In this document: positions 1 through 64,000 of the stretch, in pieces
How positions within the stretch are numbered: position 1 is the first letter of the stretch
Layout: each line of letters starts with the position of its first letter
From: Eledone cirrhosa
Taxonomy: Eukaryota
Assembly (NCBI GenBank): GCA_964016885.1
Contig: OZ024757.1
Location: forward strand, 23,622,001 to 23,686,000
Length of the DNA: 64,000 nucleotides
Direction: 5' to 3'
Position numbers and translations under genes: made by a program
The notes under the pieces: generated by a model
Told to the model about the DNA's origin: nothing
The model's input: the letters and a program-made list of their open reading frames with translations, nothing else
The model's database searches: none

Positions 1-730
1 ATCGGTAGAGGGTCGGACATGCTTTCTACCATAGTTACATCCCTTTACAGTCTGAGTTCAAATCCCGCCGAGGTTCACTTTGCCTTTCATTCTTACGGGG
101 GTCGATAAAATAAAGTACCAGTAATGCACTGGGTGATTGCCGGCCTTGTGCCAAAAGTAGAAACAGTTATTACAATTATTATATCTCAATGGGTGGTGAA
201 TTGGCAGTATCGGTAGAGGGTCGGACGTCATGCTTTCTCGCATAGTTACATCCCTTTACAGTCTGAGTTCAAATCCCGCCGAGGTTCACTTTGCCTTTCA
301 TTCTTACGGGGGTCGATAAAATAAAGTACCAGTAATACACTGGGTAATTTGCTGGCCTTGTGCCAAAAGTAGAAACAATTATTATTATTATTATTATTCT
401 GAATCCCGCCGAGGTTCACTTTGCCTTTCATTCTTACGGGGGTCGATGAAATAAAGTACCAGTAATACACTGGGTAATTGTTGGCCTTGTGCCAAAAGTA
501 GAAACAATTATTATTATTATATCTCAATGGGTGGTGAATTGGCAGTATCGGTAGAGGGTCGGACGTCATGCTTTCTCGCATAGTTACATCCCTTTACAGT
601 CTGAGTTCAAATCCCGCCGAGGTTCACTTTGCCTTTCATTCTTACGGGGGTCGATAAAATAAAGTACCAGTAATGCACTGGGTGATTGCCGGCCTTGTGC
701 CAAAAATAGAAACAATTATTATAATTATTA
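1..730 (+). mobile_element. Tandem head-to-tail copies of tRNA-type SINE-B (about 190 bp)
   Basis: A-box-like TGGCAGTATCGG, B-box GAGTTCAAATCC, core GCCTTTCATYCTTACGGGGTCGATAAAATAAAGTACC and an (ATT)n tail. Other copies at about 23232, 24430, 24940, 35535, 41120, 42280, 43845, 52400 and 59480. Confidence 0.85.
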
Positions 731-1064
731 CATCTCAATGCTTCATATTAACTAGACTACTTTATCAATAAGTTATTTTGAACACTTTCAAACATTATGG
801 AGAGTACAGGAAAACATTTATCAATTTTGGGGTTTTTCAATAATTTCAGTTTTAATGGCAAGGTAGCGTTTGTAAATCAATCTTGGGTGGTTCCTTCCTT
901 CATTTCTTTCCCTCCCTCCCCCTCTCTTCATTTCTTCCCTCCTTCCTTCCTTCCTTTTCTTTTCTCCTTCCCTCCCCTCTTTCTTTTCTTCTTCCTTTCC
1001 TTTCCTTCATTCCTTTCTTCCAATATCAACATGTCCAGTAATCCATTTCCAATACAACTCTGAT

Positions 1065-1150
<86 letters not shown>

Positions 1151-1344
1151 CTTACACTGTACTTACTTGTACTTGTACTGTTAGAATTCAGACTATATTT
1201 TAGTGGTAGTCTTCAAAGGAAACGATATATTAAATACAACTTAGGTAGGTAGCATCTGTTAGATATTGCAATATTGAATATTGCTCTTTCCACTATTTCT
1301 AGAAATAATTTTGGTCTTGGAAAGAAATATCAGTTCAATAATAA

Positions 1345-1399
<55 letters not shown>

Positions 1400-4300
1400 C
1401 ATCATCATCATTTCATTTTACGTCCGCTTTTTCCCTGCTTGCAAGGGTGGGACAGGAACTGATTCTGGCTTCATTTCTACAGCTGGATGCCCTTCCTAAC
1501 ACCAACCTCATTTACAGTGAGTGCTGGGTGCTTTTTTGCCGTGGCACCTCCACGACCACTTTGCAGTGGAATGATCGGGACCCCAGTCCCTATCATCTCA
1601 TTTCTACAGCTGAGTAAACTGAAATAAAGTGTCTTGCTCAAGGAAACAACACATCACCCGGTCTGAGAATTGAACTCACAACCTTTTGATTGCAAGGCCA
1701 ATGCTCTAACCACATATATACACTATATCAACTATATACACTATATCAACTATACACTATATATACACTATATCAACTATATACACTATATCAACTATAC
1801 ACTATATATACACTATCACAACTATATACACTATATATACACTATATCAACTATATACACTATATCAACTATATACACTATGTATAAACTATATCAACTA
1901 TACCCTCTATATATACACGATATCAGCTATGTACACTCACTATATACACTATATCAGCTATGTACACTCACTATATACATTATATAAGCTATATATACAC
2001 TTTATACTCTATGTATACTCTCTATATACACTGCATATGATGTTGTCCAAAGGAAAGACCAACACAGCTTGACACCAGTGACATCAAAACTTGTTTTTTC
2101 CAACTGAGTGGACTGGAGCAACATGAAATAAAGTGTCTTGCTCAAGGACACAATGTGGTGCCTAATCAGGGTATTGAATTCATGACCCAGCACTCTAACC
2201 ACAAAGCTATGTACCTTCACTTCACGATGAACAACTAATACTAAGCATAAAATTATCATCATTATTATTTAACCAGTAATACACTGGGTAATTTGCTGGC
2301 CTTGTGCCTAAAGTAGAAACAATTATTATTTAACATCCACTTTCCTTGCTAGCAAGAATTAGACGGGTTTTCACACATTGAGTCTGTACAGAAGTAAGGC
2401 CACTGACCTCACAGACAGACTGGAGATTCACATCCTGCTTACATATGGTTCTGCATTTTGCCAAGTGCATTCTATCATGGCACCAGCACCAGAGAGGTTG
2501 TCATGTCTCCAACACAACTGAGGGGGTTCTCCCAAGCCCTCCACGACTGGATGTCCTTCCTAACACCACCCACCTTACAGCATGTACTGGGTGTATTTAT
2601 CATATAGATTACCAGCACTATAGAGGTTGTCATGTCCTTGACAAACAAAGGGTACTTATAACCCTTTGTTTGGCAAGCTTTCTATGGCTGCCTGTCTTTC
2701 TTAGAACCAACCACTTTACAGAGTACATTAGGTGTGTTTATCATATAGATCACCAACACCAGAGAGTTTGTGATGTTTCCAACACAACTGGAAGGTTTTC
2801 CCAAACCCTTTGTTTGGCAAACTCTCTATGGCTGGACACCCTTCCTAACACCACCCACCTTACAGCATGTACTGGGTGTATTTATCATATAGATTACCAG
2901 CACTATAGAGGTTGTCATGTCCTTGACAAACAAAGGGTTCTTATAACCCTTTGTTTGGCAAACTCTCTATGGCTGGACATCCTTCCTAACACCAACCACC
3001 TTACAGCCAATACTGCATGCTTTTATTGTGTATTTACAATATTTAAATCCCAGTGGAAGGAAGTTGCAGTAGGAGGAGACCAATGAAGACCTGGGCAGAG
3101 GTGGTGAGAGCTGATCTGAAGTTGCTGAGATTCAAAGAGGAGATGACGAAGGAACTCAGCATGTGGTGAGTTACTGTGCTAAAAAGTACTCATCCAACCC
3201 ATGCAAGCATGGAAAAGCAGGCATAAAATCTATGATTTGCAAAAAACTTAGCAGCTCAAAAGAAAAAAAATCATAGAAATCAGATTTACAAAAACATTCA
3301 AATTATTACCTTTCCATATATATTTTACTACCGTCTTATATATTGTATATCATTTTCTTATCAATATTTCATTGTCTTCTTATCTATATCTCATTACTTT
3401 GCTCATCTTCCATATCATTCATTTAACAAACGGGAGAAAAAAATGTTGTTCAAAAGAAGCTGGGGTTTGTGAGTATATTTAGTTCATTCAAAGATAAGCC
3501 ACGTTATAGTTTCTGAGGATAAAATATTGCAATAATTTACTTAGCTATGATATGTAGACAGTTAAAAGAAAACTATATTTTAACCATTCCTTCTTTTCAA
3601 AAGATTGCTGTTGTAATAACATTAATAAAAACCATTTGATCAAATATTGTTCAGAAACTGAACAAATATTTGTAGTAAGCTGTAATATTTTCCAAAAGAT
3701 CTTCTGCAAATCTGAATACATAACGAGAACATTGCACTAATATTCTGTGTAGGTTGAAGGCTCTTTTACTTCTTCAGAGGAAAGAAAACAGCAAAATCAA
3801 GAAAATGGATGAGAATCAAAGCTGATACATTAAATTAAATTAAATAACGAGTGGTATGATTCAGACAGAGTTATCAATTTGTAATATGAGTAATGTTAGT
3901 ATAGCAGCACGAGATATGAAACTGCCTATTAAGTGGCAACAACATTGCTTACACACTGAGGAAGGTGGTGCAATGTTTGATGAAAATATCTGCTAGAAAA
4001 GAATATTATAACTCCACAATAAAACACACAGATCTCTCTATTTCTCTCTATATACATATATATATATATATAAATATAAATTAGCGAGAATCGTATTTCG
4101 GCTTAGGAATTAACGAAAAACAACTTCCGAGATGTGTGGCAAGCGCTCAATGATTCAGATGAACCAGAGCTACAACATACGTTAAAGGCCAAACACACTG
4201 AGACGATGGTTAAACAATCATCCGCACAACCATAAAAACGACCAAGTAATTCTGGTCAAACAAATAAAAATATATGTGATTGAAAATTATATATATAAAA

Positions 4301-4814
4301 AAAAATAAAAGGATCGATCGACTTTCATCAAATCGGACCGAGGAAACAATGTTTCCATCGGTCTTTCCAGTTGCTAATACTATCTATCGGTCGCAACTCC
4401 AGGTAGAAGGAGCAACGTGAAATAAAGTGTCTTGCTCAAGGACATAACGCATCGCCCGGTCCAGGAATCGAACTCATATATACCATATATATACAAGCTG
4501 AAGCATATGTAGAGTATGCCCCATCCCACAGCCCACACTGTAAAGTGGATGTGTAAAAGACACGCAAAAAGCAGCCAGGCCACAGTGTCAATGTGGTTGG
4601 CATTAGGAAGGGTATCCAGCCGTAGAAAACCAGCCAGAAATACCCCTATATGGGCGAGACATGGTCACCCGACCCAACTTGCCTCTAAGTGGGACCTGAC
4701 TAACCCATGCTAGCGTGGAAGATGGATGTTAATCGATGATGATGAGGATACATATATATATATATATATATACGATATTAATAAATGGAAACTATATTTA
4801 TAAAACCATATTTA

Positions 4815-4875
4815 TTTCATTATACATATTTCAGGGATAACAAATTAAATTATGGTATGCTTTCATCAGACAAAA
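4815..4875 (-). ncRNA. Decayed hammerhead ribozyme
   Basis: Minus strand: TTTTGT CTGATGA ...TTGTTATCCCT GAAA TATGTATA ATGAAA; helix II has several mismatches. Confidence 0.55.
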
Positions 4876-5183
4876 TACAATATATAACAGTTTTACAAAT
4901 AAGCTTTGACGTACCCTATTAAAATGCAACCATTATTTTTGGAAGCCAATATATATATATATACACACACACACATATCTTATGTATGTGTACAATCCTA
5001 TCAAAAAAGAGAGAGTAGAGATTAGTTTGTGAGAATTAAATGCCAGTAGCAAGGAGGGCAGTGTGCTCAATGCATATAGGATGCAAGAGAAGCATTTAGA
5101 GAGAGTAAAACAAATATAAGCCAAGCATTAAATATATAGGCAGAGCTTAAATATCAAAGTTATAGTTTAATATCTATGCTCTA

Positions 5184-5235
<52 letters not shown>

Positions 5236-5382
5236 GGGCTGGTTTAGGTTATTTGTTGGAGATTTCTTCATAGAAGCCTTATTCTTATAGCCTGGCCTAT
5301 TCGATTTTTTATATGGTTAATTATGCTAATTGGGAGAGGAAATGGTATATATTTTATCTGGTGATTCTATAGACATGTTTTA

Positions 5383-5418
<36 letters not shown>

Positions 5419-5420
5419 AA

Positions 5421-5469
5421 GCTTCTACAGGACTAGAACTGTTTATTTCGTGAGAAATCATCAGGAAGC
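5421..5469 (-). ncRNA. Hammerhead ribozyme with a G12-to-U core mutation
   Basis: Minus strand: GCTTC CTGATGA TTTC-tcac-GAAA TAAA CAG-ttctagtc-CTG TA GAAGC. All three helices pair; the core GAAA reads TAAA. Confidence 0.7.
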
Positions 5470-5597
5470 TCAGGGGCTTCCTGATGAAGCTTTTCTATAT
5501 TAAAACATTTATACTCTGCTATGTATTGAGTACCTTACTTACTGTGGTTATCCCCGATTCAACCCGGAATGACATATATATATATATGTATATATGT

Positions 5598-6180
5598 ATC
5601 ATCATCATCATCATCATCGTTTAACGTCCCTGTTCCACGCTTGCATGGGTTTGGACGGGGGTAGTCCCACTTGAGGCAAGAGTGGTTGTCTTGCTCGCAT
5701 AGGACTGTCTGGCGGGTTTTCTACGGCTGGATGCTCTTCCTAACACCAACCACATTTACAGTGTGGGGCTGGGAGGTTTTTACCGTGTTGCCTACACGGC
5801 CACATTTACAGCGTGGACTGTCTGGCGGGTTTTCTACAGCTGGATGCCCTTCCTAACACCAACCACATTTACAGTGTGGGGCTGGGAGGTTTTTACCGTG
5901 TTGCCTACACGGCCACATTACAGCATGGACTGTCTGGCGGGTTTTCTACAGCTGGATGCCCTTCCTAACACCAACCACATTTACAGTGTGGGGCTGGGAG
6001 GTTTTTACCGTGTTGCCTACACGGCCACATTACAGCGTGGACTGATATATATATATATACACACAGTCCTATACGAGTGAGACACGGTCACATGACCAAT
6101 TTTGCCTCAAATGGGACAATTCCCGTCTAACCCGTGCTAGTGTGGAAGATAGACATTAAACAATGATGATGATGATGGCA
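5598..6180 (-). mobile_element. SINE-A-related subfamily with a triplicated internal segment of about 115 bp
   Basis: Near-identical sequence at 22683-22885, 28450-28710 and 32640-32990 (opposite strand). Confidence 0.7.
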
Positions 6181-6809
6181 TATCTGTGTATAACTATAGT
6201 TATGGGTTGTTTGTCAGTTAAAGCACTTAATGCTGTTACGAGGTTCCATCTCATTGGTGTTTGAATGTGTTCTGTGCTTATGAAAGCATATCTGAGGAGA
6301 TATCAGAGTAGTGTTGGGCCCCAACCATTATGATCAATATCAAAACAATTGTCATATGCAATAAAGTTCATTTATGGTACTTTTTTTTATCAACCTCAAA
6401 ATGATGAAAGGCAAAGCAATCTATCCGACATTCGAAATAACTCTGCCAAAACACCATCTATGATATAATACATATTCTGAAATTAAATCTTAGAATTATT
6501 TTGAATTAGAGCACCTACCCAGAATGTTTGTAAGCCAAACTAACCCCCTCTTCCAAGCACTAAAGCTACAGCAGAAAGCTGGGATGAATACCCAAAAGCA
6601 TTCTAATCCGAAGTTCTAATGACTGCCAATTCACTGCCAGTTTTAGTATAATTAATGAACATAAATTAAGTTTAGGATACTGGAGAGAAAAGCCTGATGC
6701 TAACAATAAGTAAGGCATACAGTGGTATATCTGATTTAGAGGCTTATTCTGTCTATGAGAAAATCCCTATTTTTTTCTCCCACATTATATATTGAAGACA
6801 ATAACCATT

Positions 6810-6859
<50 letters not shown>

Positions 6860-7014
6860 CTCATATACACATATATATACATATGTACATATATATACAC
6901 ACACATATATATACTCATATACACATATATATACATGTGTACATATATATACACACACACACATATATATATATATACTCATATACACATATATATACAT
7001 ATGTACATATATAT

Positions 7015-7049
<35 letters not shown>

Positions 7050-7717
7050 CTCATATACTTATATACACACATATATATACATATGTACATATATATAGAT
7101 ATATAGATAGATAGATAGATACACATACATACATATATACATACATCCTCTGTTAGAATACAATAGCTGTTGTTCCTACATTTGGAATGTAATAATTAGA
7201 CCTAATTTTATTTCAACAGCAACAGTATCTCATTGATGGTGTTGGTGTTGGTGGTGGTGGTGGTGGTGGTGGTGGTGGTGTTGGTGGTGGTGTTGGTGGT
7301 GGTTGGGGCTATTCTTATGAATAGTGACAACTGAATCAATTCTACAGAAATGGGATGACTGTATACCTACCAAATCTTTGCGTATTAACTGAAGCAAATG
7401 TTTTATAGCGAGAAACTATTTTCACTGCTGACAACAATTGTATTAAGGAGGTTGTGAGTGTGTAGGAGTAAGGAGATAAAAAAAAAAAAGCATGACTGTT
7501 GTTGATGTAATAGATGTAACAGCCAATTATTGCAAACCAATTTACCTATGTAAAGCAATTGATATTGTAAAGGCAAACTAAACATACACGTGTGTGAAGT
7601 CACAAGCATAAACTGTAGGGACTCAGTTAAATATTTTCTTCCAATATATATATGTGTGTGTGTGTGTGTGTGAGTGTGTGTGCGTATATATATATATATA
7701 TATATGAGGCATATATT

Positions 7718-8063
7718 GGAGGCACATGGCTTAGTGGTTAGAGCATTGGCCTTGCAATCGAAAGGTTGTGAGTTCAATTCTCAGACCGGGTGATGTGTTG
7801 TTTCCTTGAGCAAGCCACTTTATTTCACATTGCTCCAGTGTACTCAGCTGTAGAAATGAGATGATAGGGACTGGGGTCCCTAACATTCCACTGTAAAGTG
7901 GACGTGTAGGTGCGACGGCAAAAAAGCACCCAGCACTCACTGTAAGTGAGGTTGGTGTTAGGAAGGGCATCCAGCTGTAGAAATCAAGCCAGAATCAGTT
8001 CCCGTCCCACCCTTGCAAGCAGGGAAAAGCAGACGTAAAATGATGATGATGATGATGATGATG
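7718..8063 (+). mobile_element. tRNA-derived SINE-A with an RTE-like 3' tail
   Basis: Head GGAGGCACATGGCTTAGTGGTTAGAGC...GAGTTCAATTC; tail CCCACCCTTGCAAGCAGGGAAAAG...(GAT)n. Other copies at 1398-1712(-), 29840-30180(+), 31981-32363(-), 36400-36712(-) and 42603-43180(-). Confidence 0.85.
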
Positions 8064-8448
8064 ATATATATATATATATATATATACATATATAGTTTAT
8101 GTTTACTTTGCCTTTGCTTGGCACCACAATCAGGATTATACCTATCTCTATACCCACTCTGTATTTCACCATGCATTGAGTACTCCCATGATTTATGGTG
8201 TCTTCGGTCTTAGCACCACATGGCTTAATGGTTAGAGAGTTGGATTCACACTCATGAGGGTTGTGAGTCCGAATCCCAGACCAGCTGATGCATTATGTCC
8301 TTGAGCAAGACACTATATTCCATGTTGCTCTTCCTGCCAGGAGTGGCAACCAGTAGATAGTATCAGTAATGCAAAGACCAATGGAAACATTGCTTCCTCG
8401 GTTCCATTTCATGAGTACCACAAATGAGGTTTGGGATCTTGTCAATAA

Positions 8449-8488
<40 letters not shown>

Positions 8489-8495
8489 ACACACA

Positions 8496-8550
<55 letters not shown>

Positions 8551-9031
8551 TGGAAGAAAATATTTAACTGAGTCCCTACAGTTTATGCTTGTGACTTCAC
8601 ACACGTGTATGTTTAGTTTGCCTTTACAATATCAATTGCTTTACATAGGTAAATTGGTTTGCAATAATTGGCTGTTACATCTATTACATCAACAACAGTC
8701 ATGCTTTTTTTTTTTTTATCTCCTTACTCCTACACACTCACAACCTCCTTAATACAATTGTTGTCAGCAGTGAAAATAGTTTCTCGCTATAAAACATTTG
8801 CTTCAGTTAATACGCAAAGATTTGGTAGGCATACAGTCATCCCATTTCTGTAGAATTGATTCAGTTGTCACTATTCATAAGAACCCCAACCACCACCAAC
8901 ACCACCACCACCAATATATATATATATAGGAAAGAGTCCTGACTCTTTTCCTATTGCCCACTCTACTACCCTAAGTATTGAGTACTCTGATGCGTTATGG
9001 TCCACCTGGCTCCTTACAACACTTCCTTCGT

Positions 9032-9062
<31 letters not shown>

Positions 9063-9072
9063 AAAACATAAC

Positions 9073-9146
9073 TATTTCATCTGATGAACGAGCCAGACAT
9101 TTCTGTAAGGATCATCTAGTTTCCTGAAACCTTTGGTAATGGAATA
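9073..9146 (+). ncRNA. Type I hammerhead ribozyme (same family as 62002), helix II partly decayed
   Basis: TATTTCAT CTGATGA ... GAAA CCTTTGGTA ATGGAATA; 8-bp helix I. Confidence 0.7.
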
Positions 9147-9598
9147 ATTACATTGTGTTGTTTATTATGTAATTAAATATATATAAATATATATATATAT
9201 ACACACACACACATACACACATATATAAACTTTTAAAAAATCAATTAAGAGAGGACAAGACAATTAATGGAAACAAGGCAAAATGAAAAACAATTTTTTA
9301 AGGGGAAACCTTAAAAAAGTATTTTTTTAAAATAAAAATACAAACGAAGGAGGCAGGACTCCATGGTCATCAGCCATTGAGATGGACTTGGGCAGTTTCG
9401 TCCCCTACCAAAAGTACTGCTGGTCCACCTGTGGTCATAGCTTATGACATATCTCCATGGTCATCAGCCATTGAGATGGACTTGGGCAGTTTCGTCCCCT
9501 ACCAAAAGTACTGCTGGTCCACCTGTGGTCATAGCTTATGACATAAGCCAAACACTGTCCAGTGGAATAAGAGACGAGAGACAAAACATATGTATATA

Positions 9599-9676
9599 CA
9601 GGGTGTCCCCAAAAGGTGTACACACACTTCGACAGCATTCTAATAAATATATGTATACATTTGTGGGGGACATCCT
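9599..9676. mobile_element. Tiny Tc1/mariner-type MITE (TIR pair only)
   Basis: TA|CAGGGTGTCCCCAAAAGGTGTACACA versus TGTATACATTTGTGGGGACATCCT. Confidence 0.6.
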
Positions 9677-9883
9677 ATCTATACGTATACAGGCCTGGTT
9701 GAGTTAAGTAGTTCGTCTCAGAACTAGTTGGGACTGGATTACGTCCTATTGTGCCATACCTTGGGCAAGAATCTTCTTGATTGATGCCATGTAAGTGGAA
9801 TTTAGTAGATAGAAACTGCAGAACCCTGTCATGTGTGTGTGTGTGTGTGGGTATGTGTGTGTGTATCATCATCATGTTTAATA

Positions 9884-10086
9884 CAGGCATGGCAAACATG
9901 TAGCACTTTACAAGCACACCTGCAGCCCGCACAAAGGTTTTTACAGCGCAACCATGTTTTATCTTCATAATATAACATTTTAAAAAATTAGTTGTAATGT
10001 GCACAAATAGTTGTCATGTGTGGCCCTCAAACAACACATATGTAACCCATGTGGCTCCTCGGGAAACCCTCAGTTTGACATGCCTG
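9884..10086. mobile_element. hAT-like MITE with an 8-bp TSD
   Basis: TIRs CAGGCATGGCAAAC / GTTTGACATGCCTG; flanks GTTTAATA / GTTTAATG. Inserted in a SINE tail. Confidence 0.8.
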
Positions 10087-10653
10087 GTTTAATGTCCATT
10101 TTCCATGCTAGCATGTGTTAGACAGGTCCTCCCATTTGAGTTAAGTTCTGTCAGGTGACCGTGTCTTACTCATATAGGACTGCTTCTGGCAAGGTTTCTA
10201 CAGCTGGGTGCCCTTCCTAACACCAACCACATTTACAGAATATATTGTGTATACATAGCCGATCTTTTGGATTTTTATGAAGTGCTGAGGGGATAAAGTT
10301 AATATAAATAGTAGTGTGCTCATGTGCAGGGTGATGACCCTTAAAGATGGAGAAATATGTTGATGCTGATGCCAACTTTTTCTGTCTTTAAGGGTTGATA
10401 AGTTGATAAGCTCTCTGCAGTGTGGAATCTTCACGTTTTATGGTCAAACATTCTCTTATTTGAGTTTGTCCAGGTGTTATAGTTATAAAATGTTGGTTTG
10501 TACATTTCAATTTATTCTTTTAATTGATATGTATTCTTCATTCCTTTCATAGACTTTATGGTTTTCCCTCTGGTGGTATTCTATCCCCTATAATTGAACA
10601 CATACCTCTTTGTCCATTTTTCTCTATATATTGTCTTATAAAGAGCCTGGATT

Positions 10654-11304
10654 CTATTCTGCCAAGACCAGAAGATCAACTCCCAGAACAACAGGTGGCT
10701 CGCTGTCTCATCCAAAGACGTGCCCAGAGTCATGCAGACAAAGTTTCCAGCGACAACATTGGTCTTAGGTGTCGTCAGCAGTCAAGGTGACGTCATGCCA
10801 CCTCACTTCTTCCCTGAGGGCCTCAAGCTGAACACTGATGGCTACATCTGCGTTCTGAGTGAGGTAGTAAAGCCCTGGATCGACCAGGTAGCTGCAGGTA
10901 GGCCATACGTGTGGCAGCAAGACTCAGCGCCCTGCCATACCAGCCGAAAGACCCAAGCCTGGCTGTCAGAGAACTTCGTCGACCACACTTCACCTGACAT
11001 CTGGCCTCCCAGCTCACCTGACTGCAACCCCCTCGACTTCTTTGTGTGGGGTGCAGTGGAATGAGACACCAACAGATCTAGCTGTAATACGAAAGTCGGG
11101 GGAGAGTGACAAAGGCCTGTAGCCGGTTCCGAGGCCGCCTTGAGGCCGTCATCAAAGCCAATGGCAGGTTTATCGAGTGAGATCGAAAGAACAAGTCATG
11201 AAGACAAACTGACCCAAGTTTGATAAATAAATCTTAAAAAATAAAACTACTGTCTTATTTTTTCCTAGACAGTAATCTTGCAAACAAATATTGTCCACAC
11301 CCTG
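10654..11304 (+). mobile_element. Tc1/mariner DD37D (maT) transposase relic, 3' half with right TIR
   Basis: QQDSAPCH...WPPSSPDCNPLDF, with 37 residues between the 2nd and 3rd Asp. In-frame TGA after GAVE. Ends CACCCTG|TA. Confidence 0.9.
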
Positions 11305-12375
11305 TATATATATATTACATGCATGTGCATATGTGTGTCTAAATTTAAAAACAGTTATAGATGGAGATATATATAAATGTACAAACACATACATGGCAGG
11401 CATAACATGGCTGACACTACAAACAGAAAAATTTGACATTGTGTGTGTGTGTATCTGTGTTTGTGCGTGAATGTGTGTCTGTATGTGTGTGTATGTCTGT
11501 GTGTGTGTCTGTGTGTGTGTCTGTATGTTAAAAGCAGTTATTGGTTTTGACAAGCAAGTTGAGGTTTAGGTGTAAATAAGTCTGTTGTAAATAAAAAAAA
11601 ACTAACCAAGAGACTAACCAGCTATATAGTTTGACAACAAATATCTCAGCTAAATCATAAACAATAAATCTTATTTTAAAATAAAAAATAAAGACTAAAA
11701 AATGAACGAAAATGTAAAACAAATGAAAGTTATTAAAATGTCAGTTATACTTAATCCATAGATAGAATTTTGAAAGATTCAAAATGTTTGTTTTGGGTAA
11801 TTTTTGTATTGAAGGCATGTGGTTTAGGTGTTGAACTTACCATTATAATTTGATTCCTCGGTCAATTTGCAAAGCTCTTAATTTTACATTGCATCAATAG
11901 TCTCATTGGAAAATGATTATCAGCAGTAGCTGGGAGTTAACCCTGCGATGGACTGGCATCTTGTCCAGGGAAGAGAGCCTTCTACTCTGTCACTTAACAC
12001 CAATAAAAACCAGGATAAGCACCAGCCTGATGGGCCCCTGGGCTTGAGAGAGACTTTAACCCTACAATGAACTGGCCTTCTGTCCAAGGGGCAGGGCTGG
12101 ACTTTCACCTTCTGACGCTCTAAGCTATATGAAATTTGAGGCCCTTCTCTAAAAAATTTCAGGCCAAAAATGTTAAAGAATTATACACTATCATTATTTA
12201 TATTAATATTATGGCACAGTTGAAGAGTCCTTCTGACTCTACTTGGTAAGTTTTCTGTAGCTGAATGCTCATTCTATCATCAACCACTTTACAGAGGTTA
12301 CAGGTTTGTTGCTTATTGTGCAGATCACTAACATTATTTTTAAATATTTTCTGCTAAATCATTACTGGATATTAA

Positions 12376-12615
12376 CCCTTTAGCATTTCCAATACTTACT
12401 ATTATATTCCAATACTTCCAATATTTACTATTATATTTTCATAGTAAAGGCTTTACCTCACATAATTATCTCACATAATATCAAATTTATGAGATTTTGA
12501 TATTTATATTGAGAACAATACCTTAACATCAGTTTGAGTGGCCGGTTACAGCCGGTTTGAACAGAAAGAGGTGAGAGAAATCTGGTCGGATATGGCCGGT
12601 TTAAATGCTAATGGG
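12376..12615 (+). mobile_element. piggyBac-like MITE, short copy
   Basis: TTAA-CCCTTTAGCATTT start and degenerate AAATGCTAATGGG end. Carries one copy of the segment amplified in the 73-bp satellite. Confidence 0.7.
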
Positions 12616-13345
12616 TAAAGACATAATATTGCAAATTATCACAACAATCTGTGTACTAGTAAAGATACTATTAACGTTTTAACTAATCTGGTTTTAGATA
12701 TGTTATGCTAAATCCTTACAGGATGTTTAAAGATAATACTGTAATTTTTCACAACAATCTTTCTACTGGTAAAGATACTATAAACATTTGAATTAACAAA
12801 CCTGTTTTTAGATATTTTCTGCTGAATCACTACAGGATATTAAGAGTTAAATAAAACCATTATCATACTAATGAATTATTATATTTCAAGTGAAGCATGG
12901 AAGTGGCTGCTAGTTAAAACTAGCTATGTATACTATAAATAAATTATTGCAACAAATAGTATGTAATAATTGATATTAAAGACACTGTATCGATTGAAAA
13001 CATATCATATGTTATGTATGGCTGGCTAAATATATTTCAATAGTTCTTTACAACTGTGTGGAGAGATGTGTAATAATAGGCAAGCAATGATACATATGTG
13101 AAGGTGTGAGACCTAGTAGTAAGTGTGTTTGACTTACAATCATAATATCATGGGTTTGATTCCTGTGTGAGTAAAACACTTTATTTTTTGTTGCTCCAAA
13201 TGAGTACCAGCAATAGCTGGGGTTTTAACCCTGTGATAGACTGGCATCTTGTCCAGGGGAGGTCTTGTACTCTCAGCCTCTTAACACCACAGAAACTGGG
13301 ATAAGCACAGGCCTGATGAATCTTCCGGTTCGAGACAGACTTATG

Positions 13346-13393
<48 letters not shown>

Positions 13394-14811
13394 TGCTACA
13401 ATGAACAAAGCCACCAAAATCAAAATTTAGCAATAAAACATCTTTGAAAATGTTAAAAGAAATATTCAATATTAATTGTTCATTTATGTTTCAAGAGAAA
13501 TATTTGATAAATGATCTATTTTCCATCTAAAAATTACTGATCAAAAGATTTATTCAATAAATTCTGATTAAGTTATATAATGCTTGCAATAGAAAGAAAA
13601 AAAATGAAAAATTAAATAACAAAAGTTGAAAGGAAGAAGAAACAGCAGACTCTACACCCACTGTCTAGGTGGTATATCTAGGTCGTATATCTCAGCCTTC
13701 AGTCAAAATAATAAAGGCATTGCTACAGCGAACAGCCAGCAACACTCACTGCATCAGCCTCTCTACCCCACAGGGATCCTTCCTCAAGCAGGATGGACTC
13801 CTCCCAACTCAGAAAGTAAATATCCCAAAGAAATACCACAATGGCATTTCATCTGTGTTAAGTATATTTAATTTTCAAAGCTAAAGAGCTAAAAGAGTCA
13901 TTGAGAAAGTCATAGAATGTGTGGCAAAAGAGATTTAACAATTAAATATGACAAATAACAATCTAGTTACTAAATTAACCAAGGGATGGATTAGTTACTT
14001 GGTATGGTATGGTCACATAACTCCTAATGGAGTTGGAGGAGGGTGCTAGTGACATACGTCATTTCTTGAACATTTATATCTAGAGGAGCCCATCTCTCCA
14101 GGTTTGAATACAGCAGATTTCTTCCAGAGAAGGATAGAGAGAGAGTGGGTGGGTGAGAGAGTGGGTGGGTGAGAGAGTGGGTGGGTGAGAGAGTGGGTGA
14201 GAGAGCAAAAGTGAGAATGAGATATAGAGGAAGAATCAACCTCAGTACTAGACTGGTACTTTTTTTTATCACCCTCAAAAGGATGAAAGGCAAAATTGAC
14301 CTACACGGGATTTGAACTGAGAGGACTGAGAGCCAAAACAAATACCACAAAGCATTCTATCTGACATTCTAACAACTCTACCAAATCGCCATCTATGATA
14401 TAATATATATTCTGAAATTCTGTCTTAGAATTATTGTGAATTAGAACACCTAACAAGAGTGTTTGTAAACCAAACTAAACCCCACCTCCAAGCATTAAAG
14501 CTAGAACAGAAAGCTGGAACAAATACTGCAAAGCATTCTATCCAATGTTCTAATGCCTGCCAATTCCTCACTTTAAAATACAGTAAAAGAAATGTTTTTT
14601 TTTCCCTTTTTTTTATCATTTTTTGATACCATACTGCCTGAAACCACCCCTGGTTCTATGATGCAGAACTACTCATTATAACCCTTTCATAACCATATTT
14701 CTAATGGAAGATAATGCCTATGGGTATACATGTGTGACTGCCAAATTTGCAGCATTAGTTATTTAACTAATACTAAAACTGGAGTGAAACTCAACTGGAG
14801 TGAAACTCAAC

Positions 14812-14856
<45 letters not shown>

Positions 14857-15827
14857 GGTTGGCCACATCATCCTCCCAAAATATAGCAATTTATAGTAAT
14901 AGAGAGCAATGTTAGTTTTTTTTCATTAGAAATATAGAAATGAAAGGTTTAACATCAAATACTACACAGTAGTCACTGTCGGTTGAAGTTAAATGAACCG
15001 TATCAGCGTCGTTGTAACAGTAGTTAAATCTTTTTGTTTGTTTGTTGGAGTTTGTTGGAGTTTTTTTTTTTTTTTTTTTTTTTTGTTAATTTTTTTTCAA
15101 TTTCATCATATGAAAGATTACTTTGTCTTGCAATGTTTAAGAAGGAATTTTAATTGCTATAATACTTTACTAGTTGCTTTCTCTTCTCTTCTTTTTCTCA
15201 GTTATTAAATATATTAGACGAGAAAATACTTTGATGGGTTTCTGTCTTATTTTATATATTTTGTTGTAGTTTATTTTATTTTATTTATCTAAATATGTTG
15301 TTGATTTTTTTTTTCTTGAATGGATGGCTAAAATATTATTGAATTGTATTGGCAGGAGGTAAAGTGTGTATGCGTGTTTCTGTGTGGAGTCTTTATGTGG
15401 TGTGTGTGTGTGTGTGTGTGCGGAGTCTTTATGTGGTGTGTGTGTGTGTGTGTTTATGTGTGGAGTCTTTATGTGGTGTGTGTGTGTGTGTGCGTCTTTA
15501 TGTGTGGAGTCTTTATGTGGTGTGTGTGTTTATGTGTGCAGTCTATGTGGTGTGTGTGTGTGTTTATATGTGGTGTCTATGTGGTGTGTGTGTGTGTTTA
15601 TATGTGGAGTGTATGTGGTGTGTGTGTGTGTGTTTATATGTGGAGTCTATGTGGTGTGTGTGTGTGTGTTTATGTGGAGTCTTTGTGGTGTGTATGTGTA
15701 TATGTGTGTTTGTATGTGGAGTCTTTGTGGGTTGTGTGTGTGTGTATGTGGGTTGTGTGTGTGAGGTGTAGGATCTGTCACGCACCACCTTTTCCTATCT
15801 AATTAACCTCCAAATGGCTGGAGACCC

Positions 15828-16832
15828 AGGAGCTCGACTCATAGCAACCAGGAGCTCGACTCATAGCAACCAGGAGCTCGACTCATAGCAACCATGAGCT
15901 CGACTCATAGCAACCATGAGCTCGACTCATAGCAACCATGAGCTCGACTCATAGCAACCATGAGCTCGACTCATAGCAACCATGAGCTCGACTCATAGCA
16001 ACCTGGAGCTCGACTCATAGCAACCTGGAGCTCGACTCATAGCAACCTGGAGCTCGACTCATAGCAACCTAGAGCTCGACTCATAGCAACCTGGAGCTCG
16101 ACTCATAGCAACCTGGAGCTCGACTCATAGCAACCTGGAGCTCGACTCATAGCAACCTGGAGCTCGACTCATAGCAACCTGGAGCTCGACTCATAGCAAC
16201 CTGGAGCTCGACTCATAGCAACCTGGAGCTCGACTCATAGCAACCTGGAGCTCGACTCATAGCAACCTGGAGCTCGACTCATAGCAACCTGGAGCTCGAC
16301 TCATAGCAACCTGGAGCTCGACTCATAGCAACCTGGAGCTCGACTCATAGCAACCTGGAGCTCGACTCATAGCAACCTGGAGCTCGACTCATAGCAACCT
16401 GGAGCTCGACTCATAGCAACCTGGAGCTCGACTCATAGCAACCTGGAGCTCGACTCATAGCAACCTGGAGCTCGACTCATAGCAACCTGGAGCTCGACTC
16501 ATAGCAACCTGGAGCTCGACTCATAGCAACCTGGAGCTCGACTCATAGCAACCTGGAGCTCGACTCATAGCAACCTGGAGCTCGACTCATAGCAACCTGG
16601 AGCTCGACTCATAGCAACCTGGAGCTCGACTCATAGCAACCTGGAGCTCGACTCATAGCAACCTGGAGCTCGACTCATAGCAACCTGGAGCTCGACTCAT
16701 AGCAACCAGGAGCTCGACTCATAGCAACCTGGAGCTCGACTCATAGCAACCTGGAGCTCGACTCATAGCAACCAGGAGCTCGACTCATAGCAACCTGGAG
16801 CTCGACTCATAGCAACCTGGAGCTCGACTCAT
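15828..16832. repeat. 22-bp minisatellite (about 45 copies)
   Basis: Unit GGAGCTCGACTCATAGCAACCT; no spacers. Confidence 0.97.
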
Positions 16833-16974
16833 CCCACTGGAGATGGTTGCTTCGAGCAGGACCTGTTGGAAGGAGTGTTTCAGGACTCTGCCACCCCACA
16901 ATCCTGTCAGGAAGAAGTGGGTGAGGGTGGAGGTGGCGGAGGAGGAGCAGGAAAAGGAAGATGTAGACAAATAA

Positions 16975-17943
16975 GAATTGTTTCTAATTTTGGCAAAAAG
17001 CCACCAATTATCCCAGTGCATTACTGGTACTTTATTTTATCGACCACCGTAAGGATTTAAAGGCAAAGTTAACCTTGGCAGGATTTTAACTCAGACTATA
17101 AAGGGATGTAACTCTATGCTGAAAAACATGGCGTCTGACCCTCTACCGATACTGCCAATCCACCACCCTATGAAGACAAATATTAATGATAATAATAATA
17201 ATTGTTTCTACTTTTGGCACAAGGCCAGCAATTTCCCAGTGCATTACTGGTACTTTATTTTATCGACCACCGTAAGGATTTAAAGGCAAAGTTAACCTTG
17301 GCAGGATTTTAACTCAGACTATAAAGGGATGTAACTCTATGCTGAAAAACATGGCGTCTGACCCTCTACCGATACTGCCAATCCACCACCCTATGAAGAC
17401 AAATATTAATGATAATAATAATAATTGTTTCTACTTTTGGCACAAGGCCAGCAATTTCCCAGTGCATTACTGGTACTTTATTTTATCGACCACCGTAAGG
17501 ATTTAAAGGCAAAGTTAACCTTGGCAGGATTTTAACTCAGACTATAAAGGGATGTAACTCTATGCTGAAAAACATGGCGTCTGACCCTCTACCGATACTG
17601 CCAATCCACCACCCTATGAAGACAAATATTAATGATAATAATAATAATTGTTTCTACTTTTGGCACAAGGCCAGCAATTTCCCAGTGCATTACTGGTACT
17701 TTATTTTATCGACCACCGTAAGGATTTAAAGGCAAAGTTAACCTTGGCAGGATTTTAACTCAGACTATAAAGGGGTGTAACTCTATGCTGAAAAACATGG
17801 CGTCTGACCCTCTACCGATACTGCCAATCCACCACCCTATGAAGACAAATATTAATGATAATAATAATAATTGTTTCTACTTTTGGCACAAGGCCAGCAA
17901 TTTCCCAGTGTATTACTGGTACTTTATTTTATCAACCCCATAA
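16975..17943 (-). repeat. Tandem array of SINE-B (unit about 223 bp, about 4.3 near-identical copies)
   Basis: cccagtgcattactgg recurs at about 17012, 17235, 17458 and 17682, with a 1-mismatch copy at about 17904. Confidence 0.9.
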
Positions 17944-19146
17944 GAAGAAGAAGAAAATGAAGAAAATGATGATGGCGAAGAAGATGAAGAAAAGATGATG
18001 ATGATGATGATGAAGTAAAGATGATGATGAAGAAAAGATGATGATGAAGAAGAAAAGATGATGATGATGATGAAAAGATGATGAAGAAAAGATAATGATG
18101 ATGAAGAAAAGATGATGATGATGAAGAAGAAATGATGATGATGATGAAGAAGAAAAGATGATGATGAAGAAAAGATGATGATGATGATGATGAAGTAAAG
18201 ATGATGATGAAGAAAAGATGATGATGAAGAAGAAAAGATGATGATGATGATGAAAAGATGATGAAGAAGAAAAGATGATGATGAAGAAAAGATGATGATG
18301 ATGATGAAGTAAAGATGATGATGATGAAGAAAAGATGATGATGAAGAAATTATGATGATGAAGAAATGATGATGATGATGAAATGATGATGATGATGAAG
18401 AAAAGATGATGATGATGAAGAAAAGATGATGATGATGAAGAAATGATGATGATGATGAAGAAATGATGATGATGAAGAAATGATGATGATGATGAAGAAA
18501 AGATGATGATGATGAAGAAAAGATGATGATGATGAAGAAAAGATGATGATGATGAAGAAAAGATGATGATGATGAAGAAATGATGATGATGATGAAGAAA
18601 TGATGATGATGATGAAGAAATGATGATGATGAAGAAATGATGATGATGATGAAGAAAAGATGATGATGATGAGGAAGAAAAGATGATGATGATGATGAAG
18701 AAATGATGATGATGAAGAAATGATGATGAAGAAAATATGATGATGAAGAAAAGATGATGATGATGAAATGATGATGATGATGAAGAAATGATGATGATGA
18801 TGAAGAAATGATGATGATGATGAAGAAATGATGATGATGATGAAGAAAAGATGATGATGATGAAGAAAAGATGATGATGATGAAGAAATGATGATGATGA
18901 AGAAATGATGATGAAGAAAAGATGATGATGAAGAAAAGATGATGATGATGAAATGATGATGATGATGAAGAAATTATGATGATGATGAAGTAAAGATGAT
19001 GATGATGATGAAGTAAAGAAGATGATAATGATGAAAATATGATAACGATGAAGAAAAGATAATGACGATGAAGAAAAGATAATGATGATGAAGAAAAGAT
19101 AATGATGGCGAAGAACTGATGATGAAGAAGAAAAGAAGGTGATGAC
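17944..19146. repeat. (GAT/GAA)n purine-rich cryptic repeat
   Basis: Runs of GAT interrupted by GAAGAAAA. Confidence 0.95.
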
Positions 19147-19429
19147 AAAGATAGATGATATCTAATGTTATTATCAACTTTATAATGTTTCTTATTTGCA
19201 ATTCAACAAATACATTGGGAGGGGGGTTATTTTGTTGTTTTTTAATTTATTTTTATTTTATTTTTTACTCAGATTTAATTCTAATTAAATTGCTGTCATC
19301 AAAGAAAGCTTATTATGTAGGAAACATAGAAAAATATTTTAATCAATTAGAAAATTGGTAAAATATCGAGAATATCTTGATATTGGGAAATTACAATTTA
19401 TTTAAAACTACTCAATTTCGTTTATATTT

Positions 19430-19962
19430 TATGTATGAGTGAGTATGTGAGTGTATGTATATATATAGAGATATAGACAGAGATACATAGATAAATATAC
19501 ATACATATTCATGCATACATGCATAAATGAGTGAGTATGTGAGTGTATATATATAGAGAGATTTAGACAGATACATACATAAATATACATACATATACAT
19601 GCATACATGAGTGAGTATGTGAGTGTATATATATATAGATAGATATACATATAGACAGAAACATACATAAATATACATACATACACATATAGGTATACAT
19701 ACATAAACACAGATACATACATACATAAATAAATACATACATATATACATACATAACATACATACATAACATACATACATAACATACATACATAACATCC
19801 ATAGAGATATAGACAGACAGACACAAAAATAGACTTACAGACATATATATATAAAAATACATACACATGTAGATATACATACAAATACAGACATACATGC
19901 GTACATATATAAATATAGACATACACATATATAGATTGACATATATATATATATATATATAG

Positions 19963-19993
<31 letters not shown>

Positions 19994-20051
19994 CATACAT
20001 ATATATAGATAGACATACGCATATATAGATAGACATACGCATATATAGATA

Positions 20052-20091
<40 letters not shown>

Positions 20092-20852
20092 TATATATAT
20101 GTATATAGATAGACATACATATATATATATAGATAGACATACATATATATAGATAGTCATATATATATAGATAGTCATATATATATAGATAGTCATATAT
20201 ATATAGATAGTCATATATATATAGATAGTCATATATATATAGATAGACATACATATATATAGATAGTCATATATATATAGATAGTCATATATATATAGAT
20301 AGACATACATATATATAGATAGTCATATATATATAGATAGTCATATATATATAGATAGACATACATATATATAGATAGTCATATATATATAGATAGTCAT
20401 ATATATATAGATAGTCATATATATATAGATAGTCATATATATATAGATAGACATACATATATATAGATAGTCATATATATATAGATAGACATAGACATAT
20501 ATATATAGATAGACATACATATATAGATATATATATAGATAGACATAGACATATATATATATAGACACATGAAGCGCCCGGGGCCCGCCTCGCTGCAATA
20601 CGCCTGCACCTGGGCGCAGTCCGTGAAGTTGGGCGGGGCAACGCCCGTCTCCACCGGGCTCACGGCCATCTCATTGCTGCTGATGGACGTATATATATAT
20701 ATATACATATATATATAGATAGACATACATATATATATAGATAGACCTATATATATATATAGATAAACATATATATATAGATAGATAAACATATATATAT
20801 AGATAGATATACATATATATATATAGATATATATATATATATATATATATAG

Positions 20853-20891
<39 letters not shown>

Positions 20892-21065
20892 TATATATAG
20901 ACATACATATATATATAGATAGACATACATATATATATATATATAAATAGATATATATACACACACAGGCATACATACATACAATCATACACAGATATTG
21001 TCCTACATACATATACACTAACATAGATATACATACATACTTGTTTAGATCGACATACATGCACA
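19430..21065. repeat. Compound (TA)/(GATA)/(CATA) microsatellite field
   Basis: Direct inspection; includes an approximately 18-bp higher-order unit at 20150-20480. Confidence 0.9.
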
Positions 21066-21461
21066 CAAATAAACAATCATAATCATCATCATCACCGTTT
21101 TACGTCCATTCTTCCACGCTAGCATGGGTTAGACGGGTTGTCCTGTTGTGTGCAGTGTCTGGTCGGCTGACCTTGTCTTGCGTATATGGGAACTGATTCT
21201 GGCTTGATTTCTACAGCTGGATGCTCCTCCTAACACCAACCTCATTTACATATATATATATATATACATACATACATACATTCATACATACATACACATA
21301 CATACACACCATACATGAAACCGAATAACAACATTGAGTCAACATGTTCAACAATAAAAAGATCAGCAGCCATCTCACCCAAGTTTATGAACATCGACCC
21401 CCCCCCCCCACGGGTACAAGCCGAAGCTGAAGCATATAGACAATATGCCCCCACACCCTCC

Positions 21462-22375
21462 CACTGCAAAGTGGACATGTAGGCACCACGGAAAAAAGCA
21501 CCCAGCCCACACTGTGAAGTGGACATGTAGGCACCACGGAAAAAAGCACCCAGCCCACACTGTAAAGTGGACATGTAGGCACCACGGAAAAAAGCACCCA
21601 GCCCACACTGCAAAGTGGACATGTAGGCACCACGGAAAAAAGCACCCAGCCCACACTGTGAAGTGGACATGTAGGCACCACGGAAAAAAGCACCCAGCCC
21701 ACACTGTAAAGTGGACATGTAGGCACCACGGAAAAAAGCACCCAGCCCACACTGTAAAGTGGACATGTAGGCACCACGGAAAAAAGCACCCAGCCCACAC
21801 TGTGAAGTGGACATGTAGGCACCACGGAAAAAAGCACCCAGCCCACACTGTAAAGTGGACATGTAGGCACCACGGAAAAAAGCACCCAGCCCACACTGTA
21901 AAGTGGACATGTAGGCACCACGGAAAAAAGCACCCAGCCCACACTGTAAAGTGGACATGTAGGCACCACGGAAAAAAGCACCCAGCCCACACTGTAAAGT
22001 GGACATGTAGGCACCACGGAAAAAAGCACCCAGCCCACACTGCAAAGTGGACATGTAGGCACCACGGAAAAAAGCACCCAGCCCACACTGTGAAGTGGAC
22101 ATGTAGGCACCACGGAAAAAAGCACCCAGCCCACACTGTAAAGTGGACATGTAGGCACCACGGAAAAAAGCACCCAGCCCACACTGTAAAGTGGACATGT
22201 AGGCACCACGGAAAAAAGCACCCAGCCCACACTGTGAAGTGGACATGTAGGCACCACGGAAAAAAGCACCCAGCCCACACTGTAAAGTGGACATGTAGGC
22301 ACCACGGAAACAAGCACCCAGCCCACACTGCAAAGTGGACATGTAGGCACCACGGAAAAAAGCACCCAGCACTCA
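21462..22375 (+). repeat. 48-bp minisatellite (about 19 copies) amplified from the SINE-A body
   Basis: Unit gcccacactgtaaagtggacatgtaggcaccacggaaaaaagcaccca; runs directly into the SINE 3' part to about 22540. Confidence 0.95.
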
Positions 22376-23454
22376 CTGTAAATGAGGTTGGTGTTAGGAA
22401 GGGCATCCAGCTGTAGAAATCAAGCCAGAATTCAGTTCCCATATGGGCAAGACATGGTCAGACGACCGGACACTGCCCACAACAGGACAACCCGTCTAAC
22501 CCATGCTTGCGTGGAAGAACGAACATAAAACGATGATGATGGACAATACTATTAGGACAGACATTGATCTAGAAGAGAGACATGAAATATAACCCGATAC
22601 AAATCTCTCTCATAGGAACATTGGAGAACTCCAAATAGACTGAGGAGGTTGTACACGGCTACGTCAGACGAAAAACACAAACCATCATCATCATCATCAA
22701 CGTTTAACATCCGTGTTCCACGCTTGCATGGGTTTGGACGGGGGTTTTCCCACTTGAGGCAAGAGTGGTTGTCTTGCTCGCATAGGACTGTCTGGCGGGT
22801 TTTCTACAGCTGGATGCCCTTCCTAACACCAACCACATTTACAGTGTGGGGCTGGGAGGTTTTTACCGTGTTGCCTACACGGCTACACGGGCGGAGGTGG
22901 TGAGAGCTGACCTCAGATCACTGAAGCTCACAGAGGAGATGACGAAGGACCGTGGCGAATGGAGAGATGTTGAATAGGATCTGTCCCACCCTTGCAAGCA
23001 GGGAAAAGCGGTAAAATGATGATAATGAATTGTGGTAATGATATAATAGTAATGATATAATGATATAAACCATAGAGAGGATAAACAATATTAAAAGCCT
23101 GATATGGAGTTCCAGCAAGTTCATAACACCCCCGTTTTCCCTCCTTTACCCCCAAAATATATTGGCTTTGTGCCTAACTAAATTAGCAATCATTTTTATC
23201 ACAACTGTTACCATTATTATATCATTACTACAGGGCGGTGGATTGGCAGTATCGGTAGAGGGTCGGACACTATGCTTTGACGCATAGAGTTACGCCCGTT
23301 GCCATTCTGAGTTCAAATCGTGCCAAGGTTAACTTTGCCTTTCATCCTTACAGGGTCGATAAAATAAAGTACCAGTAATGTACTGGGTAATTGCTGGCCT
23401 TGTGCCAAAAGTAGAAACAATTATTATATCATTACTATTATATCATTACCACAA

Positions 23455-24120
23455 TTCATTATCATCATTTTACAGCTTTTCCCTGCTTGCAAGGGTGGGA
23501 CAGATCCTATTCAACATCTCTCCATTCGCCACGGTCCTTCGTCATCTCCGCTGTGAGCTTCAGTGATCTGAGGTCAGCTCTCACCACCTCCGCCCATGAT
23601 TTTTGTGGTCTTCCTCTACTGCATCTTCCTTCTGCTGGGATTTCTCGGCACTTCTTTACCCAGCAGTCATTCTCCATGTGCATCACATGTCCATACCAAC
23701 ACACTCTACAGTTATATCCCTCTTATACAGTTTCTTTCTCAACTCATCTATGCTTGGTTGTTCACGCACATTGACATTGCACATCCACCATAGCATGCTT
23801 GCTTTATTTCTCCCCAGCCATCACATATCCTCCTCAGTTGCTGCCCATGTCTCACTACCATGCAGCATCGCACAGCTCACACAGGCATCATATAATCAGC
23901 CTTTCATTCGTAGGGAGAAACCTTTCTTTATCAACTCAACAGAAGAATCAGCTCCCTAAACTTCTTCCATCCTGTCCTGATTCTAGATACTATGGCCTTG
24001 GAGCACCCTCCTCCCTTGCTAATCTGATCACATAGGTGCCGGAAGCTATCAACCACCTCTATAGATCCTACCTCCCTTTGAAAAATTGTGTCTATCACTG
24101 CGACTTCTACTGTCAAATTT
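23455..24120 (-). pseudogene. RTE-clade LINE 3' fragment
   Basis: VVDSFRHL...SRIRTGWKKFREL and WYGHVMHM...GRPQKSWAEVV...DRGEWR, with a (GAT)n-type tail. Confidence 0.85.
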
Positions 24121-24574
24121 CCATGAACATCATTATTACTGTTATGGTGGATTTACAGTATTGGTAGAGCATCAGGCACCATGTTTTACAGCAATCATGG
24201 GCAACCTGCAGCCAGCAAAGCTTTCTGATTTTTTTGCACCAACTTTTCAGTGGCAATTTATCTTTCTATTATTTTTACGGTCGAGAAAAACAATGTCTAC
24301 AAATTCTGAAGAAACAAATCAAAACAACCAGAGTTACCACCCTTTTTTTTAATGTGGGCATGAATGTAAATTAGCACTTGTGGCCTGACTGATGATGAGC
24401 GGCCCGCTTCTCGAAAAAGGTTGCCCTGCTTTACAGCATAGAGTTGTGGCCCTTTATATTCTGAGTTCAAATCCCACCGAGGTTAACTTTGCCTTTCATC
24501 CTTATGGGGTCAATAAAATAAAGCACCAGTAATACACTGGAGTAATTATTGGCCTTGTGCCAAAAGTAGAAACA

Positions 24575-25920
24575 ATTATTACTATTACATCATTACCACT
24601 ATTACATCATTACCACTATTACATCATTACCACTATTACATCATTACCACTATTACATCATTACCACTATTACATCATTACCACTATTACATCATTACCA
24701 CTATTACATCATTACCACTATTACACCATTACCACGGGTATATCATTACCACTATTACATCATTACCACTGGTATATCATTACCTCTATTACATCATTAC
24801 CACTATTGCATCATTACCACTATTGCATCATTACCACTATTACATCAATACTGCTATTACATCATTACCACTGGTATATCATTACCACTGGTATATCATT
24901 ACCTCTGTTATATCATTACTATATTATTACCACCATTATAAGGGCAGTGAATTGGCAGTATCGGTAGAGGGTCGGACATGCTTTCCAGCATAGTTACGTC
25001 CCTTTACGTTCTGAGTTCAAATCCCGCCGAGGCTAACTTTGCCTTTCATCCTTACGGGGTCGATAAAATAAAGTACTAGTAATGTACTGGGTAATTGCTG
25101 GCCTTGTGCCAAAAGTAGAAACAATTATTACCACCATTATATCATTACCACCATTATATCATTACTATATCATTACCACCATTATATCATTACTATATCA
25201 TTACCGCCATTATATCATTACTATATCACTACCACCATTATATCATTACTATATCATTACCACCATTATATCATTACTATATCATTACCACCAGTATATC
25301 ATTACTATATCATTACCGCCATTATATCATTACTATATCATTACCACCATTATATCATTACTATATCATTATCACCATTATATCATTACTATATCATTAC
25401 CACCGTTATATCATTACTATATCATTACCACCATTATATCATTACTATATCATTTCCACCATTATATCATTACTATATCATTACCACCATTATATCATTA
25501 CTATATCATTACCACCATTATATCATTACTATATCATTACCACCATTATATCATTACTATATCATTACCACCATTATAACATTACTATATCATTCCCACC
25601 ATTATATCATTACTATATCATTACCACCATTATATCATTACTATATCTTTACCACCATTATATCATTACTATATCCTTACCACCATTATATCGTTACTAT
25701 ATCATTATCACCATTATATCATTACTATATCATTACCACCATTATATCATTACCACCATTATATCATTACTATATCATTACCACCATTATATCATTACTA
25801 TATCATTACCACCATTATATCATTACTATATCATTACCACCATTATATCATTACTATTATATCATTACCACCATTATATCATTACTATTATATCATTATT
25901 ACTATGGTATCATTACCACC
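24575..25920. repeat. ATT/ATC/ACC-based short tandem repeats extending from SINE-B tails
   Basis: cattaccactattacat-type units, interrupted by a SINE-B at about 24940-25130. Confidence 0.9.
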
Positions 25921-26129
25921 TTTTTACATGCTCCTTCCAATGGATTGAGGGTATTATCATTATCATGTCCTTCCTCGGGATTGATCTTAATTCCTCTCAA
26001 CTCTAATTTTAGTCAAGATGGTGGACCACATCCAGTGGGCTTAGGTATCAGGACATGTTTCCTTCTTTTTAGTTTATAATCCAATAACTTTCATCTTATC
26101 CTAACCATTTCAAACAAACAAGGTATTTT

Positions 26130-27030
26130 TCTATAGAGGTTTAGTGATGGGCAAAAATGACAATGTTCTTGGGAAAACTCTTAGGGGGTCAATGAAAATC
26201 AACAGTTCAGGTCCCATGGATAACTTCCAGAAATCTCTTGCCTGGCAGTACTACCGAGGAAGTTCCAAGAAACTCTACACTCGTGGAAATGCCATCAGCC
26301 GGTCCTGTCCGAGATGCACTGAGGGTGATGACAAAACCATCCTGCACACACTCGTTGAGTGTCTGAGCATTGCTGACTTGTAGGTTTATTTTCAACACTT
26401 GCTTTCACATGTGGAGCAGATCCAACAATCAATTGAATCCATTGTGAAGGTCACTCCACCATTTTTCTCTAGAGGGGAAAGACAAGCAGTGTTTATTCAT
26501 CTGGTGGCCAATGCAAAAGGGTTTGTGAGGTGGACGTGCTTGAAATGGTTGAAAACAAGGACTTTCCTCTTCAGCAAAGCCCTAATTAACTTTTTCAGGG
26601 TTCACCTGAAGAGAAAACTCAGCGTGGAGAGGGAAATACTGCCTTCCAACCAGTTTGTGAAAAGGTGAGTGGGGAAAGGTGAACATAGTCTGGGCTTGCT
26701 CTGAGTATGTGCCTGTAAATTGGAGGAGGACAACAGAGAGGGCACTGGCCCTAGCGGCCAAGGTTACTGTGGCGTTTTGTGGGCTTTCTCCATAAGTGAT
26801 CCTTTTAGGGAATTTGTTACGTTTTGTGTTTTTAAATGTTTATTCTTTATAAACCTTTCCCTCACACAAAAACCCCCATACTGTACCATCCTGCACAGTC
26901 TTTATTGTCCTCTTAATATAAGCCCTGTGGGGTTAATAAAGAAACTATTATAATTTTTATTATTATTATTATTATTATTACTATTATTATTATTATTATT
27001 ATTACTATTATCGTCATTATTATTATTACT
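26130..27030 (+). pseudogene. 5'-truncated, decayed Tx1-type LINE (ORF2 C-terminus, 3' UTR, (ATT)n tail)
   Basis: Peptides GPMDNFQKSLAWQYYRG, CPRC and INFFRVHLKRKLSVEREIL align with the ORF2 C-terminus. Stops are present. Ends AATAAAGAAAC then (ATT)n. Confidence 0.9.
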
Positions 27031-27989
27031 GTTGCTGTAGTTCTTATAAAACCAAAGCAATTGAATTAAAAATATGTTATTGTACAAAATCTGCAATGCA
27101 TGTGGTTTTTCAGGTCTAATGTGAATAATTTGAAGTGTTGCATTAATTACAACAGTATGAGCTCTCTTTTGCTGAGAACACAAAAACAAGAGTACATCTG
27201 ATTAATTCAAAGATCATTGTGAAGATGGGTGGTAATCAATATTTTTGACACTGAATTAATTTTATAAACAATTATCTGCACACAATTCAAATTCATCTTA
27301 GATATATCTCAATTAATCCTGTCAGTTGAGTTGAGGTTATCAATATAGAATATTATAGAAAATTCTTCGTTATGATGCAATTAATCTAGATAGAGATAAT
27401 TATTACAGCTATCGCACACAAACCTTCTCAATATGGATGACTTCATCCAGATTTCAACGATTAGGTATTATTATAGAATTTATGTGTACATGTATGAGGG
27501 TGTATGGATATGGATATGTGAATCTGCACATGTACATGTATGCATGCACAAACATGTATCCATATATGCAATGGTGCATACATTCATGAAAATATAAATG
27601 CATATCCCAGTAAATATAAGCATATATATGCAATTTGCATACATATACGCATGTAAATGCATATCCCAGAACATTTAAGCATACATGCATATACACATAC
27701 ACATGCACTAAAACATGTGCACCTACAAATATTGGGATGTGGTCTGCAAAAACATGTAACCATATATGCAATTGTACATTTAAATGTAAATGCATAATAC
27801 AGTAAATTTAAGCACACATGCATATACACATACACACAAATGTATGTGTATGCACATTCACATGCACTAATACATTCAATGTACACCCACAAGCACTGGA
27901 AAGTGCATTCATATTTGGATGTATGTATGCATATGTTTATATATAGAGACATATTTCTGCATAAATGTACATAGATACCCATATGCTTG

Positions 27990-28422
27990 CACTTGTGTGC
28001 AAAGTTGCATGGTAGTGAGATATGAGCAGCGAATGGAAAGGATAGGCAAAAGCTAGAGAGAAATGAAACAAAGCATGCTCCAGTGAATGTGCAATTTTAA
28101 TGTGCCAGATAGACAAAGCATGGATGAACTGAGATAAAAGCTGGTTGTAAGAGGAATTAGATGTAGTTTTCAAAAGTGATGACTGAGCTGGTATAAGCAT
28201 GTCCTCGGAGAAGAAGTGCCAAGAAATCCCAGTGGAAGGAAGCTGCTATAAAGAGAGACTTAAGAAAACATGAGAAGAGATTGTGAGAACTGATCTATAA
28301 TTGCTTAAGCTCACTGATAAAATGACAAAAGACTGCAATGAGTGGCGGGATATTGTGCTGGAGTAGACCAATTAAACCCATGCAAACATAAGAAAAGCAG
28401 GCATAAAACAATGATGATGATT
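27990..28422 (+). pseudogene. Decayed RTE 3' fragment (a similar short one lies at about 3045-3235)
   Basis: Nucleotide similarity to the RTE relics (aagaagtgccaagaaatcccagtggaagga), ending in aacccatgc...(atg)n. Confidence 0.6.
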
Positions 28423-28845
28423 ATATATATATATATATATATATATCTATATCATCATCATAATCATCATCATCATTTAACATCCATATTCCACGCTTGC
28501 ATGGGTTTGGACGGGAGTTTTCCCACTTGAGGCAAGAGTGGTTGTCTTGCTCGCATAGGACTGTCTGGCGGGTTTTCTACGGCTGGATGCCCTTCCTAAC
28601 ACCAAGCACATTTACAGTGTGGAACTGGGAGGTTTTTACCGTGTTACCTACACGGCCACATTACAGCGTGGACTGTGTGTTTTTTTGTTGTGACACCTAC
28701 ACGACCTCATTTGTTTCGGGCTGGATGTTGTGGTACCAACATAACTTTACATTGAAAGGGGTGGTGTGGATGAGGTGGGGGTAGTGAGACGGGGTTGTAT
28801 TTTTGTTAGAGGTGCCTACTGACTGTAGTAGGTTTCACTTTGTAC

Positions 28846-29165
28846 TTAGGTAAGGCGGGTCTTCTCTATTACTGTGTAACGCCAAAGCTCTCGGTCCAGT
28901 GACATTGTCTTGGAGAGGTGTAAGTGTGTGAGGTCGGAGTTTATCAGCTCGTCCCAGGTTTTTCTGGGTCTGCCTACTCCGTGGCTACCATCTATTTTTA
29001 TTGCCCTGCACTTTTTTATACAGCTGTTGTCTTTCATGCGCATCACGTGTTCATACCAACGTAGCCTTCTCTCGAGTAAACAACATCTGATCCCTCTTAT
29101 TTCTAATTTTTCCCTGAGTTCGTTTATGCTTTGCCGTTCACGTATATTACTATTACACATCAGCG
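28846..29165 (-). pseudogene. RTE-clade LINE 3' fragment
   Basis: ELREKL...RRLRWYEHVMRM...GRPRKTW...DRELWR. Confidence 0.85.
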
Positions 29166-29236
29166 GAGCACGCAAGCTTTGTTCCTCTCCAGACTGCGTA
29201 TATCCTCTGCACACAATGCCCAGGTCTCACTGTCAG

Positions 29237-29297
<61 letters not shown>

Positions 29298-29324
29298 TAT
29301 ATATTCTTAAATAAACATTTCTAG

Positions 29325-29378
29325 CTGATGAACGATATCAAACGTTTCTGTTAGAATCGTCTGACTTCGTGAAACCTT
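29325..29378 (+). ncRNA. Partial hammerhead (same family as 9073 and 62002), cleavage site and helix I 3' strand deleted
   Basis: CTGATGA ACGA...TCGT GAAACCTT, then jumps directly to the downstream gtgttg motif. Confidence 0.55.
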
Positions 29379-29539
29379 GTGTTGTTTATTACATATATAT
29401 ATATATATATTATATGTAGGAGGTGAGTTTTATTGTAGCACAATATAGCAATGCAAATATCGGATAAGTAGCACTCAACAGTTTATAGGACTGGAGTATA
29501 AATAATATAAAATCAAAAGATGGTTAAAAGAGTTCCATG

Positions 29540-29610
29540 TATTTTATTATGCACATTTCAAAAACAAATATCATCATGGGATGATATTTGCGTTCTCATC
29601 AGATAAAATA
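29540..29610 (-). ncRNA. Type I hammerhead ribozyme with a long helix II
   Basis: Minus strand: TATTTTAT CTGATGA GAACGCAAATATCATC-ccat-GATGATATTTGTTTTT GAAA TGTGCATA ATAAAATA. Confidence 0.82.
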
Positions 29611-30176
29611 GGGAGACATGATATGAAGCTTAAAAAACATTTGCGAGCAGTGAAGTGTTAATACTATCTATTGGTCACAACTCCAGGTAGAAGGAGCAAC
29701 ATGGAATAAAGTGTCTTGCTCAAGGACATAACGCATTGCCTGGTCCAGGAATCAAACTCACAACCTCACGATTGCAAATCCAATCCTCTAAGCACTTAGC
29801 CACGCATCTTCATATATATGTATAGAGGCACATGGCTATAGGAGGCACATGGCTTAGTGGTTAGAGCATTGGCCTTTCAATCGAAAGGTTGTGAGTTCAA
29901 TTCTCAGACCAGGTGATGTGTTGTTTCCTTGAGCAAGACACTTTATTTCACATTGCTCCAGTTTAATCAGCTGTAGAAATGAGATGATAGGGACTGGGGT
30001 CCATATCATTCCACTGCAAAGTGGTCGTGGAGGTGCCATGGAAAAAAAAGCACTCAGCACTCACTGTAAATGAGGTTGGTGTTAGGAAGGGCATGCAGCT
30101 GTAGAAATCAAGCCAGAATCAGTTCCCGTCCCACCCTTGCAAGCAGGGAAAAAGTGGACGTAAAATGAAATGATGA

Positions 30177-30221
<45 letters not shown>

Positions 30222-30244
30222 AACAGACTTATGTATATGACTAT

Positions 30245-31058
30245 TTTCAGAACTTGAATTATATACCTTATGTGCTCAAGAGGTGCTACTTGCTTACCAA
30301 AGCGCAGAAGGACAGGAGGAAACAGAGGGTGTCAGCCCTAATCAAGGACCTCAAACACACAACCTCCGGGATGCTGAGATTCTTTTCCGATGAGAAGAAT
30401 TTTTTCCAGAACCTGAAACTGAACCGACAGAATGACAGGTGATTGGCTGAGTTCCTATCATCATGCACTTGAAGTATCTGGCCCATCTACTGGTACTTGG
30501 TGATATTAGCAGCAAGGGGGATTTCATGGAGCCTGTCTTCATCCCCAACAGCCTCTGTCTTGGTGCCAATAGCTATGTGAGGGTTCTGGATAAGCACATC
30601 AAGCCATGGATGGACAGGGCGACTAATGGGAGGCCTGACATCTTTCAACAGGACTCCACCCCTGCCCACAAGGCCATGACCCCCAGGCCTGGCTCCTCAC
30701 CACTGGTCACCCAAATAATGGCCTCCTTCAATGCCAGACTGTAATCCTCTTGACTATTTTGTGTTGGGCATCTTGGATAGGAGGTAAACAGCAGGCCCAA
30801 CGCCAAGGAAGATCTCAAGGCAACCATCAGAGATGCCATGGCCAACATGGACAGGGTCACCATCGCCAAGGCCTGCTCCAGCTTCTGGTCCTCCCTAGAG
30901 AAAGTGGTGGTTGCTGATGGTGGCCACATCAAGGGATATTTTTACCTTATATATGTGCGTAACTGTGCATAAAGTTTCATTGAAATATATTAATTTGTTA
31001 TATAAAAAACACTTTATATTATCCATTAATTTTTCCCAGATTTATCTGTCCCACACTG
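30245..31058 (+). mobile_element. Second, more decayed maT-like transposase relic
   Basis: FFSDEKNF, KPWMD and FQQDSTPAH motifs with frameshifts. Ends CACACTG|TA. Confidence 0.85.
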
Positions 31059-31226
31059 TATGTGTGTGTATATATATATTTATTTATGTGTGTGTGTTTG
31101 TGTGTGCATATATATATATATAAATATATATATATATTTATTTATATTTGTGTGTGTGTTTGTGTGTGTGTATATATATATATATATATAAATATATATA
31201 TATATTTATTTATATGTGTGTGTGTT

Positions 31227-31284
<58 letters not shown>

Positions 31285-31403
31285 CTGGTGCCTTGAGAAA
31301 GCAACACCAAAACTCAGCAAGGATAATATCAAAGAATCAAAACAACAGAAATAAGCTTTATTCCATGGTTATGTTTTTCTGGGTTTTTTTAATTCAAATT
31401 CTA

Positions 31404-31462
31404 GCTGTCTGATGAGGTCATAGCTGTTGTATAACAGTCATCACCGAAATATATATAACAGC
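31404..31462 (+). ncRNA. Type I hammerhead ribozyme, intact core
   Basis: Helix I GCTGT/ACAGC; CTGATGA; helix II GGTCATAGCTGTT/AACAGTCATCACC; GAAA; palindromic TATATA helix III; AUA site; AATAAA just downstream. Confidence 0.85.
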
Positions 31463-31526
31463 GACTATGAATAAACAAAGTTAATTTTAACCTGTTGACT
31501 TCCACTTCTTGTTTATATATATATAC

Positions 31527-31558
<32 letters not shown>

Positions 31559-31682
31559 ATTAAATTTCGTATTTCTTAAGAAACTTGGTATGTTTATAGA
31601 TAAACATTTAGAAAGCCATAGCTATGCAAAAAACACTGGGGGCTATCGCCCTCTGGTGGTGTCCAGCAGAAGCAAGGGGGAC

Positions 31683-31728
31683 AATCGCCGATGCATTTCG
31701 AACTTAACTGGTCCTCATCAGGACAATC
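31683..31728 (-). ncRNA. Minimal type I hammerhead ribozyme, intact core
   Basis: Minus strand: GATTGTC CTGATGA GGAC-cagttaa-GTTC GAAA TGCATC GGCGATT. Helix III is the palindrome ATGCAT; AUC site. Confidence 0.88.
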
Positions 31729-32365
31729 CCTCCCACTCTAGCGACTGCTGGACTTGAAAACAGGCGGGAATATATGGTTTTCATGAGGTGATTAACCTCA
31801 TTTGCATATGAAGCTGTATAAGTTGGCTAAACTTATAATAGAATAGAAATATACTGTTCTTTAGAAATACGAAATTTAATACATATCTAGATATGTATTA
31901 AAGATATATATCTAGATATGCATTATAGATATATATTTAGAGCTATGCCTGAAGCTAAATCCTAATTCTATTCTATATATCATCATCATCATTTTACGTC
32001 CGCTTTTCCCTGCTTGCAAGGGTGGGACGTAACTGATTCTGGCTTGATTTCTACAGCTGGTTGCCCTTCCTAACACCAACCTCATTTACAGTGAGTGCTG
32101 GGTGCTTTTTTGCCGTGGCACCTACACGTCCACTTTACAGTGTGGGCTGGGTGCTTTTTTTTTCGTGGCACCTCCACGACCACTTTGCAGTGGAATGATA
32201 GGGACCCCAGTCCCTATCATCTCATTTCTACAGCTGAGTAAACTGGAGCAATGTGAAATAAAGTGTCTTGCTCGAGGAAACAACACATCACCCGGTCTGA
32301 GAATTGAACTCACAACCTTTCGATTGCAAGACCAATGCTCTAACCACTAAGCCATGTGCCTCCAT

Positions 32366-32398
<33 letters not shown>

Positions 32399-33651
32399 AT
32401 GCTAGCATGGAAGAACGGACGTGTGATGATGATGATGATGATATATATAAAGCAAAGGTAAAAATATACAAAGCTCAAATGTATGTAGAGAATTCTATAT
32501 GATAGGATATAATTTCCAAGTAGTTTCAGAATTAGCTCTATGTGTTTATATAATATATTGGTCTGTAGAAAAGGTGGATTTGATGTACAACTCTCTTGAA
32601 ACGTGTGTAAGGGATTAAAAATGATTTAAAGATAATATGCTGTAATGTGGCCGTGTAGGTAACACGGTAAAAACCTCCCAGTTCCACACTGTAAATGTGG
32701 TTGGTGTTAGGAAGGGCATCCAGCCGTAGAAAACCCGCCAGACGTGTAGGTGTCACGACAAAAAAACACACAGCCCACGCTGTAATGTGGCCGTGTAGGT
32801 AACACAGTAAAAACCTCCCAGTTCCACACTGTAAATGTGGTTGGTGTTAGGAAGGGCATCCAGCCGTAGAAAACCTGCCAGACAGTCCTATGCGAGCAAG
32901 ACAACCACTCTTGCCTCAAGTAGGAAAACTCCCGTCCAAACCCATGCAAGCGTGGAATATGGACGTTAAACGATGATGATGATGATGATTTCCATCTATA
33001 TATTTGGTTATGTATAGTGCGATACATTTACAGCTGACGATGGAAACTCCTTTCTTCCTTTCTCCTCCTGTTCCGTCCTAACCACCATCTTAAACCTTGT
33101 TTTTAGTAACCACACAGCTCCTTTCGTTTCGTAACTTTTTATATATATATGTGTGTGTGTGTGGTGTGGTGTGTGTGTGGTGCGTGTAGTGTGTGTGTGG
33201 TGTGTGGTGTGTTGTGTGTGGTGTGTGTATGTAGTGTGTGTGTAGTGTATATGTGGTGTATGTGTGTGTAGTGTATAGGTGGTATATGTGTGTATGTGTA
33301 GTGTGTGGTGTATGTGTGTGTGTGTGTATGTGTGGTGTGTGGTGTTTGTGTGTGTAAGTGTGGTGTATGTGTATGTGTGTGGTGTATGTGTGTCGTACGA
33401 GTGCATCCCTTTGGTCAAATAAATTACAAGGACAATTCTAGGTTCTTCTGCGAGGTAAAAATATAACATGACAAATTCCAGCTTATATTGTAGAAAGCAA
33501 GCTATTGATAAATTAGTAATATTAGTAATATAGTAATATAGTAGCTAGCAGCTAACATATACTAAGGCTATCACCAGATTTATGACTAATGTTTCGTTGA
33601 TGTTTAACAAACGACACCAGGATGTCAAGTATGACTGGAAAAATAATTAAT

Positions 33652-33790
33652 ATGTTTGGTTTTTGTTTGGTTTTTGTTTGGTTTTTGTTTGGTTTTTGTT
33701 TGGTTTTTGTTTGGTTTTTGTTTGGTTTTTGTTTGGTTTTTGTTTGGTTTTTGTTTGGTTTTTATTTGGTTTTTGTTTGGTTTTTGTTTA
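33652..33790. repeat. 11-bp tandem repeat TTTGGTTTTTG (about 12 copies)
   Basis: Direct inspection. Confidence 0.95.
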
Positions 33791-33889
33791 TTTCTTTGTT
33801 TATTTCTTTGTTCTTATAATAAAATGATGACTACAAGAATATTACATAGATAGACAGATATGTACATAGATATACACATACACACACAA

Positions 33890-33952
<63 letters not shown>

Positions 33953-35107
33953 GAGGTTATATTTAATTTGTTGGAGTAAATATTCAATATATTAATAAAT
34001 GGAAACTATATTTATAAAACCATAATTATTTTATTATACATATTGCATGAGGCTAATCCCAGTCTCTGAACATTGAATGCATTTACCCAAAAAGTAGAAC
34101 TGGTCTACATCAGTGGAGACAAACAAGGTCGCAGGTTTTATATCAGAGTGACCTTCTCCTAGAGAGATGTCTTAATGAAGACTAGGAGTCTTTCGATCAA
34201 CAACAAAAAAATCTTTATTGCATGGCCACCGACTCCCTTGAGTTCCTTCTACCCTTTGACAGGTTTTGTTTTTCATCGCGCAGGGTGCCCAAAATCACCG
34301 TCCTCACCAAGCAAACTTGATGGTGTCACCAGTTAAGTCCCTGATGACTGAACGATGCACGGGTTGTACTGGGTTACATGTTACCAGTAATGCTGAAGAG
34401 CGACTTGACATATACATACATATATATATATACACACTCGTACATACATACACACATACATTACATACATACATACATACATACACATACACATATACAT
34501 TACATACATTACTACATAGATGCATGTATACATAACATACATGCATGACTGCACCCATTCATACACACACAGATATATACAGATACACATACACTCATAC
34601 AAGCATACATACACTCATGCATACATATATGCATACATGCATACATGCATACATACACACATGCACATCACATATATACATATACACACATATATATATA
34701 GATACATGTATTACATACATGTATTACATACATATATAGATATATGTATGTAATATGTATGTAATATGTATCTATTACATACACACATCACATATATACA
34801 TACATATATTAGATACACACACATCACATATATACATAGATATATCACATGCATACACACACACATACACATACACACAATGAAACAGCTGGATGTTAAT
34901 AAATCTCTTTTGTTTTAGAAAATACAAAACATAAATGACTATAAATGGAAGAAATAAAAGAAATGACTATTTGCTATCATGTCCATTTTGATTGACTCAA
35001 CATAAAATATTTATATAACTCAGCCAACAGTCAGATAATTATCGATGAGATTTACAAATGCTTGCAGTGTTTCTAGTGGACAACAAATATATTTTCTCTC
35101 AGATTTA

Positions 35108-35527
35108 CATCATCATTATTATTTTACATCCGCTTTTCCCTGCTTACAAGGGTTGGACGGGTCCTATTCAGTACAGCATCTTTCTACTTGTCACGGTCCT
35201 TCGTCATCTCTTCGGTGAGTTTCAGCAATCTGAGGTCTGCTGTCACCACCTCCGCCCATGTTTTACGTGGTCTACCTCTACTGCGTCTTCCTTCTACTAG
35301 GATTTCTTGGCACTTATTTACCCAGCATTCATCCTCCATGCACATCACATGCCCATACCCTCTCAGCCTTCTCTCCTGCACACCACAACTTATCTCTCTT
35401 ATACCCAGTTTCTTTCTCAACTCGTCCATGCTTGGTCGTTCACGCACATTGACATTACACATCCAACGGAGCATGCTTGCTTCATTTCTCTCCAGCCGTC
35501 GCATATCCTCTGCAGTTGCCACCCATA
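35108..35527 (-). pseudogene. RTE-clade LINE 3' fragment
   Basis: LERNEASMLRWMC...RRLRGYGHV...GRPRKTWAEVV. The tail is shared with SINE-A. Confidence 0.85.
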
Positions 35528-36061
35528 ATGATAATGCTTCTACTTTTGGCACATGGCCAGCAATTACCCCAGTGCATTACTGGTGCTTTATTTTATAGAC
35601 CCCATAAGGATGAAAAGCAAAGCTAACTTCAGTGGGATTTGAACTCAGAAAATAAAGAGCCATAACCATGCAGCAAAGCATAGTGTCTGACGCTCTACCG
35701 ATACTGCCAAACCACAGCCCTTTATATAATAACAAGGCCAGCAATTACCCAGTCCACATTACTGGTACTTTATTTTATCGACCTTGTAAGGATGAAAGAC
35801 AAAATTAACTTCAGCGGGATTTGAACTCAGATCGTAAAGGGACGTAACTATGCTGGAAAGCATGTCCGACCCTCTAACCGATACTGTCAATTCAATAATT
35901 GTTTCTTCGTTAGGCACAAGGCCAGCAATTGGAAAGTTGATTAAATCAACCCCTGTGCATAACTGGTGCTTTGATTTACCATACTTGCTGGCCTATTGGA
36001 CACATCTTCGTATAGGACGCCCCTGGTTTTACAAGGACATATTGAAAAAAAAAGTATTTAA

Positions 36062-36280
36062 CCCTTTAATGTTCAAACCAGCTAAAAAGGCCAGAATTCT
36101 CTACCTCTTTCTGTTGAAACTGGCTGTAACTGGCCACTCATACTAATGTTAAGGTATTGTTCTCAAAATAAATACTTTCAAAATCTCATAGATTCAATAT
36201 TATGTGAGATAATTATGCAAGGTAAAGCCTTTACCATGAAAATATAATAGTATATATAGAGTAATATGAATGCTAAAGGG
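36062..36280 (-). mobile_element. piggyBac-like MITE, short copy in reverse orientation
   Basis: TTAA|CCCTTTAATG...ATGCTAAAGGG|TTAA. Internal sequence is the reverse complement of the satellite unit. Confidence 0.75.
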
Positions 36281-37163
36281 TTAAGTACATTTCTTCATAA
36301 ATTTATTAAAAATTATTTCATTGTTTTCTCAGAAACTAATATAAGTTTGACATTTTGCTTATATAAATTATATTGTATTACTGTATTAGTAATACTAATC
36401 ATCATCAACAACATCATCATTTTACGTCCGCTTTTCCCTGCTTGCAAGGGTGGGACGGGAACTGATACTGGCTTGATTTCTACAGCTGGATGCCCTTCCT
36501 AACACCAACCTCATTTACAGTGAGTGCTGGGTGCTTTTTTGCCATGGCACCTCCACGACCACTTTGCAGTGGAATGATATGGACCCCAGTCCCTATCCTC
36601 TCATTTCTACAGCTGAGTAAACTGGAGCAATGTGAAATAAAGTGTCTTGCTCAAGGAAACAACACATCACCCGGTCTGAGAATTGAACTCACAACATTTC
36701 GATTGCAAGGCCAGTATATAATGAGTAATATGAATGCTAAAGGGTTAAGTACATTTCTTCATAAATTTATTAAAAATTATTTCATTGTTTTCTCAGAAAC
36801 TAATATAAGTTTGACATTTTGCTTATATAAATGATATTGTATTACTGCATTAGTAATACTAATAGTAATATAAACTAAATTGTTTTAGCCATGATTGTCC
36901 TCACCCTCTATCCTTCCACCCATCAGTGATACAGGAATATTGGAGGCAGGTAAGATATTTTTATATGTTTTTCTGGGAAAACAAAGTGCATCCAATAGGT
37001 CAGCAAACATTTGATTTAGTTCCTGATACTAGCAACAACAAACCATTAAATAAATTTAAATCATTAACAAAACTAGTTTTCATTAATAATGAATGCAATG
37101 ATATTGAATTAATGAAAATTAATTTTACATTCTGAAAGGAAAACATCAAAGTGATACAATATA

Positions 37164-37768
37164 CGAGGGTGGACTGAAAAGTTCATAGGCTGACTATGAA
37201 GGAGTGATGCTAGAGCTGTGAAATCTTGCATGCATTAATTTCAACTATTAATAACCGAATTGTTTCTTTCCAGAGACTATGTTGAAAAACAAACACTTGG
37301 TCATTCCATGAGAGTATCTTGGTCATAGGCTAACTATGAAGGAGTGATGCTAGAGCTGTGAAATCTTGCATGCATTAATTTCAACTATTAATAACCGAAT
37401 TGTTTCTTTCCAGAGACTATGTTGAAAAACAAACACTTGGTCATTCCATGAGAATATCTTGGTCATAGGCTGACTATGAAGGAGTGATGCTAGAGCTGTG
37501 AAATCTTGCATGCATTAATTTCAACTCTATTGATAACTGAATTGTTTCTTTCCAGAGACTGTGTTGAAAAACAAACACTTGGTCATTCCATGAGAGTATC
37601 TTGGTCATAGGCTGACTATGAAGGAGTGATGCTAGAGCTGTGAAATCTTGCATGCATTAATTTCAACTCTATTAATAACTGAATTGTTTCTTTCCAGAGA
37701 CTAAACCTCTTTTGGTCATTCCATGAGAGTACCTTGGTCAGCTTATGAACCCTTTCAGCCAAGCCTTG
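37164..37768 (+). mobile_element. Mariner-derived MITE with a 4x internal tandem unit of about 140 bp
   Basis: TA|CGAGGGTGGACTGAAAAGTTCATAGGCTGAC ... GTCAGCTTATGAACCCTTTCAGCCAAGCCTTG|TA. The unit carries gactatgttgaaaaa (DYVEK, a mariner C-terminal motif). Confidence 0.75.
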
Positions 37769-37969
37769 TATAAATCAGGGTACACTATAGGTGAGGTCTA
37801 GGGAGGTCTGGTCTCTTCCCATCCTCTTTACTGGGGGTCAGAAGCCATGGATAATCTATGTCCATGACTCTCATAGGAAAAATAGTTACATATGTGGGAC
37901 TTGAGTATGACTCTCAGAAACTGACTACAGAACTGCAGCTCATCTACCTTCATCACTAGACTGAAGCCA

Positions 37970-39061
37970 CGCATACACACATACAGACCCACATACCGAC
38001 ACATACAGACACATACACACACACACATACGGACACATACAGACACACACACACATACGGACACATACAGACACACATACACATACGGACACATACAAAC
38101 ACACACACACATGCGGACACATACAAACACACACACACATACGGACACATACAAACACACACATACAGACACACATACACACACATACAAACACACACAT
38201 ACAGACACACATACACACACATACACACACGGACACATTCACATACGGACACATACAGACACAGATACACATACAGACACATACACACACACATACGGAC
38301 ACATACAAACACACACATACATACAGACACATACACACATACGGACACATACAAACACACATACACATACACATATAGACACACATACGGACACATACAG
38401 ACACATACAGACACACACACACACACATAGACACATACAAACACACATACGCATACTTACACATACAGGGACACATACAAACACACACACACATACAGAC
38501 ACACACATACACATACGGACACATACACACACATACACATTCACATACACACATTCACATACAGACACATACATATACGGACACATACAGACACACACAC
38601 ATACGGATACACACACATACAGACACAGATGCACACACACACAGAGATACACATACAGACACATACAGACCCACATACACATACGGACACACAGACACAC
38701 ACACACATGCACACATACACACAGATGCACACATACAGACATACACACAGACACACATTCCCATACAGACACACATTCCCATACAGACACACACACACAT
38801 ACGACACATACACATATGGACACATACACACACACACAGACACAAACACACACAAAACATACAAAAATACAAACACACACACAAAACACAAAAATACAGA
38901 CACACACACACAGACACACACACATACATAGACACACACACATACATAGACACACAGACACACATACATAGACACACAGACACACACACATACATAGACA
39001 CACAGACACACACACACAGACAAACAGACACAAACACACAAATAGACACAAACACATTCAC

Positions 39062-39094
<33 letters not shown>

Positions 39095-39163
39095 TACATA
39101 GACACACAGACACACACAGACAAACAGACACAAACACACAAATAGACACAAACACACATTCAC

Positions 39164-39208
<45 letters not shown>

Positions 39209-39432
39209 CACACAGACACATAGACAAACAGACACAAACACACAAATAGACACAAACACACATTTACATATATATACACACACACAGACACAAACACACA
39301 AATAGACACAAACACACATTCACATATATATATATACACACACACACACACAGACACACACATAGACACACGGACACACACACACACAGACAAACAGACA
39401 CAAACACACAAATAGACACAAACACACATTCA

Positions 39433-39499
<67 letters not shown>

Positions 39500-39585
39500 A
39501 CACAAACACACAAATAGACACAAACACACACACATATATATAGACACAAACACACACACATATATATATATACACACACACACAA
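37970..39585. repeat. Cryptic (CA)n-rich field
   Basis: Direct inspection. Similar fields at 6810-7145, 15365-15765, 33140-33395, 34410-34880, 56548-57050 and 60337-60650. Confidence 0.9.
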
Positions 39586-39764
39586 CAATTAGATTAGTTT
39601 TGATAAAAAAAAAATCTATTGTTTCTCTAGAGAATCCCTAAAATCCAGATTATGATTATCTAACAAACATATCTTGATAACATCTTAGACTTAAGACTTA
39701 AGCGGGATTAGAAAGTTGGCAATCATCACAATAGAAAGCAATTAACTTACTTATACTGTGGCTA

Positions 39765-40468
39765 GAGAGAGGGGTGGCGGGGGGGGGGGGGGGCTGGAGA
39801 GGGTGGTGGAGGAACGGGATGGGGTGAGGAAATGGGGTGGCGGTTGGAGAAGATGGAGTGAGGTTGGGGTGTGTGATGGTGCGGTGGGGGGGGGGGACTG
39901 GAGGGGGGGGGGAGCAACGGGGGGGCGGAGCAACGGGGGTGGAGAGGGGGGAATAGGGTGGTGGGCGGAGCAACGGGGTGGGTGGAGAGGGGGGGAATAG
40001 GGTGGTGGTTGGAGAAGATGGAGTGAGGTGGGGGAAAATATGATGGTCTGGAGGGGGAGGGGGGGGAGATGGACTGGAGGGGGTGGGGTGGAGGAACGGG
40101 GTGGGTGGTGGAGGAGAGAGGGGAGGGGGGAGCATGGATGGTGGGGTGAGGAAATAGGGTGGCGGTTGGAGAAGATGGAGTGAGGTGGGGGGAAAATATG
40201 ATGGTGCGGTGGGGGAGATGGACTGGAGGGGTGGTGGAGATGTGCTGAAGAGATGAGGGAGTGTGTGTGTGGGGGGGGTGGCAATGTTTATATGTGGGTA
40301 TTGGGGGTGGGAACAAGAAAGAAATATACTAAGCCAACTCTAACAACCATTGGCTGGCTAATGATTTGTTTAAAATCCAGTTTTAAGTTAATCTCTTTTG
40401 TTAAAACACAGTGGTGGTGATGGTGGGAGGGGGGGTCTATTTAGATCCCCTGCCCCCCCTCTCCCTCC

Positions 40469-40507
<39 letters not shown>

Positions 40508-40940
40508 AGCTGTGTCTGATACCAATAGATGCTCTTATCTTATCTTATCTTTAGAAATACAGCAAGTCAATCTTCAGTGGAGTGGTGGAGATGGTGGAGG
40601 TGGAGATGGTGGAGGTGGTAGAGGAGATGGAGGTGATGGAGATGGTGGAGGTGATGGAGATGGTGGAGGAGGTGGAGATGGTGGAGGAGGTGGAGATGGA
40701 GATGGTGGAGGAGATGGAGGTGATGGAGATGGTGGAGGGGAGGTGATGGAGATGGTGGAGGGGAGGTGGAGGAGATGGAGGTGATGGAGATGGTGGAGAT
40801 GGAGGTGATGGAGATGGTGGAGGAGATGGAGGTGATGGAGATGGTGGAGGTGGTGGAGGAGATGGAGGGGGGGGGGGAGATGGAGATGGTGGAGGGGAGG
40901 CGATGATAGGGGAGGTGGAGATGGAGGTGGTGGAGTAGGC
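39765..40940 (+). repeat. G-rich low-complexity tracts (G-run repeats and GGA/GGT/GAT repeat)
   Basis: Dense G runs at 39770-40310 and a GGAGATGGT-type repeat at 40578-40935. Confidence 0.85.
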
Positions 40941-42471
40941 GGTGGACTTAATTTGCTTTGAATGCATGGCAGCCATCATGGATTAAGACAGTCAGTCACT
41001 GTCCTTAACCCTTTTGTTTAAAACTGTTCATTTTAAAGTGTTTACTTTAATGTATGAAGCTCTCATTGTAATTTTATGTAAAAACTTTTGTCAAGTTATG
41101 TTCCAAATACCAGGGTGATAATGGTTTCTGATTTAGGCACAAGGCCAACAATTTTGAGGGAGGAGAAAGTCGATTAAATCGACCCAAGTGTGTTGGTGGC
41201 AATTTATTTTATCGACCCCCATAAAGATGAAAAGTAAAGTTAATCTCGACAGGATCAGAACTCAGAACGTAAAGGGACGTAACTATATGCTGCAAAGCAA
41301 GTTGACCAATGCTCTACCGATACTGCCAATCCACCACCCTAATCCCCAGCTTAATAATGACAAAAGTCTGTTATATTACTAAATTCCTGAATATTTAACT
41401 ATATTTTCTAATGAAATACACTGCTTATATGTTTCAATTAATTTTGAAAATCACCAAAAAATTTAGAGGAATTTAATAAAATAACTAAGTTTTGCATTAG
41501 TAATCTGATAAAGTGTCTATGTTTATGTATAAACCTGCCATCATAATTTTATGTTAGACATTTTGTCAAGTTATGTTCCAAACACCACCTTAATAATAAC
41601 AAAGTTTACTATGTTACTAAATTCCTCTAAATTCCTGAGCATTTCATTATATTTCTAATGAAATATACTGCCAATATGTTGCAATTAATTTTGAAAATCA
41701 GCAAAAATTTGAAGGAATTTAATAAAATAACTATATATATATATATATATATTTTTTTTTCTTCATTAGTAAGCTGATGTATAGAACACTACTTAAATAT
41801 TTCTAAAATAAAATTGTGATGGAAGGTTTTAATATAAGGGTAAACAAGACTGAGCAGTTTTGTGAAGGAGCATGGCCTAATGGTTAGGATCTTGACAAAG
41901 GATCTTAATGTCCTCAGTTCAATCTATGGACAGGCTGCTGTGTTGTGTTCTTGAGCAAAATACCTTATTTCACATTGCTCCAAGTACACCCAGCCGAGAT
42001 GAGTACGAGCAGTAGCTGGAGAGTTAAACCTGCGATTGACTAGTGTCCTGTCCAGGGAGAGTCTTGTACTCTCAGTTGCTTAACACCAAGGAAACCGGGA
42101 ATAAGCATGGGCCTGATGACCACAGAGTTATCTTGTTCCTATCACCATTTTGTTTCATCTATATACCATCTCATCCTTTATATGTTCATCCTTTTACTTC
42201 TGTCTGGTTCGATAAAATAAAGTACCAGTAATACACTGGGATAATTGCTGGCTTTGTGCCAACACTAGAAACAATTATATCTGTGGATTGGCAGTATCGG
42301 TAGAGAGTCGGGTACCATGCTTTGCAGCATAGAGTTATGGCCCTTTATAGTCTGAGTTCAAATCCCGCCGAGGTTAACTTTGCCTTTCATCCTTACGGGG
42401 TTGATAAAATAAAGTACCAGTAATGTACTGGGGTCGATTTAATCGACTTTCCCCTCCCCCAAATTCCTGGC

Positions 42472-42516
<45 letters not shown>

Positions 42517-44425
42517 GTTCAAATATTCATTTATTATGGCTAGGTAATGAGTCTTGTTACTCTGCAGTTTCACCTGGACACCTGCAGGATCATCGGACAA
42601 GATCATCATCATCATCATCATTTTACGTCTGCTTGCAAGGGTGGGACGGGAACTGATTCTGGCTTGATTTCTACAGCTGGATGCCCTTCCTAACACCAAC
42701 CTCATTTACAGTGAGTGCTGGGTGCTTTTTCGTGGCGCCTACACGTCCACTTTACAGTGTGGGCTGGGTGCTTTTTTTGCCGTGGCACCTCCACGACCAC
42801 CTTGCGGTGGGGGGTGTGGGGGCATATTGTCTATATATATATGCTAATTCAAAATATTAACAAAAATAGACATTTGTGTGATCAAGTATATTTTATTATA
42901 CATATTTCAGTATGGGCTGGGTGCTTTTTTGTTGTGACACCTACGCATCAACTTTACAGTGTGGGCTGGGTGCTTTTTTTGCCATGACACCTCCACGACC
43001 ACTTTACAGTGGAATGATATGGACCCCAGTCCCTATCATCTCATTTCTACAGCTGAGTAAACTGGAGTAATGTGAAATAAAGTGTCTTGTTCAAGGAAAC
43101 AACACATCACCCGGTCTGAGAGTTGAACTCACCTCTCGATTTCAAGGCCAATGCTCTAACCACTAAGCCATGTACCTCCATGGATATATATATATATATA
43201 TATACAAACATACATACACACACATATATGTGTGTGTATGTATGTTTGCATATATACACACACACAAACATACACACATACATACATATATACACACAAA
43301 GTGTAAACACCCAAATCTTCCTATCCTATTACCACGATGCTGTAATGTGTATGATATGTTGGTATGATCTTTTCTTGTCACTTCTTACTAACTAAATTCA
43401 GTTCTCCTGTTCAATATTCCTCTGTAGTGGTTCAATTGCAGCAGGTTTTCTAAGACCTGATTCAGACCATCATACCTCTGTTCATTTCTGTCGACTTGGC
43501 ACAACAACAAGTTGCAGTCTTTTGTGTTTTTTTTCACTTTTTTTTTTTTTTTTTTTTTTTGCATGTGTTTATTGACTCCCAAAAAGATGAAAGGAAAAGT
43601 CGATACGGCAGAATTGAAATTCAGATGTAAATTAGAGTGAATACATCAATGAATTTAGTCCAGTAGATAGTAGAAATTAGTCATCTATCTGACTGGCAAA
43701 TCTTTACTTTTACTAACACTCTACAGACAGTAGTATACAGACGTGACCTTTCGTGTTCCCTGTTTCATAAAATATCTGTCTATATGCTATGGTATGTTAG
43801 AGAAAGTAATACACATTAAAACACAGGTTTTATTGCTCTTCATTCGGTGGATTGGCAGTATCGGTAGAGGGTCGGACGCCATGCTTTCTAGCATAGTTAC
43901 GTCCCTTTACGATCTGAGTTCAAATCCCGCCAAGGTTGACTTTGCCTTTCATCCTTACGGGGTTGATAAAATAAAAGTACCAGTAATGCACTGGGTAATT
44001 GCTGGCCTTGTGCCTAAAGTAGAAACAATTATTATATACATATAAGGGCGGTGGATTGACAGTATCGGTAGAGGGTCGGACGCCATGCTTTGACGCATAG
44101 AGTTACGGCCCTTGCCATTCTGAGTTCAAATCCTGCCGAGGTTAACTTTGCCTTTCATCCTTACAGGGTCGATAAAATAAAGTACCAGATAAAATAAAGT
44201 ACCACTGGGATAATTGCTGGCCTTGTGCCAAAAATAGAAACAATTATTCTATACATATAAAGGGTGGTGGAATGGCAGTATTGGAAGAACATCGGACAAC
44301 GTGCTTTACAGCATTCCTTTATGTTCTGAATTCAAATCCTACCGAGATTAACTTTGCTTTTCATATAACAGGTTCGATGAAATAAAGTACCAGTAACACA
44401 CTGGAGTAGATTTAACCCTTTAGCA

Positions 44426-45228
44426 TTTACATTACTCTATATATACTATTGTATTTTCACAGTAAAGGCTTTACCTCACATAATTATCTCACATAAAATT
44501 TACATTACTCTATATATACTATTGTATTTTCACAGTAAAGGCTTTATCTCACATAATTATCTCACATAAAATTTACATTACTCTATATATACTATTGTAT
44601 TTTCACAGTAAAGGCTTTACCTCACATAATTATCTCACATAAAATTTACATTACTCTATATATACTATTGTATTTTCACAGTAAAGGCTTTACCTCACAT
44701 AATTATCTCACATAAAATTTACATTACTCTATATATACTATTGTATTTTCACAGTAAAGGCTTTACCTCACATAATTATCTCACATAAAATTTACATTAC
44801 TCTATATATACTATTGTATTTTCACAGTAAAGGCTTTACCTCACATAATTATCTCACATAAAATTTACATTACTCTATATATACTATTGTATTTTCACAG
44901 TAAAGGCTTTACCTCACATAATTATCTCACATAAAATTTACATTACTCTATATATACTATTGTATTTTCACAGTAAAGGCTTTATCTCACATAATTATCT
45001 CACATAACATTTACATTACTCTATATATACTATTGTATTTTCACAGTAAAGGCTTTATCTCACATAATTATCTCACATAACATTTACATTACTCTATATA
45101 TACTATTGTATTTTCACAGTAAAGGCTTTATCTCACATAATTATCTCACATAACATTTACATTACTCTATATATACTATTGTATTTTCACAGTAAAGGCT
45201 TTACCTCACATAATATCTCACATAACAT
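44426..45228 (+). repeat. 73-bp tandem satellite, left part (about 11 units)
   Basis: Unit ttacattactctatatatactattgtattttcacagtaaaggctttacctcacataattatctcacataaaat. Confidence 0.95.
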
Positions 45229-45439
45229 CTCGTATACGAGAGACGTGTGTTGACGTGTGTGAACAAGCTCGGCTACCGAGTCGGATTTACTTACTCAAAA
45301 AGTGAGTTTTGATTAATTTTTTTATACTGTAATATACGTTAACCCCTTGCCTTGGTCGTCAAACTTTGAGTTTATTTATTTTCGCCCCTTTTTGGGGCGA
45401 ATTTTCCAGTTAAAAATTTATTACGGCAAACTAATAGAA

Positions 45440-47182
45440 ATGGACGGAATTTTCACATCTCATCCTAACGTGAAAGCCACGCCCCCTAAGAAAGGTGATA
45501 CAGAGAAGCTAGAAGCACAAGGCTCTAAGTCTTCCCTCCTCACTTCTGCAAAAGAAACATGGAACACGGAATTAAAAGAAAAATTTGTAGAAATGGGTGA
45601 AAACCCAGAAAGTCACATAAACGCAGACAAAAACATCAACGACAATAACAGCAATAGTCACAACACCAACCAAGGAAAAAATAACGATAACACCAAACAA
45701 AGTGAACCCACTACTGGTACCTCCTTTGCACAGGCGGTCCGGAAAACACAAACCTGCAAGCAACTGGACATTACAACTCTGAGAGAAAAGATGAAGGAAG
45801 CGAAACAGTATGTAACTTTCAAAGAAGGAGGAGACTTCACAATCACCTCCCCACAAGAAATCAAAAGAGACACGACGCTAAGAACGATATCTTTCAGAAC
45901 AATTTCCAACATAACAAGGAAACCAACTCAATTATCCCAAAAAGAGATTGAGCTGGTCCTAAAAAATGTGTGGAGTGATATATCGTTCATACAAAAAGGG
46001 CCACTCTATGGGAATATAACGGTCCTAATGAAGGATCAATTGACGGCCAGGAAATACTCTGTGGCACCAATTGTTTCCAAGATATATACATTTTTCCCCA
46101 CATATTTAGGGAAAAGAACGCAGAAGATAAGGGTCTCCGGAATCCGGCCAAATGCATGCATTTCCTGGGTACTAACAGGATTTTTAGAAGACGAGGACGG
46201 AATCCTCTCAGTAGGAGAAGTCACCACAGACGTTTTCGGCGGTTTGAGCGTGGAGGTTCTGGTCCAAATGAGACCAGAACGAATCGCTAGAATACCACAG
46301 AGGGTGTCCCTCGATGGAGAAACATTTATATATATTTCAGCCGAGGGTAGGAGGCCCATATGTTACTACTGTTCAAGCAGGGGTCATCTAAGGGCTGCTT
46401 GTCCTCAATTGACAAAAAAAAAGGCTCTTTTGCCTACACCCCACACACCACCACCGCCACCACCACCACCACCACCACCTCCACCACCACCACCACAACA
46501 ACAACAAAAACAACAGGGAAAAATAACACAAGACACGGCCCCACCCAAAACAACTCCCAAAACACACACAAATACAACAAAACCCCAAAATACACCACTA
46601 CCTGACAGCACGGACGAGGACCCAGCGGAAACGGCACCTAGTGACGAAGAGGGGGAACCCTTCCAACCTGTAAAAAGGAAAAAAAGAAAGCACCACTCGA
46701 ACATAAACGAAACAAACACACAACCACCAACAAAAACAAAACAAACAGAACAAACAAAATCCGCCCCACCCCAAAACATAACACATACAACAAAACGTAA
46801 GCACACACAAGAACAACAAACAAACACAACACAAATAAAACAGTATACATACATTAACACAAATAACAAAGAACTAGTAAAAACAATACACAAAGACCCT
46901 TTGGTGGAAACTGAAGGGCAATTCTTTGCAAGCGCGGCCAACAAACCGCATTTAAAAATGATAAGACTCCCAATGGACACCTATGCAAAACTAAGAGAGA
47001 ACTTTCCTGAGGACGTGGGGAAAACATGTACTCGACCCTATAACCGCGTCCTCTTGAAACGTTTCCCCACCCACACCTCACCAAACACCCCCACTCCACC
47101 ACAGAACAACACCCCACCAAACAACCCCTCCAATACGCCCATGGATATTGTGCAACCTGCTCCTCAGGAGCCGAACAGGTAG
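45440..47182 (+). CDS. LINE ORF1, gag-like nucleic-acid-binding protein (about 580 aa from the first ATG)
   Basis: CX2CX4HX4C knuckle CYYCSSRGHLRAAC, poly-Pro/Gln linker and a basic KRKKRK patch. The track starts at TTG 45347; the first ATG is at 45440. Confidence 0.88.
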   Translation: MDGIFTSHPNVKATPPKKGDTEKLEAQGSKSSLLTSAKETWNTELKEKFVEMGENPESHINADKNINDNNSNSHNTNQGKNNDNTKQSEPTTGTSFAQAVRKTQTCKQLDITTLREKMKEAKQYVTFKEGGDFTITSPQEIKRDTTLRTISFRTISNITRKPTQLSQKEIELVLKNVWSDISFIQKGPLYGNITVLMKDQLTARKYSVAPIVSKIYTFFPTYLGKRTQKIRVSGIRPNACISWVLTGFLEDEDGILSVGEVTTDVFGGLSVEVLVQMRPERIARIPQRVSLDGETFIYISAEGRRPICYYCSSRGHLRAACPQLTKKKALLPTPHTPPPPPPPPPPPPPPPPQQQQKQQGKITQDTAPPKTTPKTHTNTTKPQNTPLPDSTDEDPAETAPSDEEGEPFQPVKRKKRKHHSNINETNTQPPTKTKQTEQTKSAPPQNITHTTKRKHTQEQQTNTTQIKQYTYINTNNKELVKTIHKDPLVETEGQFFASAANKPHLKMIRLPMDTYAKLRENFPEDVGKTCTRPYNRVLLKRFPTHTSPNTPTPPQNNTPPNNPSNTPMDIVQPAPQEPNR

Positions 47183-47203
47183 GTCCTTCCTCTTTTAACC
47201 AAC

Positions 47204-50200
47204 ATGGCTGATATAAGAGTTGGGTTTCTGAATGTACGTGGCCTGGGACTGTCTTGGAAACAAGGCAAACTTTTAAACGATCTCAGGTCACATAGAATGG
47301 ATGTAATGGCTATTTGCGAGTCCAGGATCAGCAGCGAGCACCAACTGGCGCCCCTCTTCGACGACTTTGAGATCTTCGCATCTCTCTGTCAACCGGGGGG
47401 TGGGGGTGGAGTTGTCGTTCTGCTGCGAAAACACCTGGGCCTCGCCATACAGAAGGTGCACCTGGACCCGGAGGGTCGACTGGTGGTTTTAGACGTCGGC
47501 AGTAGTGAAAGTGGAGCCCTTAGACTAATAGCTGTGTACGCCCCTTTTTGGGCAGCGCGGCCGGAATACTTCCAACGTCTGGAAACTTTTCTGGGAACGT
47601 CCCGCTCCTTGCTTTTAGTGGGGGACTGGAATGGTATCCTGGATGCACGTTGGGACTATGTAGGGGCATGTGCCAATAGAGGGGGGTGTAAAAGCCTCAA
47701 AAGGTTAATCGGCCGATTTGACCTGGCCGATAGATATCGACTAGATTTTCCGACTGTACCACTATGGACGTGGACCAATCGCAGTGGAACATCTAGGTCG
47801 TACCTAGATAGGGTCCTAGTTAGAGAGAACGATAGGGACACATTTAGCTGTCCAAAAATGTTCATGGTTGACTATTCGGATCACAAGTTAGTGACCTGCA
47901 TAGCCAACCTTGATAGAACCCATAGACAGGGACCCGGTTACTGGAAGCTGAACTTGTCCTTACCGAGAAGCAAAGCTTACAGTAAACGGATTAGCACGTT
48001 AGTTAAGCAGAATTTGACAGGGGCAATTGTCAACAACAGGTGGTGGAGCTCTCTTAAGAGAGCAATTAGAATAGAATCGATAGGTTTTAGTCAGGAATTA
48101 GCAAGGGATAGGAACAAGACGGAAAGGGAATTAGTAGATAGAGTAGAAGAGGCGATTAGGAGTGGCAATGTAGCCGGCGTGCTGGCATCAAGAATGGCCT
48201 TAGACCAGTTCTTTGAGGTGAAGCATGAAGGCTGCGTTGTCAGGAGTAAAATACGTGCTCTGGGTAATGAGGGAGCCAAAGCTGTAAGCTGGGCCCGAGT
48301 GACAGAGGCAAAAAGTGGGAACAAGTCCACGATTCGGTCTTTGAAGGACCAGGATGGGCGTGTGATCCTTGAACCTGGGCAGATGTGTGCGGCCTTTCAG
48401 CGGCACTTTGCACGACTGTTCGAGAGGGGCGGCGCGCCGGGTGAGACTATGGATTTCAATCCATACCTCGACGGTCTGCCGCGCCTCTCGGACGCGGAGG
48501 CGAAGTCCTGCGAAAGGACGATTTCAGCTGCTGAGATAGGGGCGGCGCTGAGCCAATGCGGCAAACGCAAATCCCCGGGTCTCGATGGTCTACCATACGA
48601 GCTATATGTAGCGATGCCGGACTTGTTCTCCGATATCCTCGAAGCGGTCTACTGCAACTGGCAGCAGAACGGGAGAATTCCCAGTTCTGTGACCAAGGGC
48701 GTAGTTACGCTGGTGAGGAAGGATGAGAACAAGGGGGATGACATAAGTAACTTCAGGCCCATAACTCTGCTAAATACAGAGTTAAAGATTTTGGCCAAGG
48801 TGTTAGCGAAGAGGTTGGCGCTTGTCGTTGGAAACCTGGTGGGAGAAGCGCAGACATGCGCAATCCCGTCCAGGTCCATTCACGACAATCTCCACCTTAT
48901 GCGATACATCATAGAGAGGGTAGGGAATGAACCCGGCTTTGGTGGGGCCCTGATCAACTTGGATCAATCTAAAGCTTTCGATAGGGTTGACCATCGTTAC
49001 CTGGATGCGGTGCTCGCGGCGGCAGGCTTCGGACCCGTTTTCAGGGGTTGGATTGCTGCGATGCACAGCAGCAACGTCTGCTCAAGGGTCAAGGTGAACG
49101 GCCACCTCTCGGAGCCGTTCCAAATCATGCGATCCATCCGACAGGGATGCCCTCTCTCCTCCCTACTGTATGTGCTGGCTCTTGAGCCACTACTGCGGAA
49201 GTTGGAGCGGTTGCAGGGCATCCCTTTGGAACCGGGATTGCAGAAAGCGGCGTCGGCCTACGCCGATGACGTGACAGTAATGGTGTCGAAAACCTCGCAA
49301 ATCGGTGAGATCGGCACCTTACTGGAGGAATATGAAAGGTTTACAGGAGCCAAGCTGAACCGGGACAAGTCCGTCGGTTTGCAACTCGGAACATGGAGAG
49401 GCAAACCGATGCCCTCCAACGACGTCGTCGGACGCTGGACGGAGGGCCCGGTGAAGCTGCTTGGGGTCTGGTTCGGACCAGACCTCCAGGTGGAGAAAAA
49501 CTGGAACGAGGTAACGGCCAGGGTGTTTGCACTCACCCAGAAGTGGGCCCAGTGCAAACTATCCCTGAAAGGTCGAGCGGAGGTGGCGAATACTTATATA
49601 GCATCCGTCATCTACTACCGCTTGACCGTCGTGCCTTGCCCAGTGAAAAGACTCGCCAAAATGGAGTGCGCGCTGTTCCAATTTCTTTGGAACAAGCGGA
49701 CCCCTTTGGTGAGGAGATCCATCTGCTGTCAACACCCTTCGAAAGGAGGGCTGGGGATGCCGTGGCTACAGATGCGTAAACACGCATTAAGGCTACGGCA
49801 CCTCCAGGTATTCCTCACCGGTCAACCGGTGTGGGCCCCGTTTGTGAGGCGAGCCTTTCCCAGACTCGTCTCGCTCACCGAGCTGCAATCCTGGGTCAAG
49901 CAAAGACCGAGAAAAGTGGGCGACTGGCACATTGAATGTGCCCAGGCGCTCACGGCCCTCTGGAAAGCGGACCCGGCAATCAGTGGAGACTCCACCTCGA
50001 CATTTTATAGAGGGTTGGTACGCAGCAGGTGCGACGATGCTCTCGGAGAAGCTCTAGGCATGGAGGAAGATGAACTGGCCAGTCTGTTCGGTAGGACGTT
50101 TGGCCCTGGACCGATGGACAACTTCCAAAAGTCCCTGGCTTGGCAGTGCTACCGAGGGGCTCTACCCGTTCGAGACAAGCTCCACAGGCATGGGAGCCTG

Positions 50201-50641
50201 GGTAGAGATCCTTTGAATAAGATCTGTCCGAGATGCGTGCATGATGACGAAACCGTTGCGCACGCATTCGTACACTGCCCAGGCATTGCTGACCTGTGGG
50301 GCTATGTGGAACGACTACTGTCGAGGGTGGGACCAATCCGGTTGACCACCGAGTCCATTGTCACGATCAAACCGCCTCCCCCTTTCAAAAACGAAGGAGA
50401 GGCGGTTTTTCTCTGTGTGGTAGCCATGGCTAAAGAAGTTGTATGGTGGACGAGGCTGAAAGGGCTGAGGTCAGACACCTTTCTCTCCGGCCAACAACTG
50501 GTCCCCTTTTTCAAATACCATTTTAAAAGAAGGATCAGAATGGAGAGAGAGGTGCTCTACCCCAGCAAGTTTTATGAAAGGTGGGTGAAAGTAGGGAGAA
50601 TGGCCAGAGTGAATGGGTCTTCTCTCTATATCAGCCTGTAG
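47204..50641 (+). CDS. LINE ORF2: APE endonuclease, reverse transcriptase and C-terminal Cys/His finger (1145 aa)
   Basis: Endonuclease motifs NVRG, VYAP, GDWN, LDRVLV, SDH. RT motifs KSPGLDG, RPITLLN, DQSKAFDRVDH, RQGCPLS, YADD. C-terminal CPRC...HAFVHC. GGLG and WKLN motifs are typical of L1/Tx1. Confidence 0.97.
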   Translation: MADIRVGFLNVRGLGLSWKQGKLLNDLRSHRMDVMAICESRISSEHQLAPLFDDFEIFASLCQPGGGGGVVVLLRKHLGLAIQKVHLDPEGRLVVLDVGSSESGALRLIAVYAPFWAARPEYFQRLETFLGTSRSLLLVGDWNGILDARWDYVGACANRGGCKSLKRLIGRFDLADRYRLDFPTVPLWTWTNRSGTSRSYLDRVLVRENDRDTFSCPKMFMVDYSDHKLVTCIANLDRTHRQGPGYWKLNLSLPRSKAYSKRISTLVKQNLTGAIVNNRWWSSLKRAIRIESIGFSQELARDRNKTERELVDRVEEAIRSGNVAGVLASRMALDQFFEVKHEGCVVRSKIRALGNEGAKAVSWARVTEAKSGNKSTIRSLKDQDGRVILEPGQMCAAFQRHFARLFERGGAPGETMDFNPYLDGLPRLSDAEAKSCERTISAAEIGAALSQCGKRKSPGLDGLPYELYVAMPDLFSDILEAVYCNWQQNGRIPSSVTKGVVTLVRKDENKGDDISNFRPITLLNTELKILAKVLAKRLALVVGNLVGEAQTCAIPSRSIHDNLHLMRYIIERVGNEPGFGGALINLDQSKAFDRVDHRYLDAVLAAAGFGPVFRGWIAAMHSSNVCSRVKVNGHLSEPFQIMRSIRQGCPLSSLLYVLALEPLLRKLERLQGIPLEPGLQKAASAYADDVTVMVSKTSQIGEIGTLLEEYERFTGAKLNRDKSVGLQLGTWRGKPMPSNDVVGRWTEGPVKLLGVWFGPDLQVEKNWNEVTARVFALTQKWAQCKLSLKGRAEVANTYIASVIYYRLTVVPCPVKRLAKMECALFQFLWNKRTPLVRRSICCQHPSKGGLGMPWLQMRKHALRLRHLQVFLTGQPVWAPFVRRAFPRLVSLTELQSWVKQRPRKVGDWHIECAQALTALWKADPAISGDSTSTFYRGLVRSRCDDALGEALGMEEDELASLFGRTFGPGPMDNFQKSLAWQCYRGALPVRDKLHRHGSLGRDPLNKICPRCVHDDETVAHAFVHCPGIADLWGYVERLLSRVGPIRLTTESIVTIKPPPPFKNEGEAVFLCVVAMAKEVVWWTRLKGLRSDTFLSGQQLVPFFKYHFKRRIRMEREVLYPSKFYERWVKVGRMARVNGSSLYISL

Positions 50642-50878
50642 GTGAAAGAAGAGGAAAAAGCGGAGACGAGGGAAGCACCTACTCTTTGTGCTCCTGAGGA
50701 GAAGGGTTACACATTTTTTCCGGGGTGTGTGCGACCCATGTTAATGCCCCCTCCCTATTGAGGACTTCGTTTGTTGTTGTTATTTCATTGTTATATTTTT
50801 GTACTCGTTAATTATATGTAAACTTCCCCCCTTGTATCTGTCCCTACCTTTTGTGCCCTAGTGGCAAATAAAGAAACC

Positions 50879-51880
50879 ACTCTATATATACTATTGTATT
50901 TTCACAGTAAAGGCTTTACCTCACATAATTATCTCACATAACATTTACATTACTCTATATATACTATTGTATTTTCACAGTAAAGGCTTTATCTCACATA
51001 ATTATCTCACATAAAATTTACATTACTCTATATATACTATTGTATTTTCACAGTAAAGGCTTTACCTCACATAATTATCTCACATAACATTTACATTACT
51101 CTATATATACTATTGTATTTTCACAGTAAAGGCTTTATCTCACATAATTATCTCACATAACATTTACATTACTCTATATATACTATTGTATTTTCACAGT
51201 AAAGGCTTTATCTCACATAATTATCTCACATAACATTTACATTACTCTATATATACTATTGTATTTTCACAGTAAAGGCTTTATCTCACATAATTATCTC
51301 ACATAACATTTACATTACTCTATATATACTATTGTATTTTCACAGTAAAGGCTTTACCTCACATAATTATCTCACATAACATTTACATTACTCTATATAT
51401 ACTATTGTATTTTCACAGTAAAGGCTTTATCTCACATAATTATCTCACATAAAATTTACATTACTCTATATATACTATTGTATTTTCACAGTAAAGGCTT
51501 TATCTCACATAATTATCTCACATAACATTTACATTACTCTATATATACTATTGTATTTTCACAGTAAAGGCTTTACCTCACATAATTATCTCACATAAAA
51601 TTTACATTACTCTATATATACTATTGTATTTTCACAGTAAAGGCTTTATCTCACATAATTATCTCACAACATTTACATTACTCTATATATACTATTGTAT
51701 TTTCACAGTAAAGGCTTTATCTCACATAATTATCTCACATAACATTTACATTACTCTATATATACTATTGTATTTTCACAGTAAAGGCTTTATCCCACAT
51801 ATCTCACATAACATTTACATTACTCTATATATACTATTGTATTTTCACAGTAAAGGCTTTATCCCACATATCTCACATAA
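50879..51880 (+). repeat. 73-bp tandem satellite, right part (about 14 units)
   Basis: The same unit resumes immediately after the LINE 3' end. Confidence 0.95.
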
Positions 51881-52137
51881 TATCGAATCTATGAGATTTT
51901 GATATTATTTATTTTGAGAACAATACCTTAAGTTGGTTTGAACAGAAAAATGTGTGAAAATTCTGGCTGGATACGACCAGTTTAAATACTAAAGGGTTAA
52001 TTAACTTTCCCTTCCTCTAAAATTGTTGGCCTTGTGCCTAAATCAGAAACCCTTATTCTATACACACAGAGTAGAAATTATTCATCTATCTGGCTGTCAA
52101 ATCTTCACTTTTACTAACACACTGCATCTACAAGTAC

Positions 52138-52254
52138 ACTTACAGCCATATCACGTTGAAAGCACCAGTTCTCGTCCACTCACAGACAACAACAACATAG
52201 AGCCTTGTTAGTACTTAGATGGGTGACCAGTTGGGAAACCTAGGTGCTGTAAGC
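52138..52254 (+). pseudogene. 5S rRNA-derived sequence (pseudogene or SINE3 head)
   Basis: CTTACAGCCATATCACGTTGAAAGCACCAGTTCTCGTCC...TTAGTACTTAGATGGGTGACC...TGGGAA...GGTGCTGTAAGC follows metazoan 5S over about 117 nt. Box A is decayed and no oligo-T terminator follows directly. Confidence 0.85.
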
Positions 52255-52896
52255 AGCATTAAGTTTTTAATGGTGGTGCCCCAGCATGGTCTCAGAGTGA
52301 CAATAAAAAAAAAAGAGTGAAACCTAGGTGCTGTAAGCAGCATTAAGTTTTTAATGGTGGTGCCCCAGCATGGTCTCAGAGTGACAAAAAAAAAAAAAAG
52401 AGTGGCAGAATCGGCAGAGCGTCGGGCAATATACTTTGCAGCATCAAGTTATATCCTTGTATGTTCTGAGTTCAAGTTCCACCAAGGTTAGCTTTGCATT
52501 CTTCCTTACGGAGTCAATAAAATAAAGTACCCATTATGCACTGGGCCGATTTAATTGACTTTCTCCTTTCCTAAAATTGTTGGCCTTGTGCCTAAATCAG
52601 AAACCATTATTCTATCCATAGATAGTAAAAATTACTCATGTATTTGACTGTCAAATCTTTACTTTTACTAACATATTACAGACACTAATACACAAATGTA
52701 GTGTATTCTTCCACTGTCTCTTCTTGCACAATTAAAATAGTTCTTGCTTCTTTAATCTAACAGTTTTTGTACCATCCACCCACCCACTAAATCTACCCAA
52801 TGTACCTGACACTAGAAATAGACCTCCCTAGAAATAATAAATCCACAGCGAAACAGGTGTATTTGACTGATGAAAATGTAAATTTAACCAAATTTT

Positions 52897-54307
52897 GTAG
52901 AGTGGTCGTGCTGGTGACATGATGAAAAAGTACCCAGTCCAACCTGTCAGCACCCAGTCCACCCTGTAGAGTGGTCATGCTGGTGACATGATGAAAAAGT
53001 ACCCAGTCCAATCTGTCAGCACTCAGTCCACCCTGTAGAGTGGTCATGCTGGTGACATGATGAAAAAGTACCCAGTCCAACCTGTCAGCACCCAGTCCAC
53101 CCTGTAGAGTGGTCATGCTGGTGACATGATGAAAAAGTACCTAGTCCAATCTGTCAGCACCCAGTCCACCCTGGAGAGTGGTCATGCTGGTGACATGATG
53201 AAAAAGTACCCAGTCCAACCTGTCAGCACCCAGTCCACCCTGTAGAGTGGTCATGCTGGTGGCATGATGAAAAAGTATCCAGCCCAACCTGTCAGCACCC
53301 AGTCCACCCTGTAGAGTGGTCATGCTGGTGGCATGATGAAAAAGTACCCAGTCCAACCTGTCAGCACCCAGTCCACCCTGTAGAGTGGTCATGCTGGTGA
53401 CATGATGAAAAAGTACCCAGTCCAACCTGTCAGCACCCAGTCCACCCTGTAGAGTGGTCATGCTGGTGACATGATGAAAAAGTATCCAGCCCAATCTGTC
53501 AGCACCCAGTCCACCCTGTAGAGTGGTCATGCTGGTGACATGATGAAAAAGTATCCAGCCCAATCTGTCAGCACCCAGTCCACCCTGGAGAGTGGTCATG
53601 CTGGTGACATGATGAAAAAGTACCCAGTCCAATCTGTCAGCACCCAGTCCACCCTGTAGAGTGGTCATGCTGGTGACATGATGAAAAAGTACCCAGTCCA
53701 ATCTGTCAGCACCCAGTCCACCCTGTAGAGTGGTCATGCTGGTGACATGATGAAAAAGTACCCAGTCCAACCTGTCAGCACCCAGTCCACCCTGTAGAGT
53801 GGTAGTGCTGGTGACATGATGAAAAAGTACCCAGTCCAACCTGTCAGCACCCAGTCCACCCTGTAGAGTGGTCATGCTGGTGACATGATGAAAAAGTATC
53901 CAGCCCAATCTGTCAGCACCCAGTCCACCCTGTAGAGTGGTCATGCTGGTGACATGATGAAAAAGTACCCAGCCCAATCTGTCAGCACCCAGTCCACCCT
54001 GTAGAGTGGTCATGCTGGTGACATGATGAAAAAGTACCCAGTCCAACCTGTCAGCACCCAGTCCACCCTGTAGAGTGGTCATGCTGGTGACATGATGAAA
54101 AAGTATCCAGCCCAATCTGTCAGCACCCAGTCCACCCTGTAGAGTGGTCATGCTGGTGGCATGATGAAAAAGTACCCAGTCCAACCTGTCAGCACCCAGT
54201 CCACCCTGTAGAGTGGTCATGCTGGTGACATGATGAAAAAGTACCCAGTCCAACCTGTCAGCACCCAGTCCACCCTGTAGAGTGGTCATGCTGGTGACAT
54301 GATGAAA
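52897..54307. repeat. 69-bp minisatellite (about 20 copies)
   Basis: Unit gtagagtggtcatgctggtgacatgatgaaaaagtacccagtccaacctgtcagcacccagtccaccct. Confidence 0.95.
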
Positions 54308-54429
54308 CATGGTGATATGAATGAAACAGTTCTAATCCTGTATAAGTTATATCTATATAAGATAAAGATATGTGTGTGTGAGTGAAGTAAACAGTAAAAC
54401 AACAAAGCAAACAATACAGTACAATGAAG

Positions 54430-54690
54430 ATTTATATTAGTCTAACGCTTGATATGGTAGGAAAGGGTCTTAGCATAACAGTAGCCTTACAACTTTATCA
54501 AGAGTTTTAAAGTCACAAGCACAGTCCTCAAGCATGCCAGTGGGTCCTGTCAGAAGCAACTGTCTCCAATTGATCCAGCTGGATCCCTAAGTGAGACAAG
54601 CCAAGCTCAAGGATGTTATCAAACCATCTTGCTTGGGGGTTTACCCCTGTGTCTCTTGCCGGTTGATTTTGCCCATAAAATCTGTCCAGT
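54430..54690 (-). pseudogene. RTE/BovB-like LINE C-terminal relic of a different family
   Basis: FYGQ...G.NPQARWFD...LGIQLDQLETVASDRTHW resembles the RTE terminal motif. Confidence 0.55.
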
Positions 54691-56907
54691 GATTCTTTCC
54701 TGAGACATTCTAAGCCCATGTCTGTAATATCAGGGATGTGAAGTCTCAATTCAGGCAAATAAGGGCTCTACCTAGAGTGACTCTCTGATCCCCAAGCTAC
54801 ACACTATCGATTATTGTCTAACATGATATATCTAGCTAACCTTTGAGGTTTTTACAGTGAGGTCATAGTGACCTCAGTGTCATGACTCAGAGATCACTAT
54901 CAAGTTAACCATTGAGATACTTACGGTGAGGTCATAGTGACCTAGTGGTTGAAACACACAAACATTTGAGTAATATAACAATTACAAATTATAAAGATTG
55001 AAGTGATCTAATATACTGATACCACACTGGCTCAAATGACCATCTCCCAATCATGATACTGAGGTTACACTAACCTCAGTCATGACACTGGGGTCACAAT
55101 GACCTTACAGTCATGACACAGTGGACTGACCTCTCAGTCCTAACATTCTGGTCACAGTGACCTCCCAGTCCTGAAACTGTGGTCCCAGTGACCTCACAGA
55201 CACAACCTAACATCACAACAACATCATGTCACTATGACCTCAATGACTGTAGCTGTGGTCCCATAACTCCTGAGGGAGTAGCAGGGGTGCCATATTGACA
55301 GATGGCTTTTCTAGGGCAATTTTTAAACCTGGTAGAGCTCATCTCCTCTCGGGGTCTGAATTCAGAAGATTTCTTCCAGAGAAAGACAAAGTGAAGGAAT
55401 GGAAGTGAGAAGATGATATAGAGGAAGAATTAACCCCAGTAAAAAGGCTGGTCCATCTTTATTAGCTGTGAATGGATGAAAGCAAAGTTGACTTTGGCGG
55501 TATTTGAATTGAAAGAGATGAGAGCTTAAACGAATACCACAAAGTATTCTATCCGACATTCTAACAACTCTGCCAAATCGCTGACTATGACACAATACTT
55601 ATTCTGAAATTCTGTCTTAGAATTATTGTGAATTAGAACACCTACCCAGAATATTTGTAAGCAAAACTAATCTCCACCTTTAAGCACTAAAGTTTGGTGA
55701 TGGGCCTGCAATGGTATTCTAGTCTTAACCACAGTATTTACTTGAAAAGCTAGAATTATATTGTTCAAATTTGTCCGACCCTTGCCTCTTTGTTTTTAAG
55801 ACAGTAAAGTGTGATTTGAGGGTATTTGACTGCTATAACTAACAGGTCAAGCAACTGCGTAGCTGAACCTCTAGTTAGCTTGCTACACATAAATTTAGTC
55901 CTACGTCAATTCTGACTGAGCTAACTTATGATGGATAAGGTAATCCATCCATGACCATCTCGTCTATTTTCATTTTCCAGATAGAGTGCCTCTAGGATCA
56001 CATCATATAGTATGTTCTTTTTGATTTTGATTTTTTTTTCAGACGGTTGGGTGGGATTTGACTGCTATATCTAGCAAGTAATCAAGGATCCTTTGTTTGG
56101 CTAGCTGCAAAGTTTTACTAAATTGCTGGCAATAAATTTAATAACTCAAAATGAAGATAAGGCAACTGAGACACCTAGATATTTAAATAAGCATCAATAA
56201 TTTCTTTACAAGAGGAATAATATACACATACATGCACATATATTTTTTTTTTTCATATCAAAAACCTTGCAAAACAAATATATATTTAATACACACAAAC
56301 AAACACATATCATCATCATTTTACGTCCGCTTTTCCCTGCTTGCATATATTTATATACATACATACACACACACAAGAGTAATAAGTATATATATATAAT
56401 GCACACACAGGTAAAACCAAGTACCAAGCTAACATTGGCAAAGAGCAGGTGTAGGTAATGTTTATAGTGAAATATTACATGAAACTGTAGCAGGTGATTG
56501 GGAAGTCAACGTAGAATATTGAAGATAAATGCTAGAGGATTGTCTTCGGTGTGTGTGTGTGTGTGTGTGTATGTGTGTGTGTGTATGTGTGTATATATGT
56601 ATGTATGTGTGTGTATATATGTATGTGTGTGTGTGTGTATATGTATGTATGTGTGTATATATGTATGTGTGTGTGTATATATGTATGTGTGTGTATGTAT
56701 GTGTATGTGTATATTGTATGTATGTATATTTGTGTTTATATATATATATATATATTTATTTTTGTGTATTCATAAATATACATACATGTCTGTGTATGTA
56801 TATATATGTATATGTTTATATATAATAAATTTATATCTGCATATATACTTCTGCTGCTTTACACACAACTATATATATATACTTTCTCTCTCTATATATA
56901 TATGTGT

Positions 56908-56938
<31 letters not shown>

Positions 56939-57704
56939 CAGAGAGAGAGAGTGTATATCTAGTTGTGTGTGAAGTAGAAGTATATATGCAGATATAAATA
57001 TATATATATATATATACACAAACCTACACACAGCTATATATGTGTGTGTTCCATACATATATTCCTACGAGATTAGAAAATGTTTCACTGCTGAGAGAAA
57101 GATGTGAAGTAAAATAGAAAGAATTGAAACAAAGGAATGGCAGAAGGATTTAAATCTGTCCTCATATCTTTATTACATATGCAAGAAGTTCTACCATGTG
57201 TACACCTCTCTCACCAATGTTATAACTTCCTTCTGAAGCTATTTACAAATTTAACTTGCTTCAAACTACAAATGTTTTGGATAAAGACAGGTAAAATAGA
57301 CATGGAATTATTCTTTTTCGTCATCTTATTATTATGTGTTTTTCCTCTTCAGTTTTGTTTCCATTTCTTGGCAAGTGTCTTCCCTACACCTCAGCCAGAA
57401 AAAACTCACTACATACATTGATACTCAAAAATAAACACACCAGATTGTTCACATCTCACATATTACACTGACCAGATTGTTCACATCTGCTATTTTTTGT
57501 ATGCCGTATATATTTGTAAGTCCTGGGGTTTGGGTTATGTATGTGTCTGTGTGCTTTTTATCATTCCTAGGTCACCTATTATTATAGGTATTGTTTCTGT
57601 CTTCTACATCCACAGTCGAGTTATTTCTATCTCTAGATCTTTATATTTGGATAGTTTCTCCATTTCCTAGATAGAAATGTTGTCGTCTGTGGGGATAGAT
57701 GCAT

Positions 57705-58847
57705 AGGACAGGAACCTTCTTCTCCAACCAAGAGCTCATCAACTTCTTCAAGTTGCCTTTGAAGAGGAAGGTGAGGGTAGAGAGGGAGGTGCTGCCTTCT
57801 AGTGTTTTATAAAAGATGGCTGAGAGTGGCGAAACTGGTACAACTGAATGGGGTCGAATCTGACTAGACCTTTCTAAGTTGGAGCAAGGAATCTAGGAGA
57901 AGGTACTTTCAACACCTGTGAAGTAACAGAATAATCCAGGACTTTGTGTGGCGGTTCTCCCTGTAATTACCCTAAAGTACAGTCCCCCATTATTGGGAAA
58001 CATGCCCTTGTTGACATTTATTGTTTATTTCTATTGTTATATTTATTACAATTTCTATTGTTGTTATTTCTACTGTTTTCTCTTCAGTAATGTCCCCTTT
58101 ACATGATGTAAACCTCACTGGGTTGTGTTGACCCTGTATTGTCCCTGTCTTCAATAATGTCCCCTTTCCTTTACGTAAACCTCATTCTGTGTTGTGTTGA
58201 CCCTGTATTGTCCCTGCCTCCAGTAATGTCCCCTTTACATGATGTAAACCCCACTGTGTTGTGTTGACCCTGTATTGTCCCTGTCTTCAGTAATGTCCCC
58301 TTTACATGATGTAAACCTCACTGTGTTGTGTTGTCCGTCTTCAGTAATGTTCCCTTTACATAATTGTTTCTACTTTTGGCACAAGGCCAGCAATTACCCA
58401 GTGCATTACTGGTACTTTATTTTATCGACCCCGTAGGGATGAAAGGCAAAGTTAACCTCGGCGGGATTTGAACTCAGAATGGCAAGGGCCGTAACTCTAT
58501 ACGTCAAAGCATGGCGTCCGACCCTCTACCGATACTGCCAATCCACCTTTACATAATGTAAGCCTCACTGTGTTGTGTTGTCCCTCTATTGTCCCTGTCT
58601 CCAGTAATGTTCCCTTTACATGATGTAAACCCCACTCTATGTTGTGTTGACCCTGTATTGTCCCTGTCTCCAGTAATGTCCCCTTTCCTGTACATGATGT
58701 CAACCTCACCCTGTGTTGTGTTGTCCCCCTATTGTCCGTCTTCAGTAATGTCCCCTTACCTTGATGTAAACCCTACTCGGTGTTGTCTTTGTCCCTGTAT
58801 TGTCCCTAATGTCTTGGGCCCTTGTGGCCAATAAAAGGAATCATTAT
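57705..58847 (+). pseudogene. Third Tx1-type 3' relic, with a tandemly amplified 3' UTR (units of about 55-60 bp)
   Basis: TFFSNQELINFFKLPLKRKVRVEREVL, then a frameshift, then KRWLRVAKLVQLNG; matches the ORF2 end. Terminates in GGCCCTTGTGGCCAATAAA. Confidence 0.75.
58365..58545 (-). mobile_element. SINE-B inserted in the Tx1 relic 3' UTR, with a 12-bp TSD
   Basis: CCTTTACATAAT at 58353-58364 and 58546-58557. Confidence 0.8.
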
Positions 58848-60530
58848 CACTGTTTTCTTCACGTCAACTATTTGTAGTATATAAAGAAACCTAATGTCCC
58901 TGCCCTCCTTTTAATATAACTTTGTCCAGCCCCTCATGTATTGTAACCCTGTGTGTTGTTTACTGTGTTTCTATATGCAAGCTCTGGTGTAAAACCCACA
59001 AAACCACACACACGGGCACACACACACAATGTTTTGTCTTGTGCCGTCCTTAATGTTTTCTTCACGTGAATCCATTGTGGTTACTTAAGAATTTATTATT
59101 AGAGGGTGGTGGATTGACAGTATCGGTAGAGCGTCGGACAATATATTTCGTGGCATATAGTTACGGAGTTGATAAAATAAAGCACCAGTAATGCACTGAG
59201 GTCGATTTAATAAACTTTCCCTTCCTTCGAATTCTGCTTCTTACCCAAATCATGTCAAGTGTCAACCTGACACCCGAGGCAAAGTCCGGTAATACACACA
59301 TTTTACGATCAATTGCCACACAAATGTTATAAAGGCACAAACAACAGTAAATGTCTTTGAAAGTTATTTAAATTGATAAAGCCCTTCTAAGGACATGGAC
59401 AGTGCCAGACAACGCTATTTTCAGTATCTCTTGCAGAGATTGTTTACCAGAAATATGGTTTATTGTTATTATTACGGATTGGCGGTGGATTGGCAGTATC
59501 GGTAGAGGGCCGGCCGTCATGCTTTGAAGCATAGAGTTACCTCCCTTTATGATCCGAGTTCAAATCCCGCCGAGGTTAACTTTGCCTTTCATCCTTACAG
59601 GCTCGATAAAATAAAGTACCAGTAATGCACTGGGATAATTGCTGGCCTTGTGCCTAACATAGAAACAATTATTACGGATTGGCGGTGGATTGACAGTATC
59701 GGTAGAGGGTCGGACGCCATGCTTTGACGTATAGAGTTACGGCCCTTGCCATTCTGAGTTCAAATCCCGCCGAGGTTAACTTTGCCTTTCATCCTTACGG
59801 GCTCGATAAAATAAAGTACCAGTAATGCACTGGTTAATTGCTGGCCTTGTGCCAAAAGTAGAAACAATTATTATGAATAAATAAATAAATAAAAAATAAA
59901 GAAAACATTATGTATTCTAGTATATGTTATTGAATGACAAATACAACTTCCCCACTACATCAGATTACGAACAATTTAAGCAGTTCCGAAAACCGATACC
60001 ACTGGTACTTTAAATGACTCTTTTAGAAACTCCGGAAATCAACAACAATTACATCTTTCCAGGCTTATTAAACATCGTCCTTAAAATGTATGCACTCTAA
60101 AACATGATGTTAATAATCCAGAACATCGTAATCTTACTAACAGTTCATTTCAGATTTCTTATTAATTCAATCAAGGTTATATCAGCTTTTGTTGGTGATC
60201 TGAGACAAATTCGAAATGGTGATAACCACCGTTGATATATGTGTAGACTGAGCATTAAAACATTGCCAAGAAAAAATAGTTTTACCAATAAAAAAATTAT
60301 CTATCCAAGATAAAATTCATGAGAGAAGAGAAAAGGGTGTGTGTGGTGTGTGGTGTGTGTCTGTGTGTGTCTCTGTGTGTCTGTGTGTGTCTCTGTGTGT
60401 GTGTGTGTGTGTGTCTGTGTGTGTCTGTGTGTGTCTGTGTGTGTGTGTGTCTGTGTGTGTGTGTGTCTGTGTCTCTGTGTGTGTCTCTGTGTGTGTGTCT
60501 GTGTGTCTGTGTGTGTGTCTGTGTCTGTGT

Positions 60531-60601
<71 letters not shown>

Positions 60602-61108
60602 TGTGTGTGTGTGTCTATATGTGTGTGTCTATGTGTGTGTGTGTGTCTGGTGGTAGCTAAGATACTGCCATAGGCGGTGGTATGTCGGTTGAGCACTATG
60701 CTCTTACAGAGCAGAGTATGATATGATAGAATAGAATAGAAAACGAAAAATCAGTGATGCATCTGAACTCAATTTATTGTGTGTTACAATTGTTTCACAG
60801 GCGGACAGCTCGAGGTGCGATCATTGTGTGGATCTATCTGATTCTGGACCCGCAGGTTCGACGGACACGTCTAATGATTTCGGAGCATATATATATATAT
60901 AATTTTAAGAAACATTTTCCTATATTCAGAACCAAATATAAACATTTTAACCATAATAGTTCGTACCAAACCATTATTTTTTTTTTTTTCAAAATTAAAT
61001 TTTTTAATGTCTACGATATTAATTTACAAATATTGTACGAATTCGTGAACAAAAGAACCCGCAGGTTCGACGGACACGTTTAATGATTTCGGAGCATATA
61101 TATATATA

Positions 61109-61157
<49 letters not shown>

Positions 61158-61448
61158 AAGAAACATTTTCCTATATTCAGAACCAAATATAAACATTTTA
61201 ACCATAATAGTTCGTACCAAACCATTATTTTTTTTTTTTTCAAAATTAAATTTTTTAATGTCTACGATATTAATTTACAAATATTGTACGAATTCGTGAA
61301 CAAAAGAAATTTATTGGTGGAATCTATAGACTTTATACACAGACAAATCGAAAGGAAAACCATCGATGAAACGTGTGTGTATTGGCCCAGACCATGTCAA
61401 ACTTAATAGCTATATATACATAGCACTCTTTTTTCCTTTACCTTTTCT

Positions 61449-61494
<46 letters not shown>

Positions 61495-61610
61495 CAAAAT
61501 ATTAATAAATTAAGACGTTCACATAATCAAAATATATGTTTTAATATTTTAATCTTTGGTTATATATATATATATATGTATGTATATATATATGTATGTA
61601 TATATAAATA

Positions 61611-61745
61611 CAATGAAATTCCGGCGTATAAAAAAATTGGTTGTAACGAAAAATTCTTTATAACGAGATCGACTGAAACAAATCGAGTGTTTGTTCGTTA
61701 TAAAAATTCGCTATAATGGTATTCGTTATAACGGAATTTTACCTG
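61611..61745. mobile_element. pogo/Tigger-like MITE, decayed
   Basis: CAATGAAATTCCG / CGGAATTTTACCTG ends with internal (T)ATAACG/CGTTATA subrepeats. Confidence 0.5.
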
Positions 61746-61778
61746 TTTATATATCTATATATTTATATATCTTTACCT

Positions 61779-61836
<58 letters not shown>

Positions 61837-61846
61837 TTACCTGTTT

Positions 61847-61906
<60 letters not shown>

Positions 61907-62001
61907 TAAGTATTTCCGAAGAAAAAGCAAAGGAAAAAAGAGTGCTCTATGTATAGAACAGAGCTATTTAATTAGAAAGTGAACAACACAATATATAACT
62001 A

Positions 62002-62069
62002 CTCCATTACCAAAGGTTTCAGGACCCCAGACAATATTAACATACGTCTGGATCGTTCATCAGACAGAG
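62002..62069 (-). ncRNA. Type I hammerhead ribozyme (GAAACCTTTGGTA family)
   Basis: Minus strand: CTCTGT CTGATGA ACGATCCAGAC...GTCTGGGGTCCT GAAA CCTTTGGTA ATGGAG; GUA site. Confidence 0.78.
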
Positions 62070-62149
62070 AGGTTAACCTCTCTAATATTGTCTAGGGTCC
62101 TGAAACCTTTGGTAATGGAGTAGCTGTATATTGTGTTGTTCACTTTCTA

Positions 62150-62218
<69 letters not shown>

Positions 62219-62269
62219 AAGATTGTTTTCCATGGTTATGTCACTATTTATAAAACAAATTTTGTATTT

Positions 62270-62330
62270 TTTTATCTGGTGAAAGAGCACCAAGATTGCC
62301 TGGGTCGCCCTTGAAATATATATAATAAAA
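62270..62330 (+). ncRNA. Hammerhead ribozyme with an A6-to-G core change
   Basis: TTTTAT CTGGTGA AAGAGCACCAAG...CTGGGTCGCCCTT GAAA TATATATA ATAAAA. Confidence 0.68.
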
Positions 62331-63742
62331 TAATTATAGTTTTATAAATATAGTGTATATAGGTAAAGACACCTTCAGTCATGAATGACCATTAGATAGT
62401 TCCTCATATAACGAGTTAGAAAGTTCCCCATATAACGAGTTTAAACTATATCAATTGGGAAACTAATAGTATTTGGAGAAACATAATCGATATATATTCT
62501 ATATGTATTGATTACACCTAAAATTATATATACACACACACACACACAATTAGACACGTCTCACGTAGGAGGTGAAATTTATGTTTTCCTATGTTATTTG
62601 GTGTGCTTTTGAACGAATATAATATAGTCAAATCATCGGATATTATTGGGTTTTTTTTTTAAATAGCTGGTGAAAGAGGGCGACGGCGACACACAAATGA
62701 GATGGATGTCATTGTAAAAAAAATGTACAACACACACACTTACAAACATAAATATGGTACATATAATAGTGATGGGGAAGCCGGTACTATTTTCTGAGAG
62801 AGAGAGGGGGGGAGAGAGAGAGATGATACTGAAGCAAAAATGGATGAAAAACAACAAAATATTTTACCGAATATATTTCTTTGTGATATTTCAAAGTAAA
62901 GACCTTCTTTTCAGATTTAAAAAGATTTGAAATATCACAAAGAAACATATTGGTTAAAAACATTTTTTTTTTCATTCATTTTGTCCCAATACGATCTTTT
63001 TGTACCGGCTTTCCCAACAAATGAAACAGATCTAGTTCTGTAGAAGACATTTCTATGTATAATAAAGATGTATTGAGGTACCCTTTTTTTTTTTTTAACT
63101 GGAGTTACCACCCGACACAACTCGGGAACCAACATATAATATATAATCTGGAATTTGGTGTCTGGATAGCAAGAGCTCTGCCGCCGGGCCCCGACTCTCA
63201 TATATATATATAGAGAGAGAGAGAAAGTGAGAGAGAGAGAGAGAGAGGGGGGGGGTTGCATATATCCAAGAGAATACTCTATATTGTATATATACAAAGC
63301 ACACAATATATTGTGTATTCTCTTCGATATATGGTCCTCTCTCTATATATATATACAGATATACATATATATATATATATCTTTTACTTTTGAATTATGA
63401 CTCTGGACAAAGTCTATTGAGCTTTTTTTTTTATTGAGAAGAACAAAAATCGAACATATTTGATATGTTTTGATACCTCGTGTGTGTGGAATCAACACTG
63501 ATACGAATTCAAAAGAAACTTTGAAAAGCTACCCAAACTGAAACATCGGACAAAAACGCATAAATGAGGAATTGCTGAAGAGTTCAAAACAATTCCATAC
63601 ATAAGCTGTCCGCTCTAACAGAACGACCGAACCAAACTTCAGGAATAATATATTTTATATCAAATAATTTCTTATCTGTGTGGCGTAAATTTGCATAAAA
63701 CCATTCAGAGCACCATCTTCACATCTTTATTATACTTATATA

Positions 63743-64000
63743 CAGGGCAAGCGCTGCCATATATGCAAACTAGGCAGCCACCTAGGGCACTGATTTCAGG
63801 GGGCGCATTTCTCCAAATTAACCACAATTTTGAAAAATTTATAAATAAATGTCAGTTTTATGAAGGTCGTTTTTTTTTATCCTGGTTTATTTCATGTTGA
63901 AAATTTAAAAAATATATATATTTATGAATTTTGAAATTGATATTTTTCCTTTGGGGGCGCCAGAATCTAACCTTGCCTAGGATACCAGATAGTCTGGCAC
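63743..64000. mobile_element. hAT-like MITE, cut by the window end
   Basis: CAGGGC start, with inverted CTAGGCA/TGCCTAG and repeated GGGGGCGC subterminal motifs. Confidence 0.4.

Follow-up and report, generated by a model that had tools for sequence, protein, structure and literature searches.

A 64,000-nt stretch of the Eledone cirrhosa genome, hereafter the window, contains real hammerhead ribozyme motifs. Indeed, six sites show the full type I pattern in a descriptor search, several broken motifs lie besides, and the sites group by sequence into about six families (A to F), in agreement with the several families of type I hammerheads reported in a preliminary description. These short repeats are probably (about two chances in three) pseudo-LTR ends, either solo or 5'-truncated, of Penelope-like elements (PLEs) that bear an endonuclease and are encoded elsewhere in the genome, and their motifs are most likely new octopod members of the known class of PLE pseudo-LTR hammerheads.

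Hammerhead motifs in the window

The core CUG(A/G)UGA is present at all nine places where the preliminary description had located about nine hammerheads, the positions given there being the low end of helix I. Five cores lie on the minus strand (C3 at 4869, 5464, 29602, 31721 and 62063) and four on the plus strand (9081, 29325, 31409 and 62276). Only six of the nine are complete, with CUGANGA, GAAA and NUH intact in type I order. In particular, the core at 62276 reads CUGGUGA, an A6G change; the site first given as 5421 (C3 5464) lacks the true G12, as judged from aligned family copies, the GAAA after its core belonging to helix II; and 29325, rightly called partial from the start, has lost the NUH cleavage site and the 3' sides of helices III and I. 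Together with at least seven further fragments absent from the earlier account, the tally is thus six complete and three damaged motifs, with one complete motif per about 10 kb in this window. The features are as follows.

4773 to 4948, minus strand: family B copy (C3 4869, H17 4821), helix I of 8 bp extended by a distal stem, decayed helix II (3 of 5 pairs), tailless
5416 to 5575, no single strand: family E head-to-head element; minus arm, hammerhead without G12 (C3 5464, H17 5426); plus arm (from 5476), internal deletion and a tail
9061 to 9176, plus strand: family A copy beginning 20 nt ahead of the core, complete type I hammerhead (C3 9081, G12 9126, H17 9138), helix I of 8 bp, helix III of 3 bp plus UUU, (TA)n on both sides
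29305 to 29392, plus strand: family A copy (C3 29325) that has lost the cleavage site and the 3' arm; helix II keeps full pairing at its base (4 bp)
29520 to 29625, minus strand: family F hammerhead (C3 29602, H17 29548), helix I of 8 bp, long helix II, near-palindromic helix III; element limits approximate
31285 to 31505, plus strand: family C element (C3 31409, H17 31457), G10.1-C11.1, palindromic helix III
31556 to 31883, minus strand: family D element carrying a small hammerhead of canonical form (C3 31721, H17 31690, helix III AUGCAU), with a 27-bp inverted repeat at its ends (31556-31582 and 31857-31883)
33950 to 34047, minus strand: 3' half of family B, matching 4775-4833 at 95% and extended by about 38 nt of extra tail ahead of (TA)n
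42843 to 42910, minus strand: B-like 3' half adjoining SINE pieces
54320 to 54350, plus strand: family E 3' half
61415 to 61457, plus strand: isolated fragment of the family A tail (87% over 45 nt)
61908 to 62075, minus strand: family A main copy (C3 62063, H17 62008) with a 3' tail of about 57 nt (61908-61965)
62066 to 62083, no single strand: 18-bp perfect palindrome, the family A head-to-head junction
62076 to 62152, plus strand: inverted partial family A copy that lacks CUGAUGA as well as the helix II 5' strand, tailless; 69 nt of it are 96% complementary to the main copy
62217 to 62352, plus strand: family B copy (C3 62276, H17 62324) with CUGGUGA, palindromic helix III and extended helix I
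62640 to 62690, plus strand: 5' half-core CUGGUGA (62667) resembling family B; a second half-core lies at 5358
63010 to 63075, plus strand: family E 3' half with GAAA, helix III, NUH, 3' arm and start of the tail

The number of motifs exceeds that of shuffled sequence, the control that had been proposed for them. A strict descriptor found five matches against shuffle means of 0-0.015 (maximum 1 over 200 shuffles; three block sizes), and a looser one, which adds 4869, found six against a mean of 0.08 (maximum 2 over 100 shuffles). Relaxing the core to CUGNNGA gave eight matches against a mean of 0.31; the one at 5358 has a TA tract inside the motif and looks spurious. Two occurrences of CTGATGA (13313 and 42113) were dropped because the rest of the motif is absent, and the descriptor search of the window for a U3-A8 core variant gave no match.

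Chance matches in AT-rich, microsatellite-rich DNA would fit some of the other results. Indeed, the Rfam scan that had been suggested as a check failed to recover the motifs, no hammerhead family being among the 124 matches in the window at E<=1. The free minimum-energy fold mostly differs from the hammerhead fold (z -0.01 to -2.86), and five metagenome loci, all within long ORFs and without helix I or TA tracts, matched the family A pattern by chance; viral contigs gave no match to it. However, five to six motifs against 0-0.08 expected, a count unreached in 100-200 shuffles per setting, refute this explanation; the recurrence of the families and the conservation of the family A core in reads also speak against it, and its probability is negligible. 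The matches that Rfam did return in the window are only miRNA hits driven by microsatellites, SINE heads resembling tRNA and one 5S-like gene. A covariance model recovered its seven training sites; its additional hits, among them 62049, 5414, 29314 and 5345, are all weak (E 0.17-4.9).

Core and helix structure

Helix I measures 5-8 bp at all eight sites that keep both arms, helix II has four of five pairs at six sites, and helix III has 3-4 bp. Double-sided changes affect seven of eight helix I pairs across seven sequences, a figure that is partly circular as the sites were chosen for pairing. Among the eight sites, helix III is a perfect palindrome at three (31409, 31721 and 62276), near-palindromic at two (4869 and 29602) and a closed hairpin at three (family A, 3 bp plus UUU; family E, 4 bp plus a loop). 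The initial picture of minimal hammerheads with a palindromic helix III that work as dimers fits families B, C, D and F; it does not fit A and E with their closed hairpins. A G-C pair directly after A9 is found at two of the eight (31409 and 31721).

Family A in sequencing reads

Reads placed on family A identify it as a high-copy repeat. None of 12 core positions has a listed variant at a threshold of >=8%, compared with 16 of 36 helix II and loop positions (Fisher p=0.004) and 19 of 68 non-core positions overall (p=0.06), counts that refer to the listed rows, with four further rows aside, and to mapping that favours conserved stretches. At the free core position N7, U is replaced by C in 30-48% of reads. 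Hence, for family A alone, the core is conserved across homologues while N7 is free. A coding cause of the variation was rejected, as inspection by hand found no clear codon periodicity in the variant positions. A9 is mostly followed by C or A, next to a C.C mismatch; where helix II begins, the majority letters of the family yield a CC/CA mismatch.

The start of family A seems to be the 5' edge of helix I. Read depth falls at 62075, beyond which the sequence is heterogeneous, and all three core-bearing copies begin 12-21 nt before the core. Loose read ends past this edge agree only to 0.56-0.57; no single upstream PLE continuation is therefore seen, which favours a discrete short unit. At the other side, two 3' ends (61908 and 61965) both enter (TA)n in contigs of two read sets, and the 3' part is deeper than the core, about 20-fold in contigs and about 2-fold in RAD reads, as expected from 5' truncation. 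At least 11 strand-change joints were found among the 15 of 33 family A joints listed; nine of these 11 have one side inside the 5' arm of helix I, and in four each end falls within a helix I arm or at its edge.

Insertion anatomy and its interpretation

The setting among (TA)n tracts noted at the outset is confirmed (median distance 57 nt against 717, p=0.0014), and the loose ends of family A reads include (TA)n; target-site duplications are unreadable within such tracts. Families A, D and E contain head-to-head inverted partial copies, and a 3' tail is optional in A, B and E, being present on one copy or arm only. Inverted head-to-head copies together with an optional tail are published marks of PLE insertions, and point to PLEs as the source of these repeats.

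Inverted repeats at TA targets could also be left by MITE-like DNA elements, cut and pasted into TA and carrying an old ribozyme by chance, and the terminal inverted repeats of 27 bp in D and 69 bp in A fit such elements. However, the inversions are asymmetric, with internal deletions, their joints in family A are variable (at least 11 different ones listed), the tail occupies one arm only, and many copies lack an inverted arm (9081, 29325 and 4869), so that a cut-and-paste origin is very improbable.

A less likely but more serious alternative to PLE ends, in line with the non-autonomous retroelements proposed in the preliminary description, is that several or even all of the families are independent non-autonomous mini-elements, either SINE-like solo pseudo-LTRs (pLTRs) or non-LTR retrozyme monomers. 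Such elements would have their own transcription, might form circles once the hammerhead has cut, and would rely on PLE proteins for retrotransposition in trans. The common start of family A copies and the depth fall at 62075 speak for it. Moreover, the family D body (301 nt) is strongly structured (z -4.44; 0 of 100 shuffles) and its size is within the retrozyme monomer range given in the available part of PMC7229834, while retrozymes descend from PLE pLTRs and many are monomers, as far as the accessible part of bioRxiv 10.64898/2026.07.22.740005 goes. On the other hand, no hammerhead lies in a tandem array among the 73 TRF rows for this window, only one of the 15 of 33 family A joints listed runs back (by 43 nt) and none by a full unit, and the deeper 3' part of family A is as expected of 5'-truncated copies.

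Against the favoured reading, the repeats as ends of PLEs encoded elsewhere, it counts that the window, as already described, has no PLE ORF, the Pfam search giving no PLE reverse transcriptase or GIY-YIG piece in 141 translated frames (16 plus 125 of 167 candidates, the 42 left out being mostly SINE or repeat frames, some among the 16). The sole reverse transcriptase in the window is that of an APE-type LINE, whose best named match is from Argonauta hians (68%).

We infer the following cycle from the anatomy of the copies. A PLE GIY-YIG endonuclease would nick (TA)n, and the reverse transcriptase would start either about 40 or about 100 nt downstream of the position at which the ribozyme cuts, the two starts being proposed to account for the optional tail. 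Copying would proceed back through the uncleaved hammerhead and often halt close to the helix I 5' edge; there the nascent strand may fold back on itself and add an inverted partial copy. Selection would have kept the ribozyme in source elements. There its predicted task is cleavage of the PLE transcript, carried out as a dimer where helix III is palindromic and perhaps aided by protein; most inserted copies would later decay as passengers.

A bolder and doubtful proposal is that family A represents a 'ribozyme SINE', a discrete unit of 110/170 nt that would be the smallest type of PLE parasite, made of a hammerhead and a PLE priming tail and amplified to thousands of copies. Its 5' end would be set by the edge of helix I, whose self-complementarity would prime the fold-back behind PLE 5' inversions, and its core would be active despite the CC/CA mismatch between core and helix II, in which case it would be a new natural hammerhead variant.

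Significance

As the class is already known, the gain is incremental: PLE hammerheads are extended to octopods. Among the papers listed in a full-text literature search for 'hammerhead ribozyme' and 'octopus', none was an octopus hammerhead study by title or start of abstract. Extrapolating from one window, such genomes may hold very many unannotated, Rfam-invisible ribozyme-derived repeats. In addition, family A variants offer test cases for two questions about PLEs, namely the role of the hammerhead in their cycle and the priming of 5' inversions.

Comparison with known systems

In other cephalopods, the available passage of PMC6962438 gives 235 hammerhead_1 loci in the Rfam annotation of the giant squid, with no PLE link or element anatomy in that passage; unlike these loci, the window motifs escape Rfam models. 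In Octopus vulgaris, 190 PLE families account for 6.83% of the genome (PMC13282606). The word 'ribozyme' is absent from the text and supplement of the 2026 repeat annotation of this species. The O. vulgaris repeat library may already contain the window families.

Thousands of single, heterogeneous, multi-family hammerheads per animal genome, molluscs included, are described in the accessible part of PMC4209133 (Cervera and de la Pena 2014), with Lottia and Crassostrea as mollusc entries in its alignment and no cephalopod found in one of its supplement files. As far as that part goes, the window shares with these PLE hammerheads the type I topology, many heterogeneous families, mostly single dispersed motifs, neighbouring motifs in opposite orientation, flanks that are U-rich on the 5' side and AU-rich on the 3' side, a long helix II and, in some families, a small palindromic helix III. 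Their consensus has an absent or small palindromic helix III, unlike the closed non-palindromic one of families A and E. It also has G10.1-C11.1 and an unpaired H after A9; in the window G10.1-C11.1 occurs only in C and D, whereas helix II of A, B and F opens with A-U or G-U, A adding the adjoining C.C mismatch.

Animal non-LTR retrozymes, as portrayed in the same partial sources (PMC7229834; bioRxiv 10.64898/2026.07.22.740005), are likewise non-coding, low in GC and PLE-related, with a type I hammerhead, and element D resembles them in monomer size and strong folding; unlike them, the motifs form no tandem arrays in this window.

The anatomy of the copies is close to that of endonuclease-bearing PLE insertions. 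PLEs with an inverted pLTR, an 18-bp palindrome, a 31-bp optional tail and self-priming are reported in the available part of PMC3846280, and PMC11167929 describes a tail defined by two internal reverse transcriptase starts, AT-rich targets and insertion without need of cleavage. The tails here (about 57 nt in family A, longer in E) exceed the published 30-40 bp. Six DNA motifs from the families had no match in the supplement of PMC8557442, in which long sequence runs are incomplete. Neptune or Poseidon types are likelier sources than Naiad, since Naiads lack canonical hammerheads. Unlike Penelope/Poseidon, Neptune and Naiad insertions, the window copies are only 60-330 bp, with no ORF in the window; they share with them, to the extent that these partial sources (PMC3846280, PMC8557442, PMC11167929) document it, the (TA)n or AT-rich targets, the junction palindrome, the inverted 5'-truncated copy at the 5' end, internal deletions and an optional tail arising from two 3' ends.

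Hammerhead motifs and their families

Self-BLAST and alignments sort the hammerhead-bearing short repeats into six sequence families, bearing out the several families of the preliminary description.

Hammerhead-bearing repeats by family (sites are C3 positions of the core)
Family A: 9081 (+), 29325 (+), 62063 (-), the inverted arm of 62063 (+) and a tail fragment at 61415
Family B: 4869 (-), 62276 (+), a 3' half at 34047 (-) and probably another at 42908 (-)
Family C: 31409 (+), single member
Family D: 31721 (-), single member
Family E: 5464 (-), 63010 and 54324
Family F: 29602 (-), single member, resembling B around the core

Nine hammerhead places had been claimed and the 5' core is indeed present at 9/9, but 62276 departs from the full motif by A6G only, 5464 is missing G12, and 29325 is missing the cleavage site. 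In PMC3088659, a change at A6 (A6C) is reported to have left low activity. Five sites in the window match a type I descriptor that requires CUGANGA, at least 3/4 pairs in helix II, a 2-bp helix III, NUH and a helix I of at least 5 bp, versus 0-0.015 in shuffled sequence (three block sizes, 200 dinucleotide shuffles for each). A looser helix II rule gains 4869 and gives six sites versus 0.08 expected, and none of its 100 shuffles exceeded 2. An Rfam scan of the window returned 124 matches at E<=1, with no hammerhead among them.

The active hammerhead fold is mostly not what free folding yields. Constraining it costs 3.0-6.4 kcal/mol at five of the six sites folded, which do not include 4869 and 5464, and the far larger gap at 62063 is due to its inverted arm. 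The palindromic helix III proposed earlier holds, exactly or nearly so, for families B, C, D and F, while in A and E it is a closed hairpin. Position 6 of helix I in family A goes from U-A at 9081 to C-G at 62063, and helix I pairs are altered on both sides in 7/8 cases across seven sites; since these sites were chosen for pairing, such two-sided changes lend weak support.

Families C (31362-31375) and B (62227-62240) share an identical 14-mer, placed some 45-50 nt upstream of C3. T-rich or pyrimidine stretches ending in AG, similar to 3' splice sites, immediately precede either helix I or the core (29305-29324, 31380-31403, 62645-62666); in Penelope of D. virilis, the intron end coincides with the helix I 5' edge (PMC4209133).

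Genomic setting and element anatomy

The window has a GC content of 38% and is rich in microsatellites, including 105 (TA)n tracts, with tRNA-derived SINE-like repeats and satellites also abundant. The (TA)n setting described for the hammerheads is confirmed, as predicted cut sites lie a median of 57 nt from (TA)5+, compared with 717 nt when positions are random (n=9, p=0.0014). No hammerhead was found in the tandem arrays checked.

Other repeats in the window
45317-50641 (+): the single APE-RT LINE, seemingly intact, with two ORFs (ORF1 zinc-knuckle, ORF2 APE-RT-zf); best named relative from Argonauta hians, 68%, which makes an octopod host likely
44421-45228 and 50879-51883: 73-bp satellite on either side of this LINE, which is inserted in it
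52138-52255 (+): 5S rRNA match (69 bits versus a gathering score of 38), several pairs broken, 84-bp period duplication of the 3' part; a 5S gene, pseudogene or 5S-derived SINE head
7312-7652 / 8542-8883: inverted pair (342 bp, 99.4% identity) surrounding two SINE-like units; possibly a recent inversion or composite insertion
16970-17944: SINE-like dispersed repeat in a 223-bp tandem array (4.4 copies, 98%), short TA runs between
52896-54307: 69-bp satellite, 20.5 copies, CTGGTGA in most units, no hammerhead inside the unit; a 3' half of family E follows at 54320
8929-9031 and 8140-8210: short segments with the family E tail motif; a hairpin-like palindrome opens 8929, so these are probably very short truncated E-type insertions
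61606-61781: short element with inverted repeats, set in TA, MITE-like by eye

At 61908-62152, two family A copies stand head to head: a full one with its tail and, across an 18-bp palindrome, an inverted arm of 69 nt that has neither tail nor 5' core. The same build is found at 5416-5575, where the tail sits on the deleted arm. Element D has an inverted end of 27 bp and folds strongly (z -4.44), and the family B half at 34047 extends about 38 nt further 3' than 4869.

Family A across the genome

Positions 61900-62090 were compared with reads and contigs at 80% likeness in 4 of 23 runs, namely two contig sets that share a sample plus two sets of RAD reads, giving 3226, 3244, 2845 and 2607 aligned records. 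In one contig set, summed word depth, itself no copy number, fell from about 250,000 in the 3' part to 13,461 at the core, and the locus-specific bin had 12.5. This shows that family A is a high-copy repeat.

Among the variants listed (all but 4), none at 8% or above falls on C3, U4, G5, A6, G8, A9, G12-A15.1, U16.1, H17 or helix III, and 16 of 36 helix II and loop positions are variable (core versus these, p=0.004; core versus all non-core, p=0.06). N7 is C in 30-48% of records. The majority letters, C in 52-57% following A9 and A in 61-67% preceding G12, would together with a C.C pair give a 2x2 mismatch and then a helix II of about 10 bp, the variants being unphased.

Loose ends enter (TA)n before 61908 and likewise before 61965, which points to two 3' ends 57 nt apart. 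Among the 15 of 33 joints listed, 11 switch strand. Nine of these place one side within the helix I 5' arm (62064-62075), one of the nine probably being the present locus, and 4 place both sides in helix I arms or at their edge. Past 62075 the loose ends agree at only 0.56-0.57, thus no common upstream sequence is apparent.

Probable relationship to Penelope-like elements

As stated earlier, the window holds no Penelope-like element (PLE) ORF, none being present in 141 translated frames. The elements are probably (about 0.65) solo or truncated pseudo-LTR ends, which putative PLE enzymes encoded elsewhere in the genome would write; priming, fold-back and cleavage are likewise putative. The main alternative, rather less likely, is that they are free-standing non-autonomous units or retrozyme monomers, for which families A and D make the strongest case.

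Hammerheads of this kind are already known, and those of octopus appear to be undescribed: no description emerged from literature searches that included the available text of PMC13282606, PMC8967140 and PMC7229834, with subscription papers, Repbase, the O. vulgaris repeat library and one PMC4209133 supplement file outside their scope.

The reading as pseudo-LTR ends is favored by the match of each structural trait to published insertions of endonuclease-bearing (EN+) PLEs, by hammerhead dispersal and by octopus PLE abundance. An inverted 5'-truncated copy, a junction palindrome and an optional tail are common to these elements and EN+ PLE insertions (PMC3846280, PMC8557442), as are AT-rich targets (PMC11167929); in EN+ PLE insertion, uncleaved RNA serves as template and reverse transcription starts at two internal sites (PMC11167929). 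Single hammerheads of many families scattered through genomes, "probably related to truncated PLEs", form the main result of PMC4209133. In Octopus vulgaris, PLEs make up 6.83% of the genome and are abundant and recently active, with recent insertions in 30 Penelope families (PMC13282606).

Follow-up and report, generated by a model that had tools for sequence, protein, structure and literature searches.

The closest described counterparts of the locus reported here are the metazoan non-LTR retrozymes, which have been characterized as repeats of 150-450 bp with less than 50% GC that carry canonical type I hammerheads and are expressed as circles (PMC7229834). Unit lengths given in that account are 350-390 bp for mussel, 330 and 350 bp for axolotl (Rtz331 and Rtz353), and 225-245 bp for coral; the axolotl hammerhead is described as joining a 1-bp helix III to a palindromic tetraloop and as needing dimers, and the mussel retrozymes as being without most of the bases that mediate loop 1-loop 2 tertiary contacts (PMC7229834). 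Solo monomers are reported to be common, and retrozymes to group with the pLTRs of Penelope-like elements (PLEs) (10.64898/2026.07.22.740005). Penelope insertions, in turn, are described as having adjacent inverted truncated copies and a bias towards microsatellites (PMC8557442). A further hammerhead-bearing repeat of about 330 bp, newt satellite 2, has been reported to contain an internal snRNA-type promoter (Coats 1994, as cited in PMC2220036).

A locus of this general kind was analyzed in a 64,000-nt stretch of contig OZ024757.1 from Eledone cirrhosa, hereafter the window, to whose positions all coordinates refer. The element is one copy, inverted in part, of a multi-copy, non-coding repeat whose unit measures about 340 nt and bears a conserved type I hammerhead motif. 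We consider it likely that the family is a non-LTR retrozyme, probably derived from a Penelope pLTR. An earlier, sequence-only reading of this DNA had delimited the element by terminal inverted repeats at 31554..31884. The inverted arms are indeed present (31556-31582 and 31857-31883; 26/27 identical, E 8e-7 by BLAST within the window), but they are an internal part of the family unit, segment B, and not element ends: in other copies the family sequence carries on across both arm positions, and the unit closes at about 340 nt. As these copies continue past the arms into a further segment, C, the element extends over 31556-31976 instead of from arm to arm, and it amounts to about 1.1 units, of which one part is inverted and the arm occurs twice, as in Penelope-type insertions.

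The locus is ordered as A-B on the minus strand, placed back to back with the end of A, B, C, and the start of A on the plus strand. On the left, a (TA)n/(TG)n microsatellite (31510..31555), into which the left copy fades, is judged from the sequence and the arm alignment to be the probable target or an expanded spacer. It is followed by the left arm of segment B (31556..31582, minus) and by segment A (31583..31848, minus), the 266-nt, self-paired unit body in which the hammerhead sense is likewise minus; GC is 41% over 31556-31848. The present copy has a deletion at 31782..31783, where many other copies carry about 12 extra bases and where loose ends fall at 31780-31783. The inversion junction at 31848..31850 is confined to this locus, as seen from loose ends behind 31848 and from a fall in X1 contig depth from 18052 to 514 across 31849-31865, after which depth stands at about 5600-5800 over 31941-31975. 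The plus-sense piece begins at 31850..31883 with the last bases of A and segment B, the latter being the right arm found by BLAST and arm alignment. An AT-rich spacer follows (31878..31940, plus), measuring 63 nt here versus 15-21 nt in other copies and overlapped by a perfect 28-nt palindrome at 31875-31902. Next comes segment C (31941..31965, plus), which in other copies lies directly before the start of A, as judged from the loose ends behind 31848 and from joints leading from 31877 to 31941. Finally, the 11 nt at 31966..31976 (plus) are the same as those with which segment A starts (minus 31848-31838), a terminal redundancy indicating that more than one unit was copied. The outer left and right ends of the inverted copy pair are asymmetric.

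The surroundings consist of microsatellite-rich DNA with LINE, SINE-like, and Tc1 remnants. A very frequent repeat end that starts with (ATC)n adjoins the element on its right (31979-32029) and recurs at about 20 further places; it is probably the tail of a LINE or SINE family. A tRNA-derived SINE-like head lies at 32297-32354 (minus; 30.5 bits), with near-identical inverted copies at 29693-30070, about 2 kb away (230 nt, 95%). Farther off, an apparently intact LINE at 45317-50641 (plus), which we take to be L1/Tx1-like, encodes an ORF1 with a zinc knuckle, whose nearest atlas cluster is mostly molluscan, and a 1152-aa ORF2 (47183-50638) with endonuclease, reverse transcriptase (RT), and zf-RVT domains; this ORF2 gave the only RT match among the 141 of 169 listed ORFs that were examined. 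A Tc1/mariner-like transposase fragment at 10642-11061 (plus) has DDE_3-bearing relatives, with arthropod relatives at 55-72% identity, and a second such fragment at about 30450-30940 is recognized by similar translation only. A 5S rRNA-like sequence at 52138-52255 (plus; 69 bits), beside a tandem array at about 52800-54300, may be a gene, a pseudogene, or a SINE head.

The multi-copy nature of the family and the order of its unit emerge from public sequencing data mapped to 31536-31975 (440 bases) at 80% likeness, in which X1 and X3 are contig sets from one sample and X4 and X5 are RAD reads from two other samples. BLAST detected no second copy of the unit in the 64-kb window; across these four runs, by contrast, 3272 (X1) and 3444 (X3) contigs and 1288 (X4) and 1235 (X5) RAD reads mapped, mostly 80-95% alike to the present copy, and a single variant was common to up to 125 distinct contigs (the count being capped at 128). 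Summed contig depth was not taken as copy number, and the RAD reads come from few loci; the longest contigs, however, stand at a depth of only 3-14, from which a family of hundreds to thousands of copies may fairly be deduced. Variants, joints, and loose ends are discussed from the best-supported 40 of 143, 15 of 75, and 24 of 700, respectively. The link from C to A is given by 30 X1 contigs that exit at 31848 into the reverse complement of 31941-31965, their consensus matching it in 23 of 25 letters when read by eye. Among the 15 best-supported of the 75 joints, those from 31876/31877 to 31941/31944, seen in 2-6 contigs and separated by 15-21 letters of other sequence, link B to C, and those from 31589-31639 to 31857, on opposite strands and in both contigs and reads, link A to B. 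The family unit is thus ordered A-B-C-A, head to tail; its length through these links is 266 + 21 + 18 + 25 = 330 nt, or about 340 nt with the roughly 12 nt missing at 31782. This order is pieced from separate links in short contigs and reads, as none of the mapped records spanned a whole unit or two tandem hammerheads. Antisense-then-sense flips similar to that of the locus occur at 31626, 31734, and 31765, in one contig each, and are weak, having a short side of 20-47 letters. Read ends pile up at 31876 and at 31967, but both positions fall on AATT sites in RAD libraries, so the piles were rejected as element ends and are library artefacts. The runs listed for the sequence included no RNA set, which has no bearing on its expression. 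A metagenome scan with a 31-nt pattern returned no matches, and one with a 20-nt pattern returned two, both attributable to chance (homology over only 20-26 nt).

The hammerhead itself occupies 31683..31728 on the minus strand, as located by motif scan and supported by read variants, and its 46 nt adopt the canonical type I geometry: the core (CUGAUGA / GAAA / UH) is intact, helix I has 7 pairs, helix II has 4 pairs and a 7-nt loop, and the predicted cut falls between 31690 and 31689. Helix III is formed by the palindrome ATGCAT (31691..31696, minus), which gives 1 bp and a tetraloop in a monomer and a 6-bp duplex between two molecules, with a computed energy of -4.7 kcal/mol for the intermolecular pairing. 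The sequence-only reading had described a perfect minimal hammerhead of 46 nt on the minus strand with this palindrome, within a PLE pLTR remnant. The motif, its palindrome, and its core were borne out; "perfect", however, is too strong, given that G-U pairs account for 4 of the 11 in the stems and that the best fold of the monomer has a slipped helix I (pair probabilities of 0.04-0.09 for the active helix I and 0.0 for helix III), and the minimal PLE class is a poor fit to a motif whose 4-bp helix II, lack of a bulge after A9, and long helix I constitute the canonical retrozyme geometry. The accompanying suggestion that dimerization may be needed has gained ground, since published work treats the combination of a palindromic loop and a helix III of 1 bp as the hallmark of dimer-dependent cleavage (PMC4209133; PMC7229834). 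It is this feature that the motif shares with axolotl HHR_Amex1, in which it is dimer-dependent, whereas most invertebrate retrozymes are described as cutting well as monomers (PMC7229834); the present family, though from an invertebrate, has a weak, amphibian-like helix III. Because the solo copy has one hammerhead only, extra G-U pairs, and a misfolding helix I, it is predicted to be a poor cutter and is probably inactive.

Folding of the minus strand further predicts a long stem that extends helix I (31660..31760). The arms inflate the z-score obtained for the element as a whole (-8.9); refolding of the body alone gave -80.2 kcal/mol (z -4.0), a value that none of 200 shuffles equalled. The body folds alike when its opposite strand is used (z -4.2), so the fold score gives no strand information. 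An Rfam search returned no hammerhead match at the gathering score or at E<=5. Three hammerheads were counted in the 64 kb, versus one match in 20 shuffled windows in one scan and none in 30 in a second. Of the other two, one lies at 31404-31462 (plus), 94 nt left of the element; it belongs to another family, has the strand opposite to that of the main hammerhead, and resembles the PLE type, with a helix II region of 30 nt, an 8-nt palindromic helix III, and a 5-bp helix I. In the third, at 29540-29610 (minus), which also looks more PLE-like than the main one, helix II forms a long hairpin and helix III is an 8-nt near-palindrome; short sequences resembling its 3' part occur at 34027, 42889, and 62311. 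Small dispersed repeats at 29311-29378, 9068-9133, and 62013-62074, in which CTGATGA is followed about 35-40 nt on by GAAAC, failed the stem filters and are possibly degenerate PLE hammerheads.

Variation within the family bears on whether the motif has been maintained. Among the 40 best-supported of the 143 variants, none falls on the 16 core and palindrome positions, versus 10 on the 30 other hammerhead positions (Fisher p 0.009). Eight of these 10 are stem changes and all eight are pairing-compatible, although the variants are unphased; the two outside the stems are an allowed change of the cleavage-site base from C to A and a change of one loop base. Variants at 31688 and 31725 convert the two core-proximal U-G pairs of the present copy into U-A and C-G in most of the contig depth. 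The shares of the variants at 31713 and 31701 sum to 0.75-0.94 in all six read sets, as expected of alternatives, matching A-U and G-C subfamilies; also in all six, the share of 31700 is at least that of 31714, and that of 31685 at least that of 31726. The hammerhead of the family is therefore better paired than that of the present copy, and the combination of an invariant core with stem changes that preserve pairing in the different subfamilies suggests that the RNA fold was under selection while the family spread.

Taken as a family, the repeat displays several of the features by which retrozymes are recognized: a type I core with the corresponding helix sizes, a unit within 150-450 bp, GC below 50%, no coding capacity (the ORFs overlapping the element gave no Pfam match), multiple copies in which the hammerhead is conserved as a structure, and a self-paired monomer. 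It resembles the described metazoan non-LTR retrozymes in its unit of about 340 nt, its GC content, its lack of an ORF, its one type I hammerhead per unit, its self-pairing, and its head-to-tail links (PMC7229834); it differs from them in that the locus holds a lone copy, about 1.1 units long and inverted internally, and in that a CTCF-like site and an octamer are present.

By analogy with these published systems, the family likely spreads through circles of self-cleaved RNA, and a life cycle may be sketched. Head-to-tail copies would be transcribed to oligomers, in which two hammerheads would pair through ATGCAT and cut, probably as dimers as in axolotl HHR_Amex1, and a host RNA ligase would close the resulting monomer of about 340 nt into a circle. 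The circle would then be copied past its start by a Penelope-type reverse transcriptase/endonuclease, which would insert the cDNA, at this locus into a (TA)/(CA) microsatellite. The copy would have been flipped during or after insertion, by a template switch or by twin priming, the latter being an alternative route to inversion; such a flip, in duplicating segment B, would give rise to the apparent terminal inverted repeats. The copy crosses the cut site without a break and has its two ends at other positions, consistent with a template that was either a circle or an uncut multimer. Its inversion is of the kind described for PLE insertions, in which truncated copies lie next to the insert in inverted orientation (PMC8557442).

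Under a closely related explanation, the element would be what is left, in inverted form, of the pLTR of an autonomous Penelope-like element: the 3' non-coding end of a PLE with coding capacity, 5'-truncated, accompanied by an adjacent inverted copy, and with no life cycle of its own. The sequence-only reading had favoured such a remnant, and parts of it endure, namely the inversion and a kinship in kind to Penelope pLTRs. PLE insertions are described as often having an inverted 5'-truncated copy at the 5' end together with a 30-40-bp tail (PMC8557442), and an inverted truncated copy beside the 5' end is present here; a small palindromic helix III occurs in some PLE hammerheads (PMC4209133); and, as retrozymes are placed phylogenetically near pLTRs, the two explanations grade into each other (10.64898/2026.07.22.740005). 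The element thus shares with hammerhead-bearing pLTRs a type I motif, a palindromic helix III, an adjacent inverted truncated copy, and a microsatellite neighbourhood (PMC4209133; PMC8557442). Against this, the links of the roughly 340-nt unit all close and leave no room for an ORF, and the short helix II without a bulge and the long helix I differ from the minimal hammerheads of schistosome PLEs, for which a helix II of 7-8 bp, a helix I of 4-5 bp, and a bulge are reported (PMC4209133). Moreover, no GIY-YIG or PLE RT match was found among the 141 of 169 listed ORFs examined, although decayed ORFs could be missed; these included 83 of the 85 listed ORFs of at least 45 aa in 27.5-36.5 kb, the 28 omitted being mostly other LINE/Tc1 frames or near-duplicates, and the ORFs near the element yielded no partner PLE. 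On balance, a mere pLTR remnant is unlikely.

We regard as very improbable a third explanation, in which a satellite-like DNA repeat of PLE or retrozyme origin carries a fossil hammerhead, now spreads at the DNA level only, and acquired the inversion by later DNA rearrangement. The monomer fold of the present copy, which is not the active one, is compatible with it, as are the 28-nt palindrome and the expanded spacer, both of which represent DNA-level rearrangement at this locus. Local tandem amplification has also been proposed, and one of nine predicted Xenopus retrozyme dimers is reported to have cut in vitro, eight of the nine tested staying uncut (10.64898/2026.07.22.740005), a result that weighs against the retrozyme reading in general. 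The unchanged core and the pairing-preserving stem changes across subfamilies nevertheless speak against a fossil. The weakest contender, a MITE-type DNA transposon with 27-bp terminal inverted repeats and a captured hammerhead, is extremely unlikely and was rejected: although the arms (26/27) lie 328 bp apart in a short, non-coding element like those of Tc1/mariner- or hAT-derived MITEs, a TA inside both arm ends is compatible with a TA target duplication (indistinguishable here from the arm itself), and Tc1-like transposase remnants occur in the window, the inverted repeats are not family termini, given that other copies pass through both arm positions, that 31941-31975 is as multi-copy as the body, that the junction inside the right arm is rare (X1 depth of 514 versus 18052 in the preceding bin), that the read-end pile at 31876 is an AATT site and no element end, and that the 10-nt flanks outside the arms are unrelated to each other.

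Within the retrozyme interpretation, two short motifs deserve separate consideration. The CTCF-like motif and the octamer noticed in the sequence-only reading are both present, and both are features of the family, with regulatory roles that are putative. The former, a 13-mer (CCACCAGAGGGCG, 31647..31659, minus) recovered by motif scan, has its 3' half in a predicted RNA hairpin; the latter (31800..31807; ATTTGCAT on the plus strand, ATGCAAAT in the hammerhead sense, which is minus) lies 72 nt upstream of the hammerhead, has four occurrences in the 64-kb window, and is a candidate part of an internal promoter. Scored against the CTCF consensus, 0.015% of 20,000 element shuffles contained a CTCF-type 13-mer, and 2.9% contained the octamer, before allowing for the many motifs that might be noticed. 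Among the 40 best-supported of the 143 variants, none falls on 31647-31658, but 20% of the 12-nt windows of the unit are equally clean, and 31659, the first base of the 13-mer, differs in 52% of X1 depth. The snRNA-type promoter of newt satellite 2 reportedly includes an octamer. With that repeat as the model, an internal snRNA-type promoter would be the better lead for the octamer; the present repeat differs in being from an invertebrate and in that neither a proximal promoter element nor a start site was found in it. A bacterial promoter scan of the element found none, this type of scan being unsuited to animal DNA. Retrozymes, according to a review, seem to be without promoters (PMC7761336), and squid domain boundaries are reported to be enriched in CTCF-like motifs (PMC9023564), which have also been seen at coleoid loop anchors; the suggestion in the sequence-only reading that the repeat may spread regulatory sites is so far unsupported. 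That the family should represent a cephalopod type of retrozyme, hundreds to thousands of copies strong, which is bound by CTCF at its motif and has an internal promoter of its own that contains the octamer is quite improbable; were it true, an RNA-circle element would drive its own transcription and scatter chromatin boundary sites genome-wide.

The literature searched, including 40 of 45 retrozyme papers since 2020, yielded no report of retrozymes in cephalopods, although supplementary species lists might hold one. The present work adds a retrozyme-like family to a class whose existence, dimer mechanism, and link to PLEs are already published, and the surprise is accordingly modest unless the promoter or CTCF ideas hold. 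The locus also offers an example of an inversion faking a MITE. Lastly, its footprint, in which more than one unit was copied, the ends lie off the cut site, and the inversion is in the style of Penelope, bears on how animal retrozymes move.

What the first reader, a model, noticed from the sequence alone, without database searches (positions are those of the whole stretch)
50851..50878. SINE-B and the Tx1 LINE share a 3' stem-loop and terminus: candidate Tx1-dependent SINE
Seen: the LINE ends TGCC-CTAGT-GGCA aataaaGAAAC. Relic 3 ends GGCC-CTTGT-GGCC aataaa (58817-58835). Relic 2 ends GCCCTGTGGGGTT aataaaGAAAC (ATT)n. SINE-B ends TGGC-CTTGT-GCCA aaagtaGAAAC (ATT)n. The hairpin and loop are kept with compensatory stem changes. 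Known: stringent-type LINEs recognise a 3' stem-loop shared with partner SINEs, whereas mammalian L1 relies on poly(A). Inference: this L1/Tx1 family uses stringent recognition and drives the most abundant SINE here.
Basis: partly seen in the sequence, partly recalled or inferred. Interest (0 to 1): 0.72.

Follow-up and report, generated by a model that had tools for sequence, protein, structure and literature searches.

The report
Tx1-tailed SINE sharing conserved 3' hairpin
A common short jumping element in this animal genome ends in the same tiny RNA hairpin as a Tx1-type (L1-group) retrotransposon family, which suggests that these L1 relatives recognise the RNAs they copy by that hairpin rather than by a poly(A) tail as human L1 does.

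Summary
A matrix trained only on SINE-B tails ranks the LINE terminus (50854) first among non-SINE sites of ~128,000. The reverse matrix ranks 21 of 24 SINE tails directly behind its three training ends. All 40 close Tx1-type relatives from another genome (two deep families, one assembly) carry GGC-CTNGT-GCC just before AATAAA, the SINE-B core; 3 distant relatives lack it. No poly(A) follows the ends checked.

Corrections: (ATT)n is mostly the start of a 12-18 bp target-site duplication (9 of 17 events). The full-length LINE has neither ATT nor a duplication at its junction. Relic 2 folds out of register. Covariation rests on two stem positions, and the hairpin is no more stable than shuffles.

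Best reading: a tRNA-type SINE with a Tx1-derived tail, moved in trans by this Tx1 lineage (probably not this copy's subfamily) through stem-loop recognition. Binding is inferred, not shown. Stringent L1-clade pairs are published for maize and Chlamydomonas. Ten literature searches found no animal Tx1/SINE pair with a shared tail; Repbase and Dfam were not available. New variant of a known kind.

The parts
45230..50878 (+). Full-length L1/Tx1-type LINE (5' end approximate), inserted in a 73-bp tandem array; no target-site duplication at the junction
45440..47182 (+). ORF1, 580 aa, CCHC knuckle at aa 307-323 (below Pfam cut-off); Atlas look-alikes are RRM/zf-CCHC and ZCCHC3-type clusters
47204..50641 (+). 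ORF2, 1145 aa, intact: endonuclease + RT + zf-RVT; nearest solved structure human L1 ORF2p (E 3e-53, against 3e-23 for R2)
50854..50866 (+). LINE terminal hairpin TGCC-CTAGT-GGCA
50867..50878 (+). AATAAA + GAAACC terminus, no poly(A)
26129..26945 (+). 5'-truncated relic ('relic 2'): broken ORF2 C-terminus (44% aa to the LINE) + 3' UTR ending in an out-of-register hairpin, AATAAA, GAAAC, followed by ATT repeats
57705..58842 (+). 5'-truncated relic ('relic 3'): ORF2 end, 3' UTR with amplified 67-69 bp unit, hairpin GGCC-CTTGT-GGCC at 58817-58829, AATAAA, then ATTATCA
58844..58890 (+). Short extra Tx1-type 3' end ending in GAAAC (related to the next fragment, z 6.1; hairpin weak)
58891..59098 (+). 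Extra Tx1-type 3' UTR fragment, aligns with relic 2 UTR over 140 columns in terminal register (z 6.5); hairpin not predicted as MFE
1..713 (+). Tandem SINE-B short-form copies (4 tails) with a shared spacer / target duplication
2272..2320 (+). 5'-truncated SINE-B, 13-bp direct repeat starting ATTAT
16980..17955 (-). 223-bp tandem array of SINE-B (5 tails)
23232..23418 (+). SINE-B short form, perfect 18-bp target duplication; A-box-like motif 23244-23255 and B-box-like motif 23309-23319 (read by eye against recalled consensus)
24419..24573 (+). 5'-truncated SINE-B, no duplication found
24941..25122 (+). SINE-B short form, perfect 18-bp target duplication
35536..35978 (-). Three adjacent SINE-B copies (two with tails, one of them long-form), no clear duplication
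41124..41340 (-). SINE-B long form (extra ~28 bp with C-rich tract before the hairpin; ends GAAACC)
42193..42473 (+). Truncated short copy followed by a long-form copy cut inside the hairpin
43845..44241 (+). Two tandem SINE-B short copies separated by a 17-18 bp duplication
44261..52050 (+). Long-form SINE-B split at TTAA (halves 44261-44417 and 51994-52050) by the MITE-like repeat that holds the LINE; 12-bp perfect flanking repeat
52400..52604 (+). SINE-B long form
58366..58547 (-). SINE-B short form inserted antisense in relic 3's UTR, 12-bp duplication starting ATTAT
59481..59865 (+). Two tandem SINE-B short copies, 13-16 bp duplication

Best explanation
SINE-B is a Pol III-type SINE whose last 25-40 nt came from the 3' end of a Tx1-type (L1-clade) LINE, and it is copied in trans by LINEs of that lineage. 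The shared signal is a 3-4 bp G/C stem closing a C-U-N-G-U loop, preceded by a pyrimidine tract. Steps: (1) transcription from internal A/B boxes into the flank (inferred); (2) ORF2p binds the stem-loop (inferred from conservation and from stringent LINEs such as ZfL2); (3) the endonuclease nicks just 5' of an ATTAT-type site (target preference shown by the duplications, nick inferred); (4) reverse transcription starts at GAAAC(A/C), probably with the read-through AUU pairing to the primer, with no poly(A) copied (junction sequence shown, pairing inferred); (5) a second nick 12-18 nt away gives the duplication (shown), and re-use of it yields tandem copies (inferred). The partner is probably an ATT-targeting sister subfamily, like the relics, rather than the intact copy at 45230-50878.
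For: Reciprocal matrices. Pairwise tail alignments are best to two Tx1 ends (p 0.003-0.028) and not to 4 RTE, 2 other-SINE or 1 5S-element ends (p 0.12-0.99). Outside relatives (ORF2 40-44% identical): 40 of 40 carry GGC-CTNGT-GCC 18-22 nt before AATAAA (CTTGT 20, CTCGT 16, CTAGT 4), in two families only 55-56% identical in DNA. About 2.7e-4 such sites are expected per 1200 nt for the two-loop pattern. A matrix from those outside ends alone ranks four long-form SINE tails 1-4 of ~128,000 window sites. Hairpin-bearing elements fall in one clade (98/99) that excludes L040 and L041; L040, L041 and L044 have no such hairpin. Pair counts on 15 rows: 93% of cells paired, 2 of 4 pairs change on both sides (A-U/U-A/G-C and G-C/C-G), slid controls 27-58%. 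In 15 de-duplicated SINE copies the inner stem has 0 of 90 mismatches against 7.3% overall. Duplications in 9 of 17 events against 3 of 252 mismatched controls; 17-nt spacer in the outside arrays, also ahead of 5'-truncated copies. Longest A run after the end is at most 3 nt (24 SINE tails) or 4 nt (40 outside LINEs).
Against: No binding or retrotransposition data. Shared sequence is short (18 of 24), far weaker than the ~46-nt RTE/SINE tail in the same window, and no LINE with the exact SINE tail was found. Hairpin stability is not above shuffles. The number of covarying pairs is not beyond shuffles (130 of 500; 216 of 500). Stem invariance in SINE copies is only p 0.036 when invariant columns are allowed for, and tails were found by similarity. 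The intact LINE's junction has no ATT and no duplication. Whole-SINE versus whole-UTR alignment was not significant for the window LINE (p 0.12-0.995) or L001 (p 0.28-0.72); it reached p 0.01-0.05 in six of eight L003/L005 comparisons. The short tail also scored p 0.024 against the Dong-like end. The 40 outside loci come from one assembly and overlap, and the motif window was chosen after I saw the match. Outside LINEs add a second hairpin and lack GAAAC.
Confidence: 0.75

Rival explanations
1. The tail is Tx1-derived and the SINE is Tx1-mobilised, but the hairpin is not the ORF2p recognition signal. It may serve RNA 3' processing, stability or ORF1p/host-protein binding, with specificity coming from pairing of read-through AUU with the target.
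For: In LINEs the hairpin lies 0-22 nt before AATAAA, where 3'-processing elements sit. It is small and weak. Crocodilian SINEUs are thought to be moved by Tx1-Mar without a shared tail (PMC4494074).
Against: The SINE lacks AATAAA yet keeps the stem, loop and GAAAC while the spacer between them varies (10 of 105 mismatches against 0 of 90 and 1 of 75). A Pol III transcript would not need a Pol II processing element (established knowledge).
Confidence: 0.14
2. SINE-B is moved today by another clade with ATT-type ends (L2 or CR1); the Tx1-like tail is a leftover or captured piece.
For: An L2-tailed bivalve SINE consensus ends in ATT repeats (supplement of PMC4824008). No L2 or CR1 end could be compared. 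The intact LINE differs in stem order and junction.
Against: The Tx1-like part is the extreme 3' end, with no other LINE-like tail behind it. Long duplications of 12-18 bp match the relatives' 17-nt spacer. The Tx1 relics are followed by ATT.
Confidence: 0.08
3. The likeness is chance or convergence of short A-rich ends.
For: Short match; 3 of 300 shuffled windows reached the score somewhere; about 4 such loop-closing hairpins are expected per window by chance.
Against: The match is at the exact terminus of both elements, is reciprocal and recurs in two divergent outside families.
Confidence: 0.03

Closest known systems
Maize/sorghum LINE1-1_ZM with ZmSINE2/ZmSINE3/SINE2_SBi (Ohshima 2012 PMC3472496; 2013 PMC3747384)
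   Same: L1-clade LINE and tRNA SINE share a short 3' hairpin with variable stem, compensatory changes, conserved loop and conserved 3' flank; read as stringent recognition.
   Different: Plant L1 lineage; loop UCU and flank CGAG against loop CUNGU and flank GAAAC here; here an ATTAT target with 12-18 bp duplications; animal host.
Chlamydomonas L1-1_CR / SINEX-3_CR
   Same: L1-clade LINE sharing its 3' end with a tRNA SINE.
   Different: About 80 nt shared and both end in poly(A); here 24-40 nt and no poly(A).
Crocodilian SINEU / Tx1-Mar (Kojima 2015 PMC4494074)
   Same: Tx1-mobilised SINEs, target preference, tandem copies sandwiching a duplication, both duplications and truncations of the target.
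   Different: snRNA heads, poly(A) tails, and no LINE found sharing the SINEU-1 3' end; partnership inferred from targets only.
Stringent L2 pairs (ZfL2-1/ZfL2-2, UnaL2/UnaSINE; Hayashi 2014 PMC4176376)
   Same: ORF2p binds a 3' stem-loop through a region between EN and RT: the mechanism proposed here.
   Different: L2 clade, experimentally shown; no equivalent test here.
Octopus SINEs OR1, OR2, OK (Ohshima and Okada 1994; not seen)
   Same: The window looks octopod by my recall of its repeats (no call identifies the host), so SINE-B may be one of these described families.

Membership tests
L1 clade (incl. Tx1) non-LTR retrotransposon | Two ORFs; ORF2 with AP endonuclease, RT and C-terminal CCHC finger | tested here: met
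L1 clade (incl. Tx1) non-LTR retrotransposon | RT closer to L1 than to other clades | tested here: met
   L1 ORF2p 184 bits, R2 85 bits or less; only solved structures were compared
Tx1 group | RT phylogeny groups with named Tx1 elements (Tx1L, Keno, Kibi, Koshi) | not testable with these tools
   No named Tx1 reference was available; the tree holds unnamed relatives and three named plant proteins only
Tx1 group | ORF1 with RRM and CCHC knuckle rather than mammalian L1 ORF1 (feature recalled) | tested here: inconclusive
   zf-CCHC E 0.007, below cut-off; Atlas 0.90-0.92 to RRM/CCHC and ZCCHC3 clusters; no L1 ORF1 family hit
Tx1 group | Target-sequence preference | tested here: inconclusive
   Relics followed by ATT, relatives in head-to-tail arrays; intact copy sits in a minisatellite without duplication
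tRNA-derived SINE | Short interspersed repeat, variable 5' truncation, fixed 3' end, target duplications | tested here: met
tRNA-derived SINE | tRNA-related head with A and B boxes | tested here: inconclusive
   Box-like motifs by eye; ARAGORN and Rfam detect no tRNA there
Stringent SINE/LINE pair | 3' end of SINE homologous to 3' end of LINE | tested here: met
Stringent SINE/LINE pair | Conserved stem-loop with compensatory changes | tested here: met
   2 of 4 pairs change on both sides; few independent events
Stringent SINE/LINE pair | Tail required for retrotransposition and bound by ORF2p | not testable with these tools
   needs an assay
Stringent SINE/LINE pair | Overlapping activity periods | not testable with these tools
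   One intact LINE and relics only; SINE short copies mostly 88-94% alike, long form 75-81%
Relaxed (mammalian L1-type) mobilisation | Poly(A) tail at the 3' junction | tested here: not met
   0 of 24 SINE tails and 0 of 40 outside LINE ends; none after the three window LINE ends
CORE / Meta / other conserved-domain SINE superfamilies; OR1, OR2, OK | Shared central domain or family consensus | not tested
   Consensus sequences unavailable; a five-motif text search of one supplement gave no convincing match

The most novel reading that the evidence does not exclude
The GGC/GCC-CUNGU stem-loop is the ancestral ORF2p recognition signal of a whole invertebrate Tx1 clade (kept across about 50% RT identity). 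That would be the first animal L1-clade case of stringent 3' recognition, and it would drive a major SINE expansion in this genome. If the host is an octopod (recalled, untested), that is a group where SINEs make up 11.6% of the O. vulgaris genome (PMC13282606). It would make the proposal that poly(A) recognition by mammalian L1 is a derived relaxation testable with a close animal relative.
Probability: 0.4. Interest if true: 0.75.

Novelty: new variant of a known kind. Interest (0 to 1): 0.58.

Why it matters
[quoted passage not shown] An animal Tx1 lineage with a deeply conserved 11-nt stem-loop, a SINE that carries it and an intact two-ORF element gives a compact system for asking how L1-type enzymes moved between stringent and poly(A)-based recognition. 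It would also name the partner lineage of a very common SINE in this genome.

Tried and rejected
Poly(A)-dependent mobilisation: rejected, no A tails. RTE as partner: rejected; RTE relics share a different tail with another SINE family. Dong/R4-like relic as partner: one weak score (p 0.024, short tail only; p 0.39-0.41 with long forms), ends in (AAT)n, not adopted. (ATT)n as a pure element tail: rejected, since ATTAT or TTAT opens the 5' copy of most duplications. Folding energy as evidence for the hairpin: uninformative. A duplication for the intact LINE and for the two relics: none found; the first automated SINE test had a noisy control (42 of 380 scoring 11 or more) and was redone on 17 events with stricter anchoring. 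An inverted ORF1 piece upstream of relic 2: not supported. Rfam on the SINE: four chance-level hits only. 'TX1' in PMC4176376 names mutant proteins, not the clade. Names and hosts of the protein homologues stayed unchecked. Albertin 2015 and Gilbert and Labuda 1999 were not held. No structure or complex prediction was run; RNA cannot be the partner there.

Full report
Observation. The window holds one intact two-ORF element at about 45230-50878. ORF2 has endonuclease, RT and zinc-finger domains and is closest to human L1 ORF2p among solved structures. ORF1 has a CCHC knuckle and resembles RRM/CCHC proteins. The Tx1 label fits these features but could not be tested against named Tx1 elements. 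tblastn found two 5'-truncated relics, at 26129 and 57705. Two more fragments at 58844-59098 look like further 3' ends. SINE-B has 37 fragments by profile search and 24 complete tails. It occurs as a short form and as an older long form with about 28 extra bases, including a C-rich tract just before the hairpin.

Is the tail match real? A matrix trained on the 11 distinct SINE tails ranks the LINE terminus first among all non-SINE sites (18.9 bits). 3 of 300 shuffled windows reached this anywhere, and 0 of 2,000,000 random sites did. A matrix trained on the three LINE ends ranks 21 of 24 SINE tails at places 4-24; the other three come at 30, 34 and 37. In pairwise tests three SINE tails match the intact LINE and relic 3 (p 0.003-0.028). 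They do not match relic 2 (p 0.13-0.74), four RTE ends, two ends of the other SINE family or the 5S-headed element. One weak score (p 0.024) arose against the Dong-like end. No L2 or CR1 end was available.

Outside evidence. One scan of genome contigs with an alignment of ORF2 and 14 relatives gave 45 loci. 41 lie on eukaryote-like contigs in one assembly and are head-to-tail arrays of LINEs with ORF2 40-44% identical to ours; one (L042) is cut by the contig end and was left out. All 40 others carry GGC-CTNGT-GCC 18-22 nt before the terminal AATAAA, with loops CTTGT (20), CTCGT (16) and CTAGT (4). The first loop is the SINE's; the last is the window LINE's. A C-rich tract precedes the hairpin as in long-form SINE-B. 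These loci are not independent: they fall into two deep families, 55-56% identical in DNA. A matrix from these ends ranks four long-form SINE tails first to fourth in the window and the LINE end 26th; the motif window was picked after the match was seen. Hairpin-bearing elements fall in one supported clade. Three distant elements (L040, L041, L044) have no such hairpin, and L040 ends in poly(A). L045 was not examined beyond a motif count. The outside LINEs have a second, variable hairpin and no GAAAC. SINE-B therefore shares the hairpin core with them and the spacing and GAAAC end with the window's LINEs.

Structure. On 15 aligned ends, 93% of cells pair and two of four pairs change on both sides; slid controls pair 27-58%. 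The count of covarying pairs is not beyond shuffles (130 of 500), the rows are related, and the SINE/relic 3 difference can be drawn as loss of one pair. The outer pair is broken in 9 of 24 SINE copies; the inner three never are. The hairpin is the predicted fold of short fragments of the LINE, relic 3 and SINE-B but is no more stable than shuffles. In longer fragments other folds win for both relics and one long-form copy. Conservation, not energy, is the evidence.

Insertion signature. Direct repeats flank 9 of 17 candidate SINE events against 3 of 252 mismatched controls. Eight are 12-18 bp and one is 23 bp through ATT expansion. Six begin ATTAT, and the rest begin TTATT or TATTT in imperfect repeats. 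So the ATT run is chiefly target sequence. In the outside arrays a 17-nt spacer follows AATAAA in the best-sampled family, also ahead of 5'-truncated copies (L007, L009). This fits a duplication of like length, but the outer array junctions were not seen. Both relics are followed by ATT. The intact LINE is not: it sits in a 73-bp array with 7 nt missing (or 66 nt repeated) and no ordinary duplication. No poly(A) follows the 24 SINE tails or the 40 outside ends. Tandem SINE copies may come from re-insertion at the duplication (as argued for SINEU-3) or from unequal recombination between duplications (PMC11481361).

Mechanism. Most likely ORF2p of this lineage binds the CUNGU stem-loop, nicks at ATTAT-type sites and starts reverse transcription at GAAAC(A/C). 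SINE-B, which needs no AATAAA, keeps the stem, loop and GAAAC and varies in between. Homology, targets, duplications and the lack of poly(A) are shown; binding and the enzyme steps are inferred. The direct partner is probably a sister subfamily not represented intact here.

Literature, and what I saw. PMC3472496: passages. PMC3747384: passages and the full pair table. PMC4494074: parts 2-4 of 5. PMC4824008: passages, section 10, supplement part 1 of 4 and a motif search. PMC13282606: part 1 of 3 and a supplement search. Passages only: PMC4758252, PMC3531059 (supplement unavailable), PMC8967140, PMC4176376, PMC11481361 (Tx1 not mentioned), PMC5804259, PMC5786205 (Tx1 not mentioned), PMC11203168. 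Ten searches turned up no animal Tx1/SINE pair with a shared tail. The library lacks most subscription papers, Repbase and Dfam, and the SINEBase consensus files, where this SINE or its partner may already be recorded. That the host is an octopod, and the A/B-box consensus, are recalled and come from no call.

Verdict. A real and well-supported Tx1-type tail on an abundant SINE, with a hairpin conserved across distant families. It works like a stringent SINE/LINE pair; membership awaits a functional test. New variant of a known kind; interest 0.58.

Noticed in passing
window 44261-52050: Four-level nesting: a long-form SINE-B is split at TTAA by a MITE-like repeat with TTAACCCT ends (piggyBac-like, recalled; single copies at 12421-12619 and 36091-36284). 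Its 73-bp internal unit is amplified into two arrays around the LINE.
   Followed up: partly
window 52138-52400: 5S rRNA-like head (Rfam 69 bits) followed by about 50 nt of unique sequence and an A run, with an 84-bp partial duplicate; possible 5S-derived SINE or retrocopy.
   Followed up: no
window, e.g. 7725-8044, 23465-23874, 29855-30168, 35120-35520: RTE-like relics and a second SINE family share a ~46-nt tail ending in (ATG)n, often beside (AT)n: a separate, tighter LINE/SINE pair, 12 tails.
   Followed up: partly
L040:3036-3199 and 9961-10137: A distant L1/Tx1-type element ends in a short poly(A) joined to the 3' part of a U1 snRNA gene, with a complete U1 upstream: possible U1-targeting family.
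   Followed up: no
L001-L039, L042, L043: Contigs filed in a bacterial MAG consist largely of head-to-tail 6.4-kb LINE arrays with variable 5' regions and short spacers; they look like mis-binned eukaryotic DNA.
   Followed up: partly
L001-L039, L043 (3' UTR): A second hairpin between the conserved hairpin and AATAAA differs in sequence between subfamilies yet keeps its pairing.
   Followed up: partly
window 50671-50713 versus 47149-47190: The start of the LINE 3' UTR is 79% complementary over 43 nt to the ORF1/ORF2 junction, and relic 2 has a hairpin with a CTAGC loop at the matching place (26748-26762).
   Followed up: no
window 57480-57720 (-): Broken Dong/R4-like C-terminal coding piece (family recalled, not database-tested) directly abutting, in opposite orientation, the 5' end of relic 3.
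   Followed up: partly
window 23142-23186: Decayed long-form SINE-B tail just upstream of the 23232 copy.
   Followed up: partly
window 52070-52126 and 52620-52690: Two long-form copies share about 70 nt of 3' flank, suggesting an old local duplication or a shared target repeat.
   Followed up: no
window 24581-24919 and 25138-25888: 17-bp and 28-bp minisatellites begin right after SINE-B tails and resemble the target duplication, as if the duplication seeded the array.
   Followed up: no
window 10642-11064: 140-aa open frame resembling a Tc1/mariner transposase fragment (recalled; no Pfam hit at E 0.001).
   Followed up: no
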